A program made the position numbers and the translations under genes. Positions 1-64,000 of a stretch of 64,000 nucleotides of DNA are shown piece by piece. The number at the start of each line of letters is the position of its first letter. Within the stretch, counting starts at the first letter, position 1. The notes beneath the pieces were generated by a model that worked only from the letters and a program-made list of their open reading frames with translations, had not been told where the DNA came from and made no database searches. The DNA comes from a virus. Its lineage: Duplodnaviria; Caudoviricetes. Where the stretch lies: the IMG/VR virus record IMGVR_UViG_2654588144_000016, positions 1 through 64,000 of that record. The stretch is one strand, 5' to 3'.

Positions 1-525
1 CATCTGCGCCACAAACTGCTCGTACCAAGACTGGTCTGGCTCTGGGATTCCGCCGCCAATCTCCAGCCCATCATGGATGGTATAGGATGCAGGGAGGGTC
101 TTCCAGGTTACACGCTCCCGTGCGCTGTTGGTGCCGGTCGCATATATCATCATCTGGATTGTCCCTGGCTCCTGTGTGGCCTGTGCCGGTACCTGCCAGC
201 ACATCCTCACATGGCTGTCCGACTTGGACACGTTGCAGGGTACGCCATCCCCACCCCCATAGACCGTCTGGTAGTGGATGTACAGGTGCTGGGCGGTGAG
301 GTCCAGGCCGTCATCGCACCTGGGCAACTGGAAGCCCACGAACTGGGCATTCTGTTCGCCCCTGACCGATATCTGGTCGTTAAAGTCCGCAATGCGCTTG
401 TTGGTGACCGGGACATACTCCGGCTCCACGTACAGCGTATATGACGGGTAGTTATTATCCTTGGTCCAGGTCTCGTCACCGTCTGCATAAGCCTGTCTTG
501 CCAGTATCTCATCTACCGTTGCCAT
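1..525 (-). CDS. BppU-like baseplate/fibre protein, N-terminal part (runs off window)
   Basis: Manual translation from ATG 525: MATVDEILARQ...ISVRGEQNAQFVGFQLPRCDDGLDL..., open to position 1; not in ORF track. Confidence 0.6.
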   Translation of the reverse strand, partial: MATVDEILARQAYADGDETWTKDNNYPSYTLYVEPEYVPVTNKRIADFNDQISVRGEQNAQFVGFQLPRCDDGLDLTAQHLYIHYQTVYGGGDGVPCNVSKSDSHVRMCWQVPAQATQEPGTIQMMIYATGTNSARERVTWKTLPASYTIHDGLEIGGGIPEPDQSWYEQFVAQM

Positions 526-857
526 GCCTGTCCGCTCCCCCTCTCCTGCTTAATTGTAATCAGGTTGGTGGTAATCCTCTGGCCATTCTCACGCTGGCCA
601 ACCACCCCGATTTTAAATGTGTCATAGGCCGTGATTTCATCCGGCACAATGCAGGCGCCATCCTTAATCAGCCTGCCAACCTCCTGGGACCGTAAGTATG
701 GATAGAATGCCGCCACCCGGACAGTCCCGTCCCAGTCCTGCCCAAACTCAAATGCCGCCTGAAGGTAGCCCGATGTGCCTGCAATTATGTTGCTAAAATC
801 ACAGCCAGGAGCCCTTATCAGCTCCTGGCCAGATACTTTAAACCTTAATGTCCTCAT
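513..857 (-). CDS. Phage protein, BppU-N-like beta domain
   Basis: 114-aa ORF overlapping the next start; FEFGQDWDG motif typical of baseplate-associated proteins. Confidence 0.5.
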   Translation of the reverse strand: MRTLRFKVSGQELIRAPGCDFSNIIAGTSGYLQAAFEFGQDWDGTVRVAAFYPYLRSQEVGRLIKDGACIVPDEITAYDTFKIGVVGQRENGQRITTNLITIKQERGSGQAWQR

Positions 858-889
858 AGCATAGCCTTTCTGCCGTTGCGATATCGCAA

Positions 890-1093
890 TTACTCCTTTT
901 CGTCGTCTACTCCATTATTGTTACGGTCACTTGGGCCTCCTACACCGCTCTGGTGCTTACCCGGATGCGGCGTGTCTGTTGGTGCATCATACAGGTATGG
1001 GGTGGGCTGTTTTTCCTGCAGGTCTGGCCCGTCTGCCAGGTATCCTCCATTTCCCGGAATATGCGCTGCATTTTTTCCTGTTGATTCTGCCAT
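890..1093 (-). CDS. Small hypothetical phage protein
   Basis: 67-aa ORF with AGGAAAGAGAGG RBS. Confidence 0.55.
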   Translation of the reverse strand: MAESTGKNAAHIPGNGGYLADGPDLQEKQPTPYLYDAPTDTPHPGKHQSGVGGPSDRNNNGVDDEKE

Positions 1094-1177
1094 AATATGT
1101 ACCTCTCTTTCCTTTTTTGGGTTGATAAGTTAAACCGCCATTACCCTGGCGGCCGGGAGATAGCGGACCACCCCCTT

Positions 1178-1357
1178 CTATTTCTGTTTACTTTTTTCTG
1201 ACTGTGTACCAAAGTAAAACCCTACAATCATCGTAAAAATAGTCAAAAATTGCTCCCCGGTAATCTCACCGGCGCAAGTAAGGCCGATGAATCCACCTGT
1301 CAAAGCTAACGTCATAATGGATTTAACATCAATCAGTTTTGCAATCTTTTCTTTCAT
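1178..1357 (-). CDS. Holin (2 TM)
   Basis: Manual translation MKEKIAKLIDVKSIMTLALTGGFIGL...FTMIVGFYFGTQ; 59 aa, below ORF-track cutoff. Confidence 0.75.
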   Translation of the reverse strand: MKEKIAKLIDVKSIMTLALTGGFIGLTCAGEITGEQFLTIFTMIVGFYFGTQSEKSKQK

Positions 1358-1360
1358 GCC

Positions 1361-1666
1361 TTATTCCTCTCCTTCCGGCTCTGTTGGAAGAGCCATTATT
1401 TCTTCATATAATTTTGTTCCAACCCCATTACCATGAAGGGCGTGGTACTGCTTATACACATCCTCAATAGACTGTTTTACGTATATCGGGCAATAATGTA
1501 AATCATCATGATACTTATTATATACTCTGATGATTTCTGCCCGGAGCAAAGCGCGTACTCCATTCCTGCTGGCCATAACTTGGCTATACAGATATGCTAT
1601 GACCGGGACAAATGCGCTACACACCCATCCCGGCCATGAATTTTTAACGTATTCAAATAGCTCCAT
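1361..1666 (-). CDS. Holin-like membrane protein
   Basis: N-terminal TM segment then GVRALLR...YHALHGNG motif common in Firmicutes phage lysis modules. Confidence 0.65.
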   Translation of the reverse strand: MELFEYVKNSWPGWVCSAFVPVIAYLYSQVMASRNGVRALLRAEIIRVYNKYHDDLHYCPIYVKQSIEDVYKQYHALHGNGVGTKLYEEIMALPTEPEGEE

Positions 1667-1738
1667 CTCTTATCCTCTTACAATAATTTATAGGGTAGCT
1701 TTTTCTTTCCAAACCACCAGCAACGAAACTGCCTGACA

Positions 1739-1864
1739 TCACTGTTTTTCGGAAAGAATCTCCTGCTTCTGCGTTTCTGTAATCCAACCTTTAATAACGG
1801 CATTTGCCAATCCAACTGCCGTCAGTTTCCCGGAAACATACAATCTTTTTAATCTTTCAAACAT
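1739..1864 (-). CDS. XkdX-family small protein
   Basis: Manual translation MFERLKRLYVSGKLTAVGLANAVIKGWITETQKQEIL; position just after fibre genes. Confidence 0.7.
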   Translation of the reverse strand: MFERLKRLYVSGKLTAVGLANAVIKGWITETQKQEILSEKQ

Positions 1865-1867
1865 CTT

Positions 1868-2323
1868 TTATTCCTCCAGATTTGTCACTAATAATGCGTC
1901 AACAGTTGCGTTTAATTCAGAAATCTGCGCCTTGGCTTCATCCAATTCCGCCCGGACATCTCCTGTTGCCAACTCAATAATCACCACAGTAGCGGTCACA
2001 TCTTTATATTCGGCAACAGCATTTTCATCAAGGTCACCTTTATCAACCACCTCTCTTCCAACCACGTAATTCTTCTGTTTTTTGCATCCGGTCTGGTACT
2101 TATATCCCTTCTTGATGTCCATCTCTTCTCCAGAAGCATCAAGGATGGTGACAGTCGCAATGTTTTCTGCCACCTCAGTTTCACTATCCACCGCCGACAA
2201 TGTTTTGTCTCCCAGGAGAGCAATAATCGTCAGTTTACTTCTATCCGTGTTTTCCCGGAGACCTCCTGGGACAATCTCGTAGATACTTCCATTGGCTAAT
2301 TTAGCCTTTTCATAGTTGTTCAT
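1868..2323 (-). CDS. Fibre-associated protein with C-terminal coiled coil
   Basis: Start MNNYEK at 2323 after AAGGAG RBS; typical gene preceding xkdX. Confidence 0.6.
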   Translation of the reverse strand: MNNYEKAKLANGSIYEIVPGGLRENTDRSKLTIIALLGDKTLSAVDSETEVAENIATVTILDASGEEMDIKKGYKYQTGCKKQKNYVVGREVVDKGDLDENAVAEYKDVTATVVIIELATGDVRAELDEAKAQISELNATVDALLVTNLEE

Positions 2324-2409
2324 AATGTATTTTTTCTCCTTTCTATGCATAAAAATAAGACCCGGAAAAGGTCCATAAATAAGTGATTTCGATTTTAAAA
2401 TATTTAAAG

Positions 2410-2419
2410 TAGCAATTTA
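2410..2419 (+). repeat. Crossover site A1 (TAGCAATTTA)
   Basis: TTTAAAGTAGCAATTTAGC; inverted relative to A2. Confidence 0.85.
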
Positions 2420-2770
2420 GCGAACAAGAATATTATCGGGACCTATAATATTCCTAATATTACAGGCGTTTCAACATCGCCGAAGAATATCGCAGGCGGA
2501 TATCATAATGTGGCGAAATATAGTAATGGACAATGTATGTATTCTGCCCTAGTATATGTCTATACATCGGCTATCTCTAACTCCGTCATTGGAACCATAT
2601 CCAGCCAATATGCCCCAAAGCAGGATATCAGCGCCTATGTATATGATTTTGCAGGAAAACGCTTCCTCATGATATTAATATCGCCAGATGGGACAATAAA
2701 ACTGCTGACGTTGGAAGGGACAGCAATACCGGAATCTGCGGTTAAAGTAAGGGGAAGTATCGTGTTTTGA
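2411..2770 (+). other. Silent tail-fibre C-terminal cassette 1 (119 aa, SNLANKNIIG...GSIVF)
   Basis: Open frame from the AGC AAT TTA of site A1, in frame with ORF 2510..2770; no RBS/start of its own. Confidence 0.8.
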
Positions 2771-2771
2771 T

Positions 2772-2783
2772 AAATAATCATTT
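2772..2783 (-). repeat. Cassette junction motif B1 (AAATGATTATTT)
   Basis: Same 12-mer as 7671..7682 and 28370..28381; contains the fibre stop codon. Confidence 0.75.
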
Positions 2784-3668
2784 AATAGCGATTACAAGAC
2801 CCGAAAGACTTATGTTTGCTGTGCCTGTTGCTTGGTTATTACCTTTAATATGTACTTGTCCGTTTTGCCATATACAAGTGCTTATGTTTATTTTAGTACT
2901 GTTATCTCCAGAGATATCAGATAATACAGAAAATACCCATCTATACGCAGATGTCTCAATGTCCACGGGTATATTGGCAAAAAAATCATCTCCGGCAACA
3001 ATAGGAATACTCGATTTAGAATAAGTCATCACAGTTATTTTGGATGCTAAATTGCTATTTAAATTATTTGCCGCTTCCGTCAAATTAGCTCCGGCGGTCA
3101 ACTGTGTTCCCATTCCAATCCGCTCAACCAGTGTATGAATATACGCCGCAGTCGGAATCTTGCTAGAATCATTTGAATCAATGCTGGTAAGCATACTTTT
3201 CAATAATGCGTTCTGATTCAAATTCATTGTCGTGGCAATAGCTTTAGACACCTTGCCTAAAATGGTTGCAATTGCTTCTCCAGTGATAATATTCGCCAAA
3301 TTAGCAGCCTGAGTGAATTCCGTATTGACATCAATTGCGCTATCACTTCCCACCTTAATACTGTTACTTCCTTTTACAATGCCAGTGGTAGATTGGGTAG
3401 CCTTTTTTGCACTCATCTTTCCACTGCTGTTAACGGTAGTTGTTGTGCCGTCTGGCATGACAATACCGGCCTTAGAAGCTGTTGCCAGCACTGCGCTTTT
3501 GCAGAATAATTTGTAGTTCACGCCATCATCTGTAGGCGTAACACCCTTCACTGTTTTTAGCGTCATGTACGCATCACCCTGATAATGTACAAAGGTCAAT
3601 TTTTCATATGTTGTACTGGCGGAATAATTCCCACCGTCTGTCACTGCTACTTTTCCTAAATCTGCCAT
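2778..3668 (-). CDS. Tail fibre / receptor-binding protein: constant aa 1-204 plus expressed cassette 2 (aa 205-296)
   Basis: Fibre-like repeats (ATASKAGIV, ATQSTTGIV); junction NNLNSNLA encoded by site A2. Confidence 0.8.
   Translation of the reverse strand: MADLGKVAVTDGGNYSASTTYEKLTFVHYQGDAYMTLKTVKGVTPTDDGVNYKLFCKSAVLATASKAGIVMPDGTTTTVNSSGKMSAKKATQSTTGIVKGSNSIKVGSDSAIDVNTEFTQAANLANIITGEAIATILGKVSKAIATTMNLNQNALLKSMLTSIDSNDSSKIPTAAYIHTLVERIGMGTQLTAGANLTEAANNLNSNLASKITVMTYSKSSIPIVAGDDFFANIPVDIETSAYRWVFSVLSDISGDNSTKINISTCIWQNGQVHIKGNNQATGTANISLSGLVIAIK
3048..3057 (-). repeat. Crossover site A2 inside fibre gene
   Basis: Minus strand TTTAAATAGCAATTTAGC. Confidence 0.85.
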
Positions 3669-3738
3669 ATTACGTCACCTCACTAATCAAATGTTTCTGC
3701 ATCCCATATAACCGTCCTATCCTTACCAATCCTTACAA

Positions 3739-4521
3739 TCATACTGTCTCCCCACTTCCAATTTGAGAAATAAGATGCCCAGATGAATCTAATGACAGAT
3801 AAAAATTATTTCCACCAATAGCTAACAGATGTCCATTCCCAATATCCACGTATACATTTGGATAAGTCATTGCGGCAACTTCTTGTGCGATTTCGGAATA
3901 TTTTTTAGATTGGTCACAGTAATATTCTGCATTATCTGTCTCGCTTCCATCAAATTCAGCATCACCGATAGCATATCGCTTTGCATTTTTCTGGTACTGC
4001 AAGGCAAGGTCTCTAGCCGACTCAGCATCCAAAAGATATTGCAAAAACGTACTTTGGATAGACGCATCCAGCTTCGCCATGGTAACGGAACCGTCAACGA
4101 TTTCAGCCGTAACTTTCCTGTTTACCATCTTCATCGTGATTGTTGCTGTATTTGAAAAGCTATACACAAACCTTGTCAAATCTACCCGTTTCTTAGTCCC
4201 ATCAGCCAAGGTGAGGATTAGGATATTGTCATCCGTTATGTCAAAATTCACAACTACACGCTCAATGTCCAAATCGTATGTATATACCGTACCGTTTAGC
4301 AGAGTAACCGTAATCACACCAGTTTTCGCATCAACCACAACGGATTTAACCATCAGATTTGCTTCCGATTTTTCTAGTTTTTCAGTATCAAGGTGGATAA
4401 TCCGGTTATCGGCTTCCTTGATTCCGTTTTCTACATGGAGAAGGTTTGTCCTGTTTATTGGCGTTTTCTGAATTGGAAGGTTCTGCCAATCCGTTATCTG
4501 GTAAAACGGTTTATATGCCAT
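3739..4521 (-). CDS. Baseplate/tail-fibre-associated structural protein
   Basis: 260 aa; N-terminal W-N-P...TPINRTNLLHVENGI motif common in Firmicutes tail proteins. Confidence 0.6.
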   Translation of the reverse strand: MAYKPFYQITDWQNLPIQKTPINRTNLLHVENGIKEADNRIIHLDTEKLEKSEANLMVKSVVVDAKTGVITVTLLNGTVYTYDLDIERVVVNFDITDDNILILTLADGTKKRVDLTRFVYSFSNTATITMKMVNRKVTAEIVDGSVTMAKLDASIQSTFLQYLLDAESARDLALQYQKNAKRYAIGDAEFDGSETDNAEYYCDQSKKYSEIAQEVAAMTYPNVYVDIGNGHLLAIGGNNFYLSLDSSGHLISQIGSGETV

Positions 4522-4715
4522 TACACATCTCCCTCTTTCTTTTCTTCTTCAATATATTCCTTTAATGGTTTTCCGGCTTCCAAGATGCTGGCAATCAGTG
4601 CTAGTTTCCGGGCCGCCGCAATTCCCTTGCATTCAAGGCTATCAATAAATCCAACAACTTTATCTATGTCTCTTTTACGGTATACTATCAGTTCGTCTCG
4701 TTTTTCCATGTCCAT
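4521..4715 (-). CDS. Small hypothetical tail-region protein
   Basis: 64-aa ORF coupled to both neighbours. Confidence 0.5.
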   Translation of the reverse strand: MDMEKRDELIVYRKRDIDKVVGFIDSLECKGIAAARKLALIASILEAGKPLKEYIEEEKKEGDV

Positions 4716-6772
4716 TCATCCTTCCTCAAATTTATATACTGAATTGCTCCCGCGAGAATTGCTATATAGTTTCCATATGGCAACGTATATATATCCTCTT
4801 TCTCGTAGTATCCAACCAACGCATAATCCAGATGTAATTCACGCAATACTGTTTTGACATCCTGTGCTATAAATCCTACGCCATGTATATCACAGTCTAT
4901 CAGTTTATAAGCTACAGGTTGCAATCTGGAAACTATTTCATAACATTCCTCTGGGCTTATTTTTTGAATATTCTCCTTGCATCTTCCGTCTGAAATATAC
5001 TGCCAATCCTTACCATACACCGTACCAGTACAATATATCCCTCTCGCATTAACACCGCCAAACGACCCCGTGCCAGCCTCTATTTCTCCATTGCACTCAA
5101 TCCCTTTCTCAGCATAAATGATTCCTGTTGAGTTAAATGCCGCGGCCCTTATTACAGCGTCTGAAGCTTCAACAATGCCAGATGAATTAACCTTAAATTT
5201 CCCGTTACCAATATCGATATTGCCGCCAATAAAAGAGGCACCTCTAATATTTCCCGAAAAAACAGAATCACCACTTTCATCAACCGTAAAATTTTTTGCA
5301 GTAATGATAAAATTCCCTGTGGTCAATTCTATCCTATGGCCTGTTATTTTTAATTCTGAATTCAGCTCACTTGTAACTTCACCCCTGGAAACCTTCTCGC
5401 TAACGCGCAGAGCTATTTCATTTGCTTTTACCGACAAAGAGGATTCAGCTTCCTGCGCTCGCTTAACCTCAGCAGAAATTTCATTGGATGTCACTTTAAA
5501 TTGAGCTTCAGCATATTCTTTTAAATCCGTTACTTTGACAGATACTTCCTCGACTGATTTTTTAATTACAGCTGCTTTTCCCTCTAGCTGGACAATCTCT
5601 GAACGTATGCCTGTATTCTCTTCCAATTCAAGGCTTCCGCGAGCCTCATAGGTATCCATCATTCCCTGGATGCCATTTAGCGTCCGCTTTAGGCAATAGG
5701 TTTCAATTACATCATCTGTTGTATAACAGATAATACCATCTCCCACCTCAACCCAAGGAAGCGCCGGGCCCACTATTTTGCACGGCCTGTACAACCGTCC
5801 ACTTATCTGGTCATAGATAACATCCGCAATTCTGTCTAATTCTTCGCTTGATTTTCCATATGCCAGAAAATTCCCTTGAACCACATAGCAATTTGTACCT
5901 TCCTCATGTGACCAACCGCCAATATCGCCCTCTTCCTGACGTATTTGGACTTTATCAATTGGCCTCACTGTATAATCTTCATAACTGGTTTCTGACTGTT
6001 TATAAAAAGATAGTGTCTCCCCTTGTGACATCTGGGAGGGGAATAAATTATCGTCAGGAAATAAATCTTCGGAAGGAAACAGACTTGCATTTTCAAGCGA
6101 AACATATTTCACTCGGCCAGTCTTATCTATCTGCCCGAAGCATCCATTAATTTCGCAAATGGCCTGCAACACTTTTAATCCGCTCAATTGCTCCGGCTCG
6201 ATTGTCTTTGAAATCAGCATATTATCAAGTGGGAGCGACGTGTCAACCTGCTCTATTCCGATATGACCGCACAATGAATCCCGGAGAGATTTCAGCGTCA
6301 TTGGGAAATTCAGGCCCTGATACCAGGCAGTAACGTCCGTTTGAAATCTTCTCATTCGATTGTAAGCGGTGATTTTCTTTTTTCTGCGGTCAGATTCCAA
6401 CCTCACAAAACTTTCTACCCGATAAATCCCCATGGCCATTTCGTATCCACCAACTTCAATGGTGAAGATAAATTCTTTTCCGGAAAGGTCAATCAATACA
6501 TCTGCCACAGTGATTTCAAACTGCGCCGCATTACACTCTCCAAATTTCAAATCATCGCTTTCACATAGGCTCTCAGTGATTGTCAATGCTTCGGTAAGCA
6601 CCTGCTTATTGTCTATCACATAACACGGCTCTTGGTCTATCGGAAGCAACTCGCCAGAAGGAGACAGGGGAACATCTTTGTTGTAGAAATACAATTTCAA
6701 ATGTCTCCGTGTATCATTTGTTGTATTGTCAGACTTAAATAAACTCTTTATGCTCTCCGGAATATCCAGCAT
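4688..6772 (-). CDS. Tail tip/spike protein with C-terminal S74-type intramolecular chaperone
   Basis: 694 aa; C-terminal SDGRCKENI...LQPVAY...GFIAQDV motif; follows distal tail gene. Confidence 0.75.
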   Translation of the reverse strand: MLDIPESIKSLFKSDNTTNDTRRHLKLYFYNKDVPLSPSGELLPIDQEPCYVIDNKQVLTEALTITESLCESDDLKFGECNAAQFEITVADVLIDLSGKEFIFTIEVGGYEMAMGIYRVESFVRLESDRRKKKITAYNRMRRFQTDVTAWYQGLNFPMTLKSLRDSLCGHIGIEQVDTSLPLDNMLISKTIEPEQLSGLKVLQAICEINGCFGQIDKTGRVKYVSLENASLFPSEDLFPDDNLFPSQMSQGETLSFYKQSETSYEDYTVRPIDKVQIRQEEGDIGGWSHEEGTNCYVVQGNFLAYGKSSEELDRIADVIYDQISGRLYRPCKIVGPALPWVEVGDGIICYTTDDVIETYCLKRTLNGIQGMMDTYEARGSLELEENTGIRSEIVQLEGKAAVIKKSVEEVSVKVTDLKEYAEAQFKVTSNEISAEVKRAQEAESSLSVKANEIALRVSEKVSRGEVTSELNSELKITGHRIELTTGNFIITAKNFTVDESGDSVFSGNIRGASFIGGNIDIGNGKFKVNSSGIVEASDAVIRAAAFNSTGIIYAEKGIECNGEIEAGTGSFGGVNARGIYCTGTVYGKDWQYISDGRCKENIQKISPEECYEIVSRLQPVAYKLIDCDIHGVGFIAQDVKTVLRELHLDYALVGYYEKEDIYTLPYGNYIAILAGAIQYINLRKDEWTWKNETN

Positions 6773-6785
6773 CTATTATCACCAC

Positions 6786-7190
6786 CTAATATTCTGTAAA
6801 TGTTACCTTAATTGGCTTGTACAAAATCTCATTTTTCCCTTCATCAACCATATAAAATTCGTATGGCACATCAGCAATATAAAACGCCCCCGAAGCATAC
6901 GAGGACGTATTAGGATTCCAATATTCAACTTGACATTTCACCCTGTTGTCATGCGGCAAGAAGGAATTAAGTATTTCCGCATCTTTCAAATACAAGGCAG
7001 TTGTTGTGAATTCGATTGATGTAGCCGTGTGTGGAAGCGCAGTCCGATGCAATACTCCATCCGCATCTCGATATGGGTCTAAATCCATTATCTGGTCTGG
7101 AGTGATTTTTAGGGATTCAGCCGCAATAAGTCTGGTGGGGAACGTCTTTCCATTTATTTTTAACAGCCATCCTTCAAAAGCCATAATCAT
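6786..7190 (-). CDS. Distal tail (Dit-like) protein
   Basis: 134 aa; LLKING...RDADGVLHR...VTFTEY; first gene of tail-tip module. Confidence 0.6.
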   Translation of the reverse strand: MIMAFEGWLLKINGKTFPTRLIAAESLKITPDQIMDLDPYRDADGVLHRTALPHTATSIEFTTTALYLKDAEILNSFLPHDNRVKCQVEYWNPNTSSYASGAFYIADVPYEFYMVDEGKNEILYKPIKVTFTEY

Positions 7191-7312
7191 CCCCTCTTAG
7201 CAAACAAAAACACCCAGGATTACCCAGGTGTTATCATATTTCTCTCACTATAAATTTTATCACTTTTTGAATGAAAATTATGAAACTTATTTAATATGAC
7301 ATTCTTCTAAAC

Positions 7313-7373
7313 AATACCATTTTAACATATCCAGGGTGGCATTTGTGGCAAAGATGAATAAAGTAGCAATTTA
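7313..7373 (-). promoter_or_regulatory. 61-bp repeat copy 1: putative late promoter (TGCCAC direct repeat, TGnTAAAAT -10) fused to site A3
   Basis: 57/61 identical to 28045..28105 by eye; points into the tail-tip genes; promoter function is inferred. Confidence 0.7.
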
Positions 7374-7676
7374 GAACTGGAATCAGGGGGAACTACCATT
7401 AATACGGATTGGGTTACCGGAACAGCCAATTATTATAAAATCGGAAAACAATGTGTGGTCAATGCGCTTGTTACATTAAAGCAAGATACATCAGTTAATA
7501 ATACACTACTAATCAGCGGATTGCCTGCTGCTGCGCAGGAAAAAGTATGCCTGATTCATGGTACAACAGGATATGGGGTATTTAAAGTTCTTGCCAATAC
7601 TGGCGACATAACTATTGATGCCGGAGCCAAGGGAAACAGCATATTTTACTTCGAGATAATTTATCCCGCCAAATGA
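7365..7676 (+). other. Silent fibre cassette 3 (103 aa, SNLELESGG...IYPAK)
   Basis: Open frame from site A3 (7364..7373), in frame with ORF 7455..7676. Confidence 0.8.
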
Positions 7677-7682
7677 TTATTT
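7671..7682 (+). repeat. Cassette junction motif B2 (AAATGATTATTT)
   Basis: Contains abutting TGA (+) and TAA (-) stops. Confidence 0.75.
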
Positions 7683-7910
7683 AGTCCAGGATGGTTTCCA
7701 CTCATTATCCTGACGATAGAAGAACTTCATTGCACCATCCGTGGTGCTAATATTAAGTGCATAGCCAAATTCCCTATTCGGTCCAGTCAACCACTGAATT
7801 AGAACATTGTTACTGTCAGTACCAATTGCAAATCCAGTGACGTTGAGCATGACAATCGATTTTTTCAAATTGTTAAAATCAACGGCATTTGCTTTATTTG
7901 TTAAATTGCT
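7677..7910 (-). other. Silent fibre cassette 4 (77 aa, SNLTNKANAV...PSWTK)
   Basis: Open frame from site A4 (TAAATTGCTA 7902..7911). Confidence 0.78.
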
Positions 7911-7929
7911 ATTTTCCAAAATAGAACAG

Positions 7930-7960
7930 GGCAGGAAAGCCATAAGGGGGCTTTCCTGCC
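7930..7960. terminator. Perfect 12-bp hairpin, probable terminator after R-M genes
   Basis: GGCAGGAAAGCC-N7-GGCTTTCCTGCC. Confidence 0.6.
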
Positions 7961-8056
7961 TTGATTACCCATCAGCAAAGACGGGCGAGGCTGTCAACGG
8001 CGGCGCTGTAAGCGCCGTTCATCTTGACCGTTGACTGGCTCGGATGGCTATGCTAT

Positions 8057-9745
8057 TTACGAAGCCAACCACGTATCTACGCAAGCTTGAATGCCAAAAC
8101 ACCAATGATTTTCATCTGTTGCATCCTCACAAAATTTGATGGCATAGTCGAGGAAACGCCGAATGTCGCTTGGAACAGGTTGCGTTTCATAGTTATATGA
8201 GTTTTCAATAAGACGCATAAATTGATCTAGTTCTAATGGTATGATTTTCGACTTGCCACCATATAACGCAATAGACAAATGATTTAGGCCGTAAAAATGT
8301 GCCAGAGTTGCAGGATTGATAGACGGAGCGATAAAGAGACAATAAGTGTCTTTTCCAGATCTTTTCTTCAACTGACCATAATGACGTGCAACGGGTTCTC
8401 CTTCAGATTCATATTGACGCTGACCAGCTTGTAAGGTTACCTCTACAGACAAAGAAAAATCGTCATAGTCACATTCGATATCAGGCATATTTCCGGCCGC
8501 GGTCGAAAGTGGATGTCCAGCGTCATCAAAATTGAAATTACCTTTAATATTGCCGCCGTCAAGCATAGTCATTGCTCGCCATGTATTATACTCAAACATC
8601 AAGGGCGCGTCATAATATTCATCAGAGATAATTTCATTGAATGTGTCAATAATTTCCGAGTACAACGCATAAGATTTTATTTCTGCTACCTGCTCATGTA
8701 TAACAGCATCTTTGTGTCGTTGAACAATCTCATCACGTAAGTCTTTTAGTTCCTCAAGATTTATGCCTGATAACTCCCGTTTCGTAAAATTGCCAATCCG
8801 CATAAGTACATCAACAATATTATCTATATTATCTGTATAAAGAATAGGCGTACTTGCTGAAAACAACTGTGTTTTATAAGCGTTTACATCATTAATAAAA
8901 ACTGGGTCACGCGTCACCGTTGAAAGAATAAAGTCCACTTCAATGACTTTGTCTGCAAAAATAGATATAGACCGACTTTTATGAGAGATAGAGATTAAGC
9001 CAGTATACCTCAAGTAACGGAAGCAAGCATCTGCATAATCACGCATATTACTTTTCTGAGTAGCAATAAACTTTTTTAAACTGGCATCATTTGTTTCTCT
9101 TGTCCTTGTTTTCCCAGCAGCAATTCTATCACGATGTATATCTAAGATTGCATTTTCCCATACGCTATTAACAAAGCGCTTATACTGCCCTCTGTTTTGT
9201 TCTTTATTCTCTCTGAATTGCAAAATAGAATCCCGTATTATCTCAAATTTATGATAATCTGTCATCTGGACAGCAAATATCTTAAATTCATCAAAGGTAA
9301 TGTATTCCAATTCACGGACTAACCGAAAAATTTCGAGATAAGGGCGAATACAAAAAGTCCCAACAATATTTTTGCTCTCCAAATGATATGGAGAAGGTAA
9401 CTGGAATTTTAGTAATTGTCGAAGAAAAATTTCTTGTGGACGCTTGCCATAGATAAAAGCATTCCCAGCTTCCGTTAACTCTATATACGGTTTCAAGTCG
9501 ATAAACCCCAATGCCTTTGGTGCCCGATTGATTCTGTCTCTGGCACTAAACGCTTTATCTGCGGGCGATCCTTTTCCCTCAAAAAATTCACTTTGCGCTA
9601 ATTCATCAATAAACTGCTCTTGAGTCGATTTGTCCCATGATAGCCCTGAAAATTTTTCATGCAATAACTGAATTTCGGGTATCATTTTAGCCGGAGTTCT
9701 TGGCGAAGTAGTAAAAAACAATAGCTTATTATCAATTCTTGCCAC
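8057..9745 (-). CDS. AlwI-family type IIS restriction endonuclease (MlyI/PleI/Nt.BstNBI-like)
   Basis: N-terminal TSPRTP motif; C-terminal PD...VEVTL...QYESEGEPVARH catalytic region. Confidence 0.85.
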   Translation of the reverse strand: MARIDNKLLFFTTSPRTPAKMIPEIQLLHEKFSGLSWDKSTQEQFIDELAQSEFFEGKGSPADKAFSARDRINRAPKALGFIDLKPYIELTEAGNAFIYGKRPQEIFLRQLLKFQLPSPYHLESKNIVGTFCIRPYLEIFRLVRELEYITFDEFKIFAVQMTDYHKFEIIRDSILQFRENKEQNRGQYKRFVNSVWENAILDIHRDRIAAGKTRTRETNDASLKKFIATQKSNMRDYADACFRYLRYTGLISISHKSRSISIFADKVIEVDFILSTVTRDPVFINDVNAYKTQLFSASTPILYTDNIDNIVDVLMRIGNFTKRELSGINLEELKDLRDEIVQRHKDAVIHEQVAEIKSYALYSEIIDTFNEIISDEYYDAPLMFEYNTWRAMTMLDGGNIKGNFNFDDAGHPLSTAAGNMPDIECDYDDFSLSVEVTLQAGQRQYESEGEPVARHYGQLKKRSGKDTYCLFIAPSINPATLAHFYGLNHLSIALYGGKSKIIPLELDQFMRLIENSYNYETQPVPSDIRRFLDYAIKFCEDATDENHWCFGIQACVDTWLAS

Positions 9746-9758
9746 TACTACGCCCTCC

Positions 9759-10613
9759 TTAATAATTTTTCACAACAATATGCATTTTATCATTGTTAAA
9801 GCGGTTTCTTATATTAACGGAATAGTTTTTATAGTATTCATCAAATATATATCCGTTGTATAGTTCTTCCGTTAATGATGTCTTTCCAATTACCATTAGC
9901 GCACGACATTGCAAATTTCTAAAATCTGCGGCTAACCGTCTATGTTCAGCTTCATCAAAACCATTCATCATATCAATATTGCCATAGTCGTTAAACACAC
10001 AATCATATGGTGGATCGAGAAAAATGAAATCCTCCTCTTCTGCCATATCAAAAATTTCTCTGTAATCAAGATTAAAAAGTTCTGCTCGCTGCAACAGTTC
10101 GCTGTGTTGTTGCGTTACCAGTCTTGTATTGAGATTGGGGTAACGTCCAAAGGGAACATTATATTCACCGTTACTATTATAGCGGATCATGCCAGAATAG
10201 GCTGTTTTATTGATGAAGAAATATAATACCCCATCTAAAAAGCTATTGTCTGGATGATTAAAGAGCTCTCGCATATGATAGTACAAGTCCTCATTTGCGT
10301 TTGGCACTCGTTCATCAGGGGTCAAAATTTTCAATCTTTTAAACTCGGCTTGATTAATCTCATAAATTCTTTGGAGCCTATCAAGTTGCGTGCGCATAGT
10401 TGGGTAGTCATCCCGTAATTGCTGATAAAAAGTCATTAACCGGGTATTTGCGTCATTAATAATCGCATTATCGGGTTCCAAATAAAAAAATACCGCTCCG
10501 CCTCCAAAGAAAGGCTCAATGTAACGGTTAAAGTCATCTGGAATATATTGAAGAAAGCGGGGTATTTCCCTCGATTTTCCTCCTCTATATTTTAAAACCG
10601 GGTTCATAAGCAC
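9759..10613 (-). CDS. Dam/D12-class N6-adenine DNA methyltransferase
   Basis: KYRGGK, EPFFGGG, DPPY motifs; coupled to endonuclease. Confidence 0.9.
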   Translation of the reverse strand: MLMNPVLKYRGGKSREIPRFLQYIPDDFNRYIEPFFGGGAVFFYLEPDNAIINDANTRLMTFYQQLRDDYPTMRTQLDRLQRIYEINQAEFKRLKILTPDERVPNANEDLYYHMRELFNHPDNSFLDGVLYFFINKTAYSGMIRYNSNGEYNVPFGRYPNLNTRLVTQQHSELLQRAELFNLDYREIFDMAEEEDFIFLDPPYDCVFNDYGNIDMMNGFDEAEHRRLAADFRNLQCRALMVIGKTSLTEELYNGYIFDEYYKNYSVNIRNRFNNDKMHIVVKNY

Positions 10614-10870
10614 ACCTCGCTTTCTGTAATTCTAAATGAAGGCTAAATCAATCCATAATTATTGTAGCATACAAGGCTGCTCTCTACAACTCATTTTTGC
10701 TACTTATCATAAATAAATATATGTGGATAGTGAAATCAAAATATTCATTTAGGGATATTGCAACTATTCTAAAACATAATTCGGAGTAGAGAAGAAAACA
10801 CTGAGAAATTGATTATTATATTGACTTACTGACAATAATATGATAGATTGAATATTAATTAAACATTCGT

Positions 10871-11011
10871 GTGTATATGCTAGCGATGCGGTCGCCTTGA
10901 CCATATACATAAACCTTGGGTCGCCAGGATGCCAAGATGTACAGCCAGCTCACGGAGCCTTGACGTTGTAAGTAGATGTAACAGTCTGCTTATTTCGCCA
11001 AGGCTTTTTTT
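10871..11011 (+). ncRNA. Unnamed ~140-nt structured RNA/leader, copy 1
   Basis: TTGACT-17-TAGATT promoter (10821..10849) upstream; stems covary with copy at 43521..43665; ends in hairpin plus T-run. Confidence 0.6.
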
Positions 11012-11170
11012 GTTAGTCATTCATGCCTTAGGGCTTGAATATATCGGCGATAGTCCTGCTGGGGTATGTTCCCGGTCTGCCAAAAGCTACAGGCGGCGAA
11101 ATGCCGCTTGCAGTTCCTCAACCGATTGAGAATTAGAACTTTTAACAATCAATTTTCGGAGGAAACAAAC

Positions 11171-11872
11171 ATGAACGCATTAAAAATTTTTAGTAATGAT
11201 GAATTTGGAGAAATTAGGACGGTAGAGATTGACGGAAAAATTTATTTTGTCGGTATTGATATTGCACGCGCACTTGGCTATTCCAATCCCAGTAAAGCGG
11301 TTATTCAACATTGCAAAGGGGTTACCAAATTGGGAATACCTTCAAATGGGGGCAAACAGGAGACGAATTGCATTCCAGAGGGAGATTTATACCGCTTGAT
11401 TACGCATAGCGAATTACCTTCTGCAGAACACTTTGAAAATTGGGTTTTTGATGAAGTCCTCCCCTCTATCCGTAAACACGGAATCTATGCAACCGACAAA
11501 GTAATCGACGACATCCTGAATAATCCGGATTTCGGAATCGAACTCCTAACAAAATTGAAAGAAGAACGAGCCGCCCGTCTGGTAGCAGAAAAGAAAAACG
11601 CCATTCTTATGCACGTCAACAAAACATATACGATGACAGAAATTGCCAAGGAACTCGGTCTGAAGTCTGCCATAGAACTGAACAAACTACTTGCCGAAAA
11701 GAAAATCCAATATAAAGTAAATGAAACGTGGGTCATGTATTCTCAGTACAGCGACTTGGGTTATGAGGAAATCAAACAGGAAGTCTTGGACAACGGCAAA
11801 GTTATCTATCACAGAAGAATTACACAGATGGGCCGGGAATTTATATTGAATTTATTCGATTTTGTAGCATAA
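11171..11872 (+). CDS. Phage antirepressor (BRO-N + KilA-C)
   Basis: FGEIRTV...WVFDEVLPSIRKHG BRO domain; ITQMGREFI C-terminus; GGAGG RBS before ATG 11171. Confidence 0.9.
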   Translation: MNALKIFSNDEFGEIRTVEIDGKIYFVGIDIARALGYSNPSKAVIQHCKGVTKLGIPSNGGKQETNCIPEGDLYRLITHSELPSAEHFENWVFDEVLPSIRKHGIYATDKVIDDILNNPDFGIELLTKLKEERAARLVAEKKNAILMHVNKTYTMTEIAKELGLKSAIELNKLLAEKKIQYKVNETWVMYSQYSDLGYEEIKQEVLDNGKVIYHRRITQMGREFILNLFDFVA

Positions 11873-12087
11873 ACTCTCCCGTATACTCTGAAATATCACA
11901 AGAGGGTGCCAATAATGGCACCCCATTAACAAATCAAGATATTTTTTTGCTCAAATAGCATCCCCTCCAAGTCACTGTGCTATCGCAGCAGTAGTATATG
12001 GGGCATTAGTTTCAACATCTACTGGTTCTCCCTTTTATCAAAGATATTTTAATAATATACCCAGTTATTTCGGTTAACTGTTTATTG

Positions 12088-12855
12088 TTATTTAATAGTC
12101 GTAAAAACTTTTCCACAATCCTGACAACGCCATCTGTCCAAATCTATACCTGCCTTTGCTTTTTTCACAACCTTTTCCTTTTCATTGAATAAGGTAAATG
12201 GCTTAAAAGGGTTAAGATTTAAACTTGTAGATGTTTTGGTTTTTGCTTCTCTCCCTCCAACGTTATCCTCGCCTAAATACTGCAAATTTGTACTGCTGCA
12301 TTTTGGACAATGAGGTGTATTTTTTAACCGTTTAGTTTCTTCCTTCTTTTTCCTTTTTCTTTCTGCCACATTCCTATTATATTCTTTTATATATTCTTGG
12401 TGCTTATCGTATTCCTCTATCTTTTCCGCTAAATATCGTTTAGAAATATCAAACCCAAAACTATTTGCAAATCTCATAGATATGGAATCGCCACTAAAAA
12501 AAATCCCTGGCTTCTCCTTTGGAAAAGACACTCTGATTTCTCCATATGAGCATGAAGTTGGCTTTTCTATAGACAAAATTCTTAATTTATTAATGCCGCC
12601 CGAATATACATTTCTTTCATTATCAACAATGCTAATTTTCTTTCCACAAAAATGAATCACCATATTCAACCGACATTCTACAATAGTTTCTTCTGGATAA
12701 TCGATTATTTCCGGTTCACAAGTATTAACGGCAATATCATTCATACTTTCCCATTCAGACTTAGGACACCCACAATATGGACACTGCATCGCTTTATTGC
12801 TAATTTCTTTTCCACATTCCGGACATTTAACTAACGCCATAAAATCCACTCCCAT
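12088..12855 (-). CDS. Zinc-ribbon moron protein
   Basis: CPECG..CPYCG N-terminal and CPKC..CQDCG C-terminal motifs. Confidence 0.7.
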   Translation of the reverse strand: MGVDFMALVKCPECGKEISNKAMQCPYCGCPKSEWESMNDIAVNTCEPEIIDYPEETIVECRLNMVIHFCGKKISIVDNERNVYSGGINKLRILSIEKPTSCSYGEIRVSFPKEKPGIFFSGDSISMRFANSFGFDISKRYLAEKIEEYDKHQEYIKEYNRNVAERKRKKKEETKRLKNTPHCPKCSSTNLQYLGEDNVGGREAKTKTSTSLNLNPFKPFTLFNEKEKVVKKAKAGIDLDRWRCQDCGKVFTTIK

Positions 12856-12937
12856 CTAACTCAAATATACTACCCTGATAATTCAATTACTTTTAGAATT
12901 ATTTTGCAGAAGGGCCCCTTTTATGTTTTATTCTCAT

Positions 12938-13516
12938 CTAATTGTTTTTATCCCAAACCAACTCCAAGTACACCTTTTCAATATCACTTGGTAATTTGTC
13001 TACAATATCAAAATCAGAGGCTGTTCCTCTAATTTCTATTGTGTTTTCCTTGGAAAGACGGTTCCTTATCTCTACATCAATAAAAATACCAGCATCATTC
13101 AGAGATGTCTTGCGTTCAGAAATCATTTCAAAAAAATACTTTTTCTCGCTACCTTGTATCGCCGATTTTATTTCCCCAAACTCATTTAGTTCCATAATAT
13201 TTTTGTCTGAAGACATATATGATTTGTCATAAACTGAAATAGAATAATCTTTTTCAAACCAATACTGATCATCTTCGTCCAATGCAGATAAATCAAACTC
13301 TAAAACAATATAGCCGCTATATCCATGTTCTGTTTTTAATTGTTGAATGAATACATTGCTCAGTTCAACAATCCCATCCTCTGTTTCAATTTCAACAGGC
13401 AGATGGAATCTGTCCTCTGTTTCTTCGATAGATGCCTCCGTGGTTACGTTAGGATTTTGTGCGGAACATCCACATATCATCAGACAACTCACTAATATCA
13501 ATATAGTATTCTTCAT
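12938..13516 (-). CDS. Lipoprotein moron
   Basis: Signal peptide with ICGC lipobox; TTGAAA-17-TACAAT promoter at 13545..13573. Confidence 0.7.
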   Translation of the reverse strand: MKNTILILVSCLMICGCSAQNPNVTTEASIEETEDRFHLPVEIETEDGIVELSNVFIQQLKTEHGYSGYIVLEFDLSALDEDDQYWFEKDYSISVYDKSYMSSDKNIMELNEFGEIKSAIQGSEKKYFFEMISERKTSLNDAGIFIDVEIRNRLSKENTIEIRGTASDFDIVDKLPSDIEKVYLELVWDKNN

Positions 13517-13580
13517 ATGTACCCCCCTCCAATCTGATATCAAAATTGTATCATTTCGGGAGGGGATTTTCAATATTCCA

Positions 13581-13913
13581 TCAGTCAATTCCTTTAAATC
13601 CTGTTTTTCCTGTGCGATTATAACGCTGTGCTACGCCTCTACATGTAGCATTATAAATATCTGAATCGCCAATTACTGTAGGATTCTCCTGCATTGCTCT
13701 GCTTTGTGCTTTATAAACTGCCTCTCCAAGTTTATCGTAATCAATTATTCCTGCCAAAGAAGCACACAATTCTGCTGTATAATCCATGTTGATAGAACCA
13801 GTGTTAAAGCTTGGCAAGGATACCTGTGGTGCCATAGCATATTGATTTAATAAATCATTCCCCAGCGAATAAGTAAAATCAGAACCAGGAAGGGCTATAC
13901 TGTATCCGTTCAA
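13581..13913 (-). pseudogene. Orphan tape-measure C-terminal fragment
   Basis: ELCASLAGIIDYDKLGE...RTG resembles TMP C-terminus ELKAALSDIIDYDKLGD...RTG; no clear RBS. Confidence 0.6.
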
Positions 13914-14025
13914 CTTCTTTTCAATAAAACTTAAACTAAAAGCACCCGTTTTTCCAGGTGCTTTTACTTAGTTCTGCTTATTGTTTCCTTTTTGCGTTCC
14001 GCAATACTATCCTTTGTTAATAATT

Positions 14026-14796
14026 TTATTTTCTTCCTGTTAAATAAAATTCTATTCTATCAAAATCCTCATATGCAGTAACCTGCTTTGATATTGTCTT
14101 TCCGGGTTTAATTTGGGAATCATCATCTGTAAAATATGTGCTTTCATATCCTACCAGTTCATTTTCCTTAAAAAACAGTGCATACCCCTCAACAAATTCC
14201 GCTGAATCTTTCCCGTTATTTGTGACTTGGAAAACAGCTCCACCGTCAATATCGTTTTGAACAAACGACAAATCTTCGATTACTGATTTATAGTATTGGC
14301 TTGGTGATGTGTTTAACTCCATTTCATAGCGAGATATTTGTGCATTTGTTTCAAATGATTCATATAATACTGATGTACATCCAGCCCCAAGTGCATCAAG
14401 TTTTCCGTTTGCCGCTCCAACCATTGTGCCGTCCTCCGAATACGCCAATGATGAAGTGGAAATATCAACCGTTTCGTTTGAGTTGTTTTTGACTATAATA
14501 AAATGCCGTGTATACCAGCCAATTCCATCTGGCAATGTATACTCCGCCAGAACTTCAACATTCTCATTTTGGCTTTCCTTAGTCTCCGAAGTTTCCTTAC
14601 TTTCAGTTTCATCAGTTGATACTTTTTCTCCTTCATGTTGGATGTTATTAGAAACATCAGCCTCCAAAGATTCTAGCTTTTGCGTTAATGCATCCCTTTC
14701 GGCAACCACACTTTCATACAACTCCTGCGTTATCCCAGAATTACTACATCCGGTCAAAATCAGGCATCCAATTAACATAACAGCTATTTTCCTCAT
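14026..14796 (-). CDS. Lipoprotein moron with FxLYD-like domains
   Basis: LTGC lipobox; two beta-sandwich repeats; TTGTCA-17-TATAAT promoter at 14826..14854. Confidence 0.75.
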   Translation of the reverse strand: MRKIAVMLIGCLILTGCSNSGITQELYESVVAERDALTQKLESLEADVSNNIQHEGEKVSTDETESKETSETKESQNENVEVLAEYTLPDGIGWYTRHFIIVKNNSNETVDISTSSLAYSEDGTMVGAANGKLDALGAGCTSVLYESFETNAQISRYEMELNTSPSQYYKSVIEDLSFVQNDIDGGAVFQVTNNGKDSAEFVEGYALFFKENELVGYESTYFTDDDSQIKPGKTISKQVTAYEDFDRIEFYLTGRK

Positions 14797-15037
14797 GAAA
14801 TCATCCCCCTTTGTAATATGCTTTCATTATAGCATGAAGGGAGGGGAATGACAATACAAAAGCCTATGAACTCTGACCCTTTGAAATCGTTATACAAACC
14901 GAATAATGATATTTTTCCCACTTGTTCCATATTTCTTTTATGGTTAGTATATATTCATCCGGTTAATAGATAATACCACCCTGATATCTCCTCGCCTTGA
15001 TATTTTTATAATAACACAAAGCGAGGAGATGATTTAA

Positions 15038-18000
15038 TTAAACAATTGGAACCGGAGAGCGCCCTGTTCTCTTTACTTCCTGCCGCCACTTTTCTTTTGT
15101 ATTATTGTATGCCTTATTGGAATCAAGTTCAGCTGTTATATTTGCCCTCTCCAACTTAGCAACTAGTACATCCCCTAGTTTATCATAATCAATAATGTCA
15201 GATAAAGCCGCTTTAAGTTCAGCCGATATATCCGCTTTGAAGTTTGAGTGTCCAATGTCAAATGCCATACTTGTTCTTGTATCAACCTGGTTGAAAATAT
15301 CTCTGTTAATTCTTACGCTAGTGTCTATCATCGGAATAGGTATAGTATTGGATGTCAAACCGTTTACAAAGTCATCAACTTTCGATTGAACCATGCCGAA
15401 TTTATTGACAATACCATTCATTAGGCCTACTGTAAAATAATCACCAATCTGGAATGCCTTTTTGGATGGAGAATGCTCATCAAATCCGGCTTTGAATCCA
15501 TCAATTACTCCACGACAAAAATCTCCAATTTTCGTTCCTAGCCAATTCGTTAAATTGAAAATTCCTTCCCAAAGTCCTTTTACCAAATTTTCTCCAACAG
15601 TTATAATTTTCTTTGGTAATTCTCCAAAAAATTCAATTACTTTATCTACAATTTTAGGCACTTCGGTCTGGAAGAAAGAAACTGTATTCTTTCCCCATTC
15701 AACAATTTTTTCTTTTATCTTTATGATAGTATCATATATCTTTCCAGGAAGTTCAGAAAACCATATCACAACATTTGAAATCGTTTCATGAACCTTTTCA
15801 TTAAATGCCGCCAGAACCTCACTTCCCCAAGCAGCAACTTTTGATACAGTTCCAGAAATTGCCGCATAAATTCTTCCTGGCAATTCAGAAAACCACGTTG
15901 CGATACTTGAAATGATTTCCGGAATTTTCTGCTCCAAATACCCTACTAAATCAGCTCCCCATTTAGTTACTGTGCCAAGTGCATAACCAAGCGCATAGCC
16001 GATTTTCCCCGGCAACTGATTAAACCATTCTCCTATATCTGATACAACACCACCAATTTTCTCTGGAATCCCGCCTAAATAATCAAGAAGTGCATCCCAC
16101 TTTTTAGAAGCTGTAGTCTTTACAAGTTCCCATACTTTCGAAAGTTTGTCTGGAATCCCTTCAAAAAACGGAACCACTATTCCAGACCACCACTCTGGCA
16201 CAGTAACAGTCCAAAACTCTTTTATTTCATCCCAGTGCGTTACTGTATAAATCACTCCTGCAACCGCGGCGGCAGCGGCGGCTATAACAATTGCTCCGGC
16301 AGCGGCTACGCTGACTCCAAGAGTACCTGCAAGTGCAGTTATTCCACCAGTTATCATTGTTCCAATAGACGATAATGCTCCCGTAATCGTTCCCGGAATT
16401 GTTACTGTGAAAAACGTTTTAATTGGCGTAAGAATCAAACTAGAAAGAACCGCTGGCAACGATGCTCCCGTCTCTGCCATCGTTGTAGTAATTGTGCTTA
16501 CAATAAGGCTGCTCGGAAATGCCTTTGAGAGGACCTTTCCAATACCAGCAAAGGAAAGTCCTTTTGCCAAACTGGATAATATTGATTTTGATATGGCCGT
16601 TGCTGCCTGTTTTGCCAATGCACCGCTAAATAAGAGTTTCCCAAACTTTTTAACCGTAATTGACCCAATGATTATCCCAACCGTCTCTAGCTCGATATTA
16701 CCCAAAAAGTCTTTAACCCCAGAGAAAATAGTTTTCCAATCAAGCCCTGAAATTGCAGTCTTTATGGTTGTCCAAATGCCCTGAACCCACACATTAATGC
16801 TTTTTGCAAGCAAGCTAAAATCGAATGTACCAAAAAACTCGTTTATCCCTGTTGAAATAGAAAGTCCAAAGTCCTTCCAATCAAAAGTAACACCGAAGGA
16901 ATCCATGAAATGCAATGCTGTATTCAGACATCCGGCAATCGTGCCGCCAACTGAACCGAACAGTTCCGGTGAAATCAATCCATTTAAAAATTCTGCTAAT
17001 CCATTACCAAAACCTTGTGCCACTGAATAGACAGACTCCCAGTTAATTGATTTCAAAGCTCCTGTTATGCCATCACCAATGTATTGACCTATTCCGAAAT
17101 AGTCTCCAGATTTGAACGCATTACAAATTTTATCGGCCATCTCCTGTGCGGAGTTTTCCATATTTGCAAATGCTGCGTCCCAAGCTGCCTGATACTCAGC
17201 AAACGCATCATTGAAAGCATCATCCAACAGGCCACCTGCACCACCGCCAGAACCACTTCCACCGCTACCGGAATCTTTTTGCGAATTAACAACATTCAGG
17301 TTATCGAATTCTTGAAGGTTGTCTGCCATCTTCTTTGTGTTCTTTGCAGCATCACCGGTACTATCTGCAATACCGTCAGCAGCATCTTCCATATCCCCAA
17401 AATCCGTAGCCGCAGAACCAATCGAAGAACTAAAACCGCCTATCTTTATTCCCAACAAACCGCCTATCCAAGAAAATAGCCTTTGTATAGCGATTACCAG
17501 CGCGTTTATGTATGGAAGGACTTTTGATACTATAGGCAGAAGCAAGTTACCTATTGTTCGTGCCAAATTTGCAAAATTAGCCTGTAACAGGCGTAACTGG
17601 TTTGCTGGCTGTCCTATCGTATCAGCCATATCACCCCACGCATATTTAGTAGATTGGAGTAAAATAATAGTCCGTAAAAGTGCCTTGTCCTGCTGTCCCA
17701 GTTTTGCAATTTTAGCATCTATACCTAACTCATATAATTTCTCTTGCAGATTCACATTACGAATATTGACACCGTACTTATCCAATGTTCGGCTCATACC
17801 GACCATGCCAGATGCCATATCCTGCCATACATCCTCAAACTTAAGATTCTTTACGGAAGCTAAATCCGCTCCAATCATAGTAAGGGCATTGGATAACTTC
17901 AAAGCAGTTTCAGAAGCAACACCCATAGAGGATGCCATTTGACCAAAAGTAGCTTGATAATTCATAAGCTTTTCTGGGTCCAATCCAAGACTGGGCATTC

Positions 18001-19342
18001 CAGTTGCTATTAGATTCCCATATGCATCTGGTTGAAATCCTGTCATTTTACCTGTCAATGCTTTTGCTCTCTCACTGAAAGATTTAGCATAAGCTTCAGC
18101 AGACTCATAACCAGCTTTCTTCCACTCTCCTGCCGCATTCCCAGCGACCTGCCCCCATGCAGCGTCAAAATAATTCAATGTCTCAATATAATCCATGGAT
18201 GATTCTGTGGCCTTCCACAATGCTTTGGCTCCACGAATCAGCAAGAAACACTTGGCATAGAACATACCAATTTGGGAAACTAAACCTTTTGTAGCTTTGG
18301 TCGCTCTACTTGCGCTACTGGAATATAAGTTTAATCCTCGGTACATCGCCGTCGATGCACTGCTAACCCTTGAACCATTTCCGGCCAGGTTAGCCAGAGC
18401 TGTTGTCATTTGTATAAGATTTTGGCTTACAGCTGGTGCATGGGATAATGTTGCCATTAATTGGGTCAATGCCGTACCAAGTGCCTGAATATTAGGAATC
18501 GCCGTTGTGGCCGCCTTGCCTCCCAGTTTAGTAATGGAAGAAACAAGATTAGCCAGACTGGTTGTATCAAAGCTAAGTGAACCTATCCCATTCAAACCAC
18601 TCACGAATCGCAATATCTGGTCCTTTATCGGTTTCAGATTTGTTGCGGCTTGTGTTGCTTTTGCACCACCTAATCTGGTAATATTGCTCACAAGATTATT
18701 AAGCCCAGCAAAATCGAACGCGACACTTCCAACAGTATTCATACTCGTAATGAATCCCCTTAAAGCTGTGGAAATCTGAGGAAGATTCTTGACCGACTGC
18801 GTAGCATTTGTGCTCCCAAGTCGGCTCACGCTATTTACCAGCGATACTAGTCCATTCGCATCAAAAGTTAAACTTCCGGCACCATTCATTCCAGTAATAA
18901 AATCTTTCATACTGGTTTTCAGAAACTCCAAATTCTGCGTCGCCTCTGTCACTGTTGCCCGCCCTAGTTTGGATATGGCATTGGCTATGTTAGAAATCCC
19001 ATCAGAATCCACATGAACATCATTAAGCCCCATCATATTAGCTGCAAATGTGGACATGGCCTGAGCTGTCGCTGCAACTCCCTGGGCATCTACTGTTGCC
19101 AGTTTATTCATTCCAGTAGCAACTCTACTAAAATCTGCCGTCTTTGTTCTGTTATTAAAATTCTGAATGGACGCCGATATCTGATTAATTCCGGAAGCAA
19201 TATTACTTACATTGGACATTTCAAGACCAGTAATTGTGGACTGGAATTTCATCATTTTTGCAATGAACTTATCCAATTTCGCATCTGCGCTCTGCGTACT
19301 AGCGTCTATTTGGACTTTTAAATCATCAATTACATCTGACAT
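15038..19342 (-). CDS. Tape measure protein
   Basis: ~1430 aa helical, Ala/Gly-rich with Trp/Phe periodicity; follows tail chaperones. Confidence 0.9.
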   Translation of the reverse strand: MSDVIDDLKVQIDASTQSADAKLDKFIAKMMKFQSTITGLEMSNVSNIASGINQISASIQNFNNRTKTADFSRVATGMNKLATVDAQGVAATAQAMSTFAANMMGLNDVHVDSDGISNIANAISKLGRATVTEATQNLEFLKTSMKDFITGMNGAGSLTFDANGLVSLVNSVSRLGSTNATQSVKNLPQISTALRGFITSMNTVGSVAFDFAGLNNLVSNITRLGGAKATQAATNLKPIKDQILRFVSGLNGIGSLSFDTTSLANLVSSITKLGGKAATTAIPNIQALGTALTQLMATLSHAPAVSQNLIQMTTALANLAGNGSRVSSASTAMYRGLNLYSSSASRATKATKGLVSQIGMFYAKCFLLIRGAKALWKATESSMDYIETLNYFDAAWGQVAGNAAGEWKKAGYESAEAYAKSFSERAKALTGKMTGFQPDAYGNLIATGMPSLGLDPEKLMNYQATFGQMASSMGVASETALKLSNALTMIGADLASVKNLKFEDVWQDMASGMVGMSRTLDKYGVNIRNVNLQEKLYELGIDAKIAKLGQQDKALLRTIILLQSTKYAWGDMADTIGQPANQLRLLQANFANLARTIGNLLLPIVSKVLPYINALVIAIQRLFSWIGGLLGIKIGGFSSSIGSAATDFGDMEDAADGIADSTGDAAKNTKKMADNLQEFDNLNVVNSQKDSGSGGSGSGGGAGGLLDDAFNDAFAEYQAAWDAAFANMENSAQEMADKICNAFKSGDYFGIGQYIGDGITGALKSINWESVYSVAQGFGNGLAEFLNGLISPELFGSVGGTIAGCLNTALHFMDSFGVTFDWKDFGLSISTGINEFFGTFDFSLLAKSINVWVQGIWTTIKTAISGLDWKTIFSGVKDFLGNIELETVGIIIGSITVKKFGKLLFSGALAKQAATAISKSILSSLAKGLSFAGIGKVLSKAFPSSLIVSTITTTMAETGASLPAVLSSLILTPIKTFFTVTIPGTITGALSSIGTMITGGITALAGTLGVSVAAAGAIVIAAAAAAVAGVIYTVTHWDEIKEFWTVTVPEWWSGIVVPFFEGIPDKLSKVWELVKTTASKKWDALLDYLGGIPEKIGGVVSDIGEWFNQLPGKIGYALGYALGTVTKWGADLVGYLEQKIPEIISSIATWFSELPGRIYAAISGTVSKVAAWGSEVLAAFNEKVHETISNVVIWFSELPGKIYDTIIKIKEKIVEWGKNTVSFFQTEVPKIVDKVIEFFGELPKKIITVGENLVKGLWEGIFNLTNWLGTKIGDFCRGVIDGFKAGFDEHSPSKKAFQIGDYFTVGLMNGIVNKFGMVQSKVDDFVNGLTSNTIPIPMIDTSVRINRDIFNQVDTRTSMAFDIGHSNFKADISAELKAALSDIIDYDKLGDVLVAKLERANITAELDSNKAYNNTKEKWRQEVKRTGRSPVPIV

Positions 19343-19453
19343 GATTTCACCTACCTTTTCTGCATATAAAAAAAGGCGGGTAACTGCTTTAGTCACTCGC
19401 CCTATTGGTTTATAGAAACTATGTTGTTAAAATAGGCAAATAGGCTGTAACAC

Positions 19454-19842
19454 CTACATGCCCTCATTTTTCTTTTTCACATCTTTCTCAAACGAATCCG
19501 CAAAACCAAGGAATTTTTGTAATTCTTTATCTTCTTCCTGCCGCCTTTCTTCTTCTGTCATAGGAATTACCCGATATGGCTTTTCAGGGTATTTCCCTTT
19601 TCCTTTGCGTTTAACGAAAGGCATCATGTTACATACAGTTGCATCTAATGCCGCCATAACAAGTTGACCCATCATCCACATTTCATCACTTCGCTCTTGC
19701 TGTTTCTGTCCATATGCTTTAATAAACGGAATCAGTTTTGTTGGATTGAGGTGCCAGAACAATTCATAAGGGACACCTATTTTTAGCGCAAGCGGAAGAT
19801 AATGCTCCCAAATTATTTTGTGGAAGTTGACTTCCTCTTTCG
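19454..19842 (-). CDS. Tail assembly chaperone extension (gpGT-like, -1 frame)
   Basis: ALKIGVPYELFWHLNP motif; overlaps chaperone 3' end in -1 frame; CGA AAG at 19837..19842. Confidence 0.6.
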
Positions 19843-20343
19843 GTCTGTCGGAACTTTCGGTAATGTGGACTGTTCTGTCTCCTTTTCTGCTTCCTTTATC
19901 GCCTTCTCCATGGCCTCTGACATTTCCTTCAGATACTTGTCCAGGCCGGTAAGTTTGAAAAAACCATCTTCCTCCATACATCCTTTCAAGAACTCATACA
20001 TTCCCAGAAATGATGCGCGGTCATCATCCGGATTTTCCTTTACAAACTGCTTAAACAACTGCTTTGCTGCTTTTTCATCTTTAACAGGATTATTTTCCAG
20101 AAGGCCCGCATAAAAGCAAGTAATGGACAGAGACGCCATATCGGAAATCATATCAGCTGTTCCGTCCATCATGGCCACCGCCATTTCAGCCTTTCCCTCT
20201 TTTCCAGTGATTCCACGCTTCATAATGTAGCCTCCAGAAACCACTTTAAAAACTTTGTCCACACAAGCCTTATATTCTGCCGCATCAAAGGCAAATTCAA
20301 TTTGATATTCCTTGCCACCAATCGTCAAAATTCTCATGTTCAT
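19813..20343 (-). CDS. Tail assembly chaperone
   Basis: Position between major tail and TMP; LTIGGKEYQIEF start. Confidence 0.75.
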   Translation of the reverse strand: MNMRILTIGGKEYQIEFAFDAAEYKACVDKVFKVVSGGYIMKRGITGKEGKAEMAVAMMDGTADMISDMASLSITCFYAGLLENNPVKDEKAAKQLFKQFVKENPDDDRASFLGMYEFLKGCMEEDGFFKLTGLDKYLKEMSEAMEKAIKEAEKETEQSTLPKVPTDRKRKSTSTK

Positions 20344-20360
20344 TTACCTCCCAGTTTTCT

Positions 20361-20855
20361 TTATGACCCAATCTGTTCCTTTGGTGTAGGCTTAATTGGC
20401 TCTGCCCACCCAATTTCCCCAGTTGGTGTTACCGATACCGTGGTGTCCCAGGCACTATCCACATCAGTTGCGGACCATCCTAGACTTGATGGAGTACAGG
20501 TAAAGAAAAATGCCTCAGTCAATCCAGGGTGGAAAAATTCCATCCACATGCGCTTCCCAGATGTTTTTGCACTTTCGTATTCGGTACAAATACCATTCCA
20601 CATCTCTCGGAATCCATCAGACATTCCGAACGTAATCTCAATCGCTCCACCTGGGTCTTTCAGTCCATCAATGTAACGCTTCCAAACTGTGTCGTTCAGA
20701 GACGTAACATCGTAAGTCGCTGTTTTCGGATTGAAATCAGGTATTGACTTTGGGTTTGGCAGGTCGATAAACTTTGATGGTTTTTGGCCTGCCGTCCCTT
20801 CAATCCCATATCCAACCTTGATGCCTGCCGTAGAAAGGTCTATAAAATTACCCAT
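20361..20855 (-). CDS. Major tail tube protein
   Basis: YDVTSL...YIDGLKDPGG motif. Confidence 0.85.
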   Translation of the reverse strand: MGNFIDLSTAGIKVGYGIEGTAGQKPSKFIDLPNPKSIPDFNPKTATYDVTSLNDTVWKRYIDGLKDPGGAIEITFGMSDGFREMWNGICTEYESAKTSGKRMWMEFFHPGLTEAFFFTCTPSSLGWSATDVDSAWDTTVSVTPTGEIGWAEPIKPTPKEQIGS

Positions 20856-20931
20856 GGTTCATATCCTCCTTAAAATTTGGAATAAAAAAAGAACCACACA
20901 GTTTCCTGCATGGCTCAAAGTTATTTAGTTG

Positions 20932-21315
20932 CTATATCACATCGCCCTCGCAATAGGTTCTTCGGAACCTTGCTATCCAGCGATATGCTTCTGTTGTACT
21001 GGACCGTTCTATTTCAGTCGGACCGTAATTCATTGTAAATCCCATCTTCTGCATAAGGTCAGACGCCAGAAAGATTAGCTGCTTCGCTTTGGTACTTGAA
21101 GTAGAATCATAAATGGTAATCTCAAAAGCAGCTTGTATGGCGCATTGCTTATTCTGCAAGGAAGAACTGGTTGTTGGCTCCCCCAATGTTTTCATGTACA
21201 AATACGGAAATGCCGATGGAGTGTCATTCTTAGTTGTACTGCTACCTTTCAGATATTTCTTCATCTGCTCGTTGTTTATCAGTCTGGAATAGACCAGTGA
21301 GGAAATGTCAAGCAT
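20932..21315 (-). CDS. Tail terminator/completion protein
   Basis: Position, size, FPYLY motif. Confidence 0.65.
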   Translation of the reverse strand: MLDISSLVYSRLINNEQMKKYLKGSSTTKNDTPSAFPYLYMKTLGEPTTSSSLQNKQCAIQAAFEITIYDSTSSTKAKQLIFLASDLMQKMGFTMNYGPTEIERSSTTEAYRWIARFRRTYCEGDVI

Positions 21316-21845
21316 TACGAGAACACCTCCTTTGCAATTGACGCTACCTGTTCACGGATAGCCACCGAAGCGCTATACATAGGCATCGTGGCTTTCACAC
21401 CGTGAGTGTAATGCCACTTCTCATCTTCGCCCCAGTAATACCATCCATCTTCAAAAGCATGAATCTGTCCGGGGAAAGTTCCGATTCCATACCACATTTC
21501 CCCAGCTTTCGGATTGTCTGATGGATTGTAGAATACGCCCGCACCAAACTCAACGAGCAAAAGCGTATTTACGGTGCCATAATCATTTGATTTTGTCTGT
21601 CCAGACGCAATCAGAATGGCTTTGCAGCCTGCCTTTGATGGTTCCATATCAATTCGCAAGGAGATTGTCTTACCCAGCGGAGATTCTCCGATTTTCGTCT
21701 GCGCCACGGTCAATCCAACTTCTGCCAACCGCTTACACAACAGTTCAGTCTTGCGGTGCAAGTCTTGTTTGTAGTCTTGAAGTTGGTCGATAATGCTCTG
21801 GATTCCCTTTGAGGACAGTTCTCCACGGATTATTCGTTTTCCCAT
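21315..21845 (-). CDS. HK97 gp10-like neck/tail-completion protein
   Basis: VEFGAG and THGVKATMPMY motifs. Confidence 0.7.
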   Translation of the reverse strand: MGKRIIRGELSSKGIQSIIDQLQDYKQDLHRKTELLCKRLAEVGLTVAQTKIGESPLGKTISLRIDMEPSKAGCKAILIASGQTKSNDYGTVNTLLLVEFGAGVFYNPSDNPKAGEMWYGIGTFPGQIHAFEDGWYYWGEDEKWHYTHGVKATMPMYSASVAIREQVASIAKEVFS

Positions 21846-21853
21846 ACAAACAC

Positions 21854-22168
21854 CTACTCAAGCAACGGAGACAGCGGCATAACCTTGTCATAGGTTTTCT
21901 CGAATATATCCGGCTTGCATGGGTAAAGTTCTCCGTTTACGCCTTGAATGATATAATCTCCCACACTGGCATGGTGAACACCCTCAAGGGTTTTAATAAA
22001 CAGCTCTACGGGCGGCGAATCACAATCCATGCTGTCGTAATACATTACACCATCCTCAAAGGCCTTTACTGCCCATTCCGGCACATACCACTTGCCGTCT
22101 TTTCCTTTTAAATCCCCGTCGTACTGAAATGCTTCAATCTCAACGGGTTTTTTCCTATATTTAGCCAT
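21854..22168 (-). CDS. Conserved small phage protein (YRKKPV...GDYII...YPCKPDIF family)
   Basis: Recognisable widespread phage motif; function not assigned. Confidence 0.7.
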   Translation of the reverse strand: MAKYRKKPVEIEAFQYDGDLKGKDGKWYVPEWAVKAFEDGVMYYDSMDCDSPPVELFIKTLEGVHHASVGDYIIQGVNGELYPCKPDIFEKTYDKVMPLSPLLE

Positions 22169-22430
22169 CGTTCCGTTCCTCCGTTTTCCAAGTCTCCTTT
22201 AAATGTTTCAAGACATCAATCAACTCGTCAATAGCTTTCTCGTTCTTGAATTCCAAAACACAAGGAATCTTTCGTAAATCAACTCCGTCTTCTGCTATCG
22301 GTCGATAATCCAGTAGAACTGTTGGATATTGTTCTTCCTTCCCTTCTCTTGGCTCCAGCATAGCTACGTAAATATCCTTATCAAAGGTCACTTTGCATTG
22401 GTCAAATCTATATGTCTCATGTTGAATCAT
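22161..22430 (-). CDS. Hypothetical protein
   Basis: 89-aa ORF coupled to neighbours. Confidence 0.55.
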   Translation of the reverse strand: MIQHETYRFDQCKVTFDKDIYVAMLEPREGKEEQYPTVLLDYRPIAEDGVDLRKIPCVLEFKNEKAIDELIDVLKHLKETWKTEERNDG

Positions 22431-22857
22431 TTTGCATTCCTCCCTCTGTCACTTTCCGAATCGCATACAAAACCGAATTCAAAGACTTTGCCACCTTAAC
22501 AACCTTGAAATCGGGCTTATTGGTCAACTTTCCGTCTGCGCAAAATTCCGGCTTCTTATCCACGAATAACACCGACAATTCATCAATCGGCAAATTCATG
22601 TCACAAGTGGCAATCGTTTTGTCATAAGCCAAATCAACGCCAAATGGGTCTGTATTTGCTTCCCCTCTGGCGGCTGATACGTTTGCCCGAAACTCCACAG
22701 GGTCAGCATAGCCAACAGTACAATCGCCAGTCAAAAGCGGTTCTCCGGTCACGGGGTCATAGATGATGTTACCATCAAGGTCTGTCTCATAGACCGGAAT
22801 GTGTTCTGAATAGAGCTGATACCACATCTTTTGCTTATTGCGTTTCAGTCCTCTCAT
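22417..22857 (-). CDS. Head closure/stopper protein
   Basis: Start MRGLKRNKQ; position after connector; VAKSLNSVLYAIRKV C-terminus. Confidence 0.65.
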   Translation of the reverse strand: MRGLKRNKQKMWYQLYSEHIPVYETDLDGNIIYDPVTGEPLLTGDCTVGYADPVEFRANVSAARGEANTDPFGVDLAYDKTIATCDMNLPIDELSVLFVDKKPEFCADGKLTNKPDFKVVKVAKSLNSVLYAIRKVTEGGMQNDST

Positions 22858-22873
22858 AGTGCCCACCGCCTTA

Positions 22874-23359
22874 TCACTCAACCAGAACCCAATCCTCTGC
22901 CAGCATATCAGCCTGTGAAGCAAGCCATCCCATCTGCACTCCAGACGTTCCGACAAAGGCAATGGCTTTATTTCCGATTGCTTCATGCTCCACATTCACA
23001 GCGTTTCCATCTGCGTCAATATAGCTGATATTAGTCGCAAGCTGAATATATTGGTTCCTTCCATTCCAGCCTTTACGGGCAACACGCTCTCCTCTCTTCA
23101 TACGAGATATTGCCTCGCCGAATGTAAAAGTGGACACGTCAAGTCCCGTAATGGAATCCCAGTCAACAATTTCCCAGTCATCTGCCATCATGTGGTCGAT
23201 ATCAACAAAGATACACTCTGTTTCCATGAATGGAACTTTTGAACCGTCTTTGCAGTACATGACAATCGTTTCATCTTCTTTGCGCCAGAAACCTTTCCAT
23301 GATGGTCTTTTAATATCTGCGCCCTGTTTCAGTGCTTCATAAGCTTCTTTAAAAATCAT
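22874..23359 (-). CDS. Tandem DUF2829 (Tad2-like) protein
   Basis: Two copies of F-EA..LK.G..(I/V).R..W ... DM(M/L)A(D/E)DW. Confidence 0.75.
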   Translation of the reverse strand: MIFKEAYEALKQGADIKRPSWKGFWRKEDETIVMYCKDGSKVPFMETECIFVDIDHMMADDWEIVDWDSITGLDVSTFTFGEAISRMKRGERVARKGWNGRNQYIQLATNISYIDADGNAVNVEHEAIGNKAIAFVGTSGVQMGWLASQADMLAEDWVLVE

Positions 23360-23399
23360 TCTTCTTTACCTCCACAAATTTCCTCATAATTTACTTTAA

Positions 23400-23558
23400 T
23401 CATTCTTTTCCCTTGAGTTCGTTCATTCTGTCCTGAATATATCCCTCAAGCACTGAAAATCCTTTTGGCGTGTCAAATCTTTTCCTTTTCAGTTCGGTTT
23501 TGATGGTATTGATTTCTTCTTTTACGCCCTGTAATTCAATCAATCCACCAGTTTTCAT
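23400..23558 (-). CDS. Small hypothetical protein
   Basis: MKTGGLIELQ..., 52 aa; upstream extension in ORF track overlaps the connector gene. Confidence 0.45.
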   Translation of the reverse strand: MKTGGLIELQGVKEEINTIKTELKRKRFDTPKGFSVLEGYIQDRMNELKGKE

Positions 23559-23712
23559 ATCATCGTTCACTTTTCCTCCATAACCTCCACAAAAGAAAAA
23601 TGCGCTTGCCCACCACCATTCACAGCGCACACCCTGCGTCCAGCCGGGGAGGTATCGACCGGACACGCTCCGTCTTTTAAAAGGAGAGTCAACTTTTGGA
23701 ATTACATACGGT

Positions 23713-24033
23713 TCAGAAAATTTTTGCCATCGGGACAACATCAAAATAGATATCGTCTTCTTTCTCATATGCTCGGCTGATTCCATTCTCGCTGTGAGAG
23801 CTTTCACCATCAGCCCCTTGTTTCGCCCAATAGTAAACAGCGGCGGCAAATATCGTATCACGATACCGCTCAACCGCTGTCTCTTTCTCCGTGTCCGTGT
23901 ATCCAAACGGATACCGCTTCGCACAAACCTTTCGGATTGCTCTCTGGATTAAGATGAACAGAACCGACAAATCTTTTTCGGCTACCTCGTCACCAAGATA
24001 TGTAATTACATCATCCAGAATCTCCGCTTCCAC
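23713..24033 (-). CDS. Head-tail connector (SPP1 gp15-like)
   Basis: GADGESSHSENGISRAY motif. Confidence 0.85.
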   Translation of the reverse strand: MEAEILDDVITYLGDEVAEKDLSVLFILIQRAIRKVCAKRYPFGYTDTEKETAVERYRDTIFAAAVYYWAKQGADGESSHSENGISRAYEKEDDIYFDVVPMAKIF

Positions 24034-24049
24034 TCATTTCACCTCACAA

Positions 24050-25372
24050 TCAGCCTGCCTTTGCGGTCACCGTTGTGCTACCGGCTTTCAGAGCCTTGTA
24101 TGCTGAATCGCACTCAACTACGGTAATGGTCTTTCCAGTCTGCGCTGTAATGTCAGCAGAGCCATCCCATGCAGTCCAGGTCTGGACATTCTGACCGAAA
24201 ACAACAGCGGTTTCGGAATCACCTATTTTATACTTATATGAATTTCCGCTTGCCTTTGCCGGGGAAACAGTCAGTTTCGTTGCTCCGCTTGCAGAACCGG
24301 CGGATGATTCCACAGTCAGAGTGCCAAGAGTGTTCTCAGCAGTAGTAACCGTAGCGATTACCATACCATATACGTCCGGAAGGACCGGGATAAACATACC
24401 AGAAGCTTTCGTCCATTTTGCAACAGGGTCTTCGGTCGCCCACATGGTCACGGTTACAAACATTTTCTGCAATGCTTCCTGGAATGCAGCATACTCAGCC
24501 TCCTCCGGAGTCGGTCCCCACAAACCAGTACCGGCCCTACCAGATACATCCGCCGTATAGAAGGTAACCTTGTCCTCATCGAAGTAGCGACCATTCACTC
24601 TGGAACCATCAGCCTTGATGTAGGCATATCTTTCATCACAGGTAGCAATTTGAAGGCCGAACTCCTCCATGATGATAGACCGAAGTTCATTCATGGTAAC
24701 CAGTCTACCCGCATTGATATTACCGTAGATTGCGGATTGGATGCCCTTGTTCTTTCTCATGCGCTGAATCTGGGTATCAGAGGTCAGCATTCTGGACGGA
24801 ATTTTACCCTCATCCTTCAGCATTTTTACTGCCTTCATGATATCGCCAAAGATATCATATTCTGGGTTAGACCAATCACCAAAAGTGATTTTATGAGCCG
24901 CAGGTACACCAAAATCAATCAACATATCCAGATTATTTTCCTTGATTTTCATTACACCACGGCTCATTGCCTGACCTTTGGCAATCTTGGTACGGGTAAC
25001 AACGCTCTCGGACAATCTGCCCATATCGTCAAACACCCAGTTCACCAGACCATCATCATCTGGTACACCATTGTTGATGTACATCTGCAACTGCTCGGAC
25101 TGATTGATTTTCTCCTTGATAAACAGTTTCTCAGTCAGAACTTTCTCGAAAGTCGGCCTGGTACCGATGTGCGCCTCGGAATCCAGAGCATGCACAAATG
25201 CAGGAGTTGGCAAATTCTGTCCCTGCATTAGCCGGTAATACTCAGCCTTGAAGTGCTGTGTCTTCACGTCCGGGAAAATGGTATCCAGAACGGTTGGCCT
25301 TGCAACGGCGAAGTTCTGAGAAAAATTTAATCTCTCTGTAACATTAATTGTATCCAATACATTAAATGGCAT
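24050..25372 (-). CDS. Major capsid protein (capsid E-like) with C-terminal Ig-like extension
   Basis: 440 aa after scaffold/decoration; C-terminal ~95 aa Thr/Ser-rich beta domain. Confidence 0.85.
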   Translation of the reverse strand: MPFNVLDTINVTERLNFSQNFAVARPTVLDTIFPDVKTQHFKAEYYRLMQGQNLPTPAFVHALDSEAHIGTRPTFEKVLTEKLFIKEKINQSEQLQMYINNGVPDDDGLVNWVFDDMGRLSESVVTRTKIAKGQAMSRGVMKIKENNLDMLIDFGVPAAHKITFGDWSNPEYDIFGDIMKAVKMLKDEGKIPSRMLTSDTQIQRMRKNKGIQSAIYGNINAGRLVTMNELRSIIMEEFGLQIATCDERYAYIKADGSRVNGRYFDEDKVTFYTADVSGRAGTGLWGPTPEEAEYAAFQEALQKMFVTVTMWATEDPVAKWTKASGMFIPVLPDVYGMVIATVTTAENTLGTLTVESSAGSASGATKLTVSPAKASGNSYKYKIGDSETAVVFGQNVQTWTAWDGSADITAQTGKTITVVECDSAYKALKAGSTTVTAKAG

Positions 25373-25386
25373 CTTTACACCTCCAA

Positions 25387-25731
25387 TTAAAATTCACATT
25401 CTGGAGCATCAAGAATTACAAATCCTTTTTTCTCCAAAGCTGTCTTGGCTTCGCTGGATAACGGCGTCTTTAATCTATTTCCGTAGATTCTTCCAGCTTT
25501 AATAACGCTGGCTGGACGATTTGTATCGTCAGTCATATCAACAGTTTCAAATACAATACCAGTTGCCTTGGAATCATTAGACGGGAATGCCGTTCCAGCA
25601 TAAATAAGCTTCTTGTTGTCAACTGTAGTTGCCATCTCCTGGGTAACCATCTCTGTTTTCTGAACCAGGCCAACGGCAGATTCCAAAAAATTTGGCAGGC
25701 TATATCCCTGCTCAACCTTCATGTAAGCCAT
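25387..25731 (-). CDS. Head decoration protein
   Basis: AGTAFPSNDSKATGIV motif; between scaffold and capsid. Confidence 0.65.
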   Translation of the reverse strand: MAYMKVEQGYSLPNFLESAVGLVQKTEMVTQEMATTVDNKKLIYAGTAFPSNDSKATGIVFETVDMTDDTNRPASVIKAGRIYGNRLKTPLSSEAKTALEKKGFVILDAPECEF

Positions 25732-25743
25732 GTCATATCCTCC

Positions 25744-26355
25744 TTAAAATGTTGTTGTGGCAGCCGGAACCGGATTGCCTACCGTCGGCTGTGGGTTATG
25801 TTCCTGCGAATACTGTTTCGCATATTCAGCGGCAGCACTCTTTTCTTCTCCACCTCCAGCCGGGTCGGATTTGCCTCCGGTCCCCGGATTCGGAGTTTTG
25901 TCAAAAGTTTCTTTCTGCCACTGGGTCTTGTTCGCTTCGTCGCGTTTGGAGATTCCATTGACAAAAGATTCTGCGCTGGTCTTTGCCGCCTCCAAATCAA
26001 GCCCGGATAATGCGCCAATCATCCCGGAAAACTCCTCGCCGGAAAGGTTTGCTTTTGCGAAAATCGCTTCGACTGCGGAAGTTGTAAGCTGCTTCTGTAA
26101 ATCTGCCGTTCTCTTTTCCGCTGCCTCTCTGGCTTTCTTCTCCTTTTCCAATTCGGTAAGATTCTGTTGCTCAAGACCATCAAGTTTGGTTTGCAGCTCC
26201 TCCGCCTTTTCAGCTTCTTTTTTCCATTTCTCAGCGTCTTCCTGATATTTCTTTACTTCTCCATTGTGCTGATTTAGGTAATTGGTTACCTGCTCATCAG
26301 TAGGTTCCTCGACGCCAAGCGCAACCAGATTCTTCTTTGCCTGTTCTCTTGTCAT
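25744..26355 (-). CDS. Capsid scaffolding protein
   Basis: MTREQAK start, charged coiled coil, TPNPGTGG linker. Confidence 0.8.
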   Translation of the reverse strand: MTREQAKKNLVALGVEEPTDEQVTNYLNQHNGEVKKYQEDAEKWKKEAEKAEELQTKLDGLEQQNLTELEKEKKAREAAEKRTADLQKQLTTSAVEAIFAKANLSGEEFSGMIGALSGLDLEAAKTSAESFVNGISKRDEANKTQWQKETFDKTPNPGTGGKSDPAGGGEEKSAAAEYAKQYSQEHNPQPTVGNPVPAATTTF

Positions 26356-26456
26356 GTTATTCCCCTTTCTAATCCACGCTTTTGATAACGCAGGTCGCTC
26401 CTGCTGGATTTTGCCATTTATCGGATGGCTCCATTTTGATATAAAAAAAGAAAAGC

Positions 26457-27905
26457 CTACTCGGCTCCTCCTGTTTTAACTGTTTCAGTTTGCTTTGTTT
26501 TCAAAAGTTCCAATGCGTGTTCTTTTTCAGCTTCAATATCAAGTTGCTCCTGCGTCTTGAAAATGGTATCCATGTACGGCTTACTCTGCGTCCAAACCTT
26601 TTCCGGGTCACCAAACAGCCCGCATACAGTAATTGCAATCAGCGGATGAATCTTATTTTTCAGTAAATAATCCAGCGCCTGTGCCTTAACCAGCATATTA
26701 TCAGTAGAATTTCGAGTAATCTTCACATCGAAGTCTCTTACTGTCAGAGGAACATCATTTGTTGTTTGCTTAATGATATTCAAAACAATTCTGGCATGTT
26801 TTTTCTCTGCCTCAATGGTAAATGGTTCATCCAGTTTTGCCCGCTGTTCCGCAAAATCCCAACCATTCCGCAGGTAAACCGCCTGTCCGGTATCTCCGCC
26901 GGTATTCTGCTGTCGGTCTGGCATACCCTCAACGACAAGTACTTGTCGGTACACATCATCCTTGGCTACTTGCGTCTGCTGCTGATTCAATTCAGCCGTC
27001 ATGAGTTTTACATCTGATTGCATTCCCTGACCGGAATCTTTAACCTCCACAGCACCAAGGTCACACATCTGTAAAAACTTCTTCTCATCAATCTCACAGT
27101 TCTTAAAAAGCATAAATGCCTGAATAAACTGTTCAATACCATTCATGCGGTCGGACTGCATTTTGTTAATCTGGTCAAGAAGCGTAATCACAATTTCAAT
27201 GTCGGAGAGCCTGTCCGGATTATTCGGATACTCCACAATCGGAATACCGCCAAAACCATTTATTCCAGAATCAGTTACTCTACCGCCCTTGATGATGAAA
27301 TATAAATCATCCGAATAGCACTGATAATACTGTTCGTCTTTTTCATCCTTCAATACCTGAATGGAAAGCATATCTGAATCATCTTTGGCAGAATACACAA
27401 CAATCGTATTCAGCGGATTCGGAATATGGATTCGGAACGGAACAATATCTGTTGACTTTCCTTTAAGCGTTACCTTGTAGGCAGTTCCAACGGCACTCTG
27501 AAAATTTCCAAGCTTGATATCTCTGGCCTGCCGATGAGCGTCCTTCATGTAATCATTTAGTTTATCCACGGCATCATTGATTTTTTTATCTGTTTTTCGG
27601 CTGACATACTGTATCGGCTCCCCATATGTCTGACTGGTGCTAAAGCGGACAATTTCAAGTGCATGGTTCTCGCAGGTCTTATTGTTGATGTCAGGCCGCA
27701 CTTTCTTTTCACGGTAATGAATCGGCTGGTCACCCTTGTAGTAATCGTAAAGATACCGTATCGCCGGTCGATTGTAATTCAGAACTGAAATGGCCTTACC
27801 AACGACACCAACAACATTTTCTTTGGTAATTCTATCGACATTCGTATATGCAATTTTTCTACCAAAATGTCCATGGCATAAATCAATAAAGCTATTACTG
27901 TTCAT
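26457..27905 (-). CDS. Portal protein (SPP1 gp6-like)
   Basis: LYDYYKGDQ, YGEPIQY, IPIVEYPNN motifs. Confidence 0.9.
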   Translation of the reverse strand: MNSNSFIDLCHGHFGRKIAYTNVDRITKENVVGVVGKAISVLNYNRPAIRYLYDYYKGDQPIHYREKKVRPDINNKTCENHALEIVRFSTSQTYGEPIQYVSRKTDKKINDAVDKLNDYMKDAHRQARDIKLGNFQSAVGTAYKVTLKGKSTDIVPFRIHIPNPLNTIVVYSAKDDSDMLSIQVLKDEKDEQYYQCYSDDLYFIIKGGRVTDSGINGFGGIPIVEYPNNPDRLSDIEIVITLLDQINKMQSDRMNGIEQFIQAFMLFKNCEIDEKKFLQMCDLGAVEVKDSGQGMQSDVKLMTAELNQQQTQVAKDDVYRQVLVVEGMPDRQQNTGGDTGQAVYLRNGWDFAEQRAKLDEPFTIEAEKKHARIVLNIIKQTTNDVPLTVRDFDVKITRNSTDNMLVKAQALDYLLKNKIHPLIAITVCGLFGDPEKVWTQSKPYMDTIFKTQEQLDIEAEKEHALELLKTKQTETVKTGGAE

Positions 27906-28044
27906 CAGCTTTTACCCTCTTCTGTCAAAAAAGTAAGGCCGTTGGAGGATTTTCTATATCCTTCAACGGCTTGCATTTATTTCAATATTAATAGTTATAT
28001 CAAACATCCTTAATTTAATTTGGATGTCTCGCATACTTTTTACT

Positions 28045-28105
28045 AATACCATTTTACCATATCCTAAGTGGCATTTGTGGCAAAGATGAATAAAGTAGCA
28101 ATTTA
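28045..28105 (-). promoter_or_regulatory. 61-bp repeat copy 2: putative late promoter for portal operon fused to site A5
   Basis: TTGCCACAAATGCCAC...TGGTAAAAT on minus strand; downstream of activator gene; promoter function is inferred. Confidence 0.7.
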
Positions 28106-28375
28106 AACGATGGAAAATACTGGCGTGCATATACAACCACTTTTGCATTTGGTCGAGAAATACCAGCTGGTAAAGACATGACATTTGATTTAAATATTAG
28201 TTTTCCGGCACGTCCATCTGTACTTGTCATTATTCCCTCTACTGCCAAAATAACAAACGTAAGGTATGATTTTGACAATTCGACCTCGACCAAGACAAGA
28301 ATCATCTTTGACAACGAGGGAGCGACAATACCCGCAGATGCTATGGTACGTATGGGCGTTATCGCTATCAAATGA
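28097..28375 (+). other. Silent fibre cassette 5 (92 aa, SNLNDGKYW...GVIAIK)
   Basis: Open frame from site A5 (28096..28105), in frame with ORF 28178..28375; same length and VIAIK end as expressed cassette 2. Confidence 0.78.
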
Positions 28376-28381
28376 TTATTT
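28370..28381 (+). repeat. Cassette junction motif B3 (AAATGATTATTT)
   Basis: Identical to B1 and B2. Confidence 0.75.
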
Positions 28382-28687
28382 GGTAAAATAAATCATCTCA
28401 AAGTAAAATATACTGTTACCTATGGCCCCTGAATCAATGGTTATATTGCCGGTATTGGCAATAACCTTAAACACTCCATATCCTGTGGTGCCATAAATTA
28501 AGCATACTTTTTCTTGTGCGGCCACCGGAAGTCCACTAATCAGTAGTGTATTGTTAATTGTTGTATTTTGCTTTAATGTAACAAGTGTATTTACTACACA
28601 TTGTTTTCCGATTTTATAATAATTGGCTGTTCCGGTAGCCCAATCCGCATTTATGGTAGCTGCCCCTAATTCCAGTTCTAAATTGCT
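28376..28687 (-). other. Silent fibre cassette 6 (103 aa, SNLELELGA...IYFTK)
   Basis: Open frame from site A6 (28679..28688); paralogue of cassette 3. Confidence 0.8.
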
Positions 28688-29141
28688 ACTTCTTTTCTTT
28701 TTGAATCGCATTCAGAAACTTATCAATCTTAAGTCCTATGGTCCTCCTGCTATAATTCAATTTCTTCGCTATTTCTCCATCGGATTTGCGTTCTACATAC
28801 TTTAATCCTAAAATATGCTTAATTTCAATATCCTCAGCAGGTAGTGTTTCCAAAAAAGTCTCAATATCTAATTTCATATCTTCAAAAAGTTGTTCATTAC
28901 CTTTGAGGTCGATAATCAACTGGCGTACCATTTTTTCCCGTTCTGAGTTCGACTTTATAGTTGGACCAGAAACCACAAAATGACATTCAGTAAATGGAAA
29001 CTGCTTCATAGAGCCTTTTACGATGCCATACTGTTGCTGAACCGGATGATTTTCATAATATTTTATTCTGCCCCGAATTCTTTTGATTTCAGATTCCAGG
29101 TACACATAGGTTGCCAGATACTCTCTTGTCAAAGTTTGCAT
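28686..29141 (-). CDS. RinA/ArpU-like late transcriptional activator
   Basis: C-terminal sigma70-r4-like HTH (LKYVERKSDGEIAKKLNYS); its TAG stop is part of site A6. Confidence 0.7.
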   Translation of the reverse strand: MQTLTREYLATYVYLESEIKRIRGRIKYYENHPVQQQYGIVKGSMKQFPFTECHFVVSGPTIKSNSEREKMVRQLIIDLKGNEQLFEDMKLDIETFLETLPAEDIEIKHILGLKYVERKSDGEIAKKLNYSRRTIGLKIDKFLNAIQKEKK

Positions 29142-29160
29142 AATACTTGTTCTCCTTAAT

Positions 29161-31938
29161 TTAGAATGGTCGTGGCGTAGGCTTTGCTGAAGCTACACCT
29201 CCGCCGCTTCTGTAAACAGCTAACATGGCTACCATATCGGGTGCATCATCGTGAGCATTCTTCGCCAACTGACTGTATGCGCACAACCACGACATGAATT
29301 GCCCATAATCAGATTTAACCTCATAACAATCTGGGTGCTTAAATAGCACATGCTGAATTACCCATGGACTATTGACGATAATCTTCGTTTCCTTATTGGT
29401 AGTTGTGAATCTCTTTTCAATGCTGGCTCGCCCACCTTTTTCTTTTACTTTTTCCTGAACCTTATCGCCGGTTCTGCTACCCTCTTTGTTGCTCTCAAAT
29501 ACCGCAATCTGAACATTGTTCCGAACCAGGCATTCTGCATTCAAGTCGTCAAGCAAATAGGGGTCAATACTCTGGAATACCACATCATGAAGATAATAGT
29601 CCTCACCATACTGGTAAAACACACCCAGACAGTTGTAATCAGAACCCGTATCTTTCGTATCGCAGAACGCCCATATAGCATCTGGCTCTTTTGGCGGCAG
29701 CTCCCCATAATACCGCCGTAACATATCTGGATTGTAGAGGATTCCCTCGCGTTCTACGGGTTCATTCTTGTATAAACACTTATATGTAATATCATCCAGC
29801 GACTTTTCGATATCTTCAAAATACTCCACATCGAATCCAACGCCATAATCATAATCAAAATTGCTTTCCCCTGTTGCCGGGTCAATATCGGGCACTGAAA
29901 TGAAACGGCAACGCTTATTATTCTGGTAGATGGTTTTTATGCGCCCAATCACATCCCATACAGACCATCTAGTCGCAATATGTAGTTCCTTGCAGGTCCT
30001 CCCACGTTTTCCTTTTTTCTTTCGGGTTTTTAAATCTGTACTATACATCGTCCAGAGTTTATCCAGACGTATTTTAGACAATGCCATCTCGATTCCAGAA
30101 CAAAGGTCATCGCAATACAAAATCCCCTCACATCGGGTAACGCCTGTTTGGGAAGCCCCCAACGCTCTGCAGGTCAATGTCTTAAAAGGCTTGAACTTTC
30201 CAAGGTTAATTTCCTGCTCATTTGCATTGTTGCTTTCCACTTCAACATCCGGGAATATTTCTCTCCATGTGTATTCTGGTATCTGCCCAGGCTTCAAACC
30301 AATTCCAATGATATTGCAAACAACTTGATAAACCATTCTGGTAACATGGCCACTGTGAGATGAGAACAGATTACACAAATCCGGGAACCATCCCATGAAA
30401 CCGGACATGAACATTTCTCCAAGTGTAGTGTTATGAGTGATAACATATCCATCAGTAATATATAAATGAGATTCATCATCCACCATAATGCATTGGCATT
30501 CCTCTTCACCTACATACGCTATATTTCTTATGAATCGTTTTATTTTTTTTCTTTTCGGGCAATACAAAATCTTTTTTCGTTCTAAAGAAAAAATCTTCTC
30601 ACTTTCACTCGAAAATTGAATAAGTATTCGATAACATAGTTTTCCTTCTCTTTTTTCTCCCTTATAGAGATAGCAACTCTTTTTTGTTCCTTTGCTTGCA
30701 TATCCTCCCAATGAGTGAACCAATTCTACAACGTCATTAGCAAGTTTCTCCGATACTGTATAATACTCTGCATGGTTTTCTTGAGCACATCCATCTGTGT
30801 CAAGCAATCCTCTTAGCAAATCAAGTCTCTGTTTATATGACGCTGTCAAATATTCTTCTGGTATGAATTTGTGGTCGCTTGTTTTTCCATACAGCCCTAA
30901 CCTTTCTAATTCCCTACGAAAATGGCACTTTGTATATCTTCCCCTACTATCTCTCTTTGAATATCCCTCTACAATACGGTACGAAATATCATCAATTAGA
31001 TTTAACGAATAGCCATCCGGCAATAAATCTTTGATTCTATTTAAGATTTCCTTATCTATATTTGTAATATTTATAGAACCTCCAGACAGCGCACCACCTC
31101 CTATAAGAGCACCCAAAACATAGGGAGATATTAAAAACTCCTTCTCTTTAAAATCAATTTTAGGCACATAATCAACAGAATAGTTCACGCGCTTTCCATG
31201 CTCTACATAAACATTATTAATCATGTCCCTCAATTCAATAACTCTATACCTACCGTTTTCCCCATAGCGTTTTTTGTTTCGGTCTTCCCTTGTCTGAACT
31301 TTCCACAAATGTTCGTCAGAACAACGCACCTTTGTACCATCATCAAAAGTTATCTCATAAACCTTTTTCTTTCCCTGCGGATACACCCCAACAACCTTGC
31401 ATACATTCCCAGTGCCAGAAATTACTTCCTGACCAATTTTTACATCACCCATTCGCATGAACCCATCTGGTGTAAGAACTTTGGAATACAGTGGTTGCGC
31501 TTTCCCGCTCCCAGGTACGGTAGATATGCTCAAAATATCTATTTCATCATCAATCAAATCCTGTAACGCTTGCGTGAAACCCATTTTCAGGAATTGCTTG
31601 CGGCGTGGCTCATAAAATCTATCCTCCGGGTCCCGATTCTTCTCCAGATAAATCAAGTAGCTGTCCACCACACGATTTCTGGCTTCAAACAGCATAGTAT
31701 CCCAGTACAACTTGTCCCATTGAGGGTCAAGTGTCTGCTGTAAGCGTTGTAACGACCAACGCTTAATAAATCCTGAATAGGAAAACACATATTTTCGTTC
31801 ATCTGCACCCAAATCCGGGTTATCCTGCATCGTATATTGAAGTTCGGACAGAAGAAGTTGCAAAATGTCCAAAGATGGCGGCTCTGTAATCTGCCGCTTT
31901 AATTTTTTGATTAATTTCCGGTGTTCCTGGAAATTCAT
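29161..31938 (-). CDS. terL: Terminase large subunit, intein-containing
   Basis: Walker A PGSGK/TT split by intein; Walker B YCDD; C-terminal HDDAPD nuclease motif; GGAGG RBS before ATG 31938. Confidence 0.9.
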   Translation of the reverse strand: MNFQEHRKLIKKLKRQITEPPSLDILQLLLSELQYTMQDNPDLGADERKYVFSYSGFIKRWSLQRLQQTLDPQWDKLYWDTMLFEARNRVVDSYLIYLEKNRDPEDRFYEPRRKQFLKMGFTQALQDLIDDEIDILSISTVPGSGKAQPLYSKVLTPDGFMRMGDVKIGQEVISGTGNVCKVVGVYPQGKKKVYEITFDDGTKVRCSDEHLWKVQTREDRNKKRYGENGRYRVIELRDMINNVYVEHGKRVNYSVDYVPKIDFKEKEFLISPYVLGALIGGGALSGGSINITNIDKEILNRIKDLLPDGYSLNLIDDISYRIVEGYSKRDSRGRYTKCHFRRELERLGLYGKTSDHKFIPEEYLTASYKQRLDLLRGLLDTDGCAQENHAEYYTVSEKLANDVVELVHSLGGYASKGTKKSCYLYKGEKREGKLCYRILIQFSSESEKIFSLERKKILYCPKRKKIKRFIRNIAYVGEEECQCIMVDDESHLYITDGYVITHNTTLGEMFMSGFMGWFPDLCNLFSSHSGHVTRMVYQVVCNIIGIGLKPGQIPEYTWREIFPDVEVESNNANEQEINLGKFKPFKTLTCRALGASQTGVTRCEGILYCDDLCSGIEMALSKIRLDKLWTMYSTDLKTRKKKGKRGRTCKELHIATRWSVWDVIGRIKTIYQNNKRCRFISVPDIDPATGESNFDYDYGVGFDVEYFEDIEKSLDDITYKCLYKNEPVEREGILYNPDMLRRYYGELPPKEPDAIWAFCDTKDTGSDYNCLGVFYQYGEDYYLHDVVFQSIDPYLLDDLNAECLVRNNVQIAVFESNKEGSRTGDKVQEKVKEKGGRASIEKRFTTTNKETKIIVNSPWVIQHVLFKHPDCYEVKSDYGQFMSWLCAYSQLAKNAHDDAPDMVAMLAVYRSGGGVASAKPTPRPF
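30430..31500 (-). mobile_element. Intein (357 aa, Ala1, class 3 signature) with LAGLIDADG domain
   Basis: Starts AQPLYSKVLTPDG, ends ITHN/T; W (DEHLW), C (CQCI), T (THN) triplet; GLLDTDG motif. Confidence 0.9.
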
Positions 31939-32019
31939 AAGAAAAGCCTCCTTCCTCTGTTTATTTCGCAAAGGTCGAAGGCTCACTAGGCACTGGTTTA
32001 AATCGACATAATTTTTAAC

Positions 32020-32448
32020 TTAATCCTGTTCGGGATGTTCTTTCTGCCATTTTTGATAATACCAACATCTCGTTGCAAGGCCCCTGTTTATACCACGAAG
32101 AATATCATAATTTTCGCATTCATATTCTTTATTCCAACCATGAACATCAAAATTATGCCCTAAGCATAGTCTACGAACTCTTGATTTTGCCCAATCATCG
32201 CAGTCATGTTTCTTCCCAATCATAAATGTTGCCGCCCAAGGTGTTGCATTGGGACTACAATAGAAATACAACGGCCACCAATGTCCATCACATAGAAAAG
32301 GCAACCTAAAACAAATATACCCGTATTTTTTAGTATGTAGTTGTACTCCCCAATGCATGGCATTTCTCCCATATACTGTAAGATTCCCAATACTAATATG
32401 GCCTGTCATAAAATTCCACTTCATGTAATGCTTTATCTTACTCCACAT
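32020..32448 (-). CDS. Hypothetical phage protein
   Basis: 142-aa ORF coupled to upstream gene. Confidence 0.6.
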   Translation of the reverse strand: MWSKIKHYMKWNFMTGHISIGNLTVYGRNAMHWGVQLHTKKYGYICFRLPFLCDGHWWPLYFYCSPNATPWAATFMIGKKHDCDDWAKSRVRRLCLGHNFDVHGWNKEYECENYDILRGINRGLATRCWYYQKWQKEHPEQD

Positions 32449-32923
32449 TTACAATTATCTCCTTCCGACATCTACTGTTTTTGCACTTATATGGCATTTT
32501 CTCTATCCGCGTATCAGAATTTACTTTAAACTGTTTTTTCTGACAATAAGGACAGATAATCCATCCGTCTTTTATATCCGCTTGCCCGTCAAATCCATCT
32601 TCTGGCGGATTCATTGCTTTTGAAAAATCCATCTTAGTCCCTTCCATTTCAATTATTGATAACCTATTATCACCCATGTAACATATGCTACAATGTCCAT
32701 CGTCACATTCAACTTTAAAAGGTTCTGGTTTGAATACGGCGATTGGCTTCTCAAAAGTATATTTTCGAATGATTCTACAATCTGTAACTTTTTTCATATT
32801 TGCATTGAGTCCTTCTGAAATCAACCTGTGCTCCTGCATTTCGGCTGGATATAAGTTTTCATCAATTTTTATTGTACAGTGTCTCAGAGGAATATCATAT
32901 TCCCTTTCTGGACTTAAAAGCAT
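32438..32923 (-). CDS. Protein with C-terminal Cys-rich zinc ribbon
   Basis: CPYC...CKNSRC. Confidence 0.55.
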   Translation of the reverse strand: MLLSPEREYDIPLRHCTIKIDENLYPAEMQEHRLISEGLNANMKKVTDCRIIRKYTFEKPIAVFKPEPFKVECDDGHCSICYMGDNRLSIIEMEGTKMDFSKAMNPPEDGFDGQADIKDGWIICPYCQKKQFKVNSDTRIEKMPYKCKNSRCRKEIIVNVE

Positions 32924-32945
32924 TTATTCCATCCTCCCAGCAAAC

Positions 32946-35200
32946 TTAGAAAATATAATTCCGATTCTTATGAGCACTATCGTTTCTCATCATGAGTGTT
33001 AAGTCGTTCCCACTTACCCACGCCAACGTATTTCCATCATCAAGGAATGTTATCTCATATTCGTCTTTTTCCTCATATGTTCCACCAAGCGTTTGCTCCA
33101 TGTATTCCTTATAGACTTTACTGACATAAGCCTTTCTGTTAAACCACGTATCATTAACACATGGTACAACTTTGATTCCGCTTTCATCAATTACCATATT
33201 CTGTTCGATAGAAAACTTTGTGCAAAGAACAATATCCCCTTTATTAAACCTTCGTTTCATTTCTCTAACCTCGTTTCAAACCCTGCTGCCATCAGTTTAT
33301 CATTGATTTCCAACGCATATCCGGCAAAACATTCCTGATATCGGTTTCCATAACCATCTGCGTATTTACACAGCTTTCTGCGCTTTATCGGATCTCCGTC
33401 CGACAAGAGCAATTTAATGCAATAAGCAAACGTCTTTCCGTTGCACCGTCCTGACCGAATTATATCTCGCTTTCCAAGCAGATAATCCTTCTGCCAGTTA
33501 TACAATTGGATTCCAAAAGCCTGTTCAATCCTTTTGATTGTGTTATCATCAATCTTCATTCTTCCTTACCCACATACTTACCGGAGGTTGACCGCCAATC
33601 ACATCCAAATGAATTGCCGGTCTAATTCCAGCCTTAATTTGCTTTAATATATCTGCCAAATCATCATCCGAAAAACGCCACAGAGAAATCACTTCATCGG
33701 TTAGAAACTGTTCATTATACTGCTTACAAGCTGGTAAATCGTCACATCCATCTGCTACAAATACGCTATTCTGTTCTGGAAATTCTACTGGATACATTTT
33801 CCTGCTCCTTTATTCTTCGTTTTCACTGTTATTGCAGTACGCCAGCAAATGCTCCGCAATCTGCCGCAAATCGCTTTTAGAATATTTCTCTGTCTCATAT
33901 TCATCTAGCGCATTGGGATTAAACGCTTTCTGAATATAGTTTGTTCTTACAGTTCTCGTAGCCTTAATAAGCATAGATGCTACATCAATAGGCTCTGCCG
34001 ATAGATTATGTTTCATTTTCAATTCCTGCTTCAATTCATCAGAGTAGCATTGTATTTCCTGCAATTCAGCTTTTAGGCAGTCAATATGTGCCTGCATATC
34101 CGCTTTTTGCTTTTTATAGCAACATACCTTATTTCTCAATAATTCAATCTCAGTATTTTCCATGTTCTAACCCCCTCATATATCCTTTCACGAAAGAAAC
34201 CTCCTCCACGCAACCACAATTCTTGCACCGATACTTCGGCAAACCATTGATTTTCTCACGTTCAAACTCATGCCGGCGGCAGGATTCCTCTTTCTGGTTA
34301 TTCTCGTTAATGTCCCGCATGATTTTTATGGAGCGTTCGTCCATTCCTTTTGCTCTCATTTTTTCAATATCGAACATAAGCCTCCTTACCCCTCTTTCCT
34401 ATTAATCCGCACAACCTCTTTGACAAGGTTATGCGGTATCTGAATCACAGTGATTAAGTTCTGGTTATGGAATATGTACGCCTTATCCCCGTAAAGCCGA
34501 ATCTGGTTCGCTCTGCGATTATAGAAATACTGCTTGTCCACCCACTTTTTCAGATTGCCGGTCAAATCCCCATGACGCAGACCTTTCTCATATGCAATTT
34601 TTGCCATCCGCTCCGAAGATTTATCATTCAGACCGCACCGCTCTTTCAATCGCTCTTTGGCGTGTTTTGTGACCTGCATACGAATGTCCTCCAATCCTTA
34701 CTTATCACATATTGCACAGACCCCGAGAATGTAATGACTTCTGGAATCCATTGACCTTGTAACTTCTACGCAATTTCCATTTACAATACACATCGGTAAA
34801 ATATCACATTTAGCATTCTGTATCTTTTTCTATGTATTCAGGTGCTATAAATTCTTTGAAATATGGACAGCCAATGCCGTGTACTTGCAGTCCTACTTCA
34901 TTTTCTTTCTGGCACTGGTATATGTTGACTTCATCATTTGCTTCATCGTCCCACTCATAATCAATATCAAGAAACTCACACTTTTCACAACGATTCTCCA
35001 TATGCTTCTCCCAATTTCCGCAATTCGTCCAATTTACCAGTATTCAGTTCTATACAATCCAGACAGTCAATAGCTATCAGCTCTTTCTCCACTCTGGACA
35101 GCTTCTTTCCAGTCTGCTCTTCTATTCTCCCATACATCCGCTTACCTTTAGCTGACTTAACGAATTTCTGAATCTTCTGGCGCTGTTGCTCTCTGTTCAT
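32946..35200 (-). CDS. Run of small hypothetical phage genes (32946-33260, 33257-33559, 33549-33797, 33810-34163, 34150-34377, 34386-34694, 34810-35001, 34985-35200)
   Basis: Tightly packed, overlapping start/stop minus-strand ORFs. Confidence 0.6.
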
Positions 35201-35212
35201 CGTGCTTTATTT

Positions 35213-36130
35213 TCAATAATAATCTGACTTGTAAGCAAGCCTTTGTATTATTCCCTCCGTTGCAAAATGTGGTAAATGCCAATCTATATTTTTTCCATAG
35301 TTTACAGTAAAATGCTTATCAATCAAAGAATAATACCCATTATCAAACGAAATTAGGTCCTCGAAATCTTTACTTCCTTCAACAAGCTTTTCGATAACCT
35401 TAATCAGCGTTTGGTCTGACATTCTTGGGTGAAATCCTCCTGTATGCTCGTGATATTTGTCAAAATAATAACTGATGGTATTTATTATGTTCTCTACTAC
35501 ACTATCATCATCGTAAAATAATTTATCTCGACACAACCTGATTGTTCTTGTAAGCACTTCGCCTTTTACGTCTTTTCCATCATTGTGGAACACATCGTCC
35601 TTCGCACCGATTCTATCGGTCGGAGTATTCGCTCCTCCTTTTTCTTTAGAAAAAGAATTTAGTGTACTCTTTGGTGTATTCTCTGTATAGTACTCTCTGG
35701 TATTGGTTGGTTCATCTTGATTTGCTCGAATGTCGCAAAATGATACGTCCGTCGTATCATTTTGCGACATTCGATTGTTCATCATAGATTCCTCAAGTTT
35801 TTTATAATCTATCGAATACCATTTTGTCTTATCAAACGAATATGTATTATGATTTGCGGAAATTACATATCCGTCCTTTTCTAATTTTGCAAAAATCCGT
35901 TTAATTGTTGGAATCGACCAAAAAGGAAAATTATCTCTTTGCCAATCCTCATATGTATTAAACGTCCAGTATCTTCCATCAATAAAATTCTTTCCGCTCC
36001 GCTCATTAAACTCCAACCAGTATTCAATCTGGTTGAGAACAATGGCTTCATTAAGCCCAACTAACATAGCCAATTCTTGGCGAATGTTGAGCATTCTATC
36101 TTTATTTATAAATAAACTTCTTGCTGTCAT
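35213..36130 (-). CDS. Replication-initiator-like winged-helix protein
   Basis: EAIVLNQIEYW...WTFNTYEDW...FPFWSIPTIKR N-terminal domain. Confidence 0.7.
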   Translation of the reverse strand: MTARSLFINKDRMLNIRQELAMLVGLNEAIVLNQIEYWLEFNERSGKNFIDGRYWTFNTYEDWQRDNFPFWSIPTIKRIFAKLEKDGYVISANHNTYSFDKTKWYSIDYKKLEESMMNNRMSQNDTTDVSFCDIRANQDEPTNTREYYTENTPKSTLNSFSKEKGGANTPTDRIGAKDDVFHNDGKDVKGEVLTRTIRLCRDKLFYDDDSVVENIINTISYYFDKYHEHTGGFHPRMSDQTLIKVIEKLVEGSKDFEDLISFDNGYYSLIDKHFTVNYGKNIDWHLPHFATEGIIQRLAYKSDYY

Positions 36131-36231
36131 TTTAATTACCTACCTTTCAAGTAATTGCCTCAATTTGGATTTAGGCAAGGAAACGGTTAAGGCTTACCGC
36201 TTTCGTGTTGCAATCACTATCCTTGCCTAAG

Positions 36232-36303
36232 TTGGGCTAGTTGGATTCGAACCAACGAATACAGGAGTCAAAGTCCTGTGCCTTACCGCTTGGCGATAGC
36301 CCA
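36232..36303 (-). tRNA. tRNA-Gln(TTG)
   Basis: Full cloverleaf; CAGGA-CTTTGAC-TCCTG; GGTTCGAATCC. Confidence 0.9.
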
Positions 36304-36647
36304 TAAATCTATGCTTCTTCTACTTGTCCAAAAACTTCACAATATCGCTTAACATCAGTAAATCCAAGAATCTCTTTTGCTTTTTCTACTGATTCCGTTC
36401 TAATATCAGAGTAAGTAGTAATTATATGACCATCTCCAAATCCATCTTGATAATTTTCAAATTCACATTTTGCCGAAAAGAAGTTCTGTCTAAAAGTCAT
36501 AAAATATTTTCTACCATTTTGTTCACCAATTACTTCCGCATTATTTGTTCTATAAAGTTTTCCACAAATAATTGCAGAAGAATGATTGGTTTCTCTAATA
36601 AATCTCATATTACACACACCTTTACGATTAATAAACTTTTACTACAA

Positions 36648-36721
36648 TGGACGCTCTGGGCATCGAACCCAGGAATCTTCCGGTTATGAGCCGGATGCAT
36701 TAACCACTTTGCTAAGCGTCC
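36648..36721 (-). tRNA. tRNA-CAT (Ile2 or Met)
   Basis: TCCGG-CTCATAA-CCGGA anticodon arm; GGTTCGATGCC. Confidence 0.85.
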
Positions 36722-36884
36722 TAAGCACGACCCGCTTAGATTATCACACCGTCTACTATCCAGTTCCTCTGGTTTCGCAAGCATACTCGTGCACTAATAT
36801 GCTCCGGTAGTTTTCAGCGGGCATTATCATTCTTTGTGAGGCGTTGTGCGTACTCTCACATCAGCCGGGAGCGACCCGGCAACA

Positions 36885-36984
36885 TGGGGAGTATAAGAAT
36901 CGAACCTATGTCTCTGGTGGTATCGATTTTTATGTTTACGATTATTCTGCTTTCCCCAGTGTCTTACCACTTGACTAACTTCCC
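36885..36984 (-). ncRNA. tRNA-like RNA with ~36-nt anticodon-loop expansion
   Basis: Acceptor GGGAAGT/ACTCCCC, D arm, GGTTCGATTC T arm; no 7-nt anticodon loop. Confidence 0.6.
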
Positions 36985-37235
36985 AGGCTCATCCGTCCCC
37001 TGTATAGCCCCAAAGAACGGACAATGTTTATCAGACATTCGCTCTTTCCCCTATTGGGCGGGCATGTGAACCTTCGCTACTCGGCTATGAAGAGCAAAAT
37101 TCTGCATAACAGAATCGAACTGTGCTTACCCCAACGCCTGACTTTTGAAATGTACTCTGGTTGCGCTCACGCCATTTCCATTACAAAAGCGAGTGGATTT
37201 GAACCACATATGCAGAACTCGTATCGTCATACGAA

Positions 37236-37308
37236 TGGGAAGTATAGGTTCCGACCCTATCTCTCCTGCTCTTCAGGCAGGCGCTTTCACCAGATTAGCT
37301 TACTTCCC
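37236..37308 (-). tRNA. tRNA-Phe(GAA), atypical T loop
   Basis: CCTGC-CTGAAGA-GCAGG; T loop GTCGGAA. Confidence 0.75.
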
Positions 37309-37455
37309 AGTATAAATCCCCCTTGTTCCGTACAAGGACGAAATTTTATTAACTTCCGTTGTAAACTCCATTTTCTGGAATCAATGGGAAACCTTGTTTC
37401 GCTACCGTTTATCGCAGAGTCGTTTGCAAACAAGAAAAGGTCAACACATCTCTCA

Positions 37456-37539
37456 TGGGAAGAACTGGATTTGAACCAGCAGAACCCGAAGGTACCAGAT
37501 TTACAGTCTGGCCCGCTACCAATTACGGTATATCTTCCC
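37456..37539 (-). tRNA. tRNA-Tyr(GTA)
   Basis: CCAGA-CTGTAAA-TCTGG; long variable arm; GGTTCAAATCC. Confidence 0.85.
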
Positions 37540-38159
37540 TCAACGGGCATGCGCCCGTTAGCAACATCTTTATCGTGCATATGCTTTACACTATCCGGTT
37601 TGCAGCCTTTCACCGGCAACTCTTTTATCCAGCTACCTCGCAAAACTGGACGGACAATTTCTTCTCACCCGCAGGCTTTTCCCCTTGCCTTATCGGTTCA
37701 CATGCAAAATTGCCACTGGTGTTTTAGGGAAAATCTTAGCAAGGTTTTTACTAGAACCGCTCTCACGGTTCCGCTACTTTTTCTCCATCATGGTAGATGG
37801 GAAAACACATTCCTTGAAACTCCCCAGACACGCTTTGGCGCCGATTATGTACTCCAGAATGTTATCAGCAACTCAAATCCGTCCGCATCGGCGTTCCCGT
37901 ACACTAGCCAAATTTGGTGACTGAGTAAATGCTGATAAGTTTTTCTACGGCTTATACGGGGGCCGTAGCATTTGGAAGATTGGAAAGCCTACCTATCTCT
38001 CCTGCAGCAGTTAGCTCATGCTTGCCAAGGCCGGTTTATATGGCTTAACCTGCTGCCATGTCTTGGAACTCCCATACAGGTGACACGTCTGCCAACTATT
38101 ATCCGACTGCCTCAAACAGGAAGCAGCCTGACCATATACTGCATGGTAAAAACGTTCCA

Positions 38160-38232
38160 AGCTATCAACCGGATTCGAACCGACAACCTATCGCTTACAG
38201 GGCGATTGCTCTACCATTTGAGCTATGACAGC
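38160..38232 (-). tRNA. tRNA-Thr(TGT), C at position 33
   Basis: ATCGC-CCTGTAA-GCGAT; GGTTCGAATCC. Confidence 0.8.
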
Positions 38233-38445
38233 TACTACAAATACCAATGATAACCACTCATTGGCATGGATACTCCCCTGCGTTTACCGTTCCAGACGGA
38301 TTGCAACGCCCAGTTCTCTTGTGTATCCTTCCCAGGCTGTAAAACCTCACGGCGGTCGTAAGCCGCCTTAACAGCCTATTGGCTATGAGGTAGAGGTCAA
38401 GTATGAAAAAAATCAAATCCGCATATTCAGCACAAGTATGCGGAA

Positions 38446-38524
38446 TAGGGAGAACAGGAATCGAACCTGTGACTTCGGAGTGTTTCGTCGGCTTCTCCGC
38501 ACTCTACCACTGAGCCATCTCCCT
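38446..38524 (-). ncRNA. tRNA-like RNA with 14-nt anticodon loop
   Basis: Perfect acceptor AGGGAGA/TCTCCCT, D arm, CGGAG/CTCCG stem around AAGCCGACGAAACA, perfect T arm. Confidence 0.65.
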
Positions 38525-38848
38525 TCAATCCGGTCGGAATTATGCCAACCGGATGTTTTACCAGATATGGTAATGTTATGCGGCTTTTCAGCAACTACCG
38601 CATTTCAACGCTACCTTTGGCCCCGATTCACGAGATAATGTTTCTTGGGATTCCACATTATTATCCGCATTATCCAGTTGCACCATGGGCTCCAGCTACT
38701 CTGGATGCCTCGACCGCTCACAAGGGTAAGGAATCCCGTGCTTACCTGCTTGATTCGGTCTTATTGCCTGCTTTACAGAACTTTTTGATATGAATTGAAC
38801 CCATTCGTATGTAATGAACAGGATAATTCCGAAATAGGTGAAAATCAT

Positions 38849-39601
38849 TTAATCCTCCAACCATTCGTTGTCGAGACAGATAAACCCAACCACTGCACCA
38901 CCGGTCAATATAATCCAAATTATCCAAAACAGCACTATCGGAAAGCCAGAAGTCAAATACTCTACCGTTGATTCTATGTCCTGTCCAACGTAAAACGGTG
39001 AATCATCTTTCATGGCTCCGTCTCGCAAATCAGTATAGACTGTGCCAGTATATTTCGGATTACATCCATAATATTTGAATCTCACAAATCCAGATTCATT
39101 CATTGTGTCTATGTAATCCGTTCCCGGCATAGCCACTTTGGAATAATCCATTTCGATATCGCAAAATTGGATTTTCTTACTATGGACTTCTTCACTTCCG
39201 GCATAATCCCATGACCAATATGTTTCTGTCCTTGTATGGGTTTTTCCGTTGAAATCCGTATATGTGACCGTTCTGGTATGCATATTGTAATGCTCCTCAA
39301 CCTTTTCCACGTACAGATATTCTCCACCAATTTCTGGATATGTGACTGTATCAATCGCCTCCAGTTCTCCATACACAAACGCATTACCAATACTGGTATT
39401 CATGCCATACCGAAACATCTCTGTTTCAGTTATCTTTGCCGCCTTGTAATACTCTGCGTTTTTGTCCATCTGGTGTTCTTCTATTTTCCCGGCAAACACG
39501 AATCCAAGAATCATCATCACCGCAATAATGGTAATACTGGCCAGAATCTCACGCATTGTTATCTCATAACTTCCGAACCACCACGACTTTTTCATAATCA
39601 T
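38849..39601 (-). CDS. Membrane protein (2 TM) partnered with LemA
   Basis: N- and C-terminal TM segments; coupled to LemA-family gene. Confidence 0.7.
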   Translation of the reverse strand: MIMKKSWWFGSYEITMREILASITIIAVMMILGFVFAGKIEEHQMDKNAEYYKAAKITETEMFRYGMNTSIGNAFVYGELEAIDTVTYPEIGGEYLYVEKVEEHYNMHTRTVTYTDFNGKTHTRTETYWSWDYAGSEEVHSKKIQFCDIEMDYSKVAMPGTDYIDTMNESGFVRFKYYGCNPKYTGTVYTDLRDGAMKDDSPFYVGQDIESTVEYLTSGFPIVLFWIIWIILTGGAVVGFICLDNEWLED

Positions 39602-40113
39602 TCACCAAACAAATTCGTCGGCGCATCAACCGGAGCCTGATAGTCCAATCTCTGATAATCCAGCACCTCATAACCTGTCCAAGACAGAAACTGTCTGGCC
39701 GGAAATCCTTTTACATACCGGTTATATGTACCTACCTGCTTGTTGTAGCTCTCTCGGTACTGGGCAATCATGTTTTCCGTGGTAGCAAGCTCTGTCATGA
39801 GCTGTTTGTAATTCTCATTACTTTTCAGTTCTGGATACGCTTCTGCTACCGCTGTAATTGCAGTAGTCACATTCTCGATATCTCCGGTGCTTCCTCTGCC
39901 GGCCACAATCGCCTGTAACGTTTCCGCCTCATGCTTGTCATACTGCTTAATCGTATCCACAAGATTTGGTAGCAAGTCGATTCTGCGCTTCTCCTGCACC
40001 TTAATGTCAGACATGGAGGTTTCAATGGATTCCTCCAAGCCGATTGCCTTATTTCTGCTGCCCTGTACGCCAAATACGCACGCTACTGCAATAAAAACAA
40101 TTCCTACTGCCAC
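39598..40113 (-). CDS. LemA-family protein
   Basis: RRIDLLPNLV, EAYPELKSNENY, YNRYVKGFP motifs. Confidence 0.85.
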   Translation of the reverse strand: MAVGIVFIAVACVFGVQGSRNKAIGLEESIETSMSDIKVQEKRRIDLLPNLVDTIKQYDKHEAETLQAIVAGRGSTGDIENVTTAITAVAEAYPELKSNENYKQLMTELATTENMIAQYRESYNKQVGTYNRYVKGFPARQFLSWTGYEVLDYQRLDYQAPVDAPTNLFGE

Positions 40114-40167
40114 AATGGCACCTATCTTCCATGTTTTTATTTTGATTTACCTCCCGTTTTTTAACAC

Positions 40168-42272
40168 TCAACAATTATTCCGACAGTGATATGCTCCGAA
40201 CACCATCAGATTGACTTCCTTTTCATCAAAGCCACACCTGTTCAGTCTACGAACCATGGAATACTTCTCCTTTGTCGGAAGTTTCCAGAAATTCTCCCGG
40301 AGTTTACCCAAGCATATGATACAGTTTCTTACTGCCTCAAACAATTCTTCAAATGCCAATTTGATTTTGATTAAAATCCGCTTAAACTCTACAACCATCA
40401 TATTGCCAGATTCATTGATACATTTTTTCTGTGATTCTGTCATGCATATGTACATTTCCGTAATCACCTCCACCAAATCAATCCGGCACTTGCCAGAAAG
40501 AGAAATATCATCACGGAAAATCCAACCACAGAAGCAACATCTTTAACATTATTCCACATGAACCATCCTATGATAGCCGCCATAATAATATCTCCACAGG
40601 TTACAATAGACTTAATTACTTCCATCACCATCCTCCATTCCGATAATTTGGTTCAAGATTTCTTCCGCTAAATGCTTCGCCCCATATTCAGCGTGAATTT
40701 CGGATTCACCATCTCCAATATAATGCTCCTTTGGTTTTAAAACGCTGAAAATACTCGCCACAAAACCATCGTACAAATCTCCCTGTTTCAAAAGCTCATT
40801 TCGGAGAATTTTGATAACTATCGGTATTGTAAAAAATGGCATCTTAACTGTAGACATACGCTATTTCCTCCTACTGCAAGTCGTTTACGGAAAACACAAT
40901 CCCCAAGCAATACGGTTCTCCATCCTCATACACCATGAATGTCTCATGTGGAATGTCAGTCTTGTACGTCCATGGGATAACATTTCCGTCCTCATCCTTG
41001 GACGCCTTGTCGCACCATAACGCTTCAATGCAATTCGGGAAGTCTTTCTTATCGTCCTCGCCGTTATAAACGCTCTCTTTCGAGAACCAGACCTTTCCAC
41101 CATCGAAACAACCGCCCTCGTCACTCATGGCTCCCTCAAATTCCATCAAATCGTCTGAAGCGCCGGTGACAATTACCCAACCGTTATCTTTAGCTGTCTG
41201 GATTTCTTTTTTCGTAAACATATAAGAATCATATTCTTTACCATCAAGCTGCTGTGCAAATTCTTTTATTTTCATAGGATTACTCGCCTTTCTTCACTTC
41301 ATCAAAACAGCCGTCATAATACTCTGTTTCCAGACCGTAATTTTCGCTTTCCTCGTTATCACATACCCACTCGCCATCTATACGTTTGTGGTGTTCGCAG
41401 TTGCCGCACATTACTCATCCCTCCACATTGTCAAATCTTCATTCATGTTCCAACTCCAATGTCACATAATATCCGTTTCCCTTTATATGCTCAATGGTAT
41501 ACGTTCCCAGATTTCCATTGGCATTTATCTTAATCGTATCCCCAACTTTTGCATATTGGTCATATACTGTTTTTCTTACAAAATGCTCCTCAAATACTTT
41601 ATCCAAAATGAAAAGTAAAACACCCTCATAACTTATTGAAGCATAGCCATGCGGAACAGAATGATATGGAGCAATCTTAAACTCTCCACCAACATTATTA
41701 AGCCTTAATCCATTCAAATTTAACGGCTTTACCTGTACCCATGATTCTCCCTCATTGCCATACATCGTTCATTCCTCCACAATTGCCAGTTCTTTGCTAA
41801 ATCATCCATGAATCCTTTTTCAATACTAAAATTTTCGACCCCATCAATCATCACAGAATCTATGGCAAAAGTCCTGTCCCCGGCTTCACGCATCAATGCA
41901 AAAATCAGCTCCTTTACGTCATCCGGACTGTCACAGTCTGTATTGATTTTAATATTGATTTGCAACTTTTTAATAGCCATATTATGCCCTTTCTCTTACA
42001 AAGCCTTAATTTCCTTGCGCTTCCAGAACAGACTTTCTCGGACAGTAATAATTGGTAATCTGACCGCTCTTGCCCGCCGGAACTGCAACCAGAACACGTT
42101 CGTGGATACTGATATGCCTATCATATTTGACATGACTTGGTTTTACGTCATGCGGAAGAAGCAAATCTGTATCCTTTTTTGCTGATACAATTGCTATAAC
42201 CTTTCCCGTTTTTTTCTTATCGCTACCCTGCGCCTGGCTTGTCCATGTAACTTCTTTTCCAACTCCAATCAT
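40168..42272 (-). CDS. Run of small hypothetical phage genes (40168-40476, 40612-40857, 40871-41275, 41439-41765, 41729-41980, 42006-42272)
   Basis: Packed minus-strand ORFs with RBSs. Confidence 0.6.
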
Positions 42273-42710
42273 AATCAGTTCTCCTCACCTTCATTGTATT
42301 TAGGAAATCCCCTTGTACTGAATCCTTCTGACTTACAGATATACTGTTCTTGGTTACTATCCATATGGGTATCCTCCTAGCTGGAAAGCCTTTTTATTTT
42401 TTTCGGAATTAAAGGGACTAACTGGCGCCGACATCGGCTTCCTACAGACCCCCTCCCGCCCCATTTGCATATGACGGTTGATTGGCTGAAATACTGCACA
42501 AATTCCAGTTCAAAAACTATGCATATTGCTGTTTCAAAGGCCATCATCACTTATATTCGTTTTCAACTATTCGCTAAATATCAATTTCACGAATAGTTAT
42601 GGTTGAAATCTGCACAAAATCTGTCAAAAATATTATGCACAATAACCAATACACTATAAATTGTGCCTATTGTATAACAGACACGCTGTATTGTCTGATA
42701 ATATAGTAGT

Positions 42711-43349
42711 CTAATCCGGCAAATCATCCACGCTCCCAGGCAAGGATTCCATTTCTTTGGCCCTGGCTACTATCTCCTCGCGGCTATATGTAATGCCCGC
42801 TTTGCTTCCGTCTGCTCCCCTTGGCTGCCCCATATTCCATCCGTGCCGCCTGTTTAATGCTCCCAGTATTCCGACGGGATTTCTCTTCCCACCAATGAGC
42901 ATGTTTGACAGACTTTCCTCGTTCTCCATGTTCAATTTTTTGTATATAACGGAACCTTTTGAACCTACTCTCGTCTCATCCCTGCCCCAACTGTTAACCG
43001 TATCTGTATCTATACCAGTCAATTTACTAAACCCACTTATAGATACCTCTTTGTCATACTCATAACATAGAGTTATATATATATCACATACACAGTCTAT
43101 TAAATCCAGATTATAGGCATTGTTTAATCTTGTATCTGTATATAACCTTTCACGGTTAACAGCAAACAACTGTTTATTAATATATATAAGAGCAGCATTC
43201 CAGCGGCTCTGCGGCTCCTTACGCATATCCTTTATGCCTCTATTGTCGATGTACTCTTGGAGATACATAGATATATCATTTGCATAGACATCTATGGTAT
43301 TACCGTCCCTATCTGTTATTTTGACCATGTTAATATTAATATCTGACAT
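42711..43349 (-). CDS. Terminase small subunit / DNA-packaging protein (probable)
   Basis: SISGFSKLTGIDTDTVNSW HTH and NPVGILGALNRRHGW motif; AGGAG RBS before ATG 43349. Confidence 0.6.
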   Translation of the reverse strand: MSDININMVKITDRDGNTIDVYANDISMYLQEYIDNRGIKDMRKEPQSRWNAALIYINKQLFAVNRERLYTDTRLNNAYNLDLIDCVCDIYITLCYEYDKEVSISGFSKLTGIDTDTVNSWGRDETRVGSKGSVIYKKLNMENEESLSNMLIGGKRNPVGILGALNRRHGWNMGQPRGADGSKAGITYSREEIVARAKEMESLPGSVDDLPD

Positions 43350-43520
43350 AACTGTATATCTCCTCTCTGGGGCTATGTAACCCAATTATATATAATCCTT
43401 ATCTATCCACATGGGAATATGTATATAATATATATCTATTCCGCTACACTGTATTTGTATTAACTATAAGGCAGACCCATTGAAGCATTGCGGCCTCCTC
43501 TCTGCCTGGTTAAGGTAAAT

Positions 43521-43665
43521 AAAAAAAAGGCCCCAACGCTTAGACAGACTGCTACATCCGTCTATAACGTCAAGGCCCCGTGGACTGGTTATACTTCGCC
43601 GCGCATCTGCTGGCCGGCGGTCTGCATGTGTGGTCAAGGCATCCGAGACACTAGCACACATACAC
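43521..43665 (-). ncRNA. Unnamed ~140-nt structured RNA/leader, copy 2
   Basis: TTGACA-17-TAGAGT promoter (43692..43720); homologous to 10871..11011; ends in hairpin plus T8. Confidence 0.6.
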
Positions 43666-43724
43666 GCTATATATAATTATCAATTGGTTATACTCTAGCA
43701 GATTTTATAATATCTGTCAATAGC

Positions 43725-44087
43725 CTATTTAAGCGCATCCAAAAAAACGCCTAAATCAGTATAATCCCATTCCCCAGTGACATCTACAACACGGTATGCC
43801 TGGGAATAATCCACATTGCTCAAATCTCCGTCAAAATCATCGTCATCTGGCAAGTCAAAATAAAATTTTAGCAGACGATTGTTATCTGTGATGCCGTATT
43901 GATAAAACTCGTCCATATCAAAACACTCATCAGTGCCAACCATATAAATTTTATAACTTACGCCATCAACCAAAACGGTAGTGTACCGACAATCGCTATC
44001 TAACAGTTCGGCCTCGGTCACATTCCGACGCCCCTCAATAATTTCCAATGCCGCTTTGCGCAGTTCTTTATTTTTATTTTTATCCAT
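43725..44087 (-). CDS. Acidic hypothetical protein
   Basis: 120 aa; GGAGG RBS; own TTGACA-17-TATGCT promoter (44138..44166). Confidence 0.7.
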   Translation of the reverse strand: MDKNKNKELRKAALEIIEGRRNVTEAELLDSDCRYTTVLVDGVSYKIYMVGTDECFDMDEFYQYGITDNNRLLKFYFDLPDDDDFDGDLSNVDYSQAYRVVDVTGEWDYTDLGVFLDALK

Positions 44088-44146
44088 TTTACTTACCTCC
44101 TATATGACTCCCTGATATCCTCTTTGTTGATACTCCAAGCATATCA

Positions 44147-44550
44147 CATGTGCGTTATATTGTCAATATTATATGTGCGTTATTTTAAGATTTTTTCTAA
44201 CTCATCCAATTTACTTAATACTGTGTCACGGATAAAGGCGGAATTAGTTTTATTAAGATTAAGCGCCTCAATCCTTTCCTTTGTCCCATCAGGGAAAACA
44301 ATATTTAATCTGTAGTTTCTTTTTTCGTATTCTCTCACGGCTTTTCTTTGCGAATCTGTTGTCTTTAACTCCTTATTTCCCATCATTCCACCGCCTTTGT
44401 CATATATGTGTCTTACCTAATTATATATTATGTGCGTTACATTGTCAATAAATATGTGCGTTATACACTTTGCACATTTTTCTGTCTATATATGTGCGTT
44501 ATTTTGTTAGTTATTCCGGTATTGCACTTTGCTTATATGTGCGTTATAAT
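44147..44550. promoter_or_regulatory. Direct-repeat operators (ATGTGCGTTA, six copies plus one degenerate) overlapping three sigma-A promoters
   Basis: Copies near 44148, 44173, 44430, 44454, 44492, 44537; promoters 44138..44166(-), 44420..44448(-), 44522..44550(+). Confidence 0.75.
44180..44386 (-). CDS. Small ribbon-helix-helix-like regulator
   Basis: SQRKAVREYEKRNYRLNIVFPDGTKERI...SAFIR pattern. Confidence 0.65.
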   Translation of the reverse strand: MMGNKELKTTDSQRKAVREYEKRNYRLNIVFPDGTKERIEALNLNKTNSAFIRDTVLSKLDELEKILK

Positions 44551-44599
44551 TTAGGCATAACAAAACAACAACACATCAAGCAAAAAGGAGATAAAAGCC

Positions 44600-44971
44600 A
44601 TGGTAAAAAACATCATCGATTTAATTGAGGCCAGCGGAGCCGAATATATAGGCATAAGACATTTGGCAGACGATGAGCATTACAACGTTGGAGATTACTG
44701 CCGTAACTCTTATGACTGGGATTATGAGCACGATTGCTCCACATACGAGACGGATGAGCCGCAAGAGCTTCCAGGCACGTGCGCATACAATACCAAGATA
44801 CATTCCGGATGGGACGATCCGGATGAAATCAAGTCAAAGCTGGAAAAAGCCCTTAACGCATCCAAAGTATACTATGGCAATATTGTTATCATCGGCGGAG
44901 ACCGTGTTACCTATGGTAATGACGAGGGCGAAATCATCATAGAGGATGCCGTTGTTATCGCAACTGTTTAA
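44600..44971 (+). CDS. Acidic hypothetical early protein
   Basis: AAGGAG RBS, consensus promoter upstream. Confidence 0.75.
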   Translation: MVKNIIDLIEASGAEYIGIRHLADDEHYNVGDYCRNSYDWDYEHDCSTYETDEPQELPGTCAYNTKIHSGWDDPDEIKSKLEKALNASKVYYGNIVIIGGDRVTYGNDEGEIIIEDAVVIATV

Positions 44972-45002
44972 CCGTACCACCAAATGAGAGGAGATAAAAA
45001 CC

Positions 45003-46028
45003 ATGACAAAATATTTTAAAAATGTGAAATCCCTAGAGGATTTGAAAAACCAGTTTAAGGCCCTGGCCCGGAAGAATCACCCGGATGCTGGAGGAAACGC
45101 CGAAACCATGAAGGAAATCAACTGCGAATATGACGCGCTTTTCCCTATTTGGAAGGATCGTCACAACACCGCAGAGCCGCAGAACCAGACCACCGAAACC
45201 GCGGACAGCACCCGCCGCCGGTTCTACACTGACTGGGGATGGGAAGGAAGCCGCTACAATTCCAGCATGAGCACTACCGAAATTTCCAAAGCAATCAAAA
45301 TCTATTGCAAAGAGAAATATCCAACATGGAAATTTTCAGTTACATCAAAATATTTTTCCGGCGGTTCCTCTATTGATATTTCCGTCATGGAAGCACCTGA
45401 ACAGATTTTCGACCTTGCAGCCTGTCGCAAAGCATACGCTGAGCATCTGGAGAACGAAAAAATGGGCTACTATGGCGGCCGCGGTCTGGGAATGGACATA
45501 GAAAAGATGTTGACGGATGACAAAATGCACTGGCAGCTACACAGAATTAGTGACCATTACAAGGAATATTTCACCGAATACGGTTTTTCGGTTCTGGAAG
45601 ATGTTTATAAATTTATGCAGTCCTACAATTATGACGACAGCGACAGCATGACCGATTATTTCGCCTGCAATTTTTACAGCTCTTTTAACATCGGAAAATG
45701 GGACAAGGGTTTTAAAATCGTTCCCAAAACCGCCAGAATAAAGAATCAGGACAGTGCCCCAGCGAAAAAAGCGCCGAAGAAAAAACCAGCGGAGCCGGAA
45801 GCAATCGAACAGAAAACCGGCTACACCTACAAAATCACAAAAGGCGAGGACACACGGGACGGCTCCGAACTGTGGCTTGTACGAATTGAAGAAACGCTTG
45901 ACCGTGAAGCATATAAGGCCGAAGCCGCCGCCATGAAAGAGCGTGGTGGATATTACAGCAAATTTCGCAAGGCATTTATTTTTCGATTTGACCCCACCGA
46001 AATTTTGTCCGGTGGAAAGGCGGCATAA
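45003..46028 (+). CDS. J-domain-like (HPD) + large-polyvalent-protein-domain protein
   Basis: LARKNHPDAGG...INCEYD; KFSVTS..FSGGSSIDI and SYNYDDSDSMTDYF motifs (LPD29-like). Confidence 0.7.
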   Translation: MTKYFKNVKSLEDLKNQFKALARKNHPDAGGNAETMKEINCEYDALFPIWKDRHNTAEPQNQTTETADSTRRRFYTDWGWEGSRYNSSMSTTEISKAIKIYCKEKYPTWKFSVTSKYFSGGSSIDISVMEAPEQIFDLAACRKAYAEHLENEKMGYYGGRGLGMDIEKMLTDDKMHWQLHRISDHYKEYFTEYGFSVLEDVYKFMQSYNYDDSDSMTDYFACNFYSSFNIGKWDKGFKIVPKTARIKNQDSAPAKKAPKKKPAEPEAIEQKTGYTYKITKGEDTRDGSELWLVRIEETLDREAYKAEAAAMKERGGYYSKFRKAFIFRFDPTEILSGGKAA

Positions 46029-47547
46029 TAGGCTGCCTGGCGGCATTTGGGCTGGTTCGACTCCCGCCGCTGCTTTTTCATTTCGCGGTCCCCAGGGACA
46101 AGGGGAGAAAGAAAACCTTGAAAACAATGTTAGATAAAGCAATTATCGCTATTGCCATCGGAGCACACCGTCGACACGGGCCAGACGGTTGGAAAATGGC
46201 AATTGTGAAATTGCCGCAAGAAAAAGAGCCTACAGGATAGGCCCTTTTTCCATCACTTAAACATAATGTTTTGTAATAATAATGTTATTTCAATCCACGT
46301 GCGGGAAATCGGTTTCCCGGCTGACAAGCAACCCATTATGTTGCCAACGACAATTACATTATTATATTACACCAAAAAGCATAAATAATCAAGAGTTAAA
46401 TAATCGCATAATCGCAGTCCCCAAAAAAAGGAAAGAAAGGAACGACATGAAACAGATTGAAAAATGGCTACAGGATAATGGCATTACATGATGTCCGACA
46501 GCGAAAACAAATATAAGGTCGGGGAAACAGGATTGACAATGTATTCTTCGATTTGCAGATGCGATTCCTGCAAAGAGGAATTCTTTGCAGATTTTTTTTT
46601 AAAAATCCTAGATACCAGTATTGCCCTCATTGTGGGCGTATGTTTGTCAGTTGGAATCATGCTGACACAGAAAATCAACACTAACGCAACTGACACTCCC
46701 GCTCCATGGCTTCGACCAGCAGCAGGTTTACGACCTGCAGGCGGGATTTAAGCACTTGCGGCGGCCCCGTACCCGTCTACAAGCCAACGCAAGCCGGTAA
46801 CCCAAAGACACCAACCACGCCCCGGTGATGTAATCCGGCGCTTAACGGTTGCGCGATAGCATCCAGCACACAGGCAATACACCACCCTACAAGCTACGGG
46901 ACGGGACGCAGACGGGAGGCGTATTCCCTGAGGGCAAAAATCAAAAATGAGAGGAGGAGCCGACCATGAGTAACCGCTCACGTAGTCCGCCGACACATCA
47001 AAACAGTCCTCCCACGGTATTCAGTCCGTCAGCCGTCAGCCGGTACGGGGACTTTTGCACGTTTGCAACCGCATATTTAGCCGCGTAGCCATTTTATGCA
47101 TTTGTGGCATATTGCAAAGGTAGCGCCTATAAAGTCCCATAGCGGGGCTTGTGGTGCGTGAAACCGATATTTTAGGATTGTATGTTATCGCCGATTGTGG
47201 TATTATACGCTTATAGTAGATATTGTGTGCGCCGGTATGATAAACTACGCCAGTTTGGACAATCTTCTTTCAAACTGACATAATGCCGCCTGGAAGGCAA
47301 GGTATGTTCCTAAACAGTTTTATCAAAATCCAAAGCAAATCCGATGCAAATTCAAAATCAACTTTTCGTGATTTCACCAATCACCAAAATTTAAAAATTC
47401 TCCGAAAAATATTTTTGACATTCTTCTATCAGATCTCCTGCTCCCGGGGGGTATCAAAAAACGTTACCTTGTTTGCATATTTTCAATTTTCCATTGTATC
47501 AACTCAATCTGTTCCAGATATTTTTTTGCTGTCAAACCAAAGCCCCC

Positions 47548-48582
47548 CTATCCAACATAACGGGCATGAGCTTGTCGTACCGTTTCTTTGCTTATTTTTG
47601 CATAGCACTTAAGTGTTGTATCAACTTTTTCATGACCAAGCACTTCCTTTACCATCTCAATTGGTGCGCCCTTATTAATCATATCTGTTCCTACTGTACG
47701 CCTAAAAACATGAGGTGTAATTCTAACACCATCTAAGTCCGCATCACGTTCTTTTATTTGATTAAGAATATTTCGTACTGTCTTGTCCCCTATGCGGCTT
47801 TGAGGCCTATGTGGTGATACAAACAACGCTGGGTTATCATCATTACGGCTGTCGATATATCTCCAAAGATGCAATGCCACTTGTCCATTTAAACATACTT
47901 GCCGTTCTTTTCTTCCCTTTCCATAAACAACAGCAGTTTTACGATGAAAGTCCACATCTGCAATATCCATTCCGCATAGCTCAGATACCCTTATGCCTGT
48001 TACATATAACATATCACATAATGCCAACTCAAATTCATTTTCACAAGCGCATCTTACCATTTCGCGTTGTTCTGGCTGCAATGTCGAGCCTATTCTATAT
48101 TCCACCCGCGTTTCTTTTAATTTCTTAGCTGGATTATTTGGCAACAGGCCCTCTGTATACAGAAAAGAGAAGAAACTACGTATTGATATAAGTTTACTAT
48201 TATAGGTCCTATCCTTCCATTTCCGCACTACTTTCCCATATCCAAGATATCCTTTTAAATCCTGGTATGTAATCTCTGTAACATTTTTATTTATATGTGC
48301 CAACATATTTTTTAAATTGTATTTATAATTATTTATACTACCATCAGTGCACCCATCTAATTTCATCTGAAACAAATAAGCGTTAAGGTATTCCACTGAC
48401 CTATATATCTCATTGGAAAGAGCCGTTTCTTCTGTGAAAAACTGAAAACCAGATAGGCACATATTAAGTATCTGTTTTACTTCATTGAGTCGTTCCTGTT
48501 CTTCGATGACATCTACAATATTATCCATCACACGCCTGACAACATCATCCATACTTACCTGTTCTGCCATATATTTCCACAC
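47548..48582 (-). CDS. Tyrosine recombinase (XerD-like)
   Basis: TGIRVSEL, GKGRKER, HVFRR, LGH and catalytic Y all present. Confidence 0.9.
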   Translation of the reverse strand: MWKYMAEQVSMDDVVRRVMDNIVDVIEEQERLNEVKQILNMCLSGFQFFTEETALSNEIYRSVEYLNAYLFQMKLDGCTDGSINNYKYNLKNMLAHINKNVTEITYQDLKGYLGYGKVVRKWKDRTYNSKLISIRSFFSFLYTEGLLPNNPAKKLKETRVEYRIGSTLQPEQREMVRCACENEFELALCDMLYVTGIRVSELCGMDIADVDFHRKTAVVYGKGRKERQVCLNGQVALHLWRYIDSRNDDNPALFVSPHRPQSRIGDKTVRNILNQIKERDADLDGVRITPHVFRRTVGTDMINKGAPIEMVKEVLGHEKVDTTLKCYAKISKETVRQAHARYVG

Positions 48583-48591
48583 ATCCTTTCC

Positions 48592-48676
48592 TTGTAATTT
48601 TGTACAGGATAGGTTATAATTATCCTATCCAAAGATGAAAAGCCCTTCAGCCGCCAAGCACACGGGGCTTCTTTTT
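48592..48676 (+). ncRNA. Putative antisense sRNA to recombinase leader (promoter + terminator)
   Basis: TTGTAA-17-TATAAT (48592..48620), then AAGCCC...GGGCTT hairpin and T-run. Confidence 0.5.
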
Positions 48677-48690
48677 CGTACATATGTTCT
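48677..48690. promoter_or_regulatory. Putative LexA (SOS) box
   Basis: AGAACATATGTACG (minus), one mismatch to Firmicutes GAAC-N4-GTTC. Confidence 0.5.
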
Positions 48691-48726
48691 TTTACGATGT
48701 TTTTTATTGCCGGGGTACTCCCCGGC

Positions 48727-50039
48727 TTATTTCATTTCAATCTCAATATCACATTCATCTTTCAGCACTGAACGGATATCATCCAGTGTGTACAGCCCCT
48801 TATCAAACTGCCTATAAAACTCGATACAGTAATCCACGAACCGCTGTTCCCGACTCTTTCCATCCACTTCCCTACGCATCAGTTGACCAAAATGGTCCTT
48901 GAACATTAATACTGGAATGCCCAGCATCATGAGAAAAGCAGTCTCTGCCGCGTCATGGGTAGCCTCTTGTTTAATTTCCCGCAATTGGTCTCTGGATAGA
49001 TTATATGTAGGCTGTTTTCTGTTCTCTCGTTCTACGCGTCGCCTTTCCGCTCGTGTCATAATATCTCCTCACTCCTTCGGCAAATTATGTGACTTTATCA
49101 TCCTTACAGTATCAAATTTTTTCTCTATAAATACGTTCTATTTCTTCCAATAAGACATGTATTAATAGATTCTTGATGAATTGACTTTCTCCGAATTCCT
49201 TCCCCAAATCTTTTATTCCATATATAAGACCATCCCAGTATTCATCAGAATCATTGGGGTCACTATACTTCTTAAACAGTTTCCATGTATATGTAAATGC
49301 CCTCTGGTAATCCTTTTCCAATAATGGCTCACCACCTGCCTTGACTCTCTTTATTTCTTGCCAAACGGCTAGGCAAAACAGCCGTCTCATGACTCCGATA
49401 TCATGCTTCGATAGCATTTCTTCTATATGCTCCTTCATGACTTTTTTCCAGTTTTTCATCAGCATCCATGCATCTGTATAAGCCTGCCAGTACCTCTTAA
49501 GTTGTTCTTCGCTCATATTCCACCGCCTTTATTTGCACGCCCAGCACCCGTACCGTATCCGGCCCTTGTTGTTGCGCTGGCCATCACACGCGCGGCGCCC
49601 GTTGTCTATGTAACACTGTCTCATAATACCGTATCACTCCCTTCGGTGGCCGGCGCAGTCCCGGAACCGGGCACAGGCTGGTATACATGTACGGCGGCGC
49701 CGTCCGGATGCGCTCCTTGATGGCCTCGTCAGCCTGGGCGGCCAGAGCCTTGCTGCGGTCGATACGGCTGACCTTAGCCTGCTTACTGTCTGCTTTCTTT
49801 CTCAATCAGGTACCTCCCTTCGTATCACAAATGTCAGTTTAGTCGATAACAAAATCAAACCAGTGACAGTTAAAATCTGTCTCTTTTTCCGGAATTGGCA
49901 TACAGACACCCACCGCATCTTTCACGTATAGTTCACCGTTAATTTCTATGACAGTCATGGGATAATAGCCAAATCTTCGTACTTTGCAGTCGATTTTTTT
50001 ACCCACAAGGTCTTTTGCGTTGCCCTGATATAATTTCAT
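48727..50039 (-). CDS. Small hypothetical phage genes (48727-49059, 49112-49516, 49584-49805, 49839-50039)
   Basis: Packed minus-strand ORFs with RBSs. Confidence 0.6.
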
Positions 50040-50076
50040 TTATTTTTCCTCCTCCAAATGCTAATTTTCCTATTGC

Positions 50077-50478
50077 TCAGTCTATCCACCAGTCCTTCCC
50101 GTTCTCTATCTCCTTTTGTGGCATCAATTCCCCTTTCCATTTATCCAACAATCCACATGGATACAAAGAAAATTCCAGTTCCGGCAGACGTATTGTCAAT
50201 TCATCCTCTGCCTTGTCATCCCTGTTCAATGCTGGCTTAAATCTGTTTATGTAATAAATTTCATACAAGAACATATCTGCTTCCGTCTGGCACGTGGCCG
50301 TTTCGATATGTGTTACACTGAAAATGTCTATCAGCTTGTGCATGGGCAGTTTGAAGAAGTGCCCCCGCAATCTGCTGTTGATTGTCTGTTTAGTACGCCC
50401 CAGGTACGCCACAAACTCTGTTCCATCCGGTCTTCCATAAAAAATTTTATATATTGTGTATACAGTCTTTTTTCCCAT
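50077..50478 (-). CDS. GIY-YIG-like nuclease
   Basis: TIYKI...AYLGRT...RLRGH, EIYYINRFKPALN. Confidence 0.7.
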   Translation of the reverse strand: MGKKTVYTIYKIFYGRPDGTEFVAYLGRTKQTINSRLRGHFFKLPMHKLIDIFSVTHIETATCQTEADMFLYEIYYINRFKPALNRDDKAEDELTIRLPELEFSLYPCGLLDKWKGELMPQKEIENGKDWWID

Positions 50479-50563
50479 TCCGCTGCCCTACATTTCCGCC
50501 TCTATCTTCTGCGGCTTCGCTTCCGTGTATCCTGCTGCCTCCGGTTTTCCCGTAAATTTCGAT

Positions 50564-50839
50564 TTAATCGCAAGAAGCTGCACTTGCATCCAACTCAATA
50601 CCCTCCATCACTGCCCTGGCTTCAAGAACTGCAATATAATCAGTCATGGCGGAAATCTGCATGTTATATGTACTTCGTGGGCAGGTTGGAACAAACCCAA
50701 GCTCTATTCCCCTGTCCCATTTATTCAGCATATTAGCCAATCCTCTGTATCTGATAACTAACTGCTGATACTCTGCAATAAATCTCTTTTTGTAATCTGC
50801 ACTATTCATTCCTTCTACTGTATCCGCTAATTTCATCAT
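50564..50839 (-). CDS. Conserved helical phage protein (crAss001_48-like)
   Basis: EYQQLVIRY...PTCP...AMTDYIAVLEARA motif. Confidence 0.6.
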   Translation of the reverse strand: MMKLADTVEGMNSADYKKRFIAEYQQLVIRYRGLANMLNKWDRGIELGFVPTCPRSTYNMQISAMTDYIAVLEARAVMEGIELDASAASCD

Positions 50840-50953
50840 GTCTTCCTCTTTTCTCCCACACTTAGCAGTGGGCGGCTAAATTTCGATTTGGTTGACAAAA
50901 ACATGTAAAATCTGTAAAACACGCTCATGTTAAGCAAATCTTAATTTGAATAC

Positions 50954-51364
50954 TCAGCACTTCTTCCCCGGTTCTGGCCGGTATGGTTCCGGCAGTGGCA
51001 TCCATGCAACAACACTTTTCATTTCTTCTCTCCATGCCTTATTTTCGCTATTATCACCGTCAGCAACTATGAACCATTTTTCGCATTCATAATAGCAGTA
51101 TTCAATATCGTATCCTCCAAATTGTTTTGCAAATGTTACAAGGAAAAATTTTGGTTCATCCGGCAACTGTTCCGATACTGGAATCCATCTTCGACTCTTC
51201 TTTTCTTCCAAAACAGTTATTGCCTCTTCGATAGCATAGTCTTCGGGTTCTGGATATACATATCTATGCCCAGACGCAAAAGCCGGAGCACCAATCATAT
51301 CTGCATAATCCTGTAATGGATTTTGCATACCTTTTAGTAATTCTATTGCTTCTTGCTCTTTCAT
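50954..51364 (-). CDS. DUF551-domain protein
   Basis: WIPVSEQLP...VVAWMPLPEPY. Confidence 0.75.
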   Translation of the reverse strand: MKEQEAIELLKGMQNPLQDYADMIGAPAFASGHRYVYPEPEDYAIEEAITVLEEKKSRRWIPVSEQLPDEPKFFLVTFAKQFGGYDIEYCYYECEKWFIVADGDNSENKAWREEMKSVVAWMPLPEPYRPEPGKKC

Positions 51365-51889
51365 ATAGTTTCTCCTTTTCCATAGTTAAATTCTAATTTC
51401 AGTTGTCAATACTACCACTCCGGAAATGATACTCCGGCAAATAATTCTTCTCTAAAGTGGAACGGACACATTTTATATACTTCATTCAATAAACTATTTC
51501 GTAATGTTAGGTCTTTCATATCCGCATATCGTAGAATATTACTTCTTATCTCCTTCAAAAAATCCTCTGTCCATCTGGCTCCGTTTTGTTCTTTTTCTCT
51601 CTGTTCTCGTTCTGTCTGTGCAGAAAACGTTTCCCAGGGGAACAATACATGTGATATATATATTTCTTCTTTCTTCACGTTTTCCCTTTCTCCGGTATTC
51701 CCTAAAATTTCGATATAGTGGATGTGCGCCAGACCGGAACCCCTGGCCGTATGGTCCTCCATTATCTCTCCATAGGCACATCCGCTGCTGGTCTTACTGG
51801 TTGTGCATACACCAGAGCCATGCCAGCTATCTTTACGCAGTCACGGTCCTGCGAATCAGGTACCGGTATGCGCTGCTGCGTTATAAGCA

Positions 51890-52787
51890 TTATACGGGCA
51901 TCTGGTATGGACAAGGACTCCCCAGGTAACACCGGTCCATAAGCTCCTCCGCTTCACCGTTCTCCAGCGCTTTAATAGCCATCTCGTAAGCCTGTATCTG
52001 CCTCTCTGCCTCTGCTATAAAATCTATCTTGTCAGGTATCGTGTTTCCGACAATACCTGTACGCACCATTTGCTCCCATCCCTTATCTGTGGTTTGGTAG
52101 CGGTATGTATTAATGTGTTCTTGTAATATCGCAATTGCTCTTTGTCTATCTATCATCCATCTACCTCCATGCGCCACTCAACATCCCATTTGATTCTCTG
52201 CCCACAGTGTCCGCAATATGGATAGCCTGAATTAACCCCTTCACCGCAAGATGGACACAATCCGATATTCTCTTTGTCTTTAATAAAACATCTTTCATCC
52301 TCTGGTTTTTTTGCTATCTGTTTCTGTAGAGCTGATATGACAGCCTCAACATTTTTCAATGGTATATGTCTAAATGACTTAACCTCTTGGCATCCCATCA
52401 ATTTTGCATTTTTAACTACCATTGATAGGTCTTTCGCGATTCCTTCTTCAATCATCTCTCTTCCTCCTGATGCATTTCGTCATATTGGTACTGTAAACGG
52501 CATTCTTTACAGGTTCCGTAAGGTTCTCCATCTCCACCCATGGTTCTTAATCCGGCACATAAGCCTTCTTCCATCCCTGGATATTCAAATTTGGTCATAT
52601 AGCAATGAGCAATCGCATCTTCAATCCTTTTTTCATCTTCCTTTATCTTTTTGTATTCCCAATCCAAAAGCATGAGCAAATCCGCTCTTGTTGTCGCATT
52701 ATGAGTTTCCAGACTTAACTCCCGCTCTATCAAACCCATCTTTTTTTCGTACGGCAACCATTCAAATCTTTCTTTGTCATACTTCAT
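51890..52787 (-). CDS. Small hypothetical phage genes (51890-52177, 52153-52455 zinc ribbon, 52452-52787)
   Basis: Coupled ORFs; CPSCG..YCGHCGQ in the middle gene. Confidence 0.6.
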
Positions 52788-53137
52788 CCCTCTGCCTCCT
52801 TATATGGCTCCGGCAATGGCATCCAGGCCAGCACGTCCAGTTTCTCCCACCCATCAGTAAATGATGCTCCGTTCCAAAGTGCCATAATCACACAGTCTGT
52901 ATTTTTGACAGACACTAAATATAACTCCAACGGTTTGTTATCATATAGCGGATTTTCTTTTGGTTTCTTTGGGAGCCGTTCAGAAGCGGGAATCCACGCA
53001 TCGCCCAGGCCCGCAATAGCTTCCATTGCACGCCAAACTCCATTAGCCGCTTCTTGGTTATGTTCTTCTCTTTTTATGCGCTCATACAGTCTTGCTAATG
53101 TGTCGATCGCTTTTTCTTTTTCCAGATATTTTCTCAT
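52784..53137 (-). CDS. DUF551-domain protein
   Basis: WIPASERLP...VLAWMPLPEPY. Confidence 0.75.
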   Translation of the reverse strand: MRKYLEKEKAIDTLARLYERIKREEHNQEAANGVWRAMEAIAGLGDAWIPASERLPKKPKENPLYDNKPLELYLVSVKNTDCVIMALWNGASFTDGWEKLDVLAWMPLPEPYKEAEG

Positions 53138-53379
53138 CTTCTCTTCTCCTTCCCGGCATGCGTCCGAAGTGAATGTTCAGCTCCGTCCGCCGCTTTGTCT
53201 TGATTTTGGTTACTAATCTGGCATTCCAAACTGCTTATATGTCGCCGTGAATGTAAATTTTTTTCCACATTTACAGCAGGTTTCTGTTACTTTACAGGTT
53301 TTACTTTCATCGTCGCAGTCTATTTCGGTTTTACCTGGCTGGAATCTATGACCACCAGTTAAAAAACAGCATATTCTTT

Positions 53380-53592
53380 TCATTCCTCTGTCTCCTTCGC
53401 TAAATGCATGCCAAATGAGTCAATTGCCTTCATGGCCTCTCCCAAATCATCAAACACCCTTCCATCGTACGAGATATCATCAATCCGGTACCCCAGTTCA
53501 TCTCCATCGGATGGGGTTGCTACCCTCAAGGTGCAGATATCCATACCTTTGTATTCCGTTACCTTTGCGTATCTATCATTCAAATGTTTCAT
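53380..53592 (-). CDS. Hypothetical protein
   Basis: 70 aa with AGGAG RBS. Confidence 0.55.
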   Translation of the reverse strand: MKHLNDRYAKVTEYKGMDICTLRVATPSDGDELGYRIDDISYDGRVFDDLGEAMKAIDSFGMHLAKETEE

Positions 53593-53612
53593 TGCATTTA
53601 CTCCTCTAAATA

Positions 53613-54014
53613 TCAGTTTTGCGGATAAAGCAAATCCGGATTGTCAAAAATGTTGCCAACAACATCAGCATTTGCAAACATTTCAAGCGTATACTGTTGA
53701 TAGCTATCGTCTATATCATCCACAGCAAATCCTATATAATCTTCCGTATACCACATTACTTTTCCGACTGCCTTAATTGCATCATGGTAGATAATATCAT
53801 TCTCCCAAATTTCTCTACCGTTCTTATCGGTTATTCCGGCATACTGACAGACGGTTTTAGGGTCTATTTCAATCCATTCCGCATAACGTTCGTCATATCC
53901 ATGGTCATCATCATATACCGGCAAGATATAGTGATGTCCTCTGCATTTTACATAATAGCCTTTCTCCCACTCGGCATTGTCCAATCTCTTTGCCTTACAT
54001 AAATATCTGTCCAT
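53613..54014 (-). CDS. YopX-family protein
   Basis: CQYAGITDKNGREIWENDI...VVGNIFDNPDLL. Confidence 0.85.
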   Translation of the reverse strand: MDRYLCKAKRLDNAEWEKGYYVKCRGHHYILPVYDDDHGYDERYAEWIEIDPKTVCQYAGITDKNGREIWENDIIYHDAIKAVGKVMWYTEDYIGFAVDDIDDSYQQYTLEMFANADVVGNIFDNPDLLYPQN

Positions 54015-54042
54015 TTTGTTCCTCCGTTAAATATTAATTTTG

Positions 54043-55674
54043 TTATGCAAACTTTAGCTGTATTTCACTATCATCAATTCTCATATTTGGCATCCGCTCA
54101 CCCACTTTGAGATACGGACAATTTGCCTGCACCAGCACCTGTGCCATAATTGGCACCACACTATTTCCGATGCGTGCAACCTGTTCGCTTATAGGATATG
54201 GTTTCCGGTCAATATCCCGGTCAAGAATATAATCTGTAGGAAATCCCTGCCCCAGCATTAACTCCTTTGGCTTTAACATCCGCAGGAAGATATCCATGAT
54301 GGCATATTCGTTCCCCAGCACTGTAACCAACGCAAATCTATCTTTCGTCACAATCGTGTGAAGAGGGCCATTTATGCTCTGACCAATACCACAGCCGTAA
54401 TACTCCATGATAAATTGCGACACCCAGGTGCATTTCTGAATTATCTCGTCTGCTTCGTTCCCAACGTTGGAAAGCAGTTCTTCTTTCGGTATCGCCAGCA
54501 CACTGACCTGTCCGAAGTGTCCCGGAGAGGTGGTAATCGTATGTATCGGCTCTGCCAGAGACTGTCCAGAACCTGACTTATAAAACTTTGTCAAGAATGC
54601 CATAACCAGCCCGTAACGGTTACTTGTATCTATTGTCTGGATTGGCTCCACCAGTGATTGCCCTCTCACTCCGCTCTTGGTAGTTTCGGAATGATACTGG
54701 ATAAGAATAGGACTGATTAAGCAATGCTCATTCTTTGTAACTACTGTACTCATGGGTTCTTCCATGCTACGGTTTCTATCGGCACAAAATCCTGTTTGCC
54801 CTATCTGCATGATATATGGTGTTACCACTCCAAATCCATGTTTCCCTGTAATCGTTGGCATTGGCTCGTGAATATTCTGACCACGGAAATTGTCTCCACC
54901 ATGATTAACCTGTACAATAAATGGTTCCGGGCAATTAAACACAAACTTCTCCATTCCCCGTGCAATCCGATTCATGGTCTTTTCCGCCAGTGGCTTCTTT
55001 CTGTCGAAAATAGATTTCCCCATATCCGACAAGTCCAAATACTTCCAGATAGGCTCCCACTTCTTCAATCCGTCTGTGCCCTTCTTACTATGTGTCGGCT
55101 CCGGCCAGATAATCGGCTTACCGTCTCGCCGGAAGATTGCATACCAGCGCTTCCTCGTAGTAGGTGCTCCATAATCTGCCGCCACCAACTCTCGGCTGTC
55201 AAAGTCATATCCGAGAGACTTCATCGCGGTAATGAATTTTTTGTAATCCTCTCCTTTTCGCTCTGGTATCGGATGGCCTGTCTTGTCCAACGGCCCCCAT
55301 TGCTGTATTTCCTCCACATTCTCCATGATAATTACATCTGGAAGAATTGCTTTGGTGTGCTTGTACACCGCCCACGGGAGGATTCTCAGTCCTTTTTTTC
55401 TTGGCTGTCCTCCTTTCGCTTTGCTGTGACTGGTGCAGTCTGGACTCGCCCACATAAGCGCCACATGCCGTCCTCTTACATACTTTTGCAGGTCAACCTT
55501 GAATATATCCTCTGACAAATGCAGCGTATCCGGGTGATTAACCTTGTGCATCCGAATCGCCTGCGGGTCATGGTTGATTGCAATATCAACCGGTCGCCCC
55601 AGTGCCATCTCTATTCCTACGCTTGCCCCTCCGCCACCAGCGAAACAGTCAATAATCAAATCTCTCATTTTCAA
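54043..55674 (-). CDS. C5 DNA cytosine methyltransferase
   Basis: FAGGGG, SPDC, ENV, RKR, IGNSV motifs; five internal EPxxT(I/V)-type repeats. Confidence 0.9.
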   Translation of the reverse strand: MKMRDLIIDCFAGGGGASVGIEMALGRPVDIAINHDPQAIRMHKVNHPDTLHLSEDIFKVDLQKYVRGRHVALMWASPDCTSHSKAKGGQPRKKGLRILPWAVYKHTKAILPDVIIMENVEEIQQWGPLDKTGHPIPERKGEDYKKFITAMKSLGYDFDSRELVAADYGAPTTRKRWYAIFRRDGKPIIWPEPTHSKKGTDGLKKWEPIWKYLDLSDMGKSIFDRKKPLAEKTMNRIARGMEKFVFNCPEPFIVQVNHGGDNFRGQNIHEPMPTITGKHGFGVVTPYIMQIGQTGFCADRNRSMEEPMSTVVTKNEHCLISPILIQYHSETTKSGVRGQSLVEPIQTIDTSNRYGLVMAFLTKFYKSGSGQSLAEPIHTITTSPGHFGQVSVLAIPKEELLSNVGNEADEIIQKCTWVSQFIMEYYGCGIGQSINGPLHTIVTKDRFALVTVLGNEYAIMDIFLRMLKPKELMLGQGFPTDYILDRDIDRKPYPISEQVARIGNSVVPIMAQVLVQANCPYLKVGERMPNMRIDDSEIQLKFA

Positions 55675-55739
55675 AAGGACCCGCTATAGCTTTTCTCCGG
55701 CCGGAGGTCGACTCCTTTCATATTTTTCAAAATGTGTGT

Positions 55740-57782
55740 TTAATCAAACGGTATTTCCCCATGTACTGCAATGAAGCCATTATCGGTCTTATTCCACCCG
55801 TATATTTTGTTTTCGGAAGAATAGTTTTTCAGGCGTTTGGTTTCTGGCTCATAATAAAGTGGGATAAAGTAATCCATCACACCGCCATCACGGTCTTTAG
55901 CAATCTCTATAACGTTTGTAGCCTGGTAAATCTGGTTATCATCTTTCCATCCAAACATCTGTTTACTAAGGCGTTTAAAATCCTGATTTACTCTGTGAAC
56001 AATAAAAGCGTTATCTACAGCGTTGCCCAAATCTGCTGTTCCTGAAATATCATCCAACCGGAGGAATCCCATGGCTTTTCTCGGATGTGCCACAAACATG
56101 ATATGCACATTGTATGGCTTGGCTATCTCACCCTGTAAAGCAAGGATAAACTTGGTCTGTGCCTCAAATTTATTTTCTGACATACCGGAAATATCAAAGG
56201 TCATTAGGTTGTCCAGAATCAGCATATCCAGTTTATCTTTTTCGATTTTTCTCTTAAACTGGTCAACTACTGCCTGAAAGTCAAATCCGTATTCATTGTT
56301 ATACAACCAGAAGTGTTCTCCTAACCATTGTGCTATCTGCTCCTGGTATTTCCGTTGTACGTTGTAATACCCTTCAAACTGAGTTGGTTCTGTGTATCCC
56401 TTTCCAGCCGCCTGTAAATTCATCCAACGCATAAAGTTCTTTGGTGCCAGTTCCCCGGAAAAAACTCCAATATTATTTCCAGACTCAACACCATCCAGAA
56501 CCATTTCAGAAATCACAGAACTCTTTCCAGCTGCTCTCAACCCAGACATAACGGAAACATATCCTTTTTTCATTCCCCGCAATTTCTTATCAATATCAGC
56601 AATTCCAGTTTTGATAAAACGTTCTTCCGGCACTGGAAGATTTAAAATATCCATAGCTGTGTAGAATACTGGCTTGCCGTCTACGGCTTCTATTTGCTTT
56701 TTAACAGGCTTTTCTTGCTGTCGTGAGTAAATCCTAGCCTCATACTCTTTCTGTCGCTTCTCGTATGCTTCAGGCTCATACAACAGCCTTACATCTTTCC
56801 ATGTCTTGTCCGAGCAAGAATTGTGGAAACAGTGAAATCCGATTGCCCCAGACCTTGCCTGGAAGATACAGGCATCTTTTCCTTTATGGTTGCTATCAAA
56901 TGGACATTGTTCCAAAATATACTTTATACCATCCGAGTAATTGGTTTTCTGATAACGAAGCCCATATTTTATCAACCACTCCTCCAGGTCAAATTCATTT
57001 GGGCGATACCCATTGTATTTCTGTGGCTTTTCTGGAACCGGCAACATAGCAGCCAGCTTCTCCAAATAAGCCTTATCTGTAGGTTCCTTGCTTCCCTCTG
57101 ACAACAAACGGCTCATTCTGTGTGGATTCTCGGCAGTATTGCTACCTTTCCTTGCCACTGTTCCATATAGTTTGCAAATTCTCGCAGGATTAAAATTCGT
57201 TTTATCAATGTCTACACAATCATTACTAAACAACATGTCCAACACAAGGAGACAGTTCTTAATCAATGCTTTGTTTTCATCACTGTTCCGCAGTCTAATC
57301 TTGTAAAGCAGATGGATTCCATTTCCACTCATAGCCGTTATAGGTTCGTTGAATCCAAGATTTTTCATAAAGACATAAACCTTGTTTCCCACTATTTTAG
57401 CCTGATTCAGTTGCTCGTCGGTGCTTGATACACCAGATGGACGCTTCGGGTCTGCATCAATAAACAGCCATTCATATCCAACAATATCCGTATCACTTGT
57501 AGTAGGAATCTTCCCCTGAACAATCTGAATAAATTTATCGCGTTGCGCCCTGGAATAACACTCTGGCTTAATGCTGTTCAGCGTTATGTACACGTTACTG
57601 TCAGAAGAATTCAACCTGCTCAGTTGGTCCAGCATGACTTCTACATCTCTAAAATACCCGCTACTTACTCTTTTCCCGTTTGCTTCCAAGAAACGGACTT
57701 CAAACAGTTCTTCATAATCTTTTAAAGCCTGTATTGTTTTTCGGATTTCATCTGGTTCAAATATCTTTTTTCCTACTGCCAC
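55740..57782 (-). CDS. Primase-helicase fusion (AEP-like N-terminus, Zn motif, DnaB-like helicase)
   Basis: DAD and SGNGIH primase motifs; CPF..H..C.H..C; GLRAAGKS Walker A; ILDNL; VAHPRK. Confidence 0.8.
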   Translation of the reverse strand: MAVGKKIFEPDEIRKTIQALKDYEELFEVRFLEANGKRVSSGYFRDVEVMLDQLSRLNSSDSNVYITLNSIKPECYSRAQRDKFIQIVQGKIPTTSDTDIVGYEWLFIDADPKRPSGVSSTDEQLNQAKIVGNKVYVFMKNLGFNEPITAMSGNGIHLLYKIRLRNSDENKALIKNCLLVLDMLFSNDCVDIDKTNFNPARICKLYGTVARKGSNTAENPHRMSRLLSEGSKEPTDKAYLEKLAAMLPVPEKPQKYNGYRPNEFDLEEWLIKYGLRYQKTNYSDGIKYILEQCPFDSNHKGKDACIFQARSGAIGFHCFHNSCSDKTWKDVRLLYEPEAYEKRQKEYEARIYSRQQEKPVKKQIEAVDGKPVFYTAMDILNLPVPEERFIKTGIADIDKKLRGMKKGYVSVMSGLRAAGKSSVISEMVLDGVESGNNIGVFSGELAPKNFMRWMNLQAAGKGYTEPTQFEGYYNVQRKYQEQIAQWLGEHFWLYNNEYGFDFQAVVDQFKRKIEKDKLDMLILDNLMTFDISGMSENKFEAQTKFILALQGEIAKPYNVHIMFVAHPRKAMGFLRLDDISGTADLGNAVDNAFIVHRVNQDFKRLSKQMFGWKDDNQIYQATNVIEIAKDRDGGVMDYFIPLYYEPETKRLKNYSSENKIYGWNKTDNGFIAVHGEIPFD

Positions 57783-58030
57783 CTCTTTACCTCGCCTTTT
57801 TCGTAGGCTTGCTGCTCAACTTTTTTCGCCAGTTCCCGTATCTCGGCAATCGTGGGCGGAAACTTGTTTTCCTGAATCCATTGAATAACTGCTTTTTTCA
57901 TCCATTCAAACTCCAAATCTCGCAGACACTCATACCACACATCAGCTTCGGCGACGGATTTTAAAAGTTCAGTCCTGGAATATGCCCCGCGTAACATGGA
58001 AACAATCTCCACAAACTCTTTTTTACTCAT
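57773..58030 (-). CDS. Helicase loader/inhibitor (G39P-like)
   Basis: LRGAY...W...L...KFPPTIAEI. Confidence 0.75.
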   Translation of the reverse strand: MSKKEFVEIVSMLRGAYSRTELLKSVAEADVWYECLRDLEFEWMKKAVIQWIQENKFPPTIAEIRELAKKVEQQAYEKGEVKRWQ

Positions 58031-58892
58031 TCAGCCATCCCTCCCATGAATTACTGCTGGATTTTTTATCATCATACTGACCTTCCAGAACTTTCGGGAA
58101 ATTATTTGGCCTAGCAAACCATTCAAAGTAAATCATCCAACCGCGATTGCCTCCACCTTTCAAAAATGTGCTGTCGTTTATTTTTTGTATCGCTTTGAGA
58201 ACATCATCAATGCCATACTCTTTTATTCTGGCAGAAATCATTTTGTATCGAGTGGAAGTCGATGCCATTCTGCTGACGGGATTTATTCCCAACTGGTTCC
58301 ATGCCTCCACGACTCGTTGGACATCAGTCCGACATATAGTGTCGTCAGACACTATAATATCTTTACCTATACCTATCCTATCCTTACCTAACCTAACCTG
58401 CGTCTCCCAGGTAGGCGAAGTGGTGTCAATTGTGTCGCAAGTGGTACGCTTTTGGTTTCCACTTGGTATACCAATGGTTTCCATATGGTTTTCACTTGGT
58501 ATACCAATGGTTTCCATATGTTTTCCCACTGGTGTACCTTCATCGTTTTTAAATAACTGATACGCGCCATTTTCTTTAACGGAAAGCATATTTTTTTCCT
58601 CAATATATTGTGTCGGTTTGTATCTGTCACTCCGAATGTAATTATGAATAAGCCAATGTTTTATTACACACACACCTTCATCGAACTGGATAATAAAACG
58701 CTTCATAAGCAGCATGTCATAATCATTTTGGTTTGCTCCAACATTTCGCATTATTTTCTTTGCGTTATTCAAAAATCCATCATCATCCGCTCTTAACAAA
58801 AGATGGAAATACAATGCTTGTGATGATAATGGCATTTCGGTAAATGCATCACTATCAATGATTTTTTTCGACATCATGCGTCTTTCTGCCAT
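58023..58892 (-). CDS. Replisome organiser / replication initiator
   Basis: MAERRMMSKKIIDSDAF...ADDDGF N-terminus; PNNFPKVLEGQY C-terminus. Confidence 0.85.
   Translation of the reverse strand: MAERRMMSKKIIDSDAFTEMPLSSQALYFHLLLRADDDGFLNNAKKIMRNVGANQNDYDMLLMKRFIIQFDEGVCVIKHWLIHNYIRSDRYKPTQYIEEKNMLSVKENGAYQLFKNDEGTPVGKHMETIGIPSENHMETIGIPSGNQKRTTCDTIDTTSPTWETQVRLGKDRIGIGKDIIVSDDTICRTDVQRVVEAWNQLGINPVSRMASTSTRYKMISARIKEYGIDDVLKAIQKINDSTFLKGGGNRGWMIYFEWFARPNNFPKVLEGQYDDKKSSSNSWEGWLNE
58452..58538. repeat. 33-bp tandem iterons inside initiator (likely ori)
   Basis: CACTTGGTATACCAATGGTTTCCATATG repeated, containing palindrome TTGGTATACCAA. Confidence 0.75.
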
Positions 58893-59472
58893 TACCTACC
58901 TCCAATAATTTCAATATCATTGCACCAGTCTCTTCCGGTTTGCAGAACAGGAATTTTACACCATATTTCCGCCCCATCGTCTCCATGGCTTTTGCCAGCG
59001 TCTCTCCTTTAGTCGCATTTGGACTTAGCAATACCTTCCTACGTTCTCCAGAAGGCGTTGTAACCCACTTTTGCATATGCCTACGAGGATTTTCCCATGT
59101 GTATAGGTCAGACAGGCTGGAAACACCGTCCTCGTTCTCTACAAGGACATACAGCGTAACTCCAATGTTTCTTGCAAGGGCGCATTCGTCTCGGAACCTG
59201 GCGTGCTGTTTTCCGCAAATATTTCCGATTGCCTCCTGTAAATCACGCTTCGTGTCTACCGAAACAGTGTAGCTACCGGATAAATCCATTTTCTTTATCG
59301 GGATTCCTCTTGCTTCTTTCCGTTTCAAAACGTCGGCAACCCTATCATCTACCAAAACATAATCCCCCACCGGAAGCGGAACAATCTGTAATTCCGCTCC
59401 CAATGCTTTTAGACAATCATGTTTTAAATCATGCTTATGTGCCTGCTGCCCTTTATCAATAAGAATTTTCAA
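58855..59472 (-). CDS. ERCC4-domain nuclease (putative resolvase)
   Basis: LPVGDY, VDTKRDLQE, LYVLVE motifs. Confidence 0.75.
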   Translation of the reverse strand: MKILIDKGQQAHKHDLKHDCLKALGAELQIVPLPVGDYVLVDDRVADVLKRKEARGIPIKKMDLSGSYTVSVDTKRDLQEAIGNICGKQHARFRDECALARNIGVTLYVLVENEDGVSSLSDLYTWENPRRHMQKWVTTPSGERRKVLLSPNATKGETLAKAMETMGRKYGVKFLFCKPEETGAMILKLLEVGNGRKTHDVEKNH

Positions 59473-59485
59473 TCATACCACCGCC

Positions 59486-59935
59486 TTAATTGAAGGGAAG
59501 ACCATCGTCCTCTACCCCATCTGGAATATTCATAAATCCATCTCCAAGCGGACTGTTTGAAGCAGGTCTATCCTGTGGCTGATTTCCACCACTGGAAGCT
59601 CCTTTACTATCCGCAAACTCCTGGTCATCCAAAATGACCTCGGTGGTGTATACTTTCTGACCTTCTTTATTTACATAGCTACCTGTCTGGATTCTGCCTG
59701 ACACGAGTACCCGCATTCCCTGACGGAAATACTTCTCGGTAAACTCGGCAGCGCGGTCAAATGCAACACAGTTGATAAAATCGGCTGTCTGCTGTTCTGC
59801 GGAACTGTCCTGGTTCCTGCGGCCCCTTCTGTCCACTGCAAGGGTGTACCTGGCTATAGCCATGGAACGCTCTCCCTGTGAATATCTGACTTCCGGGTCT
59901 CTTGTTAATCTTCCCATTACAATGACTCTGTTCAT
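59486..59935 (-). CDS. ssb: Single-stranded DNA-binding protein
   Basis: MNRVIVMGRLTRDPE...DDGLPFN. Confidence 0.95.
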   Translation of the reverse strand: MNRVIVMGRLTRDPEVRYSQGERSMAIARYTLAVDRRGRRNQDSSAEQQTADFINCVAFDRAAEFTEKYFRQGMRVLVSGRIQTGSYVNKEGQKVYTTEVILDDQEFADSKGASSGGNQPQDRPASNSPLGDGFMNIPDGVEDDGLPFN

Positions 59936-59988
59936 GTTTGTCTCCCTTTCTCCGGCTGCCCCGAAAGACAGCCGGTAACATCAAAAAC

Positions 59989-60711
59989 TTAGGAAATTAC
60001 GGTGAACTGCGGCAGTTCTGCCAGTTCATACTGCAAATACTCCTTAATTGACTTCATGGCCGCATTCTTCCACGCACCACCATCGGCCTCAAAGATAGCA
60101 CATTCAACACCATGTCCTTCTGCCTGTCTCATGCGGAATACAAATGCACTTTCCGGTTGTTCTACCTCAATGAATGTCCGGAATGGCCGTAATTTAACCG
60201 GATTAGGCACAACGGCATCTCCTACACTTGTAATTCCTGTTTTAATGGTAGCTTTCTGGGTCACTCCATCATCTCCGTACTGGGCGATAGATTCATCCTT
60301 GACAGTCCCAGCGAACTGAAGCAACAAAGCGCGGTCATCGTTGTCAATGAATTTCGACTGCAGAGCTATGATTAAACGCTCGTTTCCCATGTAGCGCCCA
60401 TACTCAAAATCCGGAATCCTGGCCTCTACATCCACCAATTCCTCGCGTTTCCGGTCTGCATCCAGCATTGAGAGTACTCTTACTTTCATAGGAGAAACCA
60501 CCTGAACCAACATTTTGTCTGCCATAGAATCAACACCAGCTTTCAGATAATCTACCAGGCTGGTAAGAGTATTCATCTGAATGGCAGAAGCACGAAGTTC
60601 CTTGTCCACTCTATGTACGACCTTATCGACATACTTTCCACCATTGATATCCAGAACTTCTGCGGTTTTTAAACCAACAACATACTGTAAAGCGTCTCTT
60701 GTCATATCCAT
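59989..60711 (-). CDS. Conserved phage protein
   Basis: VPNPVKLRPFRTFIEVEQPES...FEADGGAWK. Confidence 0.75.
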   Translation of the reverse strand: MDMTRDALQYVVGLKTAEVLDINGGKYVDKVVHRVDKELRASAIQMNTLTSLVDYLKAGVDSMADKMLVQVVSPMKVRVLSMLDADRKREELVDVEARIPDFEYGRYMGNERLIIALQSKFIDNDDRALLLQFAGTVKDESIAQYGDDGVTQKATIKTGITSVGDAVVPNPVKLRPFRTFIEVEQPESAFVFRMRQAEGHGVECAIFEADGGAWKNAAMKSIKEYLQYELAELPQFTVIS

Positions 60712-60725
60712 TTTTCATATCCTCC

Positions 60726-61178
60726 TTATGCCTGTTTAGCTGTTCTCATATCCAAAACCTTTACCGGAGACTCTTTAATTTCTCCTGTTTCCGGGTCTAC
60801 AGTTTTTCCATCCACTACAAGTTCCGCCGGATTCTGGGCGCTTGGCTTAAATTCCATCTGTCCACGCATGGTATTTCCATACTCCTGCGCATACACTTTT
60901 CCGGTTCTTAAATCTTTTCCGATTGCCATTCTTGTGACCATCGGTTTTACCGGAGCCAGCTTTGTTGTAACGGAAATATCCACCGCCGCGGCATCCCTGT
61001 CCTCATTCTGCTCAAATTTAAGTTTGATTGCGATTTCTCGTTTGTTTTTGTATGGAGTGTTGGGATTCTGCATATTCTCAACAACTTCCTCCATCGCTTT
61101 TGCAAATACTTCCTGCAGCCCACCGCCTACCAGTTCTTCCAGATTTACTTTTGCCATGATATTTTCCTCCATAGTCAA
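60726..61178 (-). CDS. Conserved phage protein (often labelled replication terminator protein)
   Basis: GGGLQE...NMQNPNT...KREI...TKLAP. Confidence 0.65.
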   Translation of the reverse strand: MTMEENIMAKVNLEELVGGGLQEVFAKAMEEVVENMQNPNTPYKNKREIAIKLKFEQNEDRDAAAVDISVTTKLAPVKPMVTRMAIGKDLRTGKVYAQEYGNTMRGQMEFKPSAQNPAELVVDGKTVDPETGEIKESPVKVLDMRTAKQA

Positions 61179-61256
61179 TATGTTTACGGGTTACATTTAT
61201 TTAATAGGCCTATTAAAATCACATCATAGTTTTGAATGGGATTGCGCCCATGTTGT

Positions 61257-62024
61257 TTAATTCAGCGACCATTCCGGATTTTCTTCTGGCTCGATGTCGT
61301 CATTTTCTTCGCTTTCTGTATTTAGGATAATTTCTACAAATCCACGCTTCAGTACGGACAGGAAGATTTCAAAATCACTGACATTTCTCAAGGAATTAAT
61401 GTCAATGGCATAATCCCCTCTCAAAATACTCCATGTATTTTCCTTGCTTTTTTTGTACAATTTAATCTGACAATTCAAGTCCTCGTCCTCTTCACATGTG
61501 AACTTCACAGTACAGTTATCAAAACTTGACTCAAACCATCCTTTATCTTCATGTTCTACTTCCATACTAGCTGTTACATGCTCGTAGTATGGTTCTCCGT
61601 CCTCACAACATGCTTCCAGATTGCTTGTGTCCACATTCTTGGCAACATGCTCACAATACTGCTCAAAAATCTTCGACAGTTCGATTTCTTTGTACTCTGG
61701 CTCTTTCAACAGAGACTGGAAATTATCCAAAATCCGTTTGTTATCTGCCAGATTTGTACTATTTACAATCTCGGTAAGAATGGAATCCAACTTTACCATA
61801 TATTGATTGAAATTGTGTTTTTCAATAACCGGAACCATAACTTCCTTTATTTTGCTTTCGATGACTTCCTTTGCTTCCCCACGATATCCAAACACATTGT
61901 CAAGTGCTTCGGATATTCCCTTTTCCAGTTTTTCCCCGATGATTTTCTCAACTGTCCCATCGTTCAGTTTTTCATCAAGGACGCTCATAATTTTCTGTTC
62001 AAAATCCATGCCTGGTCTCCACAT
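61257..62024 (-). CDS. Hypothetical acidic phage protein
   Basis: 255-aa ORF. Confidence 0.65.
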   Translation of the reverse strand: MWRPGMDFEQKIMSVLDEKLNDGTVEKIIGEKLEKGISEALDNVFGYRGEAKEVIESKIKEVMVPVIEKHNFNQYMVKLDSILTEIVNSTNLADNKRILDNFQSLLKEPEYKEIELSKIFEQYCEHVAKNVDTSNLEACCEDGEPYYEHVTASMEVEHEDKGWFESSFDNCTVKFTCEEDEDLNCQIKLYKKSKENTWSILRGDYAIDINSLRNVSDFEIFLSVLKRGFVEIILNTESEENDDIEPEENPEWSLN

Positions 62025-62254
62025 TTATTCTATTTTACCGTTTTCTTTTTGTTGCTTTAGCACATCATTTAGCGAATATCCCTCTTTGAAGCGGCTATGT
62101 CCATTTCTTTTTAAGCTGTTCTTTTTTTGATAAATGCCTTTTGCAAAACTTCAAAATCCGCTCCATTTTGCACCGCTATAACAATGTCTATTCTCAATTC
62201 ATCCAGTTCTCTCATAGTCTGGCAGACCTTGATTTTTTCTAACAAATCCATACC

Positions 62255-62824
62255 TTACTCCTTTTCCAAATCATAGAAAACCAGTTCCTCGCCATCCGGC
62301 AGCGGACACTCATCATCTTTCCATTTCAGATATTTTACGCTTGTCCAATGCCCCCATGAATCTTCCGTATCAAGTCCGATAATGGTCAGAACCTCATTCG
62401 TATAGCAGCGGCTGTCAATTAACAGTCTGTCAGAGCGCCTATTTTTTCTGTTATCAAAATTATCCAGAATGTACTTGCTAAGCTTTCTTGCGTCCCTTAA
62501 ATCTGTTTGTGACGGCTTATGGTGCAAGGTATAGGTTATTCCGTCTACTTCCTTTAAAACTGCTCTATCTGCCCATCTTGCTGTTTTAACACAGGATGTA
62601 TAAAGCCAAATCTTACCCTCATATCCGTTCGCCCGGAGGCGATGAATCATTTCCAAAACTCTCGGCGCAAGTAACATCGGCTCTCCTCCGGTGATTACCA
62701 GTTCCTCGTATTTCAGTAAATCTGTAAATACAACCTCTAGCACATTCCCGATATGCTCATTACAGCAATTCTCGCAATGTCTGGGGCAGTTGTATGTAAC
62801 GATTACTCTCGCTCTTTTCTTCAC
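62255..62824 (-). CDS. Radical SAM protein
   Basis: CPRHCENC and ITGGEPML. Confidence 0.85.
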   Translation of the reverse strand: MKKRARVIVTYNCPRHCENCCNEHIGNVLEVVFTDLLKYEELVITGGEPMLLAPRVLEMIHRLRANGYEGKIWLYTSCVKTARWADRAVLKEVDGITYTLHHKPSQTDLRDARKLSKYILDNFDNRKNRRSDRLLIDSRCYTNEVLTIIGLDTEDSWGHWTSVKYLKWKDDECPLPDGEELVFYDLEKE

Positions 62825-62830
62825 TTATTT

Positions 62831-63826
62831 TCATCCTCCAATCAACGAATCTAGCACTTGTACTCTACTCTGCACCTTATCCGGCTTCGCAGAACCGCTA
62901 CCAACAGACTTGTTATAAATCTCGCTCACACTGGTTTGGCTGGAATCGAAGAACTTATACAGAATCTCTTTCAGTTCATCCACCGACTTTCCAGCCCGTA
63001 ATGCTTTCAGTGCAACATATGTACAGGACACCAGATGGCTTCTAGTCTTAATTTTCTTCAATACACGCTTATCTATCTTTTCTTCAGGATTTAAAAGGTC
63101 GCTGACTTCCTTAACATAATCAAGGGCCTGTCCAATTTCCTGTACCTGCTCATCTGTAACCGCCGCTGATTCGATAAGAGGACGAAAGCCTTTTGTCGTG
63201 AAGTCCCGGCAATCCGAAAAGCATAATGCCCAGGCTTGCATAGCAACATTTTCGTCATTGTAGCGGCGCTTCCCTGCTTCAGTAATTGCCCCTGCAATCA
63301 TTTCATGCTTGGCAATTTCCCGGAATTTCAGAATGCTTTTCGCTTTAACTCTTGTCAGTTCTACACTGGTAAGAGGCTTTCCGTTATTAATACGGAAGAA
63401 CAGTTCTGCAATCTCTTCCTCAGTAATGCCCTCAAAGTAATAGATTGTCAGTGAATAATCCTTTATATTGTCCTGCGCCCACTCTGGAAGTTCTGAAAAC
63501 TTCAACCTTGAAACGGTTACAGGAAAACCATTTTCATCTATTACTTGCGGAGTATCATCTGATAAAGGAAACTCTCCATCCAGATATCCCTTAATAGAAA
63601 GTGACCTCTGCTGACCATCTAAAGCGTCATACTTACCATCATCTTTCCGTGCAAAGTAGAATGGTGGAATCGGATATCCCTCTATCATTGAGTGAATCAG
63701 CAAGGATTTTCTGGACATATCCCAAACCGGATTTCTCTGAACTGCACAGTCAAAAGAAACCTGTCCTTTCTCAATCTGGTTCCGCAGCGTTTTACCGCTC
63801 CACTGAATGTTTGCTTTTTTCAGCAT
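62831..63826 (-). CDS. DUF262 (ParB-like/GmrS-type) domain protein
   Basis: VQRNPVW, LIHSMIEGYPIPP, DGQQR, FFRINNGKPL. Confidence 0.85.
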   Translation of the reverse strand: MLKKANIQWSGKTLRNQIEKGQVSFDCAVQRNPVWDMSRKSLLIHSMIEGYPIPPFYFARKDDGKYDALDGQQRSLSIKGYLDGEFPLSDDTPQVIDENGFPVTVSRLKFSELPEWAQDNIKDYSLTIYYFEGITEEEIAELFFRINNGKPLTSVELTRVKAKSILKFREIAKHEMIAGAITEAGKRRYNDENVAMQAWALCFSDCRDFTTKGFRPLIESAAVTDEQVQEIGQALDYVKEVSDLLNPEEKIDKRVLKKIKTRSHLVSCTYVALKALRAGKSVDELKEILYKFFDSSQTSVSEIYNKSVGSGSAKPDKVQSRVQVLDSLIGG

Positions 63827-63840
63827 TTCTTGTTTCCTCC

Positions 63841-64000
63841 CTAAAATAGCTCTTTCCTTAACTCCGCTTCCAATCCAGCCTCTGCACAGAACACTTTAGC
63901 GCGGTTTCCAGCCACTTTTTCGACCTCAGCCAACATTTGCTTGGGGTCTGCATTAAAATGGCTTAAATGGCATAATATGACGTTACGCAAACACGGTGTT
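63841..64000 (-). CDS. MBL-fold metallohydrolase, C-terminal part
   Basis: Manual translation ...LRNVILCHLSHFNAD...ELF*; 5' end outside window. Confidence 0.6.
   Translation of the reverse strand, partial: TPCLRNVILCHLSHFNADPKQMLAEVEKVAGNRAKVFCAEAGLEAELRKELF

Follow-up and report, generated by a model that had tools for sequence, protein, structure and literature searches.

A probable three-depot tail-fibre tip shufflon dispersed over 26 kb of a Lachnospiraceae prophage

Organization of the fibre locus

The 64-kb stretch of DNA analysed here (the window) contains most of a temperate siphovirus-type prophage from a Lachnospiraceae (Lacrimispora/Clostridium-like) gut host. Its fibre gene (open reading frame 2778..3668, minus strand; 296 residues) lies after the DUF6711 gene, a gene for a 694-residue S74 fibre and one for a 260-residue protein, a place that suits a tail fibre. 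The product reads ...LTEAANNLN/SNLASK..., the slash marking a junction at residue 205, where a preliminary description of this DNA had placed the in-frame fusion of one cassette; the fusion is confirmed. Residues 1-204 (3057..3668, minus strand) form the constant part of the fibre or receptor-binding protein, delimited by a similarity among relatives that stops exactly after SNL. The protein has only weak PHROG matches and no Pfam match, and its AF2 model (pLDDT 41.7) is too poor for judging the fold of the tip. Its Atlas neighbours are viral, some with Phage_fiber_rpt or Gp53-like_C, and serve as leads only.

A motif search of the window gave exactly six matches to TAGCAATTTA, arranged as three convergent pairs, against a mean of 0.33 and a maximum of 2 in shuffled sequence (0 of 100 shuffles reached six), which bears out the number and pairing first described; there is no further copy in the whole 77,666-base record. 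The fibre-side pair, P1 (2.4-3.1 kb), lies at the 3' end of the fibre gene and consists of an outer site, s1 (2410..2419, plus strand; context AAAG-TAGCAATTTA-G), and a site within the gene, s2 (3048..3057, minus), which in frame codes for N-S-N-L. The second pair, P2 (7.4-7.9 kb), lies 4.3 kb from the first, upstream of the DUF6711 and tail-tip genes, with s3 at 7364..7373 (plus) and s4 at 7902..7911 (minus), the latter directly past the terminator hairpin of an AlwI-type endonuclease gene. The third, P3 (28.1-28.7 kb), is 25 kb off, between a regulator gene and the portal gene, with s5 at 28096..28105 (plus) and s6 at 28679..28688 (minus), whose TAG ends the regulator's reading frame. The dispersed layout, with one pair at the fibre gene and two remote from it, is as first described. 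Comparison of 50 distinct contexts extends the conserved site to AAR-TAGCAATTTA-R, about 14 bp, and all six sites of the window are intact, AAR context included.

As claimed earlier, an S-N-L frame of 77-119 residues opens behind every site; read from AGC AAT TTA, the six open stretches are 119, 92, 103, 77, 92 and 103 residues long, each followed by a stop. P1 holds the silent tip A (2411..2770, plus; 119 residues) and the expressed tip B, the present 3' end of the fibre gene (2778..3056, minus; 92 residues). At P2 are the silent tips C (7365..7676, plus; 103 residues) and D (7677..7910, minus; 77 residues), and at P3 the silent tips E (28097..28375, plus; 92 residues) and F (28376..28687, minus; 103 residues). 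C and F are paralogues, 83% alike, and form an inverted repeat within the window. In cassettes A, C and E a stop precedes the site by two codons. An in-frame ATG stands 11 codons ahead of the site in D and 8 codons ahead in F; neither follows a Shine-Dalgarno-like motif, and the one before D falls within the terminator hairpin. Four of the five silent cassettes have an upstream stop within 9 codons, and the five are indeed, as first described, devoid of a convincing start or ribosome-binding site. Of random positions in the window with an in-frame stop no more than 9 codons upstream, only 5% lead into 77 or more open codons.

Whole operons separate the depots. The 4.3-kb tail-tip block contains, beyond the constant part, the stretch 3739..7190 (minus strand), with the DUF6711 gene (6786-7190), the 694-residue fibre with its Peptidase_S74 chaperone domain (4688-6772) and the 260-residue protein (3739-4521), all on the minus strand. 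The 20-kb block between s4 and s5 (7912..28031, minus) carries the portal, major head, major tail and tape-measure genes, followed by an antirepressor and a D12 methylase/AlwI endonuclease island. Both invertible blocks are headed by the same 64-nt element (repeat D1), at 7300..7363 and 28032..28095 (both minus; the first is 88% alike to 28032-28105). The copy at 7300-7363 contains TGCCAC twice and TTGCCA-16-TATGTT; its conservation and a 9/12 consensus match make the element look like each block's own promoter. It is probably a late promoter served by the 151-residue regulator encoded at 28686..29141 (minus; phrog_36), the candidate activator of both copies, which has a weak match to sigma-70 region 4, its NCBIfam match lying under the family cut-off.

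Tips and constant regions in other phages

All six tip types occur somewhere in frame behind a fibre constant region. In relatives, tips of the C/F, KVGTTT and E types are joined to the window's own constant region, and tip A is joined to the constant region in five other records (L004, L005, L008, L072 and L076). In metagenomes the exact constant-region junction occurs in 12 stretches, and all 12 continue into a tip, of seven kinds: the AKTNAKV family (5), the A family (2), C/F (1), a C/F-headed mosaic (1), EWK (1), VSK (1) and KVGTTT (1). L075 carries the constant region with a C/F-type tip and L070 with a C/F-type head, and a D-type tip stands behind other constant regions in L064/G015 and in L042. 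In P0005 a constant part 95% identical to that of the window (197/207 residues) is joined to an E-type tip that is 83% identical to cassette E; the likeness ends right after SNL, at residue 207. E-type tips are also found behind five other N-terminal regions.

One tip family can be found in different depots. KVGTTT, fused to the constant region in L080, occupies the portal flank in both G011 and L031; ADK adjoins the outer flank of P1 in G001 and the portal flank in G002; and a B-type head, which in the window is the one behind the constant region, lies in a depot at the DUF6711 flank in L069. Because the same tip types are fused in frame to constant regions elsewhere, the remote cassettes are, on the evidence of these fusions, real fibre tips, and the assignment of both remote pairs to a fibre-tip shufflon holds for every remote tip type. 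Fibre constant regions of at least seven kinds stop at ...N/SNL (or D/SNL) before the same tip families, so that tip pairs could be traded by recombinase-mediated cassette exchange.

Core co-variation and rearrangement

Each genome uses one core across all its depots, even when these are 20-30 kb apart, and the core varies between lineages: TAGTGATTTA in G003 (two pairs 29.5 kb apart), TAACAATTTG in G007 and G008 (four pairs spanning some 29 kb), TAGTAATTTA in G009, and TAGCAATTTA in G006 and G010. TAGTGATTTA was not found in the window's record or in L004, L005, L008 and L009. Past the flank, the site is degraded or absent in some relatives (G001, G002, G005, L021 and L034).

Comparison of cassette order with that in related genomes, proposed in the preliminary description, revealed blocks that are inverted or permuted, with breakpoints at cassette pairs. 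All five Lacrimispora/Clostridium genomes compared have TerL first, followed by the regulator, the tail-tip block and the portal block, an order permuted relative to the window; cassette pairs lie at the block boundaries, and some boundaries in some genomes have no pair. G011, with L005 and L031 as bridges, has a single cassette pair linking the DUF6711 flank to the portal flank, so that the portal block is inverted relative to the tail-tip block; this scaffold has a 10-N gap, and an assembly path through a duplicated cassette is possible. The order in G002 is impossible in one linear genome and implies either a chimaera of different states of the population or an excised circle. For contig L003, which has the same cassette at both ends, a duplicated cassette, as in L078, is an equally good explanation. 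Several related contigs stop within cassettes.

An inversion is also seen in a sister phage. Between G012 and G013/G014 the E/F pair, enclosed by two TAGCAATTTA sites, is inverted, with flanks of 2 x 2,694 nt that are 100% identical, and the comparison of these assemblies demonstrates inversion at TAGCAATTTA. This E/F pair is 98.3% identical to positions 28095-28689 of the window, and a tyrosine recombinase is embedded in the sister-phage array.

For the window's phage, junctions were sought in the Logan contigs of four sequencing runs. P1 is inverted in two of the four runs, and this was the sole inversion found there. Long-range joints such as 3057 with 7364 or 2410 with 7911 occur in none of the four, nor does an inversion between 3057 and 7364 or 28096, a weak negative, given that Logan contigs lose rare variants, that 39 loose ends were left out and that P3 could not be placed with P1. 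The possible source run has one arrangement only across 1500-7365 in its Logan contigs.

Mechanism of tip switching

These features are very probably explained by a three-depot fibre-tip shufflon, in which a site-specific recombinase serves six tips by local and long flips. The fibre would consist of the constant part and an exchangeable C-terminal tip, the six tips being kept as three convergent start-less pairs, with each tip starting at the 14-bp hinge-coding site. A recombinase, most likely the product of 47548-48582, would act on oppositely oriented sites and could thereby flip a segment of about 0.6 kb with one pair, the tail-tip operon of 4.3 kb or a portal-to-fibre block of 20-25 kb, and either long flip would bring the 3' end of the constant part to another tip. 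The same sites also serve as docking points for the exchange of whole tip pairs between unrelated phages. The earlier idea that a long inversion carries the fibre gene to a remote cassette draws support from the block rearrangements in relatives; no such inversion was seen in the contigs examined for this phage, in which long-range flips are inferred. Since each long block has the same upstream element, a flipped block would retain its own transcription signal, and the second, restoring inversion that had been postulated is for this reason probably unnecessary.

An alternative is that the remote pairs are passive stores or relics and that tips come mainly by inter-phage recombination at the shared sites. 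Whole pairs would be exchanged between prophages resident in one cell or in co-infection, routine flipping would be confined to the pair at the fibre gene, and long inversions within a genome would be rare evolutionary accidents and no working switch. Exchange of this kind, which the preliminary description did not mention, is evident in itself: whole pairs have been traded between unrelated phages exactly at the sites, as with the 98.3% identical E/F pair; the C/D and GVQIRK/KVGTTT pairs likewise move as units; and the two prophages of G009 have core and tips in common. The run contigs with their P1 inversion only, and the degraded or missing flank sites of the five relatives named above, also agree with passive storage. 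Against it, the window's six sites are intact, its depots lie exactly at the ends of blocks headed by the conserved upstream element, and relatives show blocks inverted or permuted at the sites; moreover, an enzyme that flips a 0.6-kb segment between inverted sites would have no known reason to skip identical sites 4-25 kb off. The passive-store proposal is judged rather unlikely.

Within the three-depot shufflon, a broader interpretation holds that the 14-bp sites bracket promoter-bearing late-operon blocks that are flipped or permuted by one recombinase, and that they are at the same time a shared docking standard. On this interpretation, whose chances we put as even, structural modules of 4-25 kb could move, bringing the single fibre gene to scattered depots, and the standard would be common to many unrelated Lachnospiraceae phages.

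The record encodes two recombinases, one tyrosine and one large serine. The candidate shufflon invertase is the XerC/D-like tyrosine recombinase without an arm-type domain at 47548..48582 (minus strand), 19 kb from P3, the nearest depot, and 44 kb from the fibre gene. Among the proteins compared, its nearest relatives are recombinases embedded in contiguous fibre shufflons (165-186 bits and 29-37% identity to three of them). It scores 110-115 bits against the mid-genome recombinases of G007-G010, and a homologue sits between DnaB and TerL in five of five related genomes. This makes it the most likely enzyme on sequence grounds.

The same system might be driven by another enzyme, either the large serine recombinase or a recombinase of the host or of a co-resident prophage acting in trans. 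The tyrosine recombinase adjoins no depot, and its identity to the embedded enzymes is no higher than 29-37%; a source-like run contains an extra constant-region junction, ...DVNGKISALN/SNL, absent from the record, so that a second shufflon element may share the cell; and a second prophage of G009 carries an embedded recombinase along with the same core. However, the embedded enzyme of the three contiguous relatives is a tyrosine recombinase of the same kind, and the homologue keeps its position in all five related prophages. The large serine recombinase (at 76.3 kb; open frame of 457 residues or more), whose gene alone in the record has a Resolvase domain, is placed at the record's end as integrases are, and we know of no shufflon driven by such an enzyme. 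Action by another recombinase is judged improbable. A last possibility, that the repeats merely reflect chance or a common coding motif and that the remote frames are small genes in their own right with no link to the fibre, finds a foothold in the ATGs before D (11 codons) and F (8 codons) and is scarcely credible, given six matches against 0.33 expected, ATGs that lack a Shine-Dalgarno-like motif and depot cores that co-vary, and is contradicted by the fusion of the same tips to constant regions elsewhere, the sharing of depots and a similarity that ends at SNL.

Relation to known inversion systems

The R64 shufflon, in which the tyrosine recombinase Rci performs multiple inversions among convergent pairs of start-less 3' ends at short asymmetric sites, switches the PilV adhesin of a conjugative pilus within a contiguous region of some 2 kb that rci adjoins. 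The window has convergent start-less pairs, short sites and a candidate tyrosine recombinase in common with it, and differs from it in that R64 serves a pilus adhesin from a compact locus beside its recombinase gene. The sites of Gin, Cin, Pin and Min are 26-bp dyads with a 2-bp crossover and a Fis-bound enhancer. The record lacks a small serine invertase, which sets it apart from switches of that class.

In Mu (Gin), P1 (Cin) and p15B (Min), as outlined in PMC6109161, inversion likewise swaps the C-terminal part of a tail-fibre gene, and Min resembles the window in having six crossover sites; the enzymes are small serine invertases beside a contiguous 3-4-kb segment, unlike the arrangement here. 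A BV01-like Phocaeicola phage (preprint PMC13596623) encodes a multi-cassette switch of the fibre end with directional 10-bp motifs and six isoforms, contained in a contiguous 1.7-kb region flanked by the recombinase and shown by reads to be active, whereas the present system is dispersed and its activity in this phage presumed.

The nearest parallel is the Rin shufflon of Bifidobacterium breve/longum prophages (Mavrich et al. 2018, PMC6109161), a type that occurs in Eggerthella lenta prophages too (PMC8778435). Rin also belongs to temperate phages of Gram-positive gut hosts. Its receptor-binding protein gene has a constant 5' part that is served by several start-less 3' cassettes, with a short site both within the gene and at every cassette (11 bp and 8 bp there, about 14 bp here), and it has a XerD-like tyrosine recombinase without an arm-binding domain, separate from the integrase, which for the window is a candidate only. 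The window has the constant part ending at a short in-frame site and the five silent cassettes, each behind the same site; its cassettes are not contiguous with the constant gene, and no armless recombinase lies beside them. Rin is one contiguous locus with rin beside the cassettes, whereas in the window convergent pairs lie at three places over 26 kb, separated by whole operons, at a distance of 19-44 kb from the candidate recombinase. Rin phages infect Actinobacteria, the present one a member of the Bacillota, and the likeness is one of organization. On this basis the locus is rated a dispersed form of the Rin-type phage shufflon. The contiguous sister shufflons (G012-G014, G009 contig 34 and G008 contig 12), with the same or a related core, tip families in common and a related tyrosine recombinase, show what the system looks like when not dispersed: constant part, pairs and recombinase all fall within about 4-5 kb, and in G012-G014 the core is the same TAGCAATTTA. 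No published case of a dispersed fibre-shufflon layout was found in the literature searched, in keeping with the preliminary description, which knew of none.

Biological significance

The known switches (Gin, Cin, Min, Rin and BV01-like) are compact loci of 1.7-4 kb; here as much as 26 kb separates the fibre gene from its spare tips, which sit where whole operons meet. If long flips are routine, a temperate phage would tolerate the programmed inversion of most of its structural module, gene order would be fluid, as the three arrangements among relatives suggest, and short-read assemblies would break or mis-join at the cassettes. The sharing of the site and of tip families across many fibre genes points to a common pool of receptor-binding tips among abundant gut Lachnospiraceae phages, which bears on the prediction of host range for uncultivated phages, and the sites offer natural docking points for tip swapping in laboratory phage work.

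Gene order and host

The genes of the window are read from right to left. Replication genes at 54-59 kb (a DnaD-like loader, a DnaB-like helicase and a methylase) are followed by a XerC/D-like tyrosine recombinase (47548-48582), five tRNA genes (Gln, Met, Phe, Tyr and Thr; 36231-38233, minus strand) clustered inside the prophage, the large terminase (29161-31986) and a 151-aa regulator (28686-29141), after which comes P3, one of the three convergent cassette pairs. The portal, major head, major tail and tape measure genes follow P3; the tape measure is separated from pair P2 by an island encoding an antirepressor, a D12 methylase and an AlwI-type endonuclease; and between P2 and P1 come the genes for DUF6711, for a 694-aa fibre that has an S74 chaperone domain, for a protein of 260 aa and for the 296-aa fibre. 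A large serine recombinase is encoded at the far end of the record and, past window base 1, relatives carry a lysin gene with CHAP and choline-binding domains. In light of this gene content and order, and of the relatives' lysin, the phage is taken to be a temperate siphovirus-type phage of a Bacillota host. Among genomes, the nearest matches are Lacrimispora and Clostridium sp. There is no close named phage, the best match to the fibre's constant part (residues 1-204) among GenBank phages being 34% identical over 46% of the query.

At 941 aa the large terminase is longer than usual, and its residues 132-465 show an additional match to DnaC-like loader and primase families. The match of the DnaB-like helicase (55740-57782, 680 aa) to its family is split between residues 1-141 and residues 375-657. 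Either protein may contain an intein or be a fusion. The island occupies 8057-11872, between the tail genes and the tail-tip operon, and its antirepressor is of the Bro-N/KilAC type. Two related genomes, G001 and G002, have about 3 kb of other DNA in place of its endonuclease/methylase part (the methylase being a D12 adenine methylase), with the antirepressor region retained.

Sites, cassettes and the conserved upstream element

The six repeat copies in three pairs of the preliminary description were confirmed: TAGCAATTTA occurs at 2410(+), 3057(-), 7364(+), 7911(-), 28096(+) and 28688(-), six matches against a mean of 0.33 in shuffled windows, a count reached in none of 100 shuffles. The source record, an IMG/VR provirus of 77,666 bases whose first 64,000 form the window, contains no seventh copy. 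Read in the frame AGC AAT TTA, the open stretches from the six sites are 119, 92, 103, 77, 92 and 103 aa long; at least 77 open codons follow only 5% of random positions with a nearby upstream stop. The site at 3057(-) lies inside an ORF of 296 aa, 2778..3668(-), the junction falling between ...LTEAANNLN and SNLASK.... The other five cassettes are start-less, and the proposal that they have no convincing start was borne out: in A, C and E a stop codon stands two codons before the site, and the in-frame ATG found 8 codons upstream of the site in F and 11 codons upstream in D has no ribosome-binding motif in either case. Cassettes C (P2) and F (P3) of the window are 83% alike.

Across 50 distinct contexts gathered from relatives, the conserved site is AAR-TAGCAATTTA-R, of about 14 bp, in which short dyad arms, AAAT and ATTT, flank AGCA. 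Three "families" obtained with the relaxed pattern TAGCAATTTR are chance matches inside other genes (window 5886 and 24643; position 1580 of metagenome stretch L004) and were excluded from the tip counts.

A 64-nt element before DUF6711 (7300-7363) recurs before the portal gene (28032-28095) with 88% identity, and relatives have it in the same two places whether the site behind it is present or absent. The element is a putative promoter, with two copies of TGCCAC and, on the gene strand, a TTGCCA-16-TATGTT match. Of the 18 stretches retrieved by an 18-nt flank pattern, six (L019, L020, L022, L023, L027 and L029) are unrelated coding sequences and were dropped. A near-copy of a flank 13-mer at 47097 is no more than chance would give (3 against 2.03 expected) and has no wider similarity. 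At 7232-7209 (minus strand), after the 64-nt element and ahead of the DUF6711 start codon, is a terminator-like hairpin that has a T run and may serve the tail-tip operon in regulation or antitermination. The stretch 7916-8055, between the site at 7911(-) and the end of the endonuclease gene, holds another terminator-like hairpin, of 12 pairs (7960-7930, minus strand). Because its word depths in three metagenome runs (599, 2354 and 5655) are far above those of its neighbours in the same runs (about 10-50), it was concluded to be a widespread repeated element; Rfam gave no match in 7700-8300.

Remote cassettes as fibre tips

Sequence comparison identifies the remote cassettes as fibre tips. In seven IMG/VR loci encoding the constant part, the tip after the junction varies, and tip A, silent in the window, is the expressed tip in stretches L004, L005 and L008. 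The exact junction sequence is present in 12 metagenome stretches, in all of which a tip stands behind it: the AKTNAKV family in five, the A family in two, and in one each the C/F family (L075), a mosaic with a C/F head (L070), EWK, VSK and KVGTTT. A protein search with tip E found P0005, the constant part of which is identical to that of the window at 197 of 207 residues and which bears an E-type tip, 83% identical; its similarity to the window fibre ends directly after SNL. E-type tips also stand behind at least five other, unrelated N-terminal regions (proteins P0001, P0002, P0008, P0009 and P0010), always with the junction motif D/N-S-N-L; in P0001 the N-terminal region has collagen-like G-x-y repeats and the tip is 100% identical to E of the window. 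G015 and L042 have tip D in fusion with other constant regions. Given these fusions, there is for each tip type of the window some expression site in which it is joined to a fibre constant region, and the earlier reading of the remote cassettes as alternative fibre C-termini holds.

Mosaic tips combine a GNIS-type linker with a C/F-type head (L070, 4681-5026) and a different linker with a B-type head (L069, 7647-7964), and therefore recombination takes place inside cassettes too. The AlphaFold2 model of the 296-aa fibre (16-sequence alignment; mean pLDDT 41.7, pTM 0.21) was too poor for fold searching; the predicted secondary structure, only suggestive, has helices to about residue 210 and then strands. 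A profile search of solved structures gave one weak match, to the chitin-binding domain of chitinase A1 (E 0.27), which was not used.

Inversion at the site

Inversion is seen in records of an unrelated phage (G012, G013 and G014) with a contiguous array, all sites of which are TAGCAATTTA. The array consists of another constant part, ending in ...TLN before SNL, a 341-aa tyrosine recombinase and then two cassette pairs; the E/F pair of this phage is 98.3% identical to window 28095-28689, with similarity stopping at the sites. Between G012 and G013/G014 the pair is inverted between flanks of 2,694 nt, each 100% identical.

In the phage of the window, the preliminary description had proposed looking for alternative junctions in reads. 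Logan contigs of two metagenome runs join P1 inverted, at 2409 to 3057 in X9 and at 2380 to 3069 in X6, where the contig is 94% alike, but no long-range joint is among those listed in the contigs of four of four runs. This is a weak negative, the stretches being at most 20 kb with P1 and P3 never together, and contigs dropping rare variants; X1, the possible source run, has one arrangement. The dispersed fibre-tip system that had been claimed is real, its remote tips being fused elsewhere, but its long-range joints were not seen among those listed.

A 4,166-nt contig of X1, with a loose end before window 7364, has an open frame ...DVNGKISALN joined to SNL and a C/F-like tip. The upstream sequence is absent from the 77.6-kb record, so that genome has, elsewhere, another fibre gene with a junction of this kind.

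Proposed exchange between depots and rearrangements among relatives

Tips of one family occur at different depots, the places where pairs are stored. G001 carries the ADK tip beside the P1 outer flank, and G002 carries it beside the portal flank; the KVGTTT tip stands beside the portal flank in G011 and L031, and in L080 it is fused to the constant part; and L069 has a B-type head at the DUF6711 flank, 94% identical to window 2777-2977. Site cores vary by lineage, each genome keeping to one core even where its pairs are tens of kb apart: G003 (with 29.5 kb between its two pairs) and G004 have TAGTGATTTA, G007 and G008 (four pairs each, spanning about 29 kb) have TAACAATTTG, G009 has TAGTAATTTA, and G006 and G010 have TAGCAATTTA. 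Such co-variation between depots is predicted of a crossover site that requires identity between partners.

As to long-range REARRANGEMENT, three arrangements of the same blocks, with borders at sites, are found among relatives; the comparison of related phages for a different order, suggested at the outset, found blocks inverted or permuted at the sites. In G011 one cassette pair links the DUF6711 flank to the portal flank, and compared with the window the block from portal to tape measure therefore has the inverted orientation with respect to the tail-tip block. This order might instead be an assembly path through a duplicated cassette. G011 has a 10-N gap within one cassette; L005 spans the gap with a single mismatch, and on the other side the end of L031 is a 100% match. 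In G002 the constant part is joined to one pair, and that pair to the portal flank (97% identical to window 28105-26587), an order that is impossible in one linear genome and thus implies either a chimaera of population states differing by a 25-kb flip or a circle excised between direct sites. In five of five Lacrimispora/Clostridium genomes, one of them a complete chromosome, TerL, the regulator and the tail-tip block with the fibre gene are followed by the portal block, so that the tail-tip and portal blocks are permuted relative to the window; a lysis block separates the fibre gene from the portal block in G007, G008 and G009. Cassette pairs stand at block borders in these genomes (four pairs in G007 and G008, two in G009), but some borders have none.

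Two candidate inversion products were not accepted as such. The 4,580-nt contig L003, both sides of which end in the same 141 nt of a cassette (141/141 identical), does not prove a 4.3-kb flip, because L078 has the tip family of L003 at both depots and a duplicated cassette explains it. The outer flank of L005 is a different lysis module.

The recombinase and known shufflons

Core-binding and catalytic domains of the XerC/D type were identified in the tyrosine recombinase of the window, which falls below every equivalog cut-off. Of the enzymes compared, the closest (165-186 bits) are those of G009 contig 34 and G008 contig 12 (37% identity) and of G012 (29%), each located between two cassette pairs; the mid-genome recombinases of G007-G010 score 110-115 bits. 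A homologue lies between DnaB and TerL in five of five related prophages. Against its assignment to the switch, the window recombinase lies a long way from the depots and is no more than a distant relative of the shufflon-embedded enzymes.

In G006 (the Lacrimispora xylanisolvens ASCUSBR21 prophage) the mid-genome recombinase (chromosome 496593-497631, L044) is split into two overlapping ORFs of 167 and 197 aa and two cassettes are truncated, to 22 and 34 aa, which may reflect a decaying system or sequencing error. Contiguous fibre shufflons with a tyrosine recombinase between two convergent pairs are found in L058-L060 and L067 (G012-G014), L082 (G009 contig 34) and L081 (G008 contig 12). G009 contig 34 has the core TAGTAATTTA and a similar tip, as in the dispersed system of the other G009 prophage; the site in G008 contig 12 is a different one, CAATTGTATAGTGA.

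Among published systems, the Rin shufflon is contiguous, with rin adjacent and 11-bp rix sites (PMC6109161), its Eggerthella counterpart has 8-bp sites (PMC8778435), the BV01-like shufflon spans 1.7 kb with the recombinase adjacent (PMC13596623), and programmed inversions are surveyed in PMC9881135 and PMC5903667. No paper was found combining shufflon, Lachnospiraceae and phage, nor was a dispersed phage shufflon found in the literature searched. For the phage of the window we infer both long-range switching and the identity of the enzyme; the system itself is a real, dispersed variant of the tyrosine-recombinase fibre-tip shufflon.

Follow-up and report, generated by a model that had tools for sequence, protein, structure and literature searches.

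A palindromic 12-base joint between convergent tail-fibre cassettes is a conserved boundary of cassette exchange in phages of gut Clostridia

Why should alternative tail-fibre cassettes that are otherwise unrelated meet at the same 12 bases? This question is raised by a phage locus in a window of 64,000 nucleotides (the whole stretch of DNA that was analyzed), in which pairs of convergent cassettes share one short palindromic joint. We analyzed the anatomy of this locus and compared its joints with those of related cassette pairs in viral, genomic and metagenomic contigs. We found that the 12-mer marks a genuine and conserved boundary between modules, at which exchange of single cassettes has taken place. 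As to its nature, we give about an even chance to the interpretation that it is a relic palindrome, kept as a shared 3΄ linker for cassette swapping, with an exchange that is most likely non-enzymatic.

Three cassette pairs and their inversion sites

The locus is a shufflon-type system. Three two-cassette segments are bounded by inverted copies of a site, here called A (consensus AAATAGCAATTTAG, encoding NSNL), paired at 2408/3048, 7362/7902 and 28094/28679, and in all six cassettes the frame that xSNL dictates at TAGCAATTTA is open. One segment is fused to the fibre gene on the minus strand (2778-3668, 296 aa), and the other two are silent depots, dispersed at 4 kb and 25 kb from that gene. 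The fibre gene comprises a constant part (3061-3668) and cassette Y (2778-3059), which are joined by the NSNL-encoding A site at 3048..3059 (AATAGCAATTTA on the minus strand). On the silent side of this first pair, the A site lies at 2408..2419 on the plus strand (AGTAGCAATTTA) and starts the silent cassette W (2408..2770, plus strand), which runs for 120 aa after the site and ends in IVF-TGA-TAA. The second pair, between A sites at 7362..7373 (plus) and 7902..7913 (minus), consists of the silent cassettes X (7362..7676, plus, 104 aa) and Z (7677..7913, minus, 78 aa). The third, between A sites at 28094..28105 (plus) and 28679..28690 (minus), consists of the silent cassettes Y2 (28094..28375, plus, 93 aa) and X΄ (28376..28690, minus, 104 aa), the latter with 83% DNA identity to X; the right-hand A site of this pair carries its own TAG, which doubles as the stop codon of ORF 28686-29141.

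The candidate invertase is an Xer-like tyrosine recombinase (47548..48582, minus strand), which is the sole tyrosine recombinase of the 77.7-kb record and is encoded 44 kb from the fibre gene. In five out of five large relatives, a tyrosine recombinase 29–31% identical to that of the window sits within the cassette array, and a serine recombinase was found in none of the five. Both orientations of a segment occur in nature, with the joints in A sites. For example, contigs of run X9 contained an opposite-strand A × A joint between 2409 and 3057 with 12 shared letters, those of run X6 contained a further inversion joint between 2380 and 3069, and the X|Y2 depot was inverted between genomes G001 and G003 on the one hand and G002 on the other. 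The locus displays three features of a tail-fibre shufflon, namely alternative 3΄ cassettes that follow one site in frame with a constant 5΄ gene part, inverted sites and both orientations.

All three pairs meet at an identical 12-mer, AAATGATTATTT, as had been claimed in an initial annotation of this DNA: we located it at 2772..2783 (minus strand), 7671..7682 (plus) and 28370..28381 (plus), and the 14-mers quoted in that annotation agree with the letters of the window. Counted over the whole window, there are three exact copies compared with 0.05 expected, and none of 100 shuffled sequences gave three copies. At every copy, two open cassettes that each start at an inverted TAGCAATTTA site converge, and the anatomy of the window thereby confirms that a 5΄ site at one end and the junction motif at the other enclose each cassette. 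The claim that the 12-mer supplies the stop codons was correct for five of the six cassettes: the motif provides Lys-TGA for the expressed cassette Y at the first joint, Lys-TGA for X and Lys-TAA for Z at the second, and Lys-TGA for Y2 and Lys-TAA for X΄ at the third, the latter two joints having no spacer. It did not apply to the plus-strand cassette of pair 1 (2408-2770), which ends IVF with a TGA of its own (2768-2770); the motif follows one base further on, out of frame.

Other roles considered for the motif were rejected. In pairs 2 and 3, a coupled downstream ORF beginning at the ATG inside the motif would be 3-4 codons long, a terminator role does not fit a mere 12-base A/T-rich palindrome, and avoidance of GATC as the cause of the mixture of TGA and TAA is contradicted by the existence of TGATCA joints. 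An Rfam search of positions 7600-8400 gave no match.

Conservation of the joint and reassortment of cassettes

The census of related loci comprised 90 distinct pairs drawn from viral, genomic and metagenomic contigs. Exact 10-base A cores were required and pair sizes were 520-580 bases for most loci; pairs above 600 bases, pair 1 of the window included, entered only through protein-based loci. The scan of bacterial-genome contigs gave 28 matches, about the chance number, of which 15 without open cassettes were dropped, and the stricter filter yielded 11 distinct real pairs, one locus with an N being excluded.

The joint motif AAATRATYATTT was present at the junction exactly in 22 and with one mismatch in 14 of the 42 distinct pairs of the viral set. 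In all collections, it was exact in 40 of the 90 distinct pairs and differed by one mismatch in 22, by two in 6 and by three or more in 22, although these counts are not independent because many pairs are related. The motif was missing from 6 of the 11 distinct pairs of bacterial genomes, and its kept stretch stops at 12 bases. Among 603,499 positions outside the pairs, the motif matched exactly at four, each of them a further cassette junction, and 21,809 cassette-interior positions contained no exact match. The cassettes form at least 93 families, which share the common 5΄ NSNL site and the 3΄ joint; they belong to phages and prophages whose hosts are gut Clostridia (Lachnospiraceae, Hungatella and Lacrimispora) from pig, bovine and human samples.

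The proposal that pair partners are reassorted at the motif was borne out by the comparison of these families. Twenty-three of the 93 families occurred in at least two distinct pairs, and 14 of the 23 had at least two partner families; W cassettes with 94-98% identity, for instance, were paired with four partner families. The breakpoints of homology fell inside the motif: homology of the W module covers 2401-2783 and that of the Y module covers 3060-2772, the overlap being the 12-mer, and in all but one of the comparisons listed the match ended no more than 16 bases from the stop. In contigs of pig-gut runs, the space from the A site to the motif was occupied by a different cassette or was empty (joint 7372->7671), and the end of a V-type cassette was attached at 7674.

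The joints were not always precise, which speaks for non-enzymatic joining. Cassette V followed the first 6, 9 or 11 motif bases or was fused to the TGATAAA of W; about 26 bases of the replaced partner were retained in one pair (L034), and an 8-base duplication was present at the joint of another (L033). Cassettes without a motif half (V, W and S) were also reassorted, at differing positions. Single cassettes as well as whole pairs move between unrelated phage backbones, and whole-pair exchange, which requires A sites alone, is the better documented form.

Nature of the joint

The linker interpretation can be described as follows. Each invertible segment carries two alternative C-terminal cassettes back to back between inverted A sites, and inversion at A places either of them in frame with the constant part of the fibre gene. 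The motif AAATRATYATTT may have originated by an inverted duplication that set a gene end ‘...AAA TGA’ tail to tail with its own copy, giving AAATGA.TCATTT, from which the GATT form would be one transition away. The joint offers stops in two of the three frames on each strand (TAA with a flanking T, TRA inside) and thus terminates any cassette spliced before it. It remains with the scaffold, consisting of itself and the A sites, during cassette replacement, and crossovers that swap a single cassette fall in or beside it because it alone is common to otherwise unrelated cassettes. Most likely, these crossovers are not cuts by the invertase but happen rarely, through short-homology or illegitimate recombination, and are fixed by host-range selection; however, 12 bases are very short for homology-driven exchange, and yet exchange looks frequent.

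Alternatively, the 12-mer could be a heterospecific second crossover site (B) for the same recombinase, having the arms AAAT/ATTT with a core of RATY compared with AGCA, so that double crossovers of the types A × A and B × B between genome copies or co-resident phages would swap single cassettes in a natural form of RMCE. We regard this possibility as real but rather unlikely. We are likewise doubtful of a more extensive proposal, in which the 12-mer is a true crossover site of the Xer-like invertase, the common arms carry three or more classes of heterospecific core (AGCA, AGTG and RATY), and Lachnospiraceae phages exchange receptor-binding tips one at a time among depots, copies of the genome and phages residing in the same host. 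In engineered RMCE with heterospecific lox or FRT sites, the arms are identical, the cores differ, and the cassette lies between two sites that do not cross-react; unlike this arrangement, whole-pair exchange at the present loci requires only two inverted copies of one site.

Several observations are consistent with a second site. Compared by sequence only, the two elements have the same arms (AAAT-AGCA-ATTT in A and AAAT-RATY-ATTT in B), which also counts against a passive linker, and DNA-level conservation of the left arm of A holds in non-coding flanks as well, position –3 being A in 82/84 sites. The initial annotation was right that the junction motif matches the AAAT-N4-ATTT architecture of the 5΄ site, but two abutting Lys-stop codons force such arms automatically, and for this reason the shape is not independent evidence on its own. 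A natural variant of the A site, AAATAGTGATTTAG, which retains the arms but differs in its core, exists in two loci (L006 and L040), where it has changed in concert at both ends of the pair, and in the latter it is nested with the AGCA type. This concerted change resembles heterospecific recombinase sites and is a further difficulty for a passive linker. The absence of the motif from ~600 kb except at cassette junctions, the homology tracts of two cassettes that overlap precisely over the 12-mer, and the pig-gut contigs described above also agree with a second site. Moreover, the core of the motif among family pairs was GATT/AATC in 33 of the 44 motif-bearing pairs, GATC in 9, AATT in 1 and GACC in 1; the asymmetric core is over-represented, and independently drawn stop codons would not give such counts, which is again less easily reconciled with a passive linker. 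In the largest reassortment component, all 18 motif-bearing edges had an A/T-centred core (GATT or AATT), and all nine GATC edges lay outside the three largest components.

Other results point away from a second site. In the contigs of four runs (assembled contigs, not raw reads), no B × B joint was listed, either opposite-strand or deletion, compared with A × A joints of pair 1 in two of the four, although this absence says little because contigs could not have shown rare B × B products. The motif drifts within arrays that have perfect or nearly perfect A cores: in the G004 array, 14 of 14 A cores were exact, but the motif was exact in two of seven pairs, with one mismatch in four and two mismatches in one, and in the G001 array the corresponding fractions were 5/6 for A cores and 1/3 for exact motifs. 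Within one genome, the joint was thus not kept as strictly as A. The 22 of 90 pairs with three or more motif mismatches still have open cassettes and intact A sites, the cassettes V, W and S reassort despite lacking a motif half, and conservation is limited to 12 bases. Finally, families X and Y each occurred to the left as well as to the right of the asymmetric core, a distribution that a simple B × B exchange would not yield. The claim that the joint is a heterospecific recombinase site gains support from the natural core variant of the A site, whereas recombinase action at the motif is unsupported in view of the contigs, the decay of the motif and the imprecise joints; the claim as a whole is unproven and weakened.

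We also considered the possibility that the motif is merely inherited, being the Lys-stop codons of distant cassettes descended from one duplicated pair, so that it would neither take part in exchange nor be constrained in its own right. The decay of the motif within arrays would be expected in this case, 34 of the 93 families end in Lys, and the variable positions (R and Y) are precisely those that stop codons permit. Among 124 motif-side cassette ends, 69 were Lys-stop, as inheritance would predict; in the remainder, the stop was T+AA (19 ends), replaced AAA (14), lay 4 bases upstream of the motif (8), lay 16 bases past it in overlapping cassettes (4) or lay 2-30 bases upstream (10), and the last group includes pairs in which the motif is unread on one or both sides (L042, L051 and L034). 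The motif thus persists when read in several frames or in none, which indicates a DNA-level element and not a by-product of Lys-stop codons. Furthermore, the terminal Lys codon was AAA in 62 cases and AAG in 2, compared with 71% AAA in cassette interiors; families share <50% of residues and yet the 12 bases are exact in 40/90 pairs; and homology between otherwise unrelated pairs ends inside the motif. The census, the frame independence and the AAA bias show, as the initial annotation required of its proposal, that homologous phages keep the motif to a degree for which Lys-stop codons do not account, and simple inheritance, already strained by the census, codon, frame and breakpoint results, appears improbable.

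Least probable, and in our judgement very unlikely, is an accessory role in which the palindrome is bound but not cleaved by the recombinase, or is bound by a host protein that bends DNA, and aids synapsis of A sites like an enhancer of the Hin/Gin type: the motif is palindromic, kept as DNA and placed between both A sites of every segment, but its distance to the A sites varies with cassettes of 44 to 119 residues within one array, it is missing in 22/90 pairs with intact A sites and in 6/11 pairs of bacterial genomes, and this role leaves unexplained why cassette homology ends at the motif.

Relation to known systems

Multiple-inversion systems with convergent alternative 3΄ gene ends between inverted sites include the R64 shufflon (Rci/sfx) and Min of p15B, which act on the PilV adhesin or on coliphage fibres, Min using a serine invertase; neither is known to have a conserved junction motif. 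In integrons, cassettes with attC at their 3΄ ends are excised as circles and inserted at attI by the integron integrase, and in our analysis no integron-like direct-repeat sites were apparent around single cassettes. Another parallel is the modular theory of Susskind and Botstein, in which short boundary ‘linker’ sequences reportedly lie at module junctions of lambdoid phages. Like these linkers, the 12-mer is a short conserved sequence between exchangeable modules with mosaic breakpoints in it; unlike them, it is a 12-base palindrome that supplies stops in two frames of either strand and forms part of a system of site-specific inversion. The present loci provide a concrete, testable case of whether short linkers guide the exchange of phage modules, and whether they do so enzymatically.

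Tail-fibre shufflons are already known in phages. In the Rin shufflon of Bifidobacterium prophages, every cassette is preceded by an 11 bp rix repeat, and the predicted invertase is of the tyrosine family (PMC6109161). It resembles the window in being phage-encoded, with alternative C-terminal receptor-binding cassettes and short upstream repeats, but its cassettes adjoin the recombinase in one locus, whereas the depots of the window are dispersed and the recombinase is 44 kb away; we found no mention of a conserved motif at cassette 3΄ ends in that report, whose supplementary figures may show the junctions (PMC6109161). Similarly, a BV01-like phage has an active multi-cassette shufflon over the distal end of a tail-fibre gene, with the recombinase alongside (PMC13596623, preprint). 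This gut-phage system shares with the window the position of its cassettes at the distal tail-fibre end and differs in its Bacteroidaceae host, its 10-bp motif TGGGAGAACT with 14-18 bp extensions and its three cassettes, and we found no second motif described in the preprint (PMC13596623). The published literature that we searched did not yield any account of a junction motif, or of the exchange of cassettes, for phage shufflons, and the GuFi preprint mentions DGRs only.

What distinguishes the present cassettes is that they follow a common standard, consisting of a universal 5΄ adaptor (the NSNL site) and a universal 3΄ adaptor (the palindromic stop-stop joint), which amounts to a ready-made natural design for exchanging receptor-binding tips. 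When positions 2300-8000 were compared with named phages by blastn, a single short match was obtained, to Enterocloster phage PMBT24 (212 bases at 83%).

Cassette pairs and their junctions in the window

The 5′ site (A site) that opens each tail-fibre C-terminal cassette, TAGCAATTTA, is present six times, as three inverted pairs at 2408/3048, 7362/7902 and 28094/28679. Because the (N/S)SNL frames that run inward from every A site remain open for 78–120 codons, and stop at or one base before a 12-base palindrome, AAATGATTATTT, each segment of 540–640 bases holds two convergent cassettes. We found three exact copies of this 12-mer (0.05 expected; 0 of 100 shuffles reached three), at positions 2772–2783 (minus strand), 7671–7682 (plus) and 28370–28381 (plus). 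The initial annotation was correct in placing it where all three pairs meet, and the letters of its 14-mers were verified in the window sequence. The looser pattern AAATNNNNATTT occurred 17 times, compared with 7.1 expected, and five of these occurrences are part of the cassette system. The 12-mer had also been described as the supplier of stop codons; this holds for five of six cassettes, which have a Lys-stop inside the motif, but not for cassette W of pair 1, which ends with its own TGA (IVF-TGA, 2768–2770) directly ahead of the 12-mer and out of frame with it.

Pair 1 (W and Y) is fused to a 296-residue ORF (2778–3668, minus strand) that weakly matches virion proteins in PHROG. Upstream of this ORF lies a tail-fibre protein of 694 residues, which has a Peptidase_S74 chaperone domain. 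Pairs 2 (X and Z) and 3 (Y2 and X′) are silent depots. Pair 2 adjoins an AlwI-type restriction-modification pair, namely an AlwI-family endonuclease (8057–9745) and a DNA methyltransferase (9759–10613), which form an island together with an Ant-like anti-repressor (11066–11872); two related loci, L005 and L008, have different DNA there. Pair 3 sits between the portal gene (26457–27905) and the large terminase (29161–31986). A regulator-like ORF of 151 residues (28686–29141, minus strand) lies between the terminase and pair 3, and its stop TAG falls within the A site (AAG TAG CAA) in a frame other than that of the cassette. The left flanks of the two depots (7300–7373 and 28032–28105) have 74 bases in common (88%), A site included, and this flank also follows the fibre-locus pair in the contig L010 and a depot in L004. 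Spread of the depots seems to have carried part of the array spacer along.

Conservation of the motif and reassortment of cassettes

Searching viral, genome and metagenome collections by protein and by a DNA pattern running from A site to A site (pair sizes 520–580), we collected 207 loci, and retained pairs with two convergent open cassettes, each of at least 30 codons, whose stops lay between a 40-base overlap and a 60-base gap. This filter retained 170 of 250 site pairs, representing 90 distinct pair sequences; the rest failed it and were dropped as chance matches of the two 10-mers, as were 15 of 28 genome matches in a first genome screen. Named genome records with real pairs were from Lachnospiraceae, Hungatella, Lacrimispora, Clostridium and a few other MAGs, and the window's DNA occurs in metagenome runs from pig, bovine and other gut samples.

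In the junction zone of the 90 distinct pairs, the motif (here AAATRATYATTT) was exact in 40, and had one mismatch in 22, two in 6 and three or more in 22 (22, 14, 2 and 4, respectively, for the 42 viral pairs). Cassette interiors (21,809 positions) contained no exact match, and outside pairs, where 603,499 positions were covered (viral-stage loci L001–L061 plus the window's record), the four exact matches were all further cassette junctions with the A site degenerate or off the locus. No conservation was found beyond the 12 bases. The motif was read as Lys-stop at 69 of 124 motif-side cassette ends; at the others, TAA was made from a flanking T plus AA (19), a stop replaced AAA (14), the stop lay four bases upstream (8), overlapping cassettes stopped 16 bases beyond the motif (4), or the stop lay 2–30 bases upstream (10), in which case the motif is not read from that side or, in L042, from either. 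Among 64 distinct Lys-ending cassettes, the terminal codon was AAA in 62 and AAG in 2, whereas AAA constitutes 71% of Lys codons inside the same cassettes. Because the motif is read in several ways and the terminal AAA bias exceeds that of the interiors, its conservation in homologous phages goes beyond what Lys-stop codons predict, a point on which the initial annotation had staked its reading. The motif is therefore an element at the DNA level. One pair, at L035:3142–3697 and L045:7813–8368, has cassettes with a 16-base overlap: the stop of the first is a Lys-TGA within the motif, and the second reads through to a stop 16 bases past it.

The 180 cassettes were grouped into 93 families (50% identity). 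Twenty-three families recur in two or more distinct pairs, 14 of them with two or more partner families; W has Y, U, V and one further family as partners, and Y has W, V, T and another. Between the window and other phages, W-module homology covers 2401–2783 and Y-module homology covers 3060–2772 or 2773, and these tracts share the 12-mer and nothing else. Both the 14 families and the tracts meeting at the 12-mer bear out the claim that partners are reassorted. The match ended at most 16 bases from the stop in all but one of the pair comparisons examined, the exception being L034, in which some 26 bases of the replaced partner persist. Among contigs from pig gut, a record passes directly from the A site (7372) to the motif (7671), and in another a V-type cassette end is joined to position 7674.

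Possible origins of the joint

Two gene ends of the form '...AAA TGA' placed tail to tail would give AAATGA.TCATTT, with stops in two frames per strand. We consider that there is about an even chance that the motif is such a stop-stop joint, inherited with the scaffold as cassettes were replaced around it. Single-cassette replacements would break in or beside the joint because it is the sole homology between unrelated cassettes, and we regard them as infrequent products of short-homology or illegitimate recombination that selection has fixed.

The initial annotation had proposed a second, heterospecific recombinase site beside A for single-cassette exchange. This reading is partly supported: it agrees with the conserved motif and with reassortment breakpoints at it, and the arms AAAT/ATTT are common to the motif and the A-site consensus AAATAGCAATTTAG (in the unbiased flanks, position –3 is A in 82 of 84 A sites, –2 is A/T, –1 is A/G, and +10 is G in 62). 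AAATAGTGATTTAG stands at both ends of one pair in L006 and L040, with A arms kept and the core changed in concert, and L040 has two core types nested, AAATAGTGATTTAG lying in tandem 36–54 bases outside AGCA-type sites. The cores of 61 family pairs were GATT/AATC in 33, GATC in 9, AATT in 1 and GACC in 1, with no motif in 17, and asymmetric cores were more numerous than independent stop codons would produce, although family pairs are themselves not independent. However, the motif drifts within arrays: in the large phage G004, 14/14 A cores were exact, whereas its seven junctions comprised two exact, four one-off (each change different) and one two-off, and in G001 the figures were 5/6 for A cores and 1/3 for the motif. 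Some joints are also imprecise, cassette V being joined after 6, 9 or 11 motif bases or to TGATAAA of W, with an 8-base duplication at a joint in L033. Moreover, members of families X and Y are found to both sides of the asymmetric core, the motif is missing in 22/90 pairs, and no motif × motif joint was present among the joints in contigs of four runs, in which rare forms are dropped. A second recombinase site is unlikely, and we think it still less probable that the motif is pure ancestry with no role.

AAATAGTGATTTAG (NSDL) forms a perfect inverted repeat around the cassette pair (L006:10612–10625 and 11717–11730; L040:11809 and 12484).

Recombinases, movement of pairs and known systems

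The source record, an IMG/VR provirus of 77.7 kb, contains one Xer-like tyrosine recombinase (47548–48582). A large serine recombinase with an open frame of 457 aa lies outside the window near the provirus end (record positions 76317–76754; L001) and is probably the integrase. None of five large relatives has a serine recombinase (0/5); all five carry, inside the cassette array, a tyrosine recombinase 29–31% identical to the window's. The arrays of G005 (123 kb; L209) and G004 (157 kb; L208, 6698–13305) each hold seven pairs, or 14 cassettes, with spacers of 60–73 bases, and the Xer-like recombinase gene lies between pairs 6 and 7.

Inversion of pair 1 between A sites was seen in two of four runs as opposite-strand joints of 2409 with 3057 (12 shared letters) and 2380 with 3069, and the X|Y2 depot lies in opposite orientations in G001/G003 and G002, which are otherwise collinear. 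It is very improbable that the junction motif is an accessory site for inversion. Pair 3 (28092–28693) is 98% identical to a pair of the 90–165 kb phages G001/G002, and pair 2 (7360–7914) is 99.6% identical to a metagenome contig, with unrelated flanks in both cases; the terminase–portal position holds different pairs in the relatives G006 and L173. Whole pairs certainly move as A-bounded units, and exchange at the level of pairs thus needs only A.

The system is of the same kind as the Min and R64 shufflons. It also corresponds to phage tail-fibre shufflons such as Rin (PMC6109161) and the BV01-like shufflon (PMC13596623), judging from parts of these papers, which describe only 5′ sites and whose supplements might show junctions. 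Our literature search found no description of cassette exchange in phage shufflons; what is new is that the 3′ joint is conserved, that depots are dispersed and that the 5′ site has a core variant, together with the scale of the common cassette pool.

In L010 (15.8 kb), 10604–12704, compared with window 28105–26587, the portal-side flank of the window's pair 3 (97% identical) comes directly after the fibre-locus pair. A crossover joining A sites in direct orientation, 25 kb from each other, would give this order; chimeric assembly at the 74-base flank repeat could also account for it. Depot pair 2 is missing from the close relatives L005 and L008 (98.5% and 82% identity as far as this place), which have only a partial A site, TTTAGCAATAAGG or TGTAGCC, where the window has 7362–7373; the site there is empty or has decayed, and the breakpoint falls inside A. 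A stretch of 146 bases (7915–8060), after depot pair 2 and ahead of the AlwI gene, had a contig depth of 600–5655, compared with ~10–100 nearby, in all four metagenome runs. This stretch had no match in Rfam; its minus strand folds as three hairpins (–65.2 kcal/mol, z –7.3), the last one terminator-like, and the stretch may represent a structured repeat of wide distribution or the end of a mobile element.
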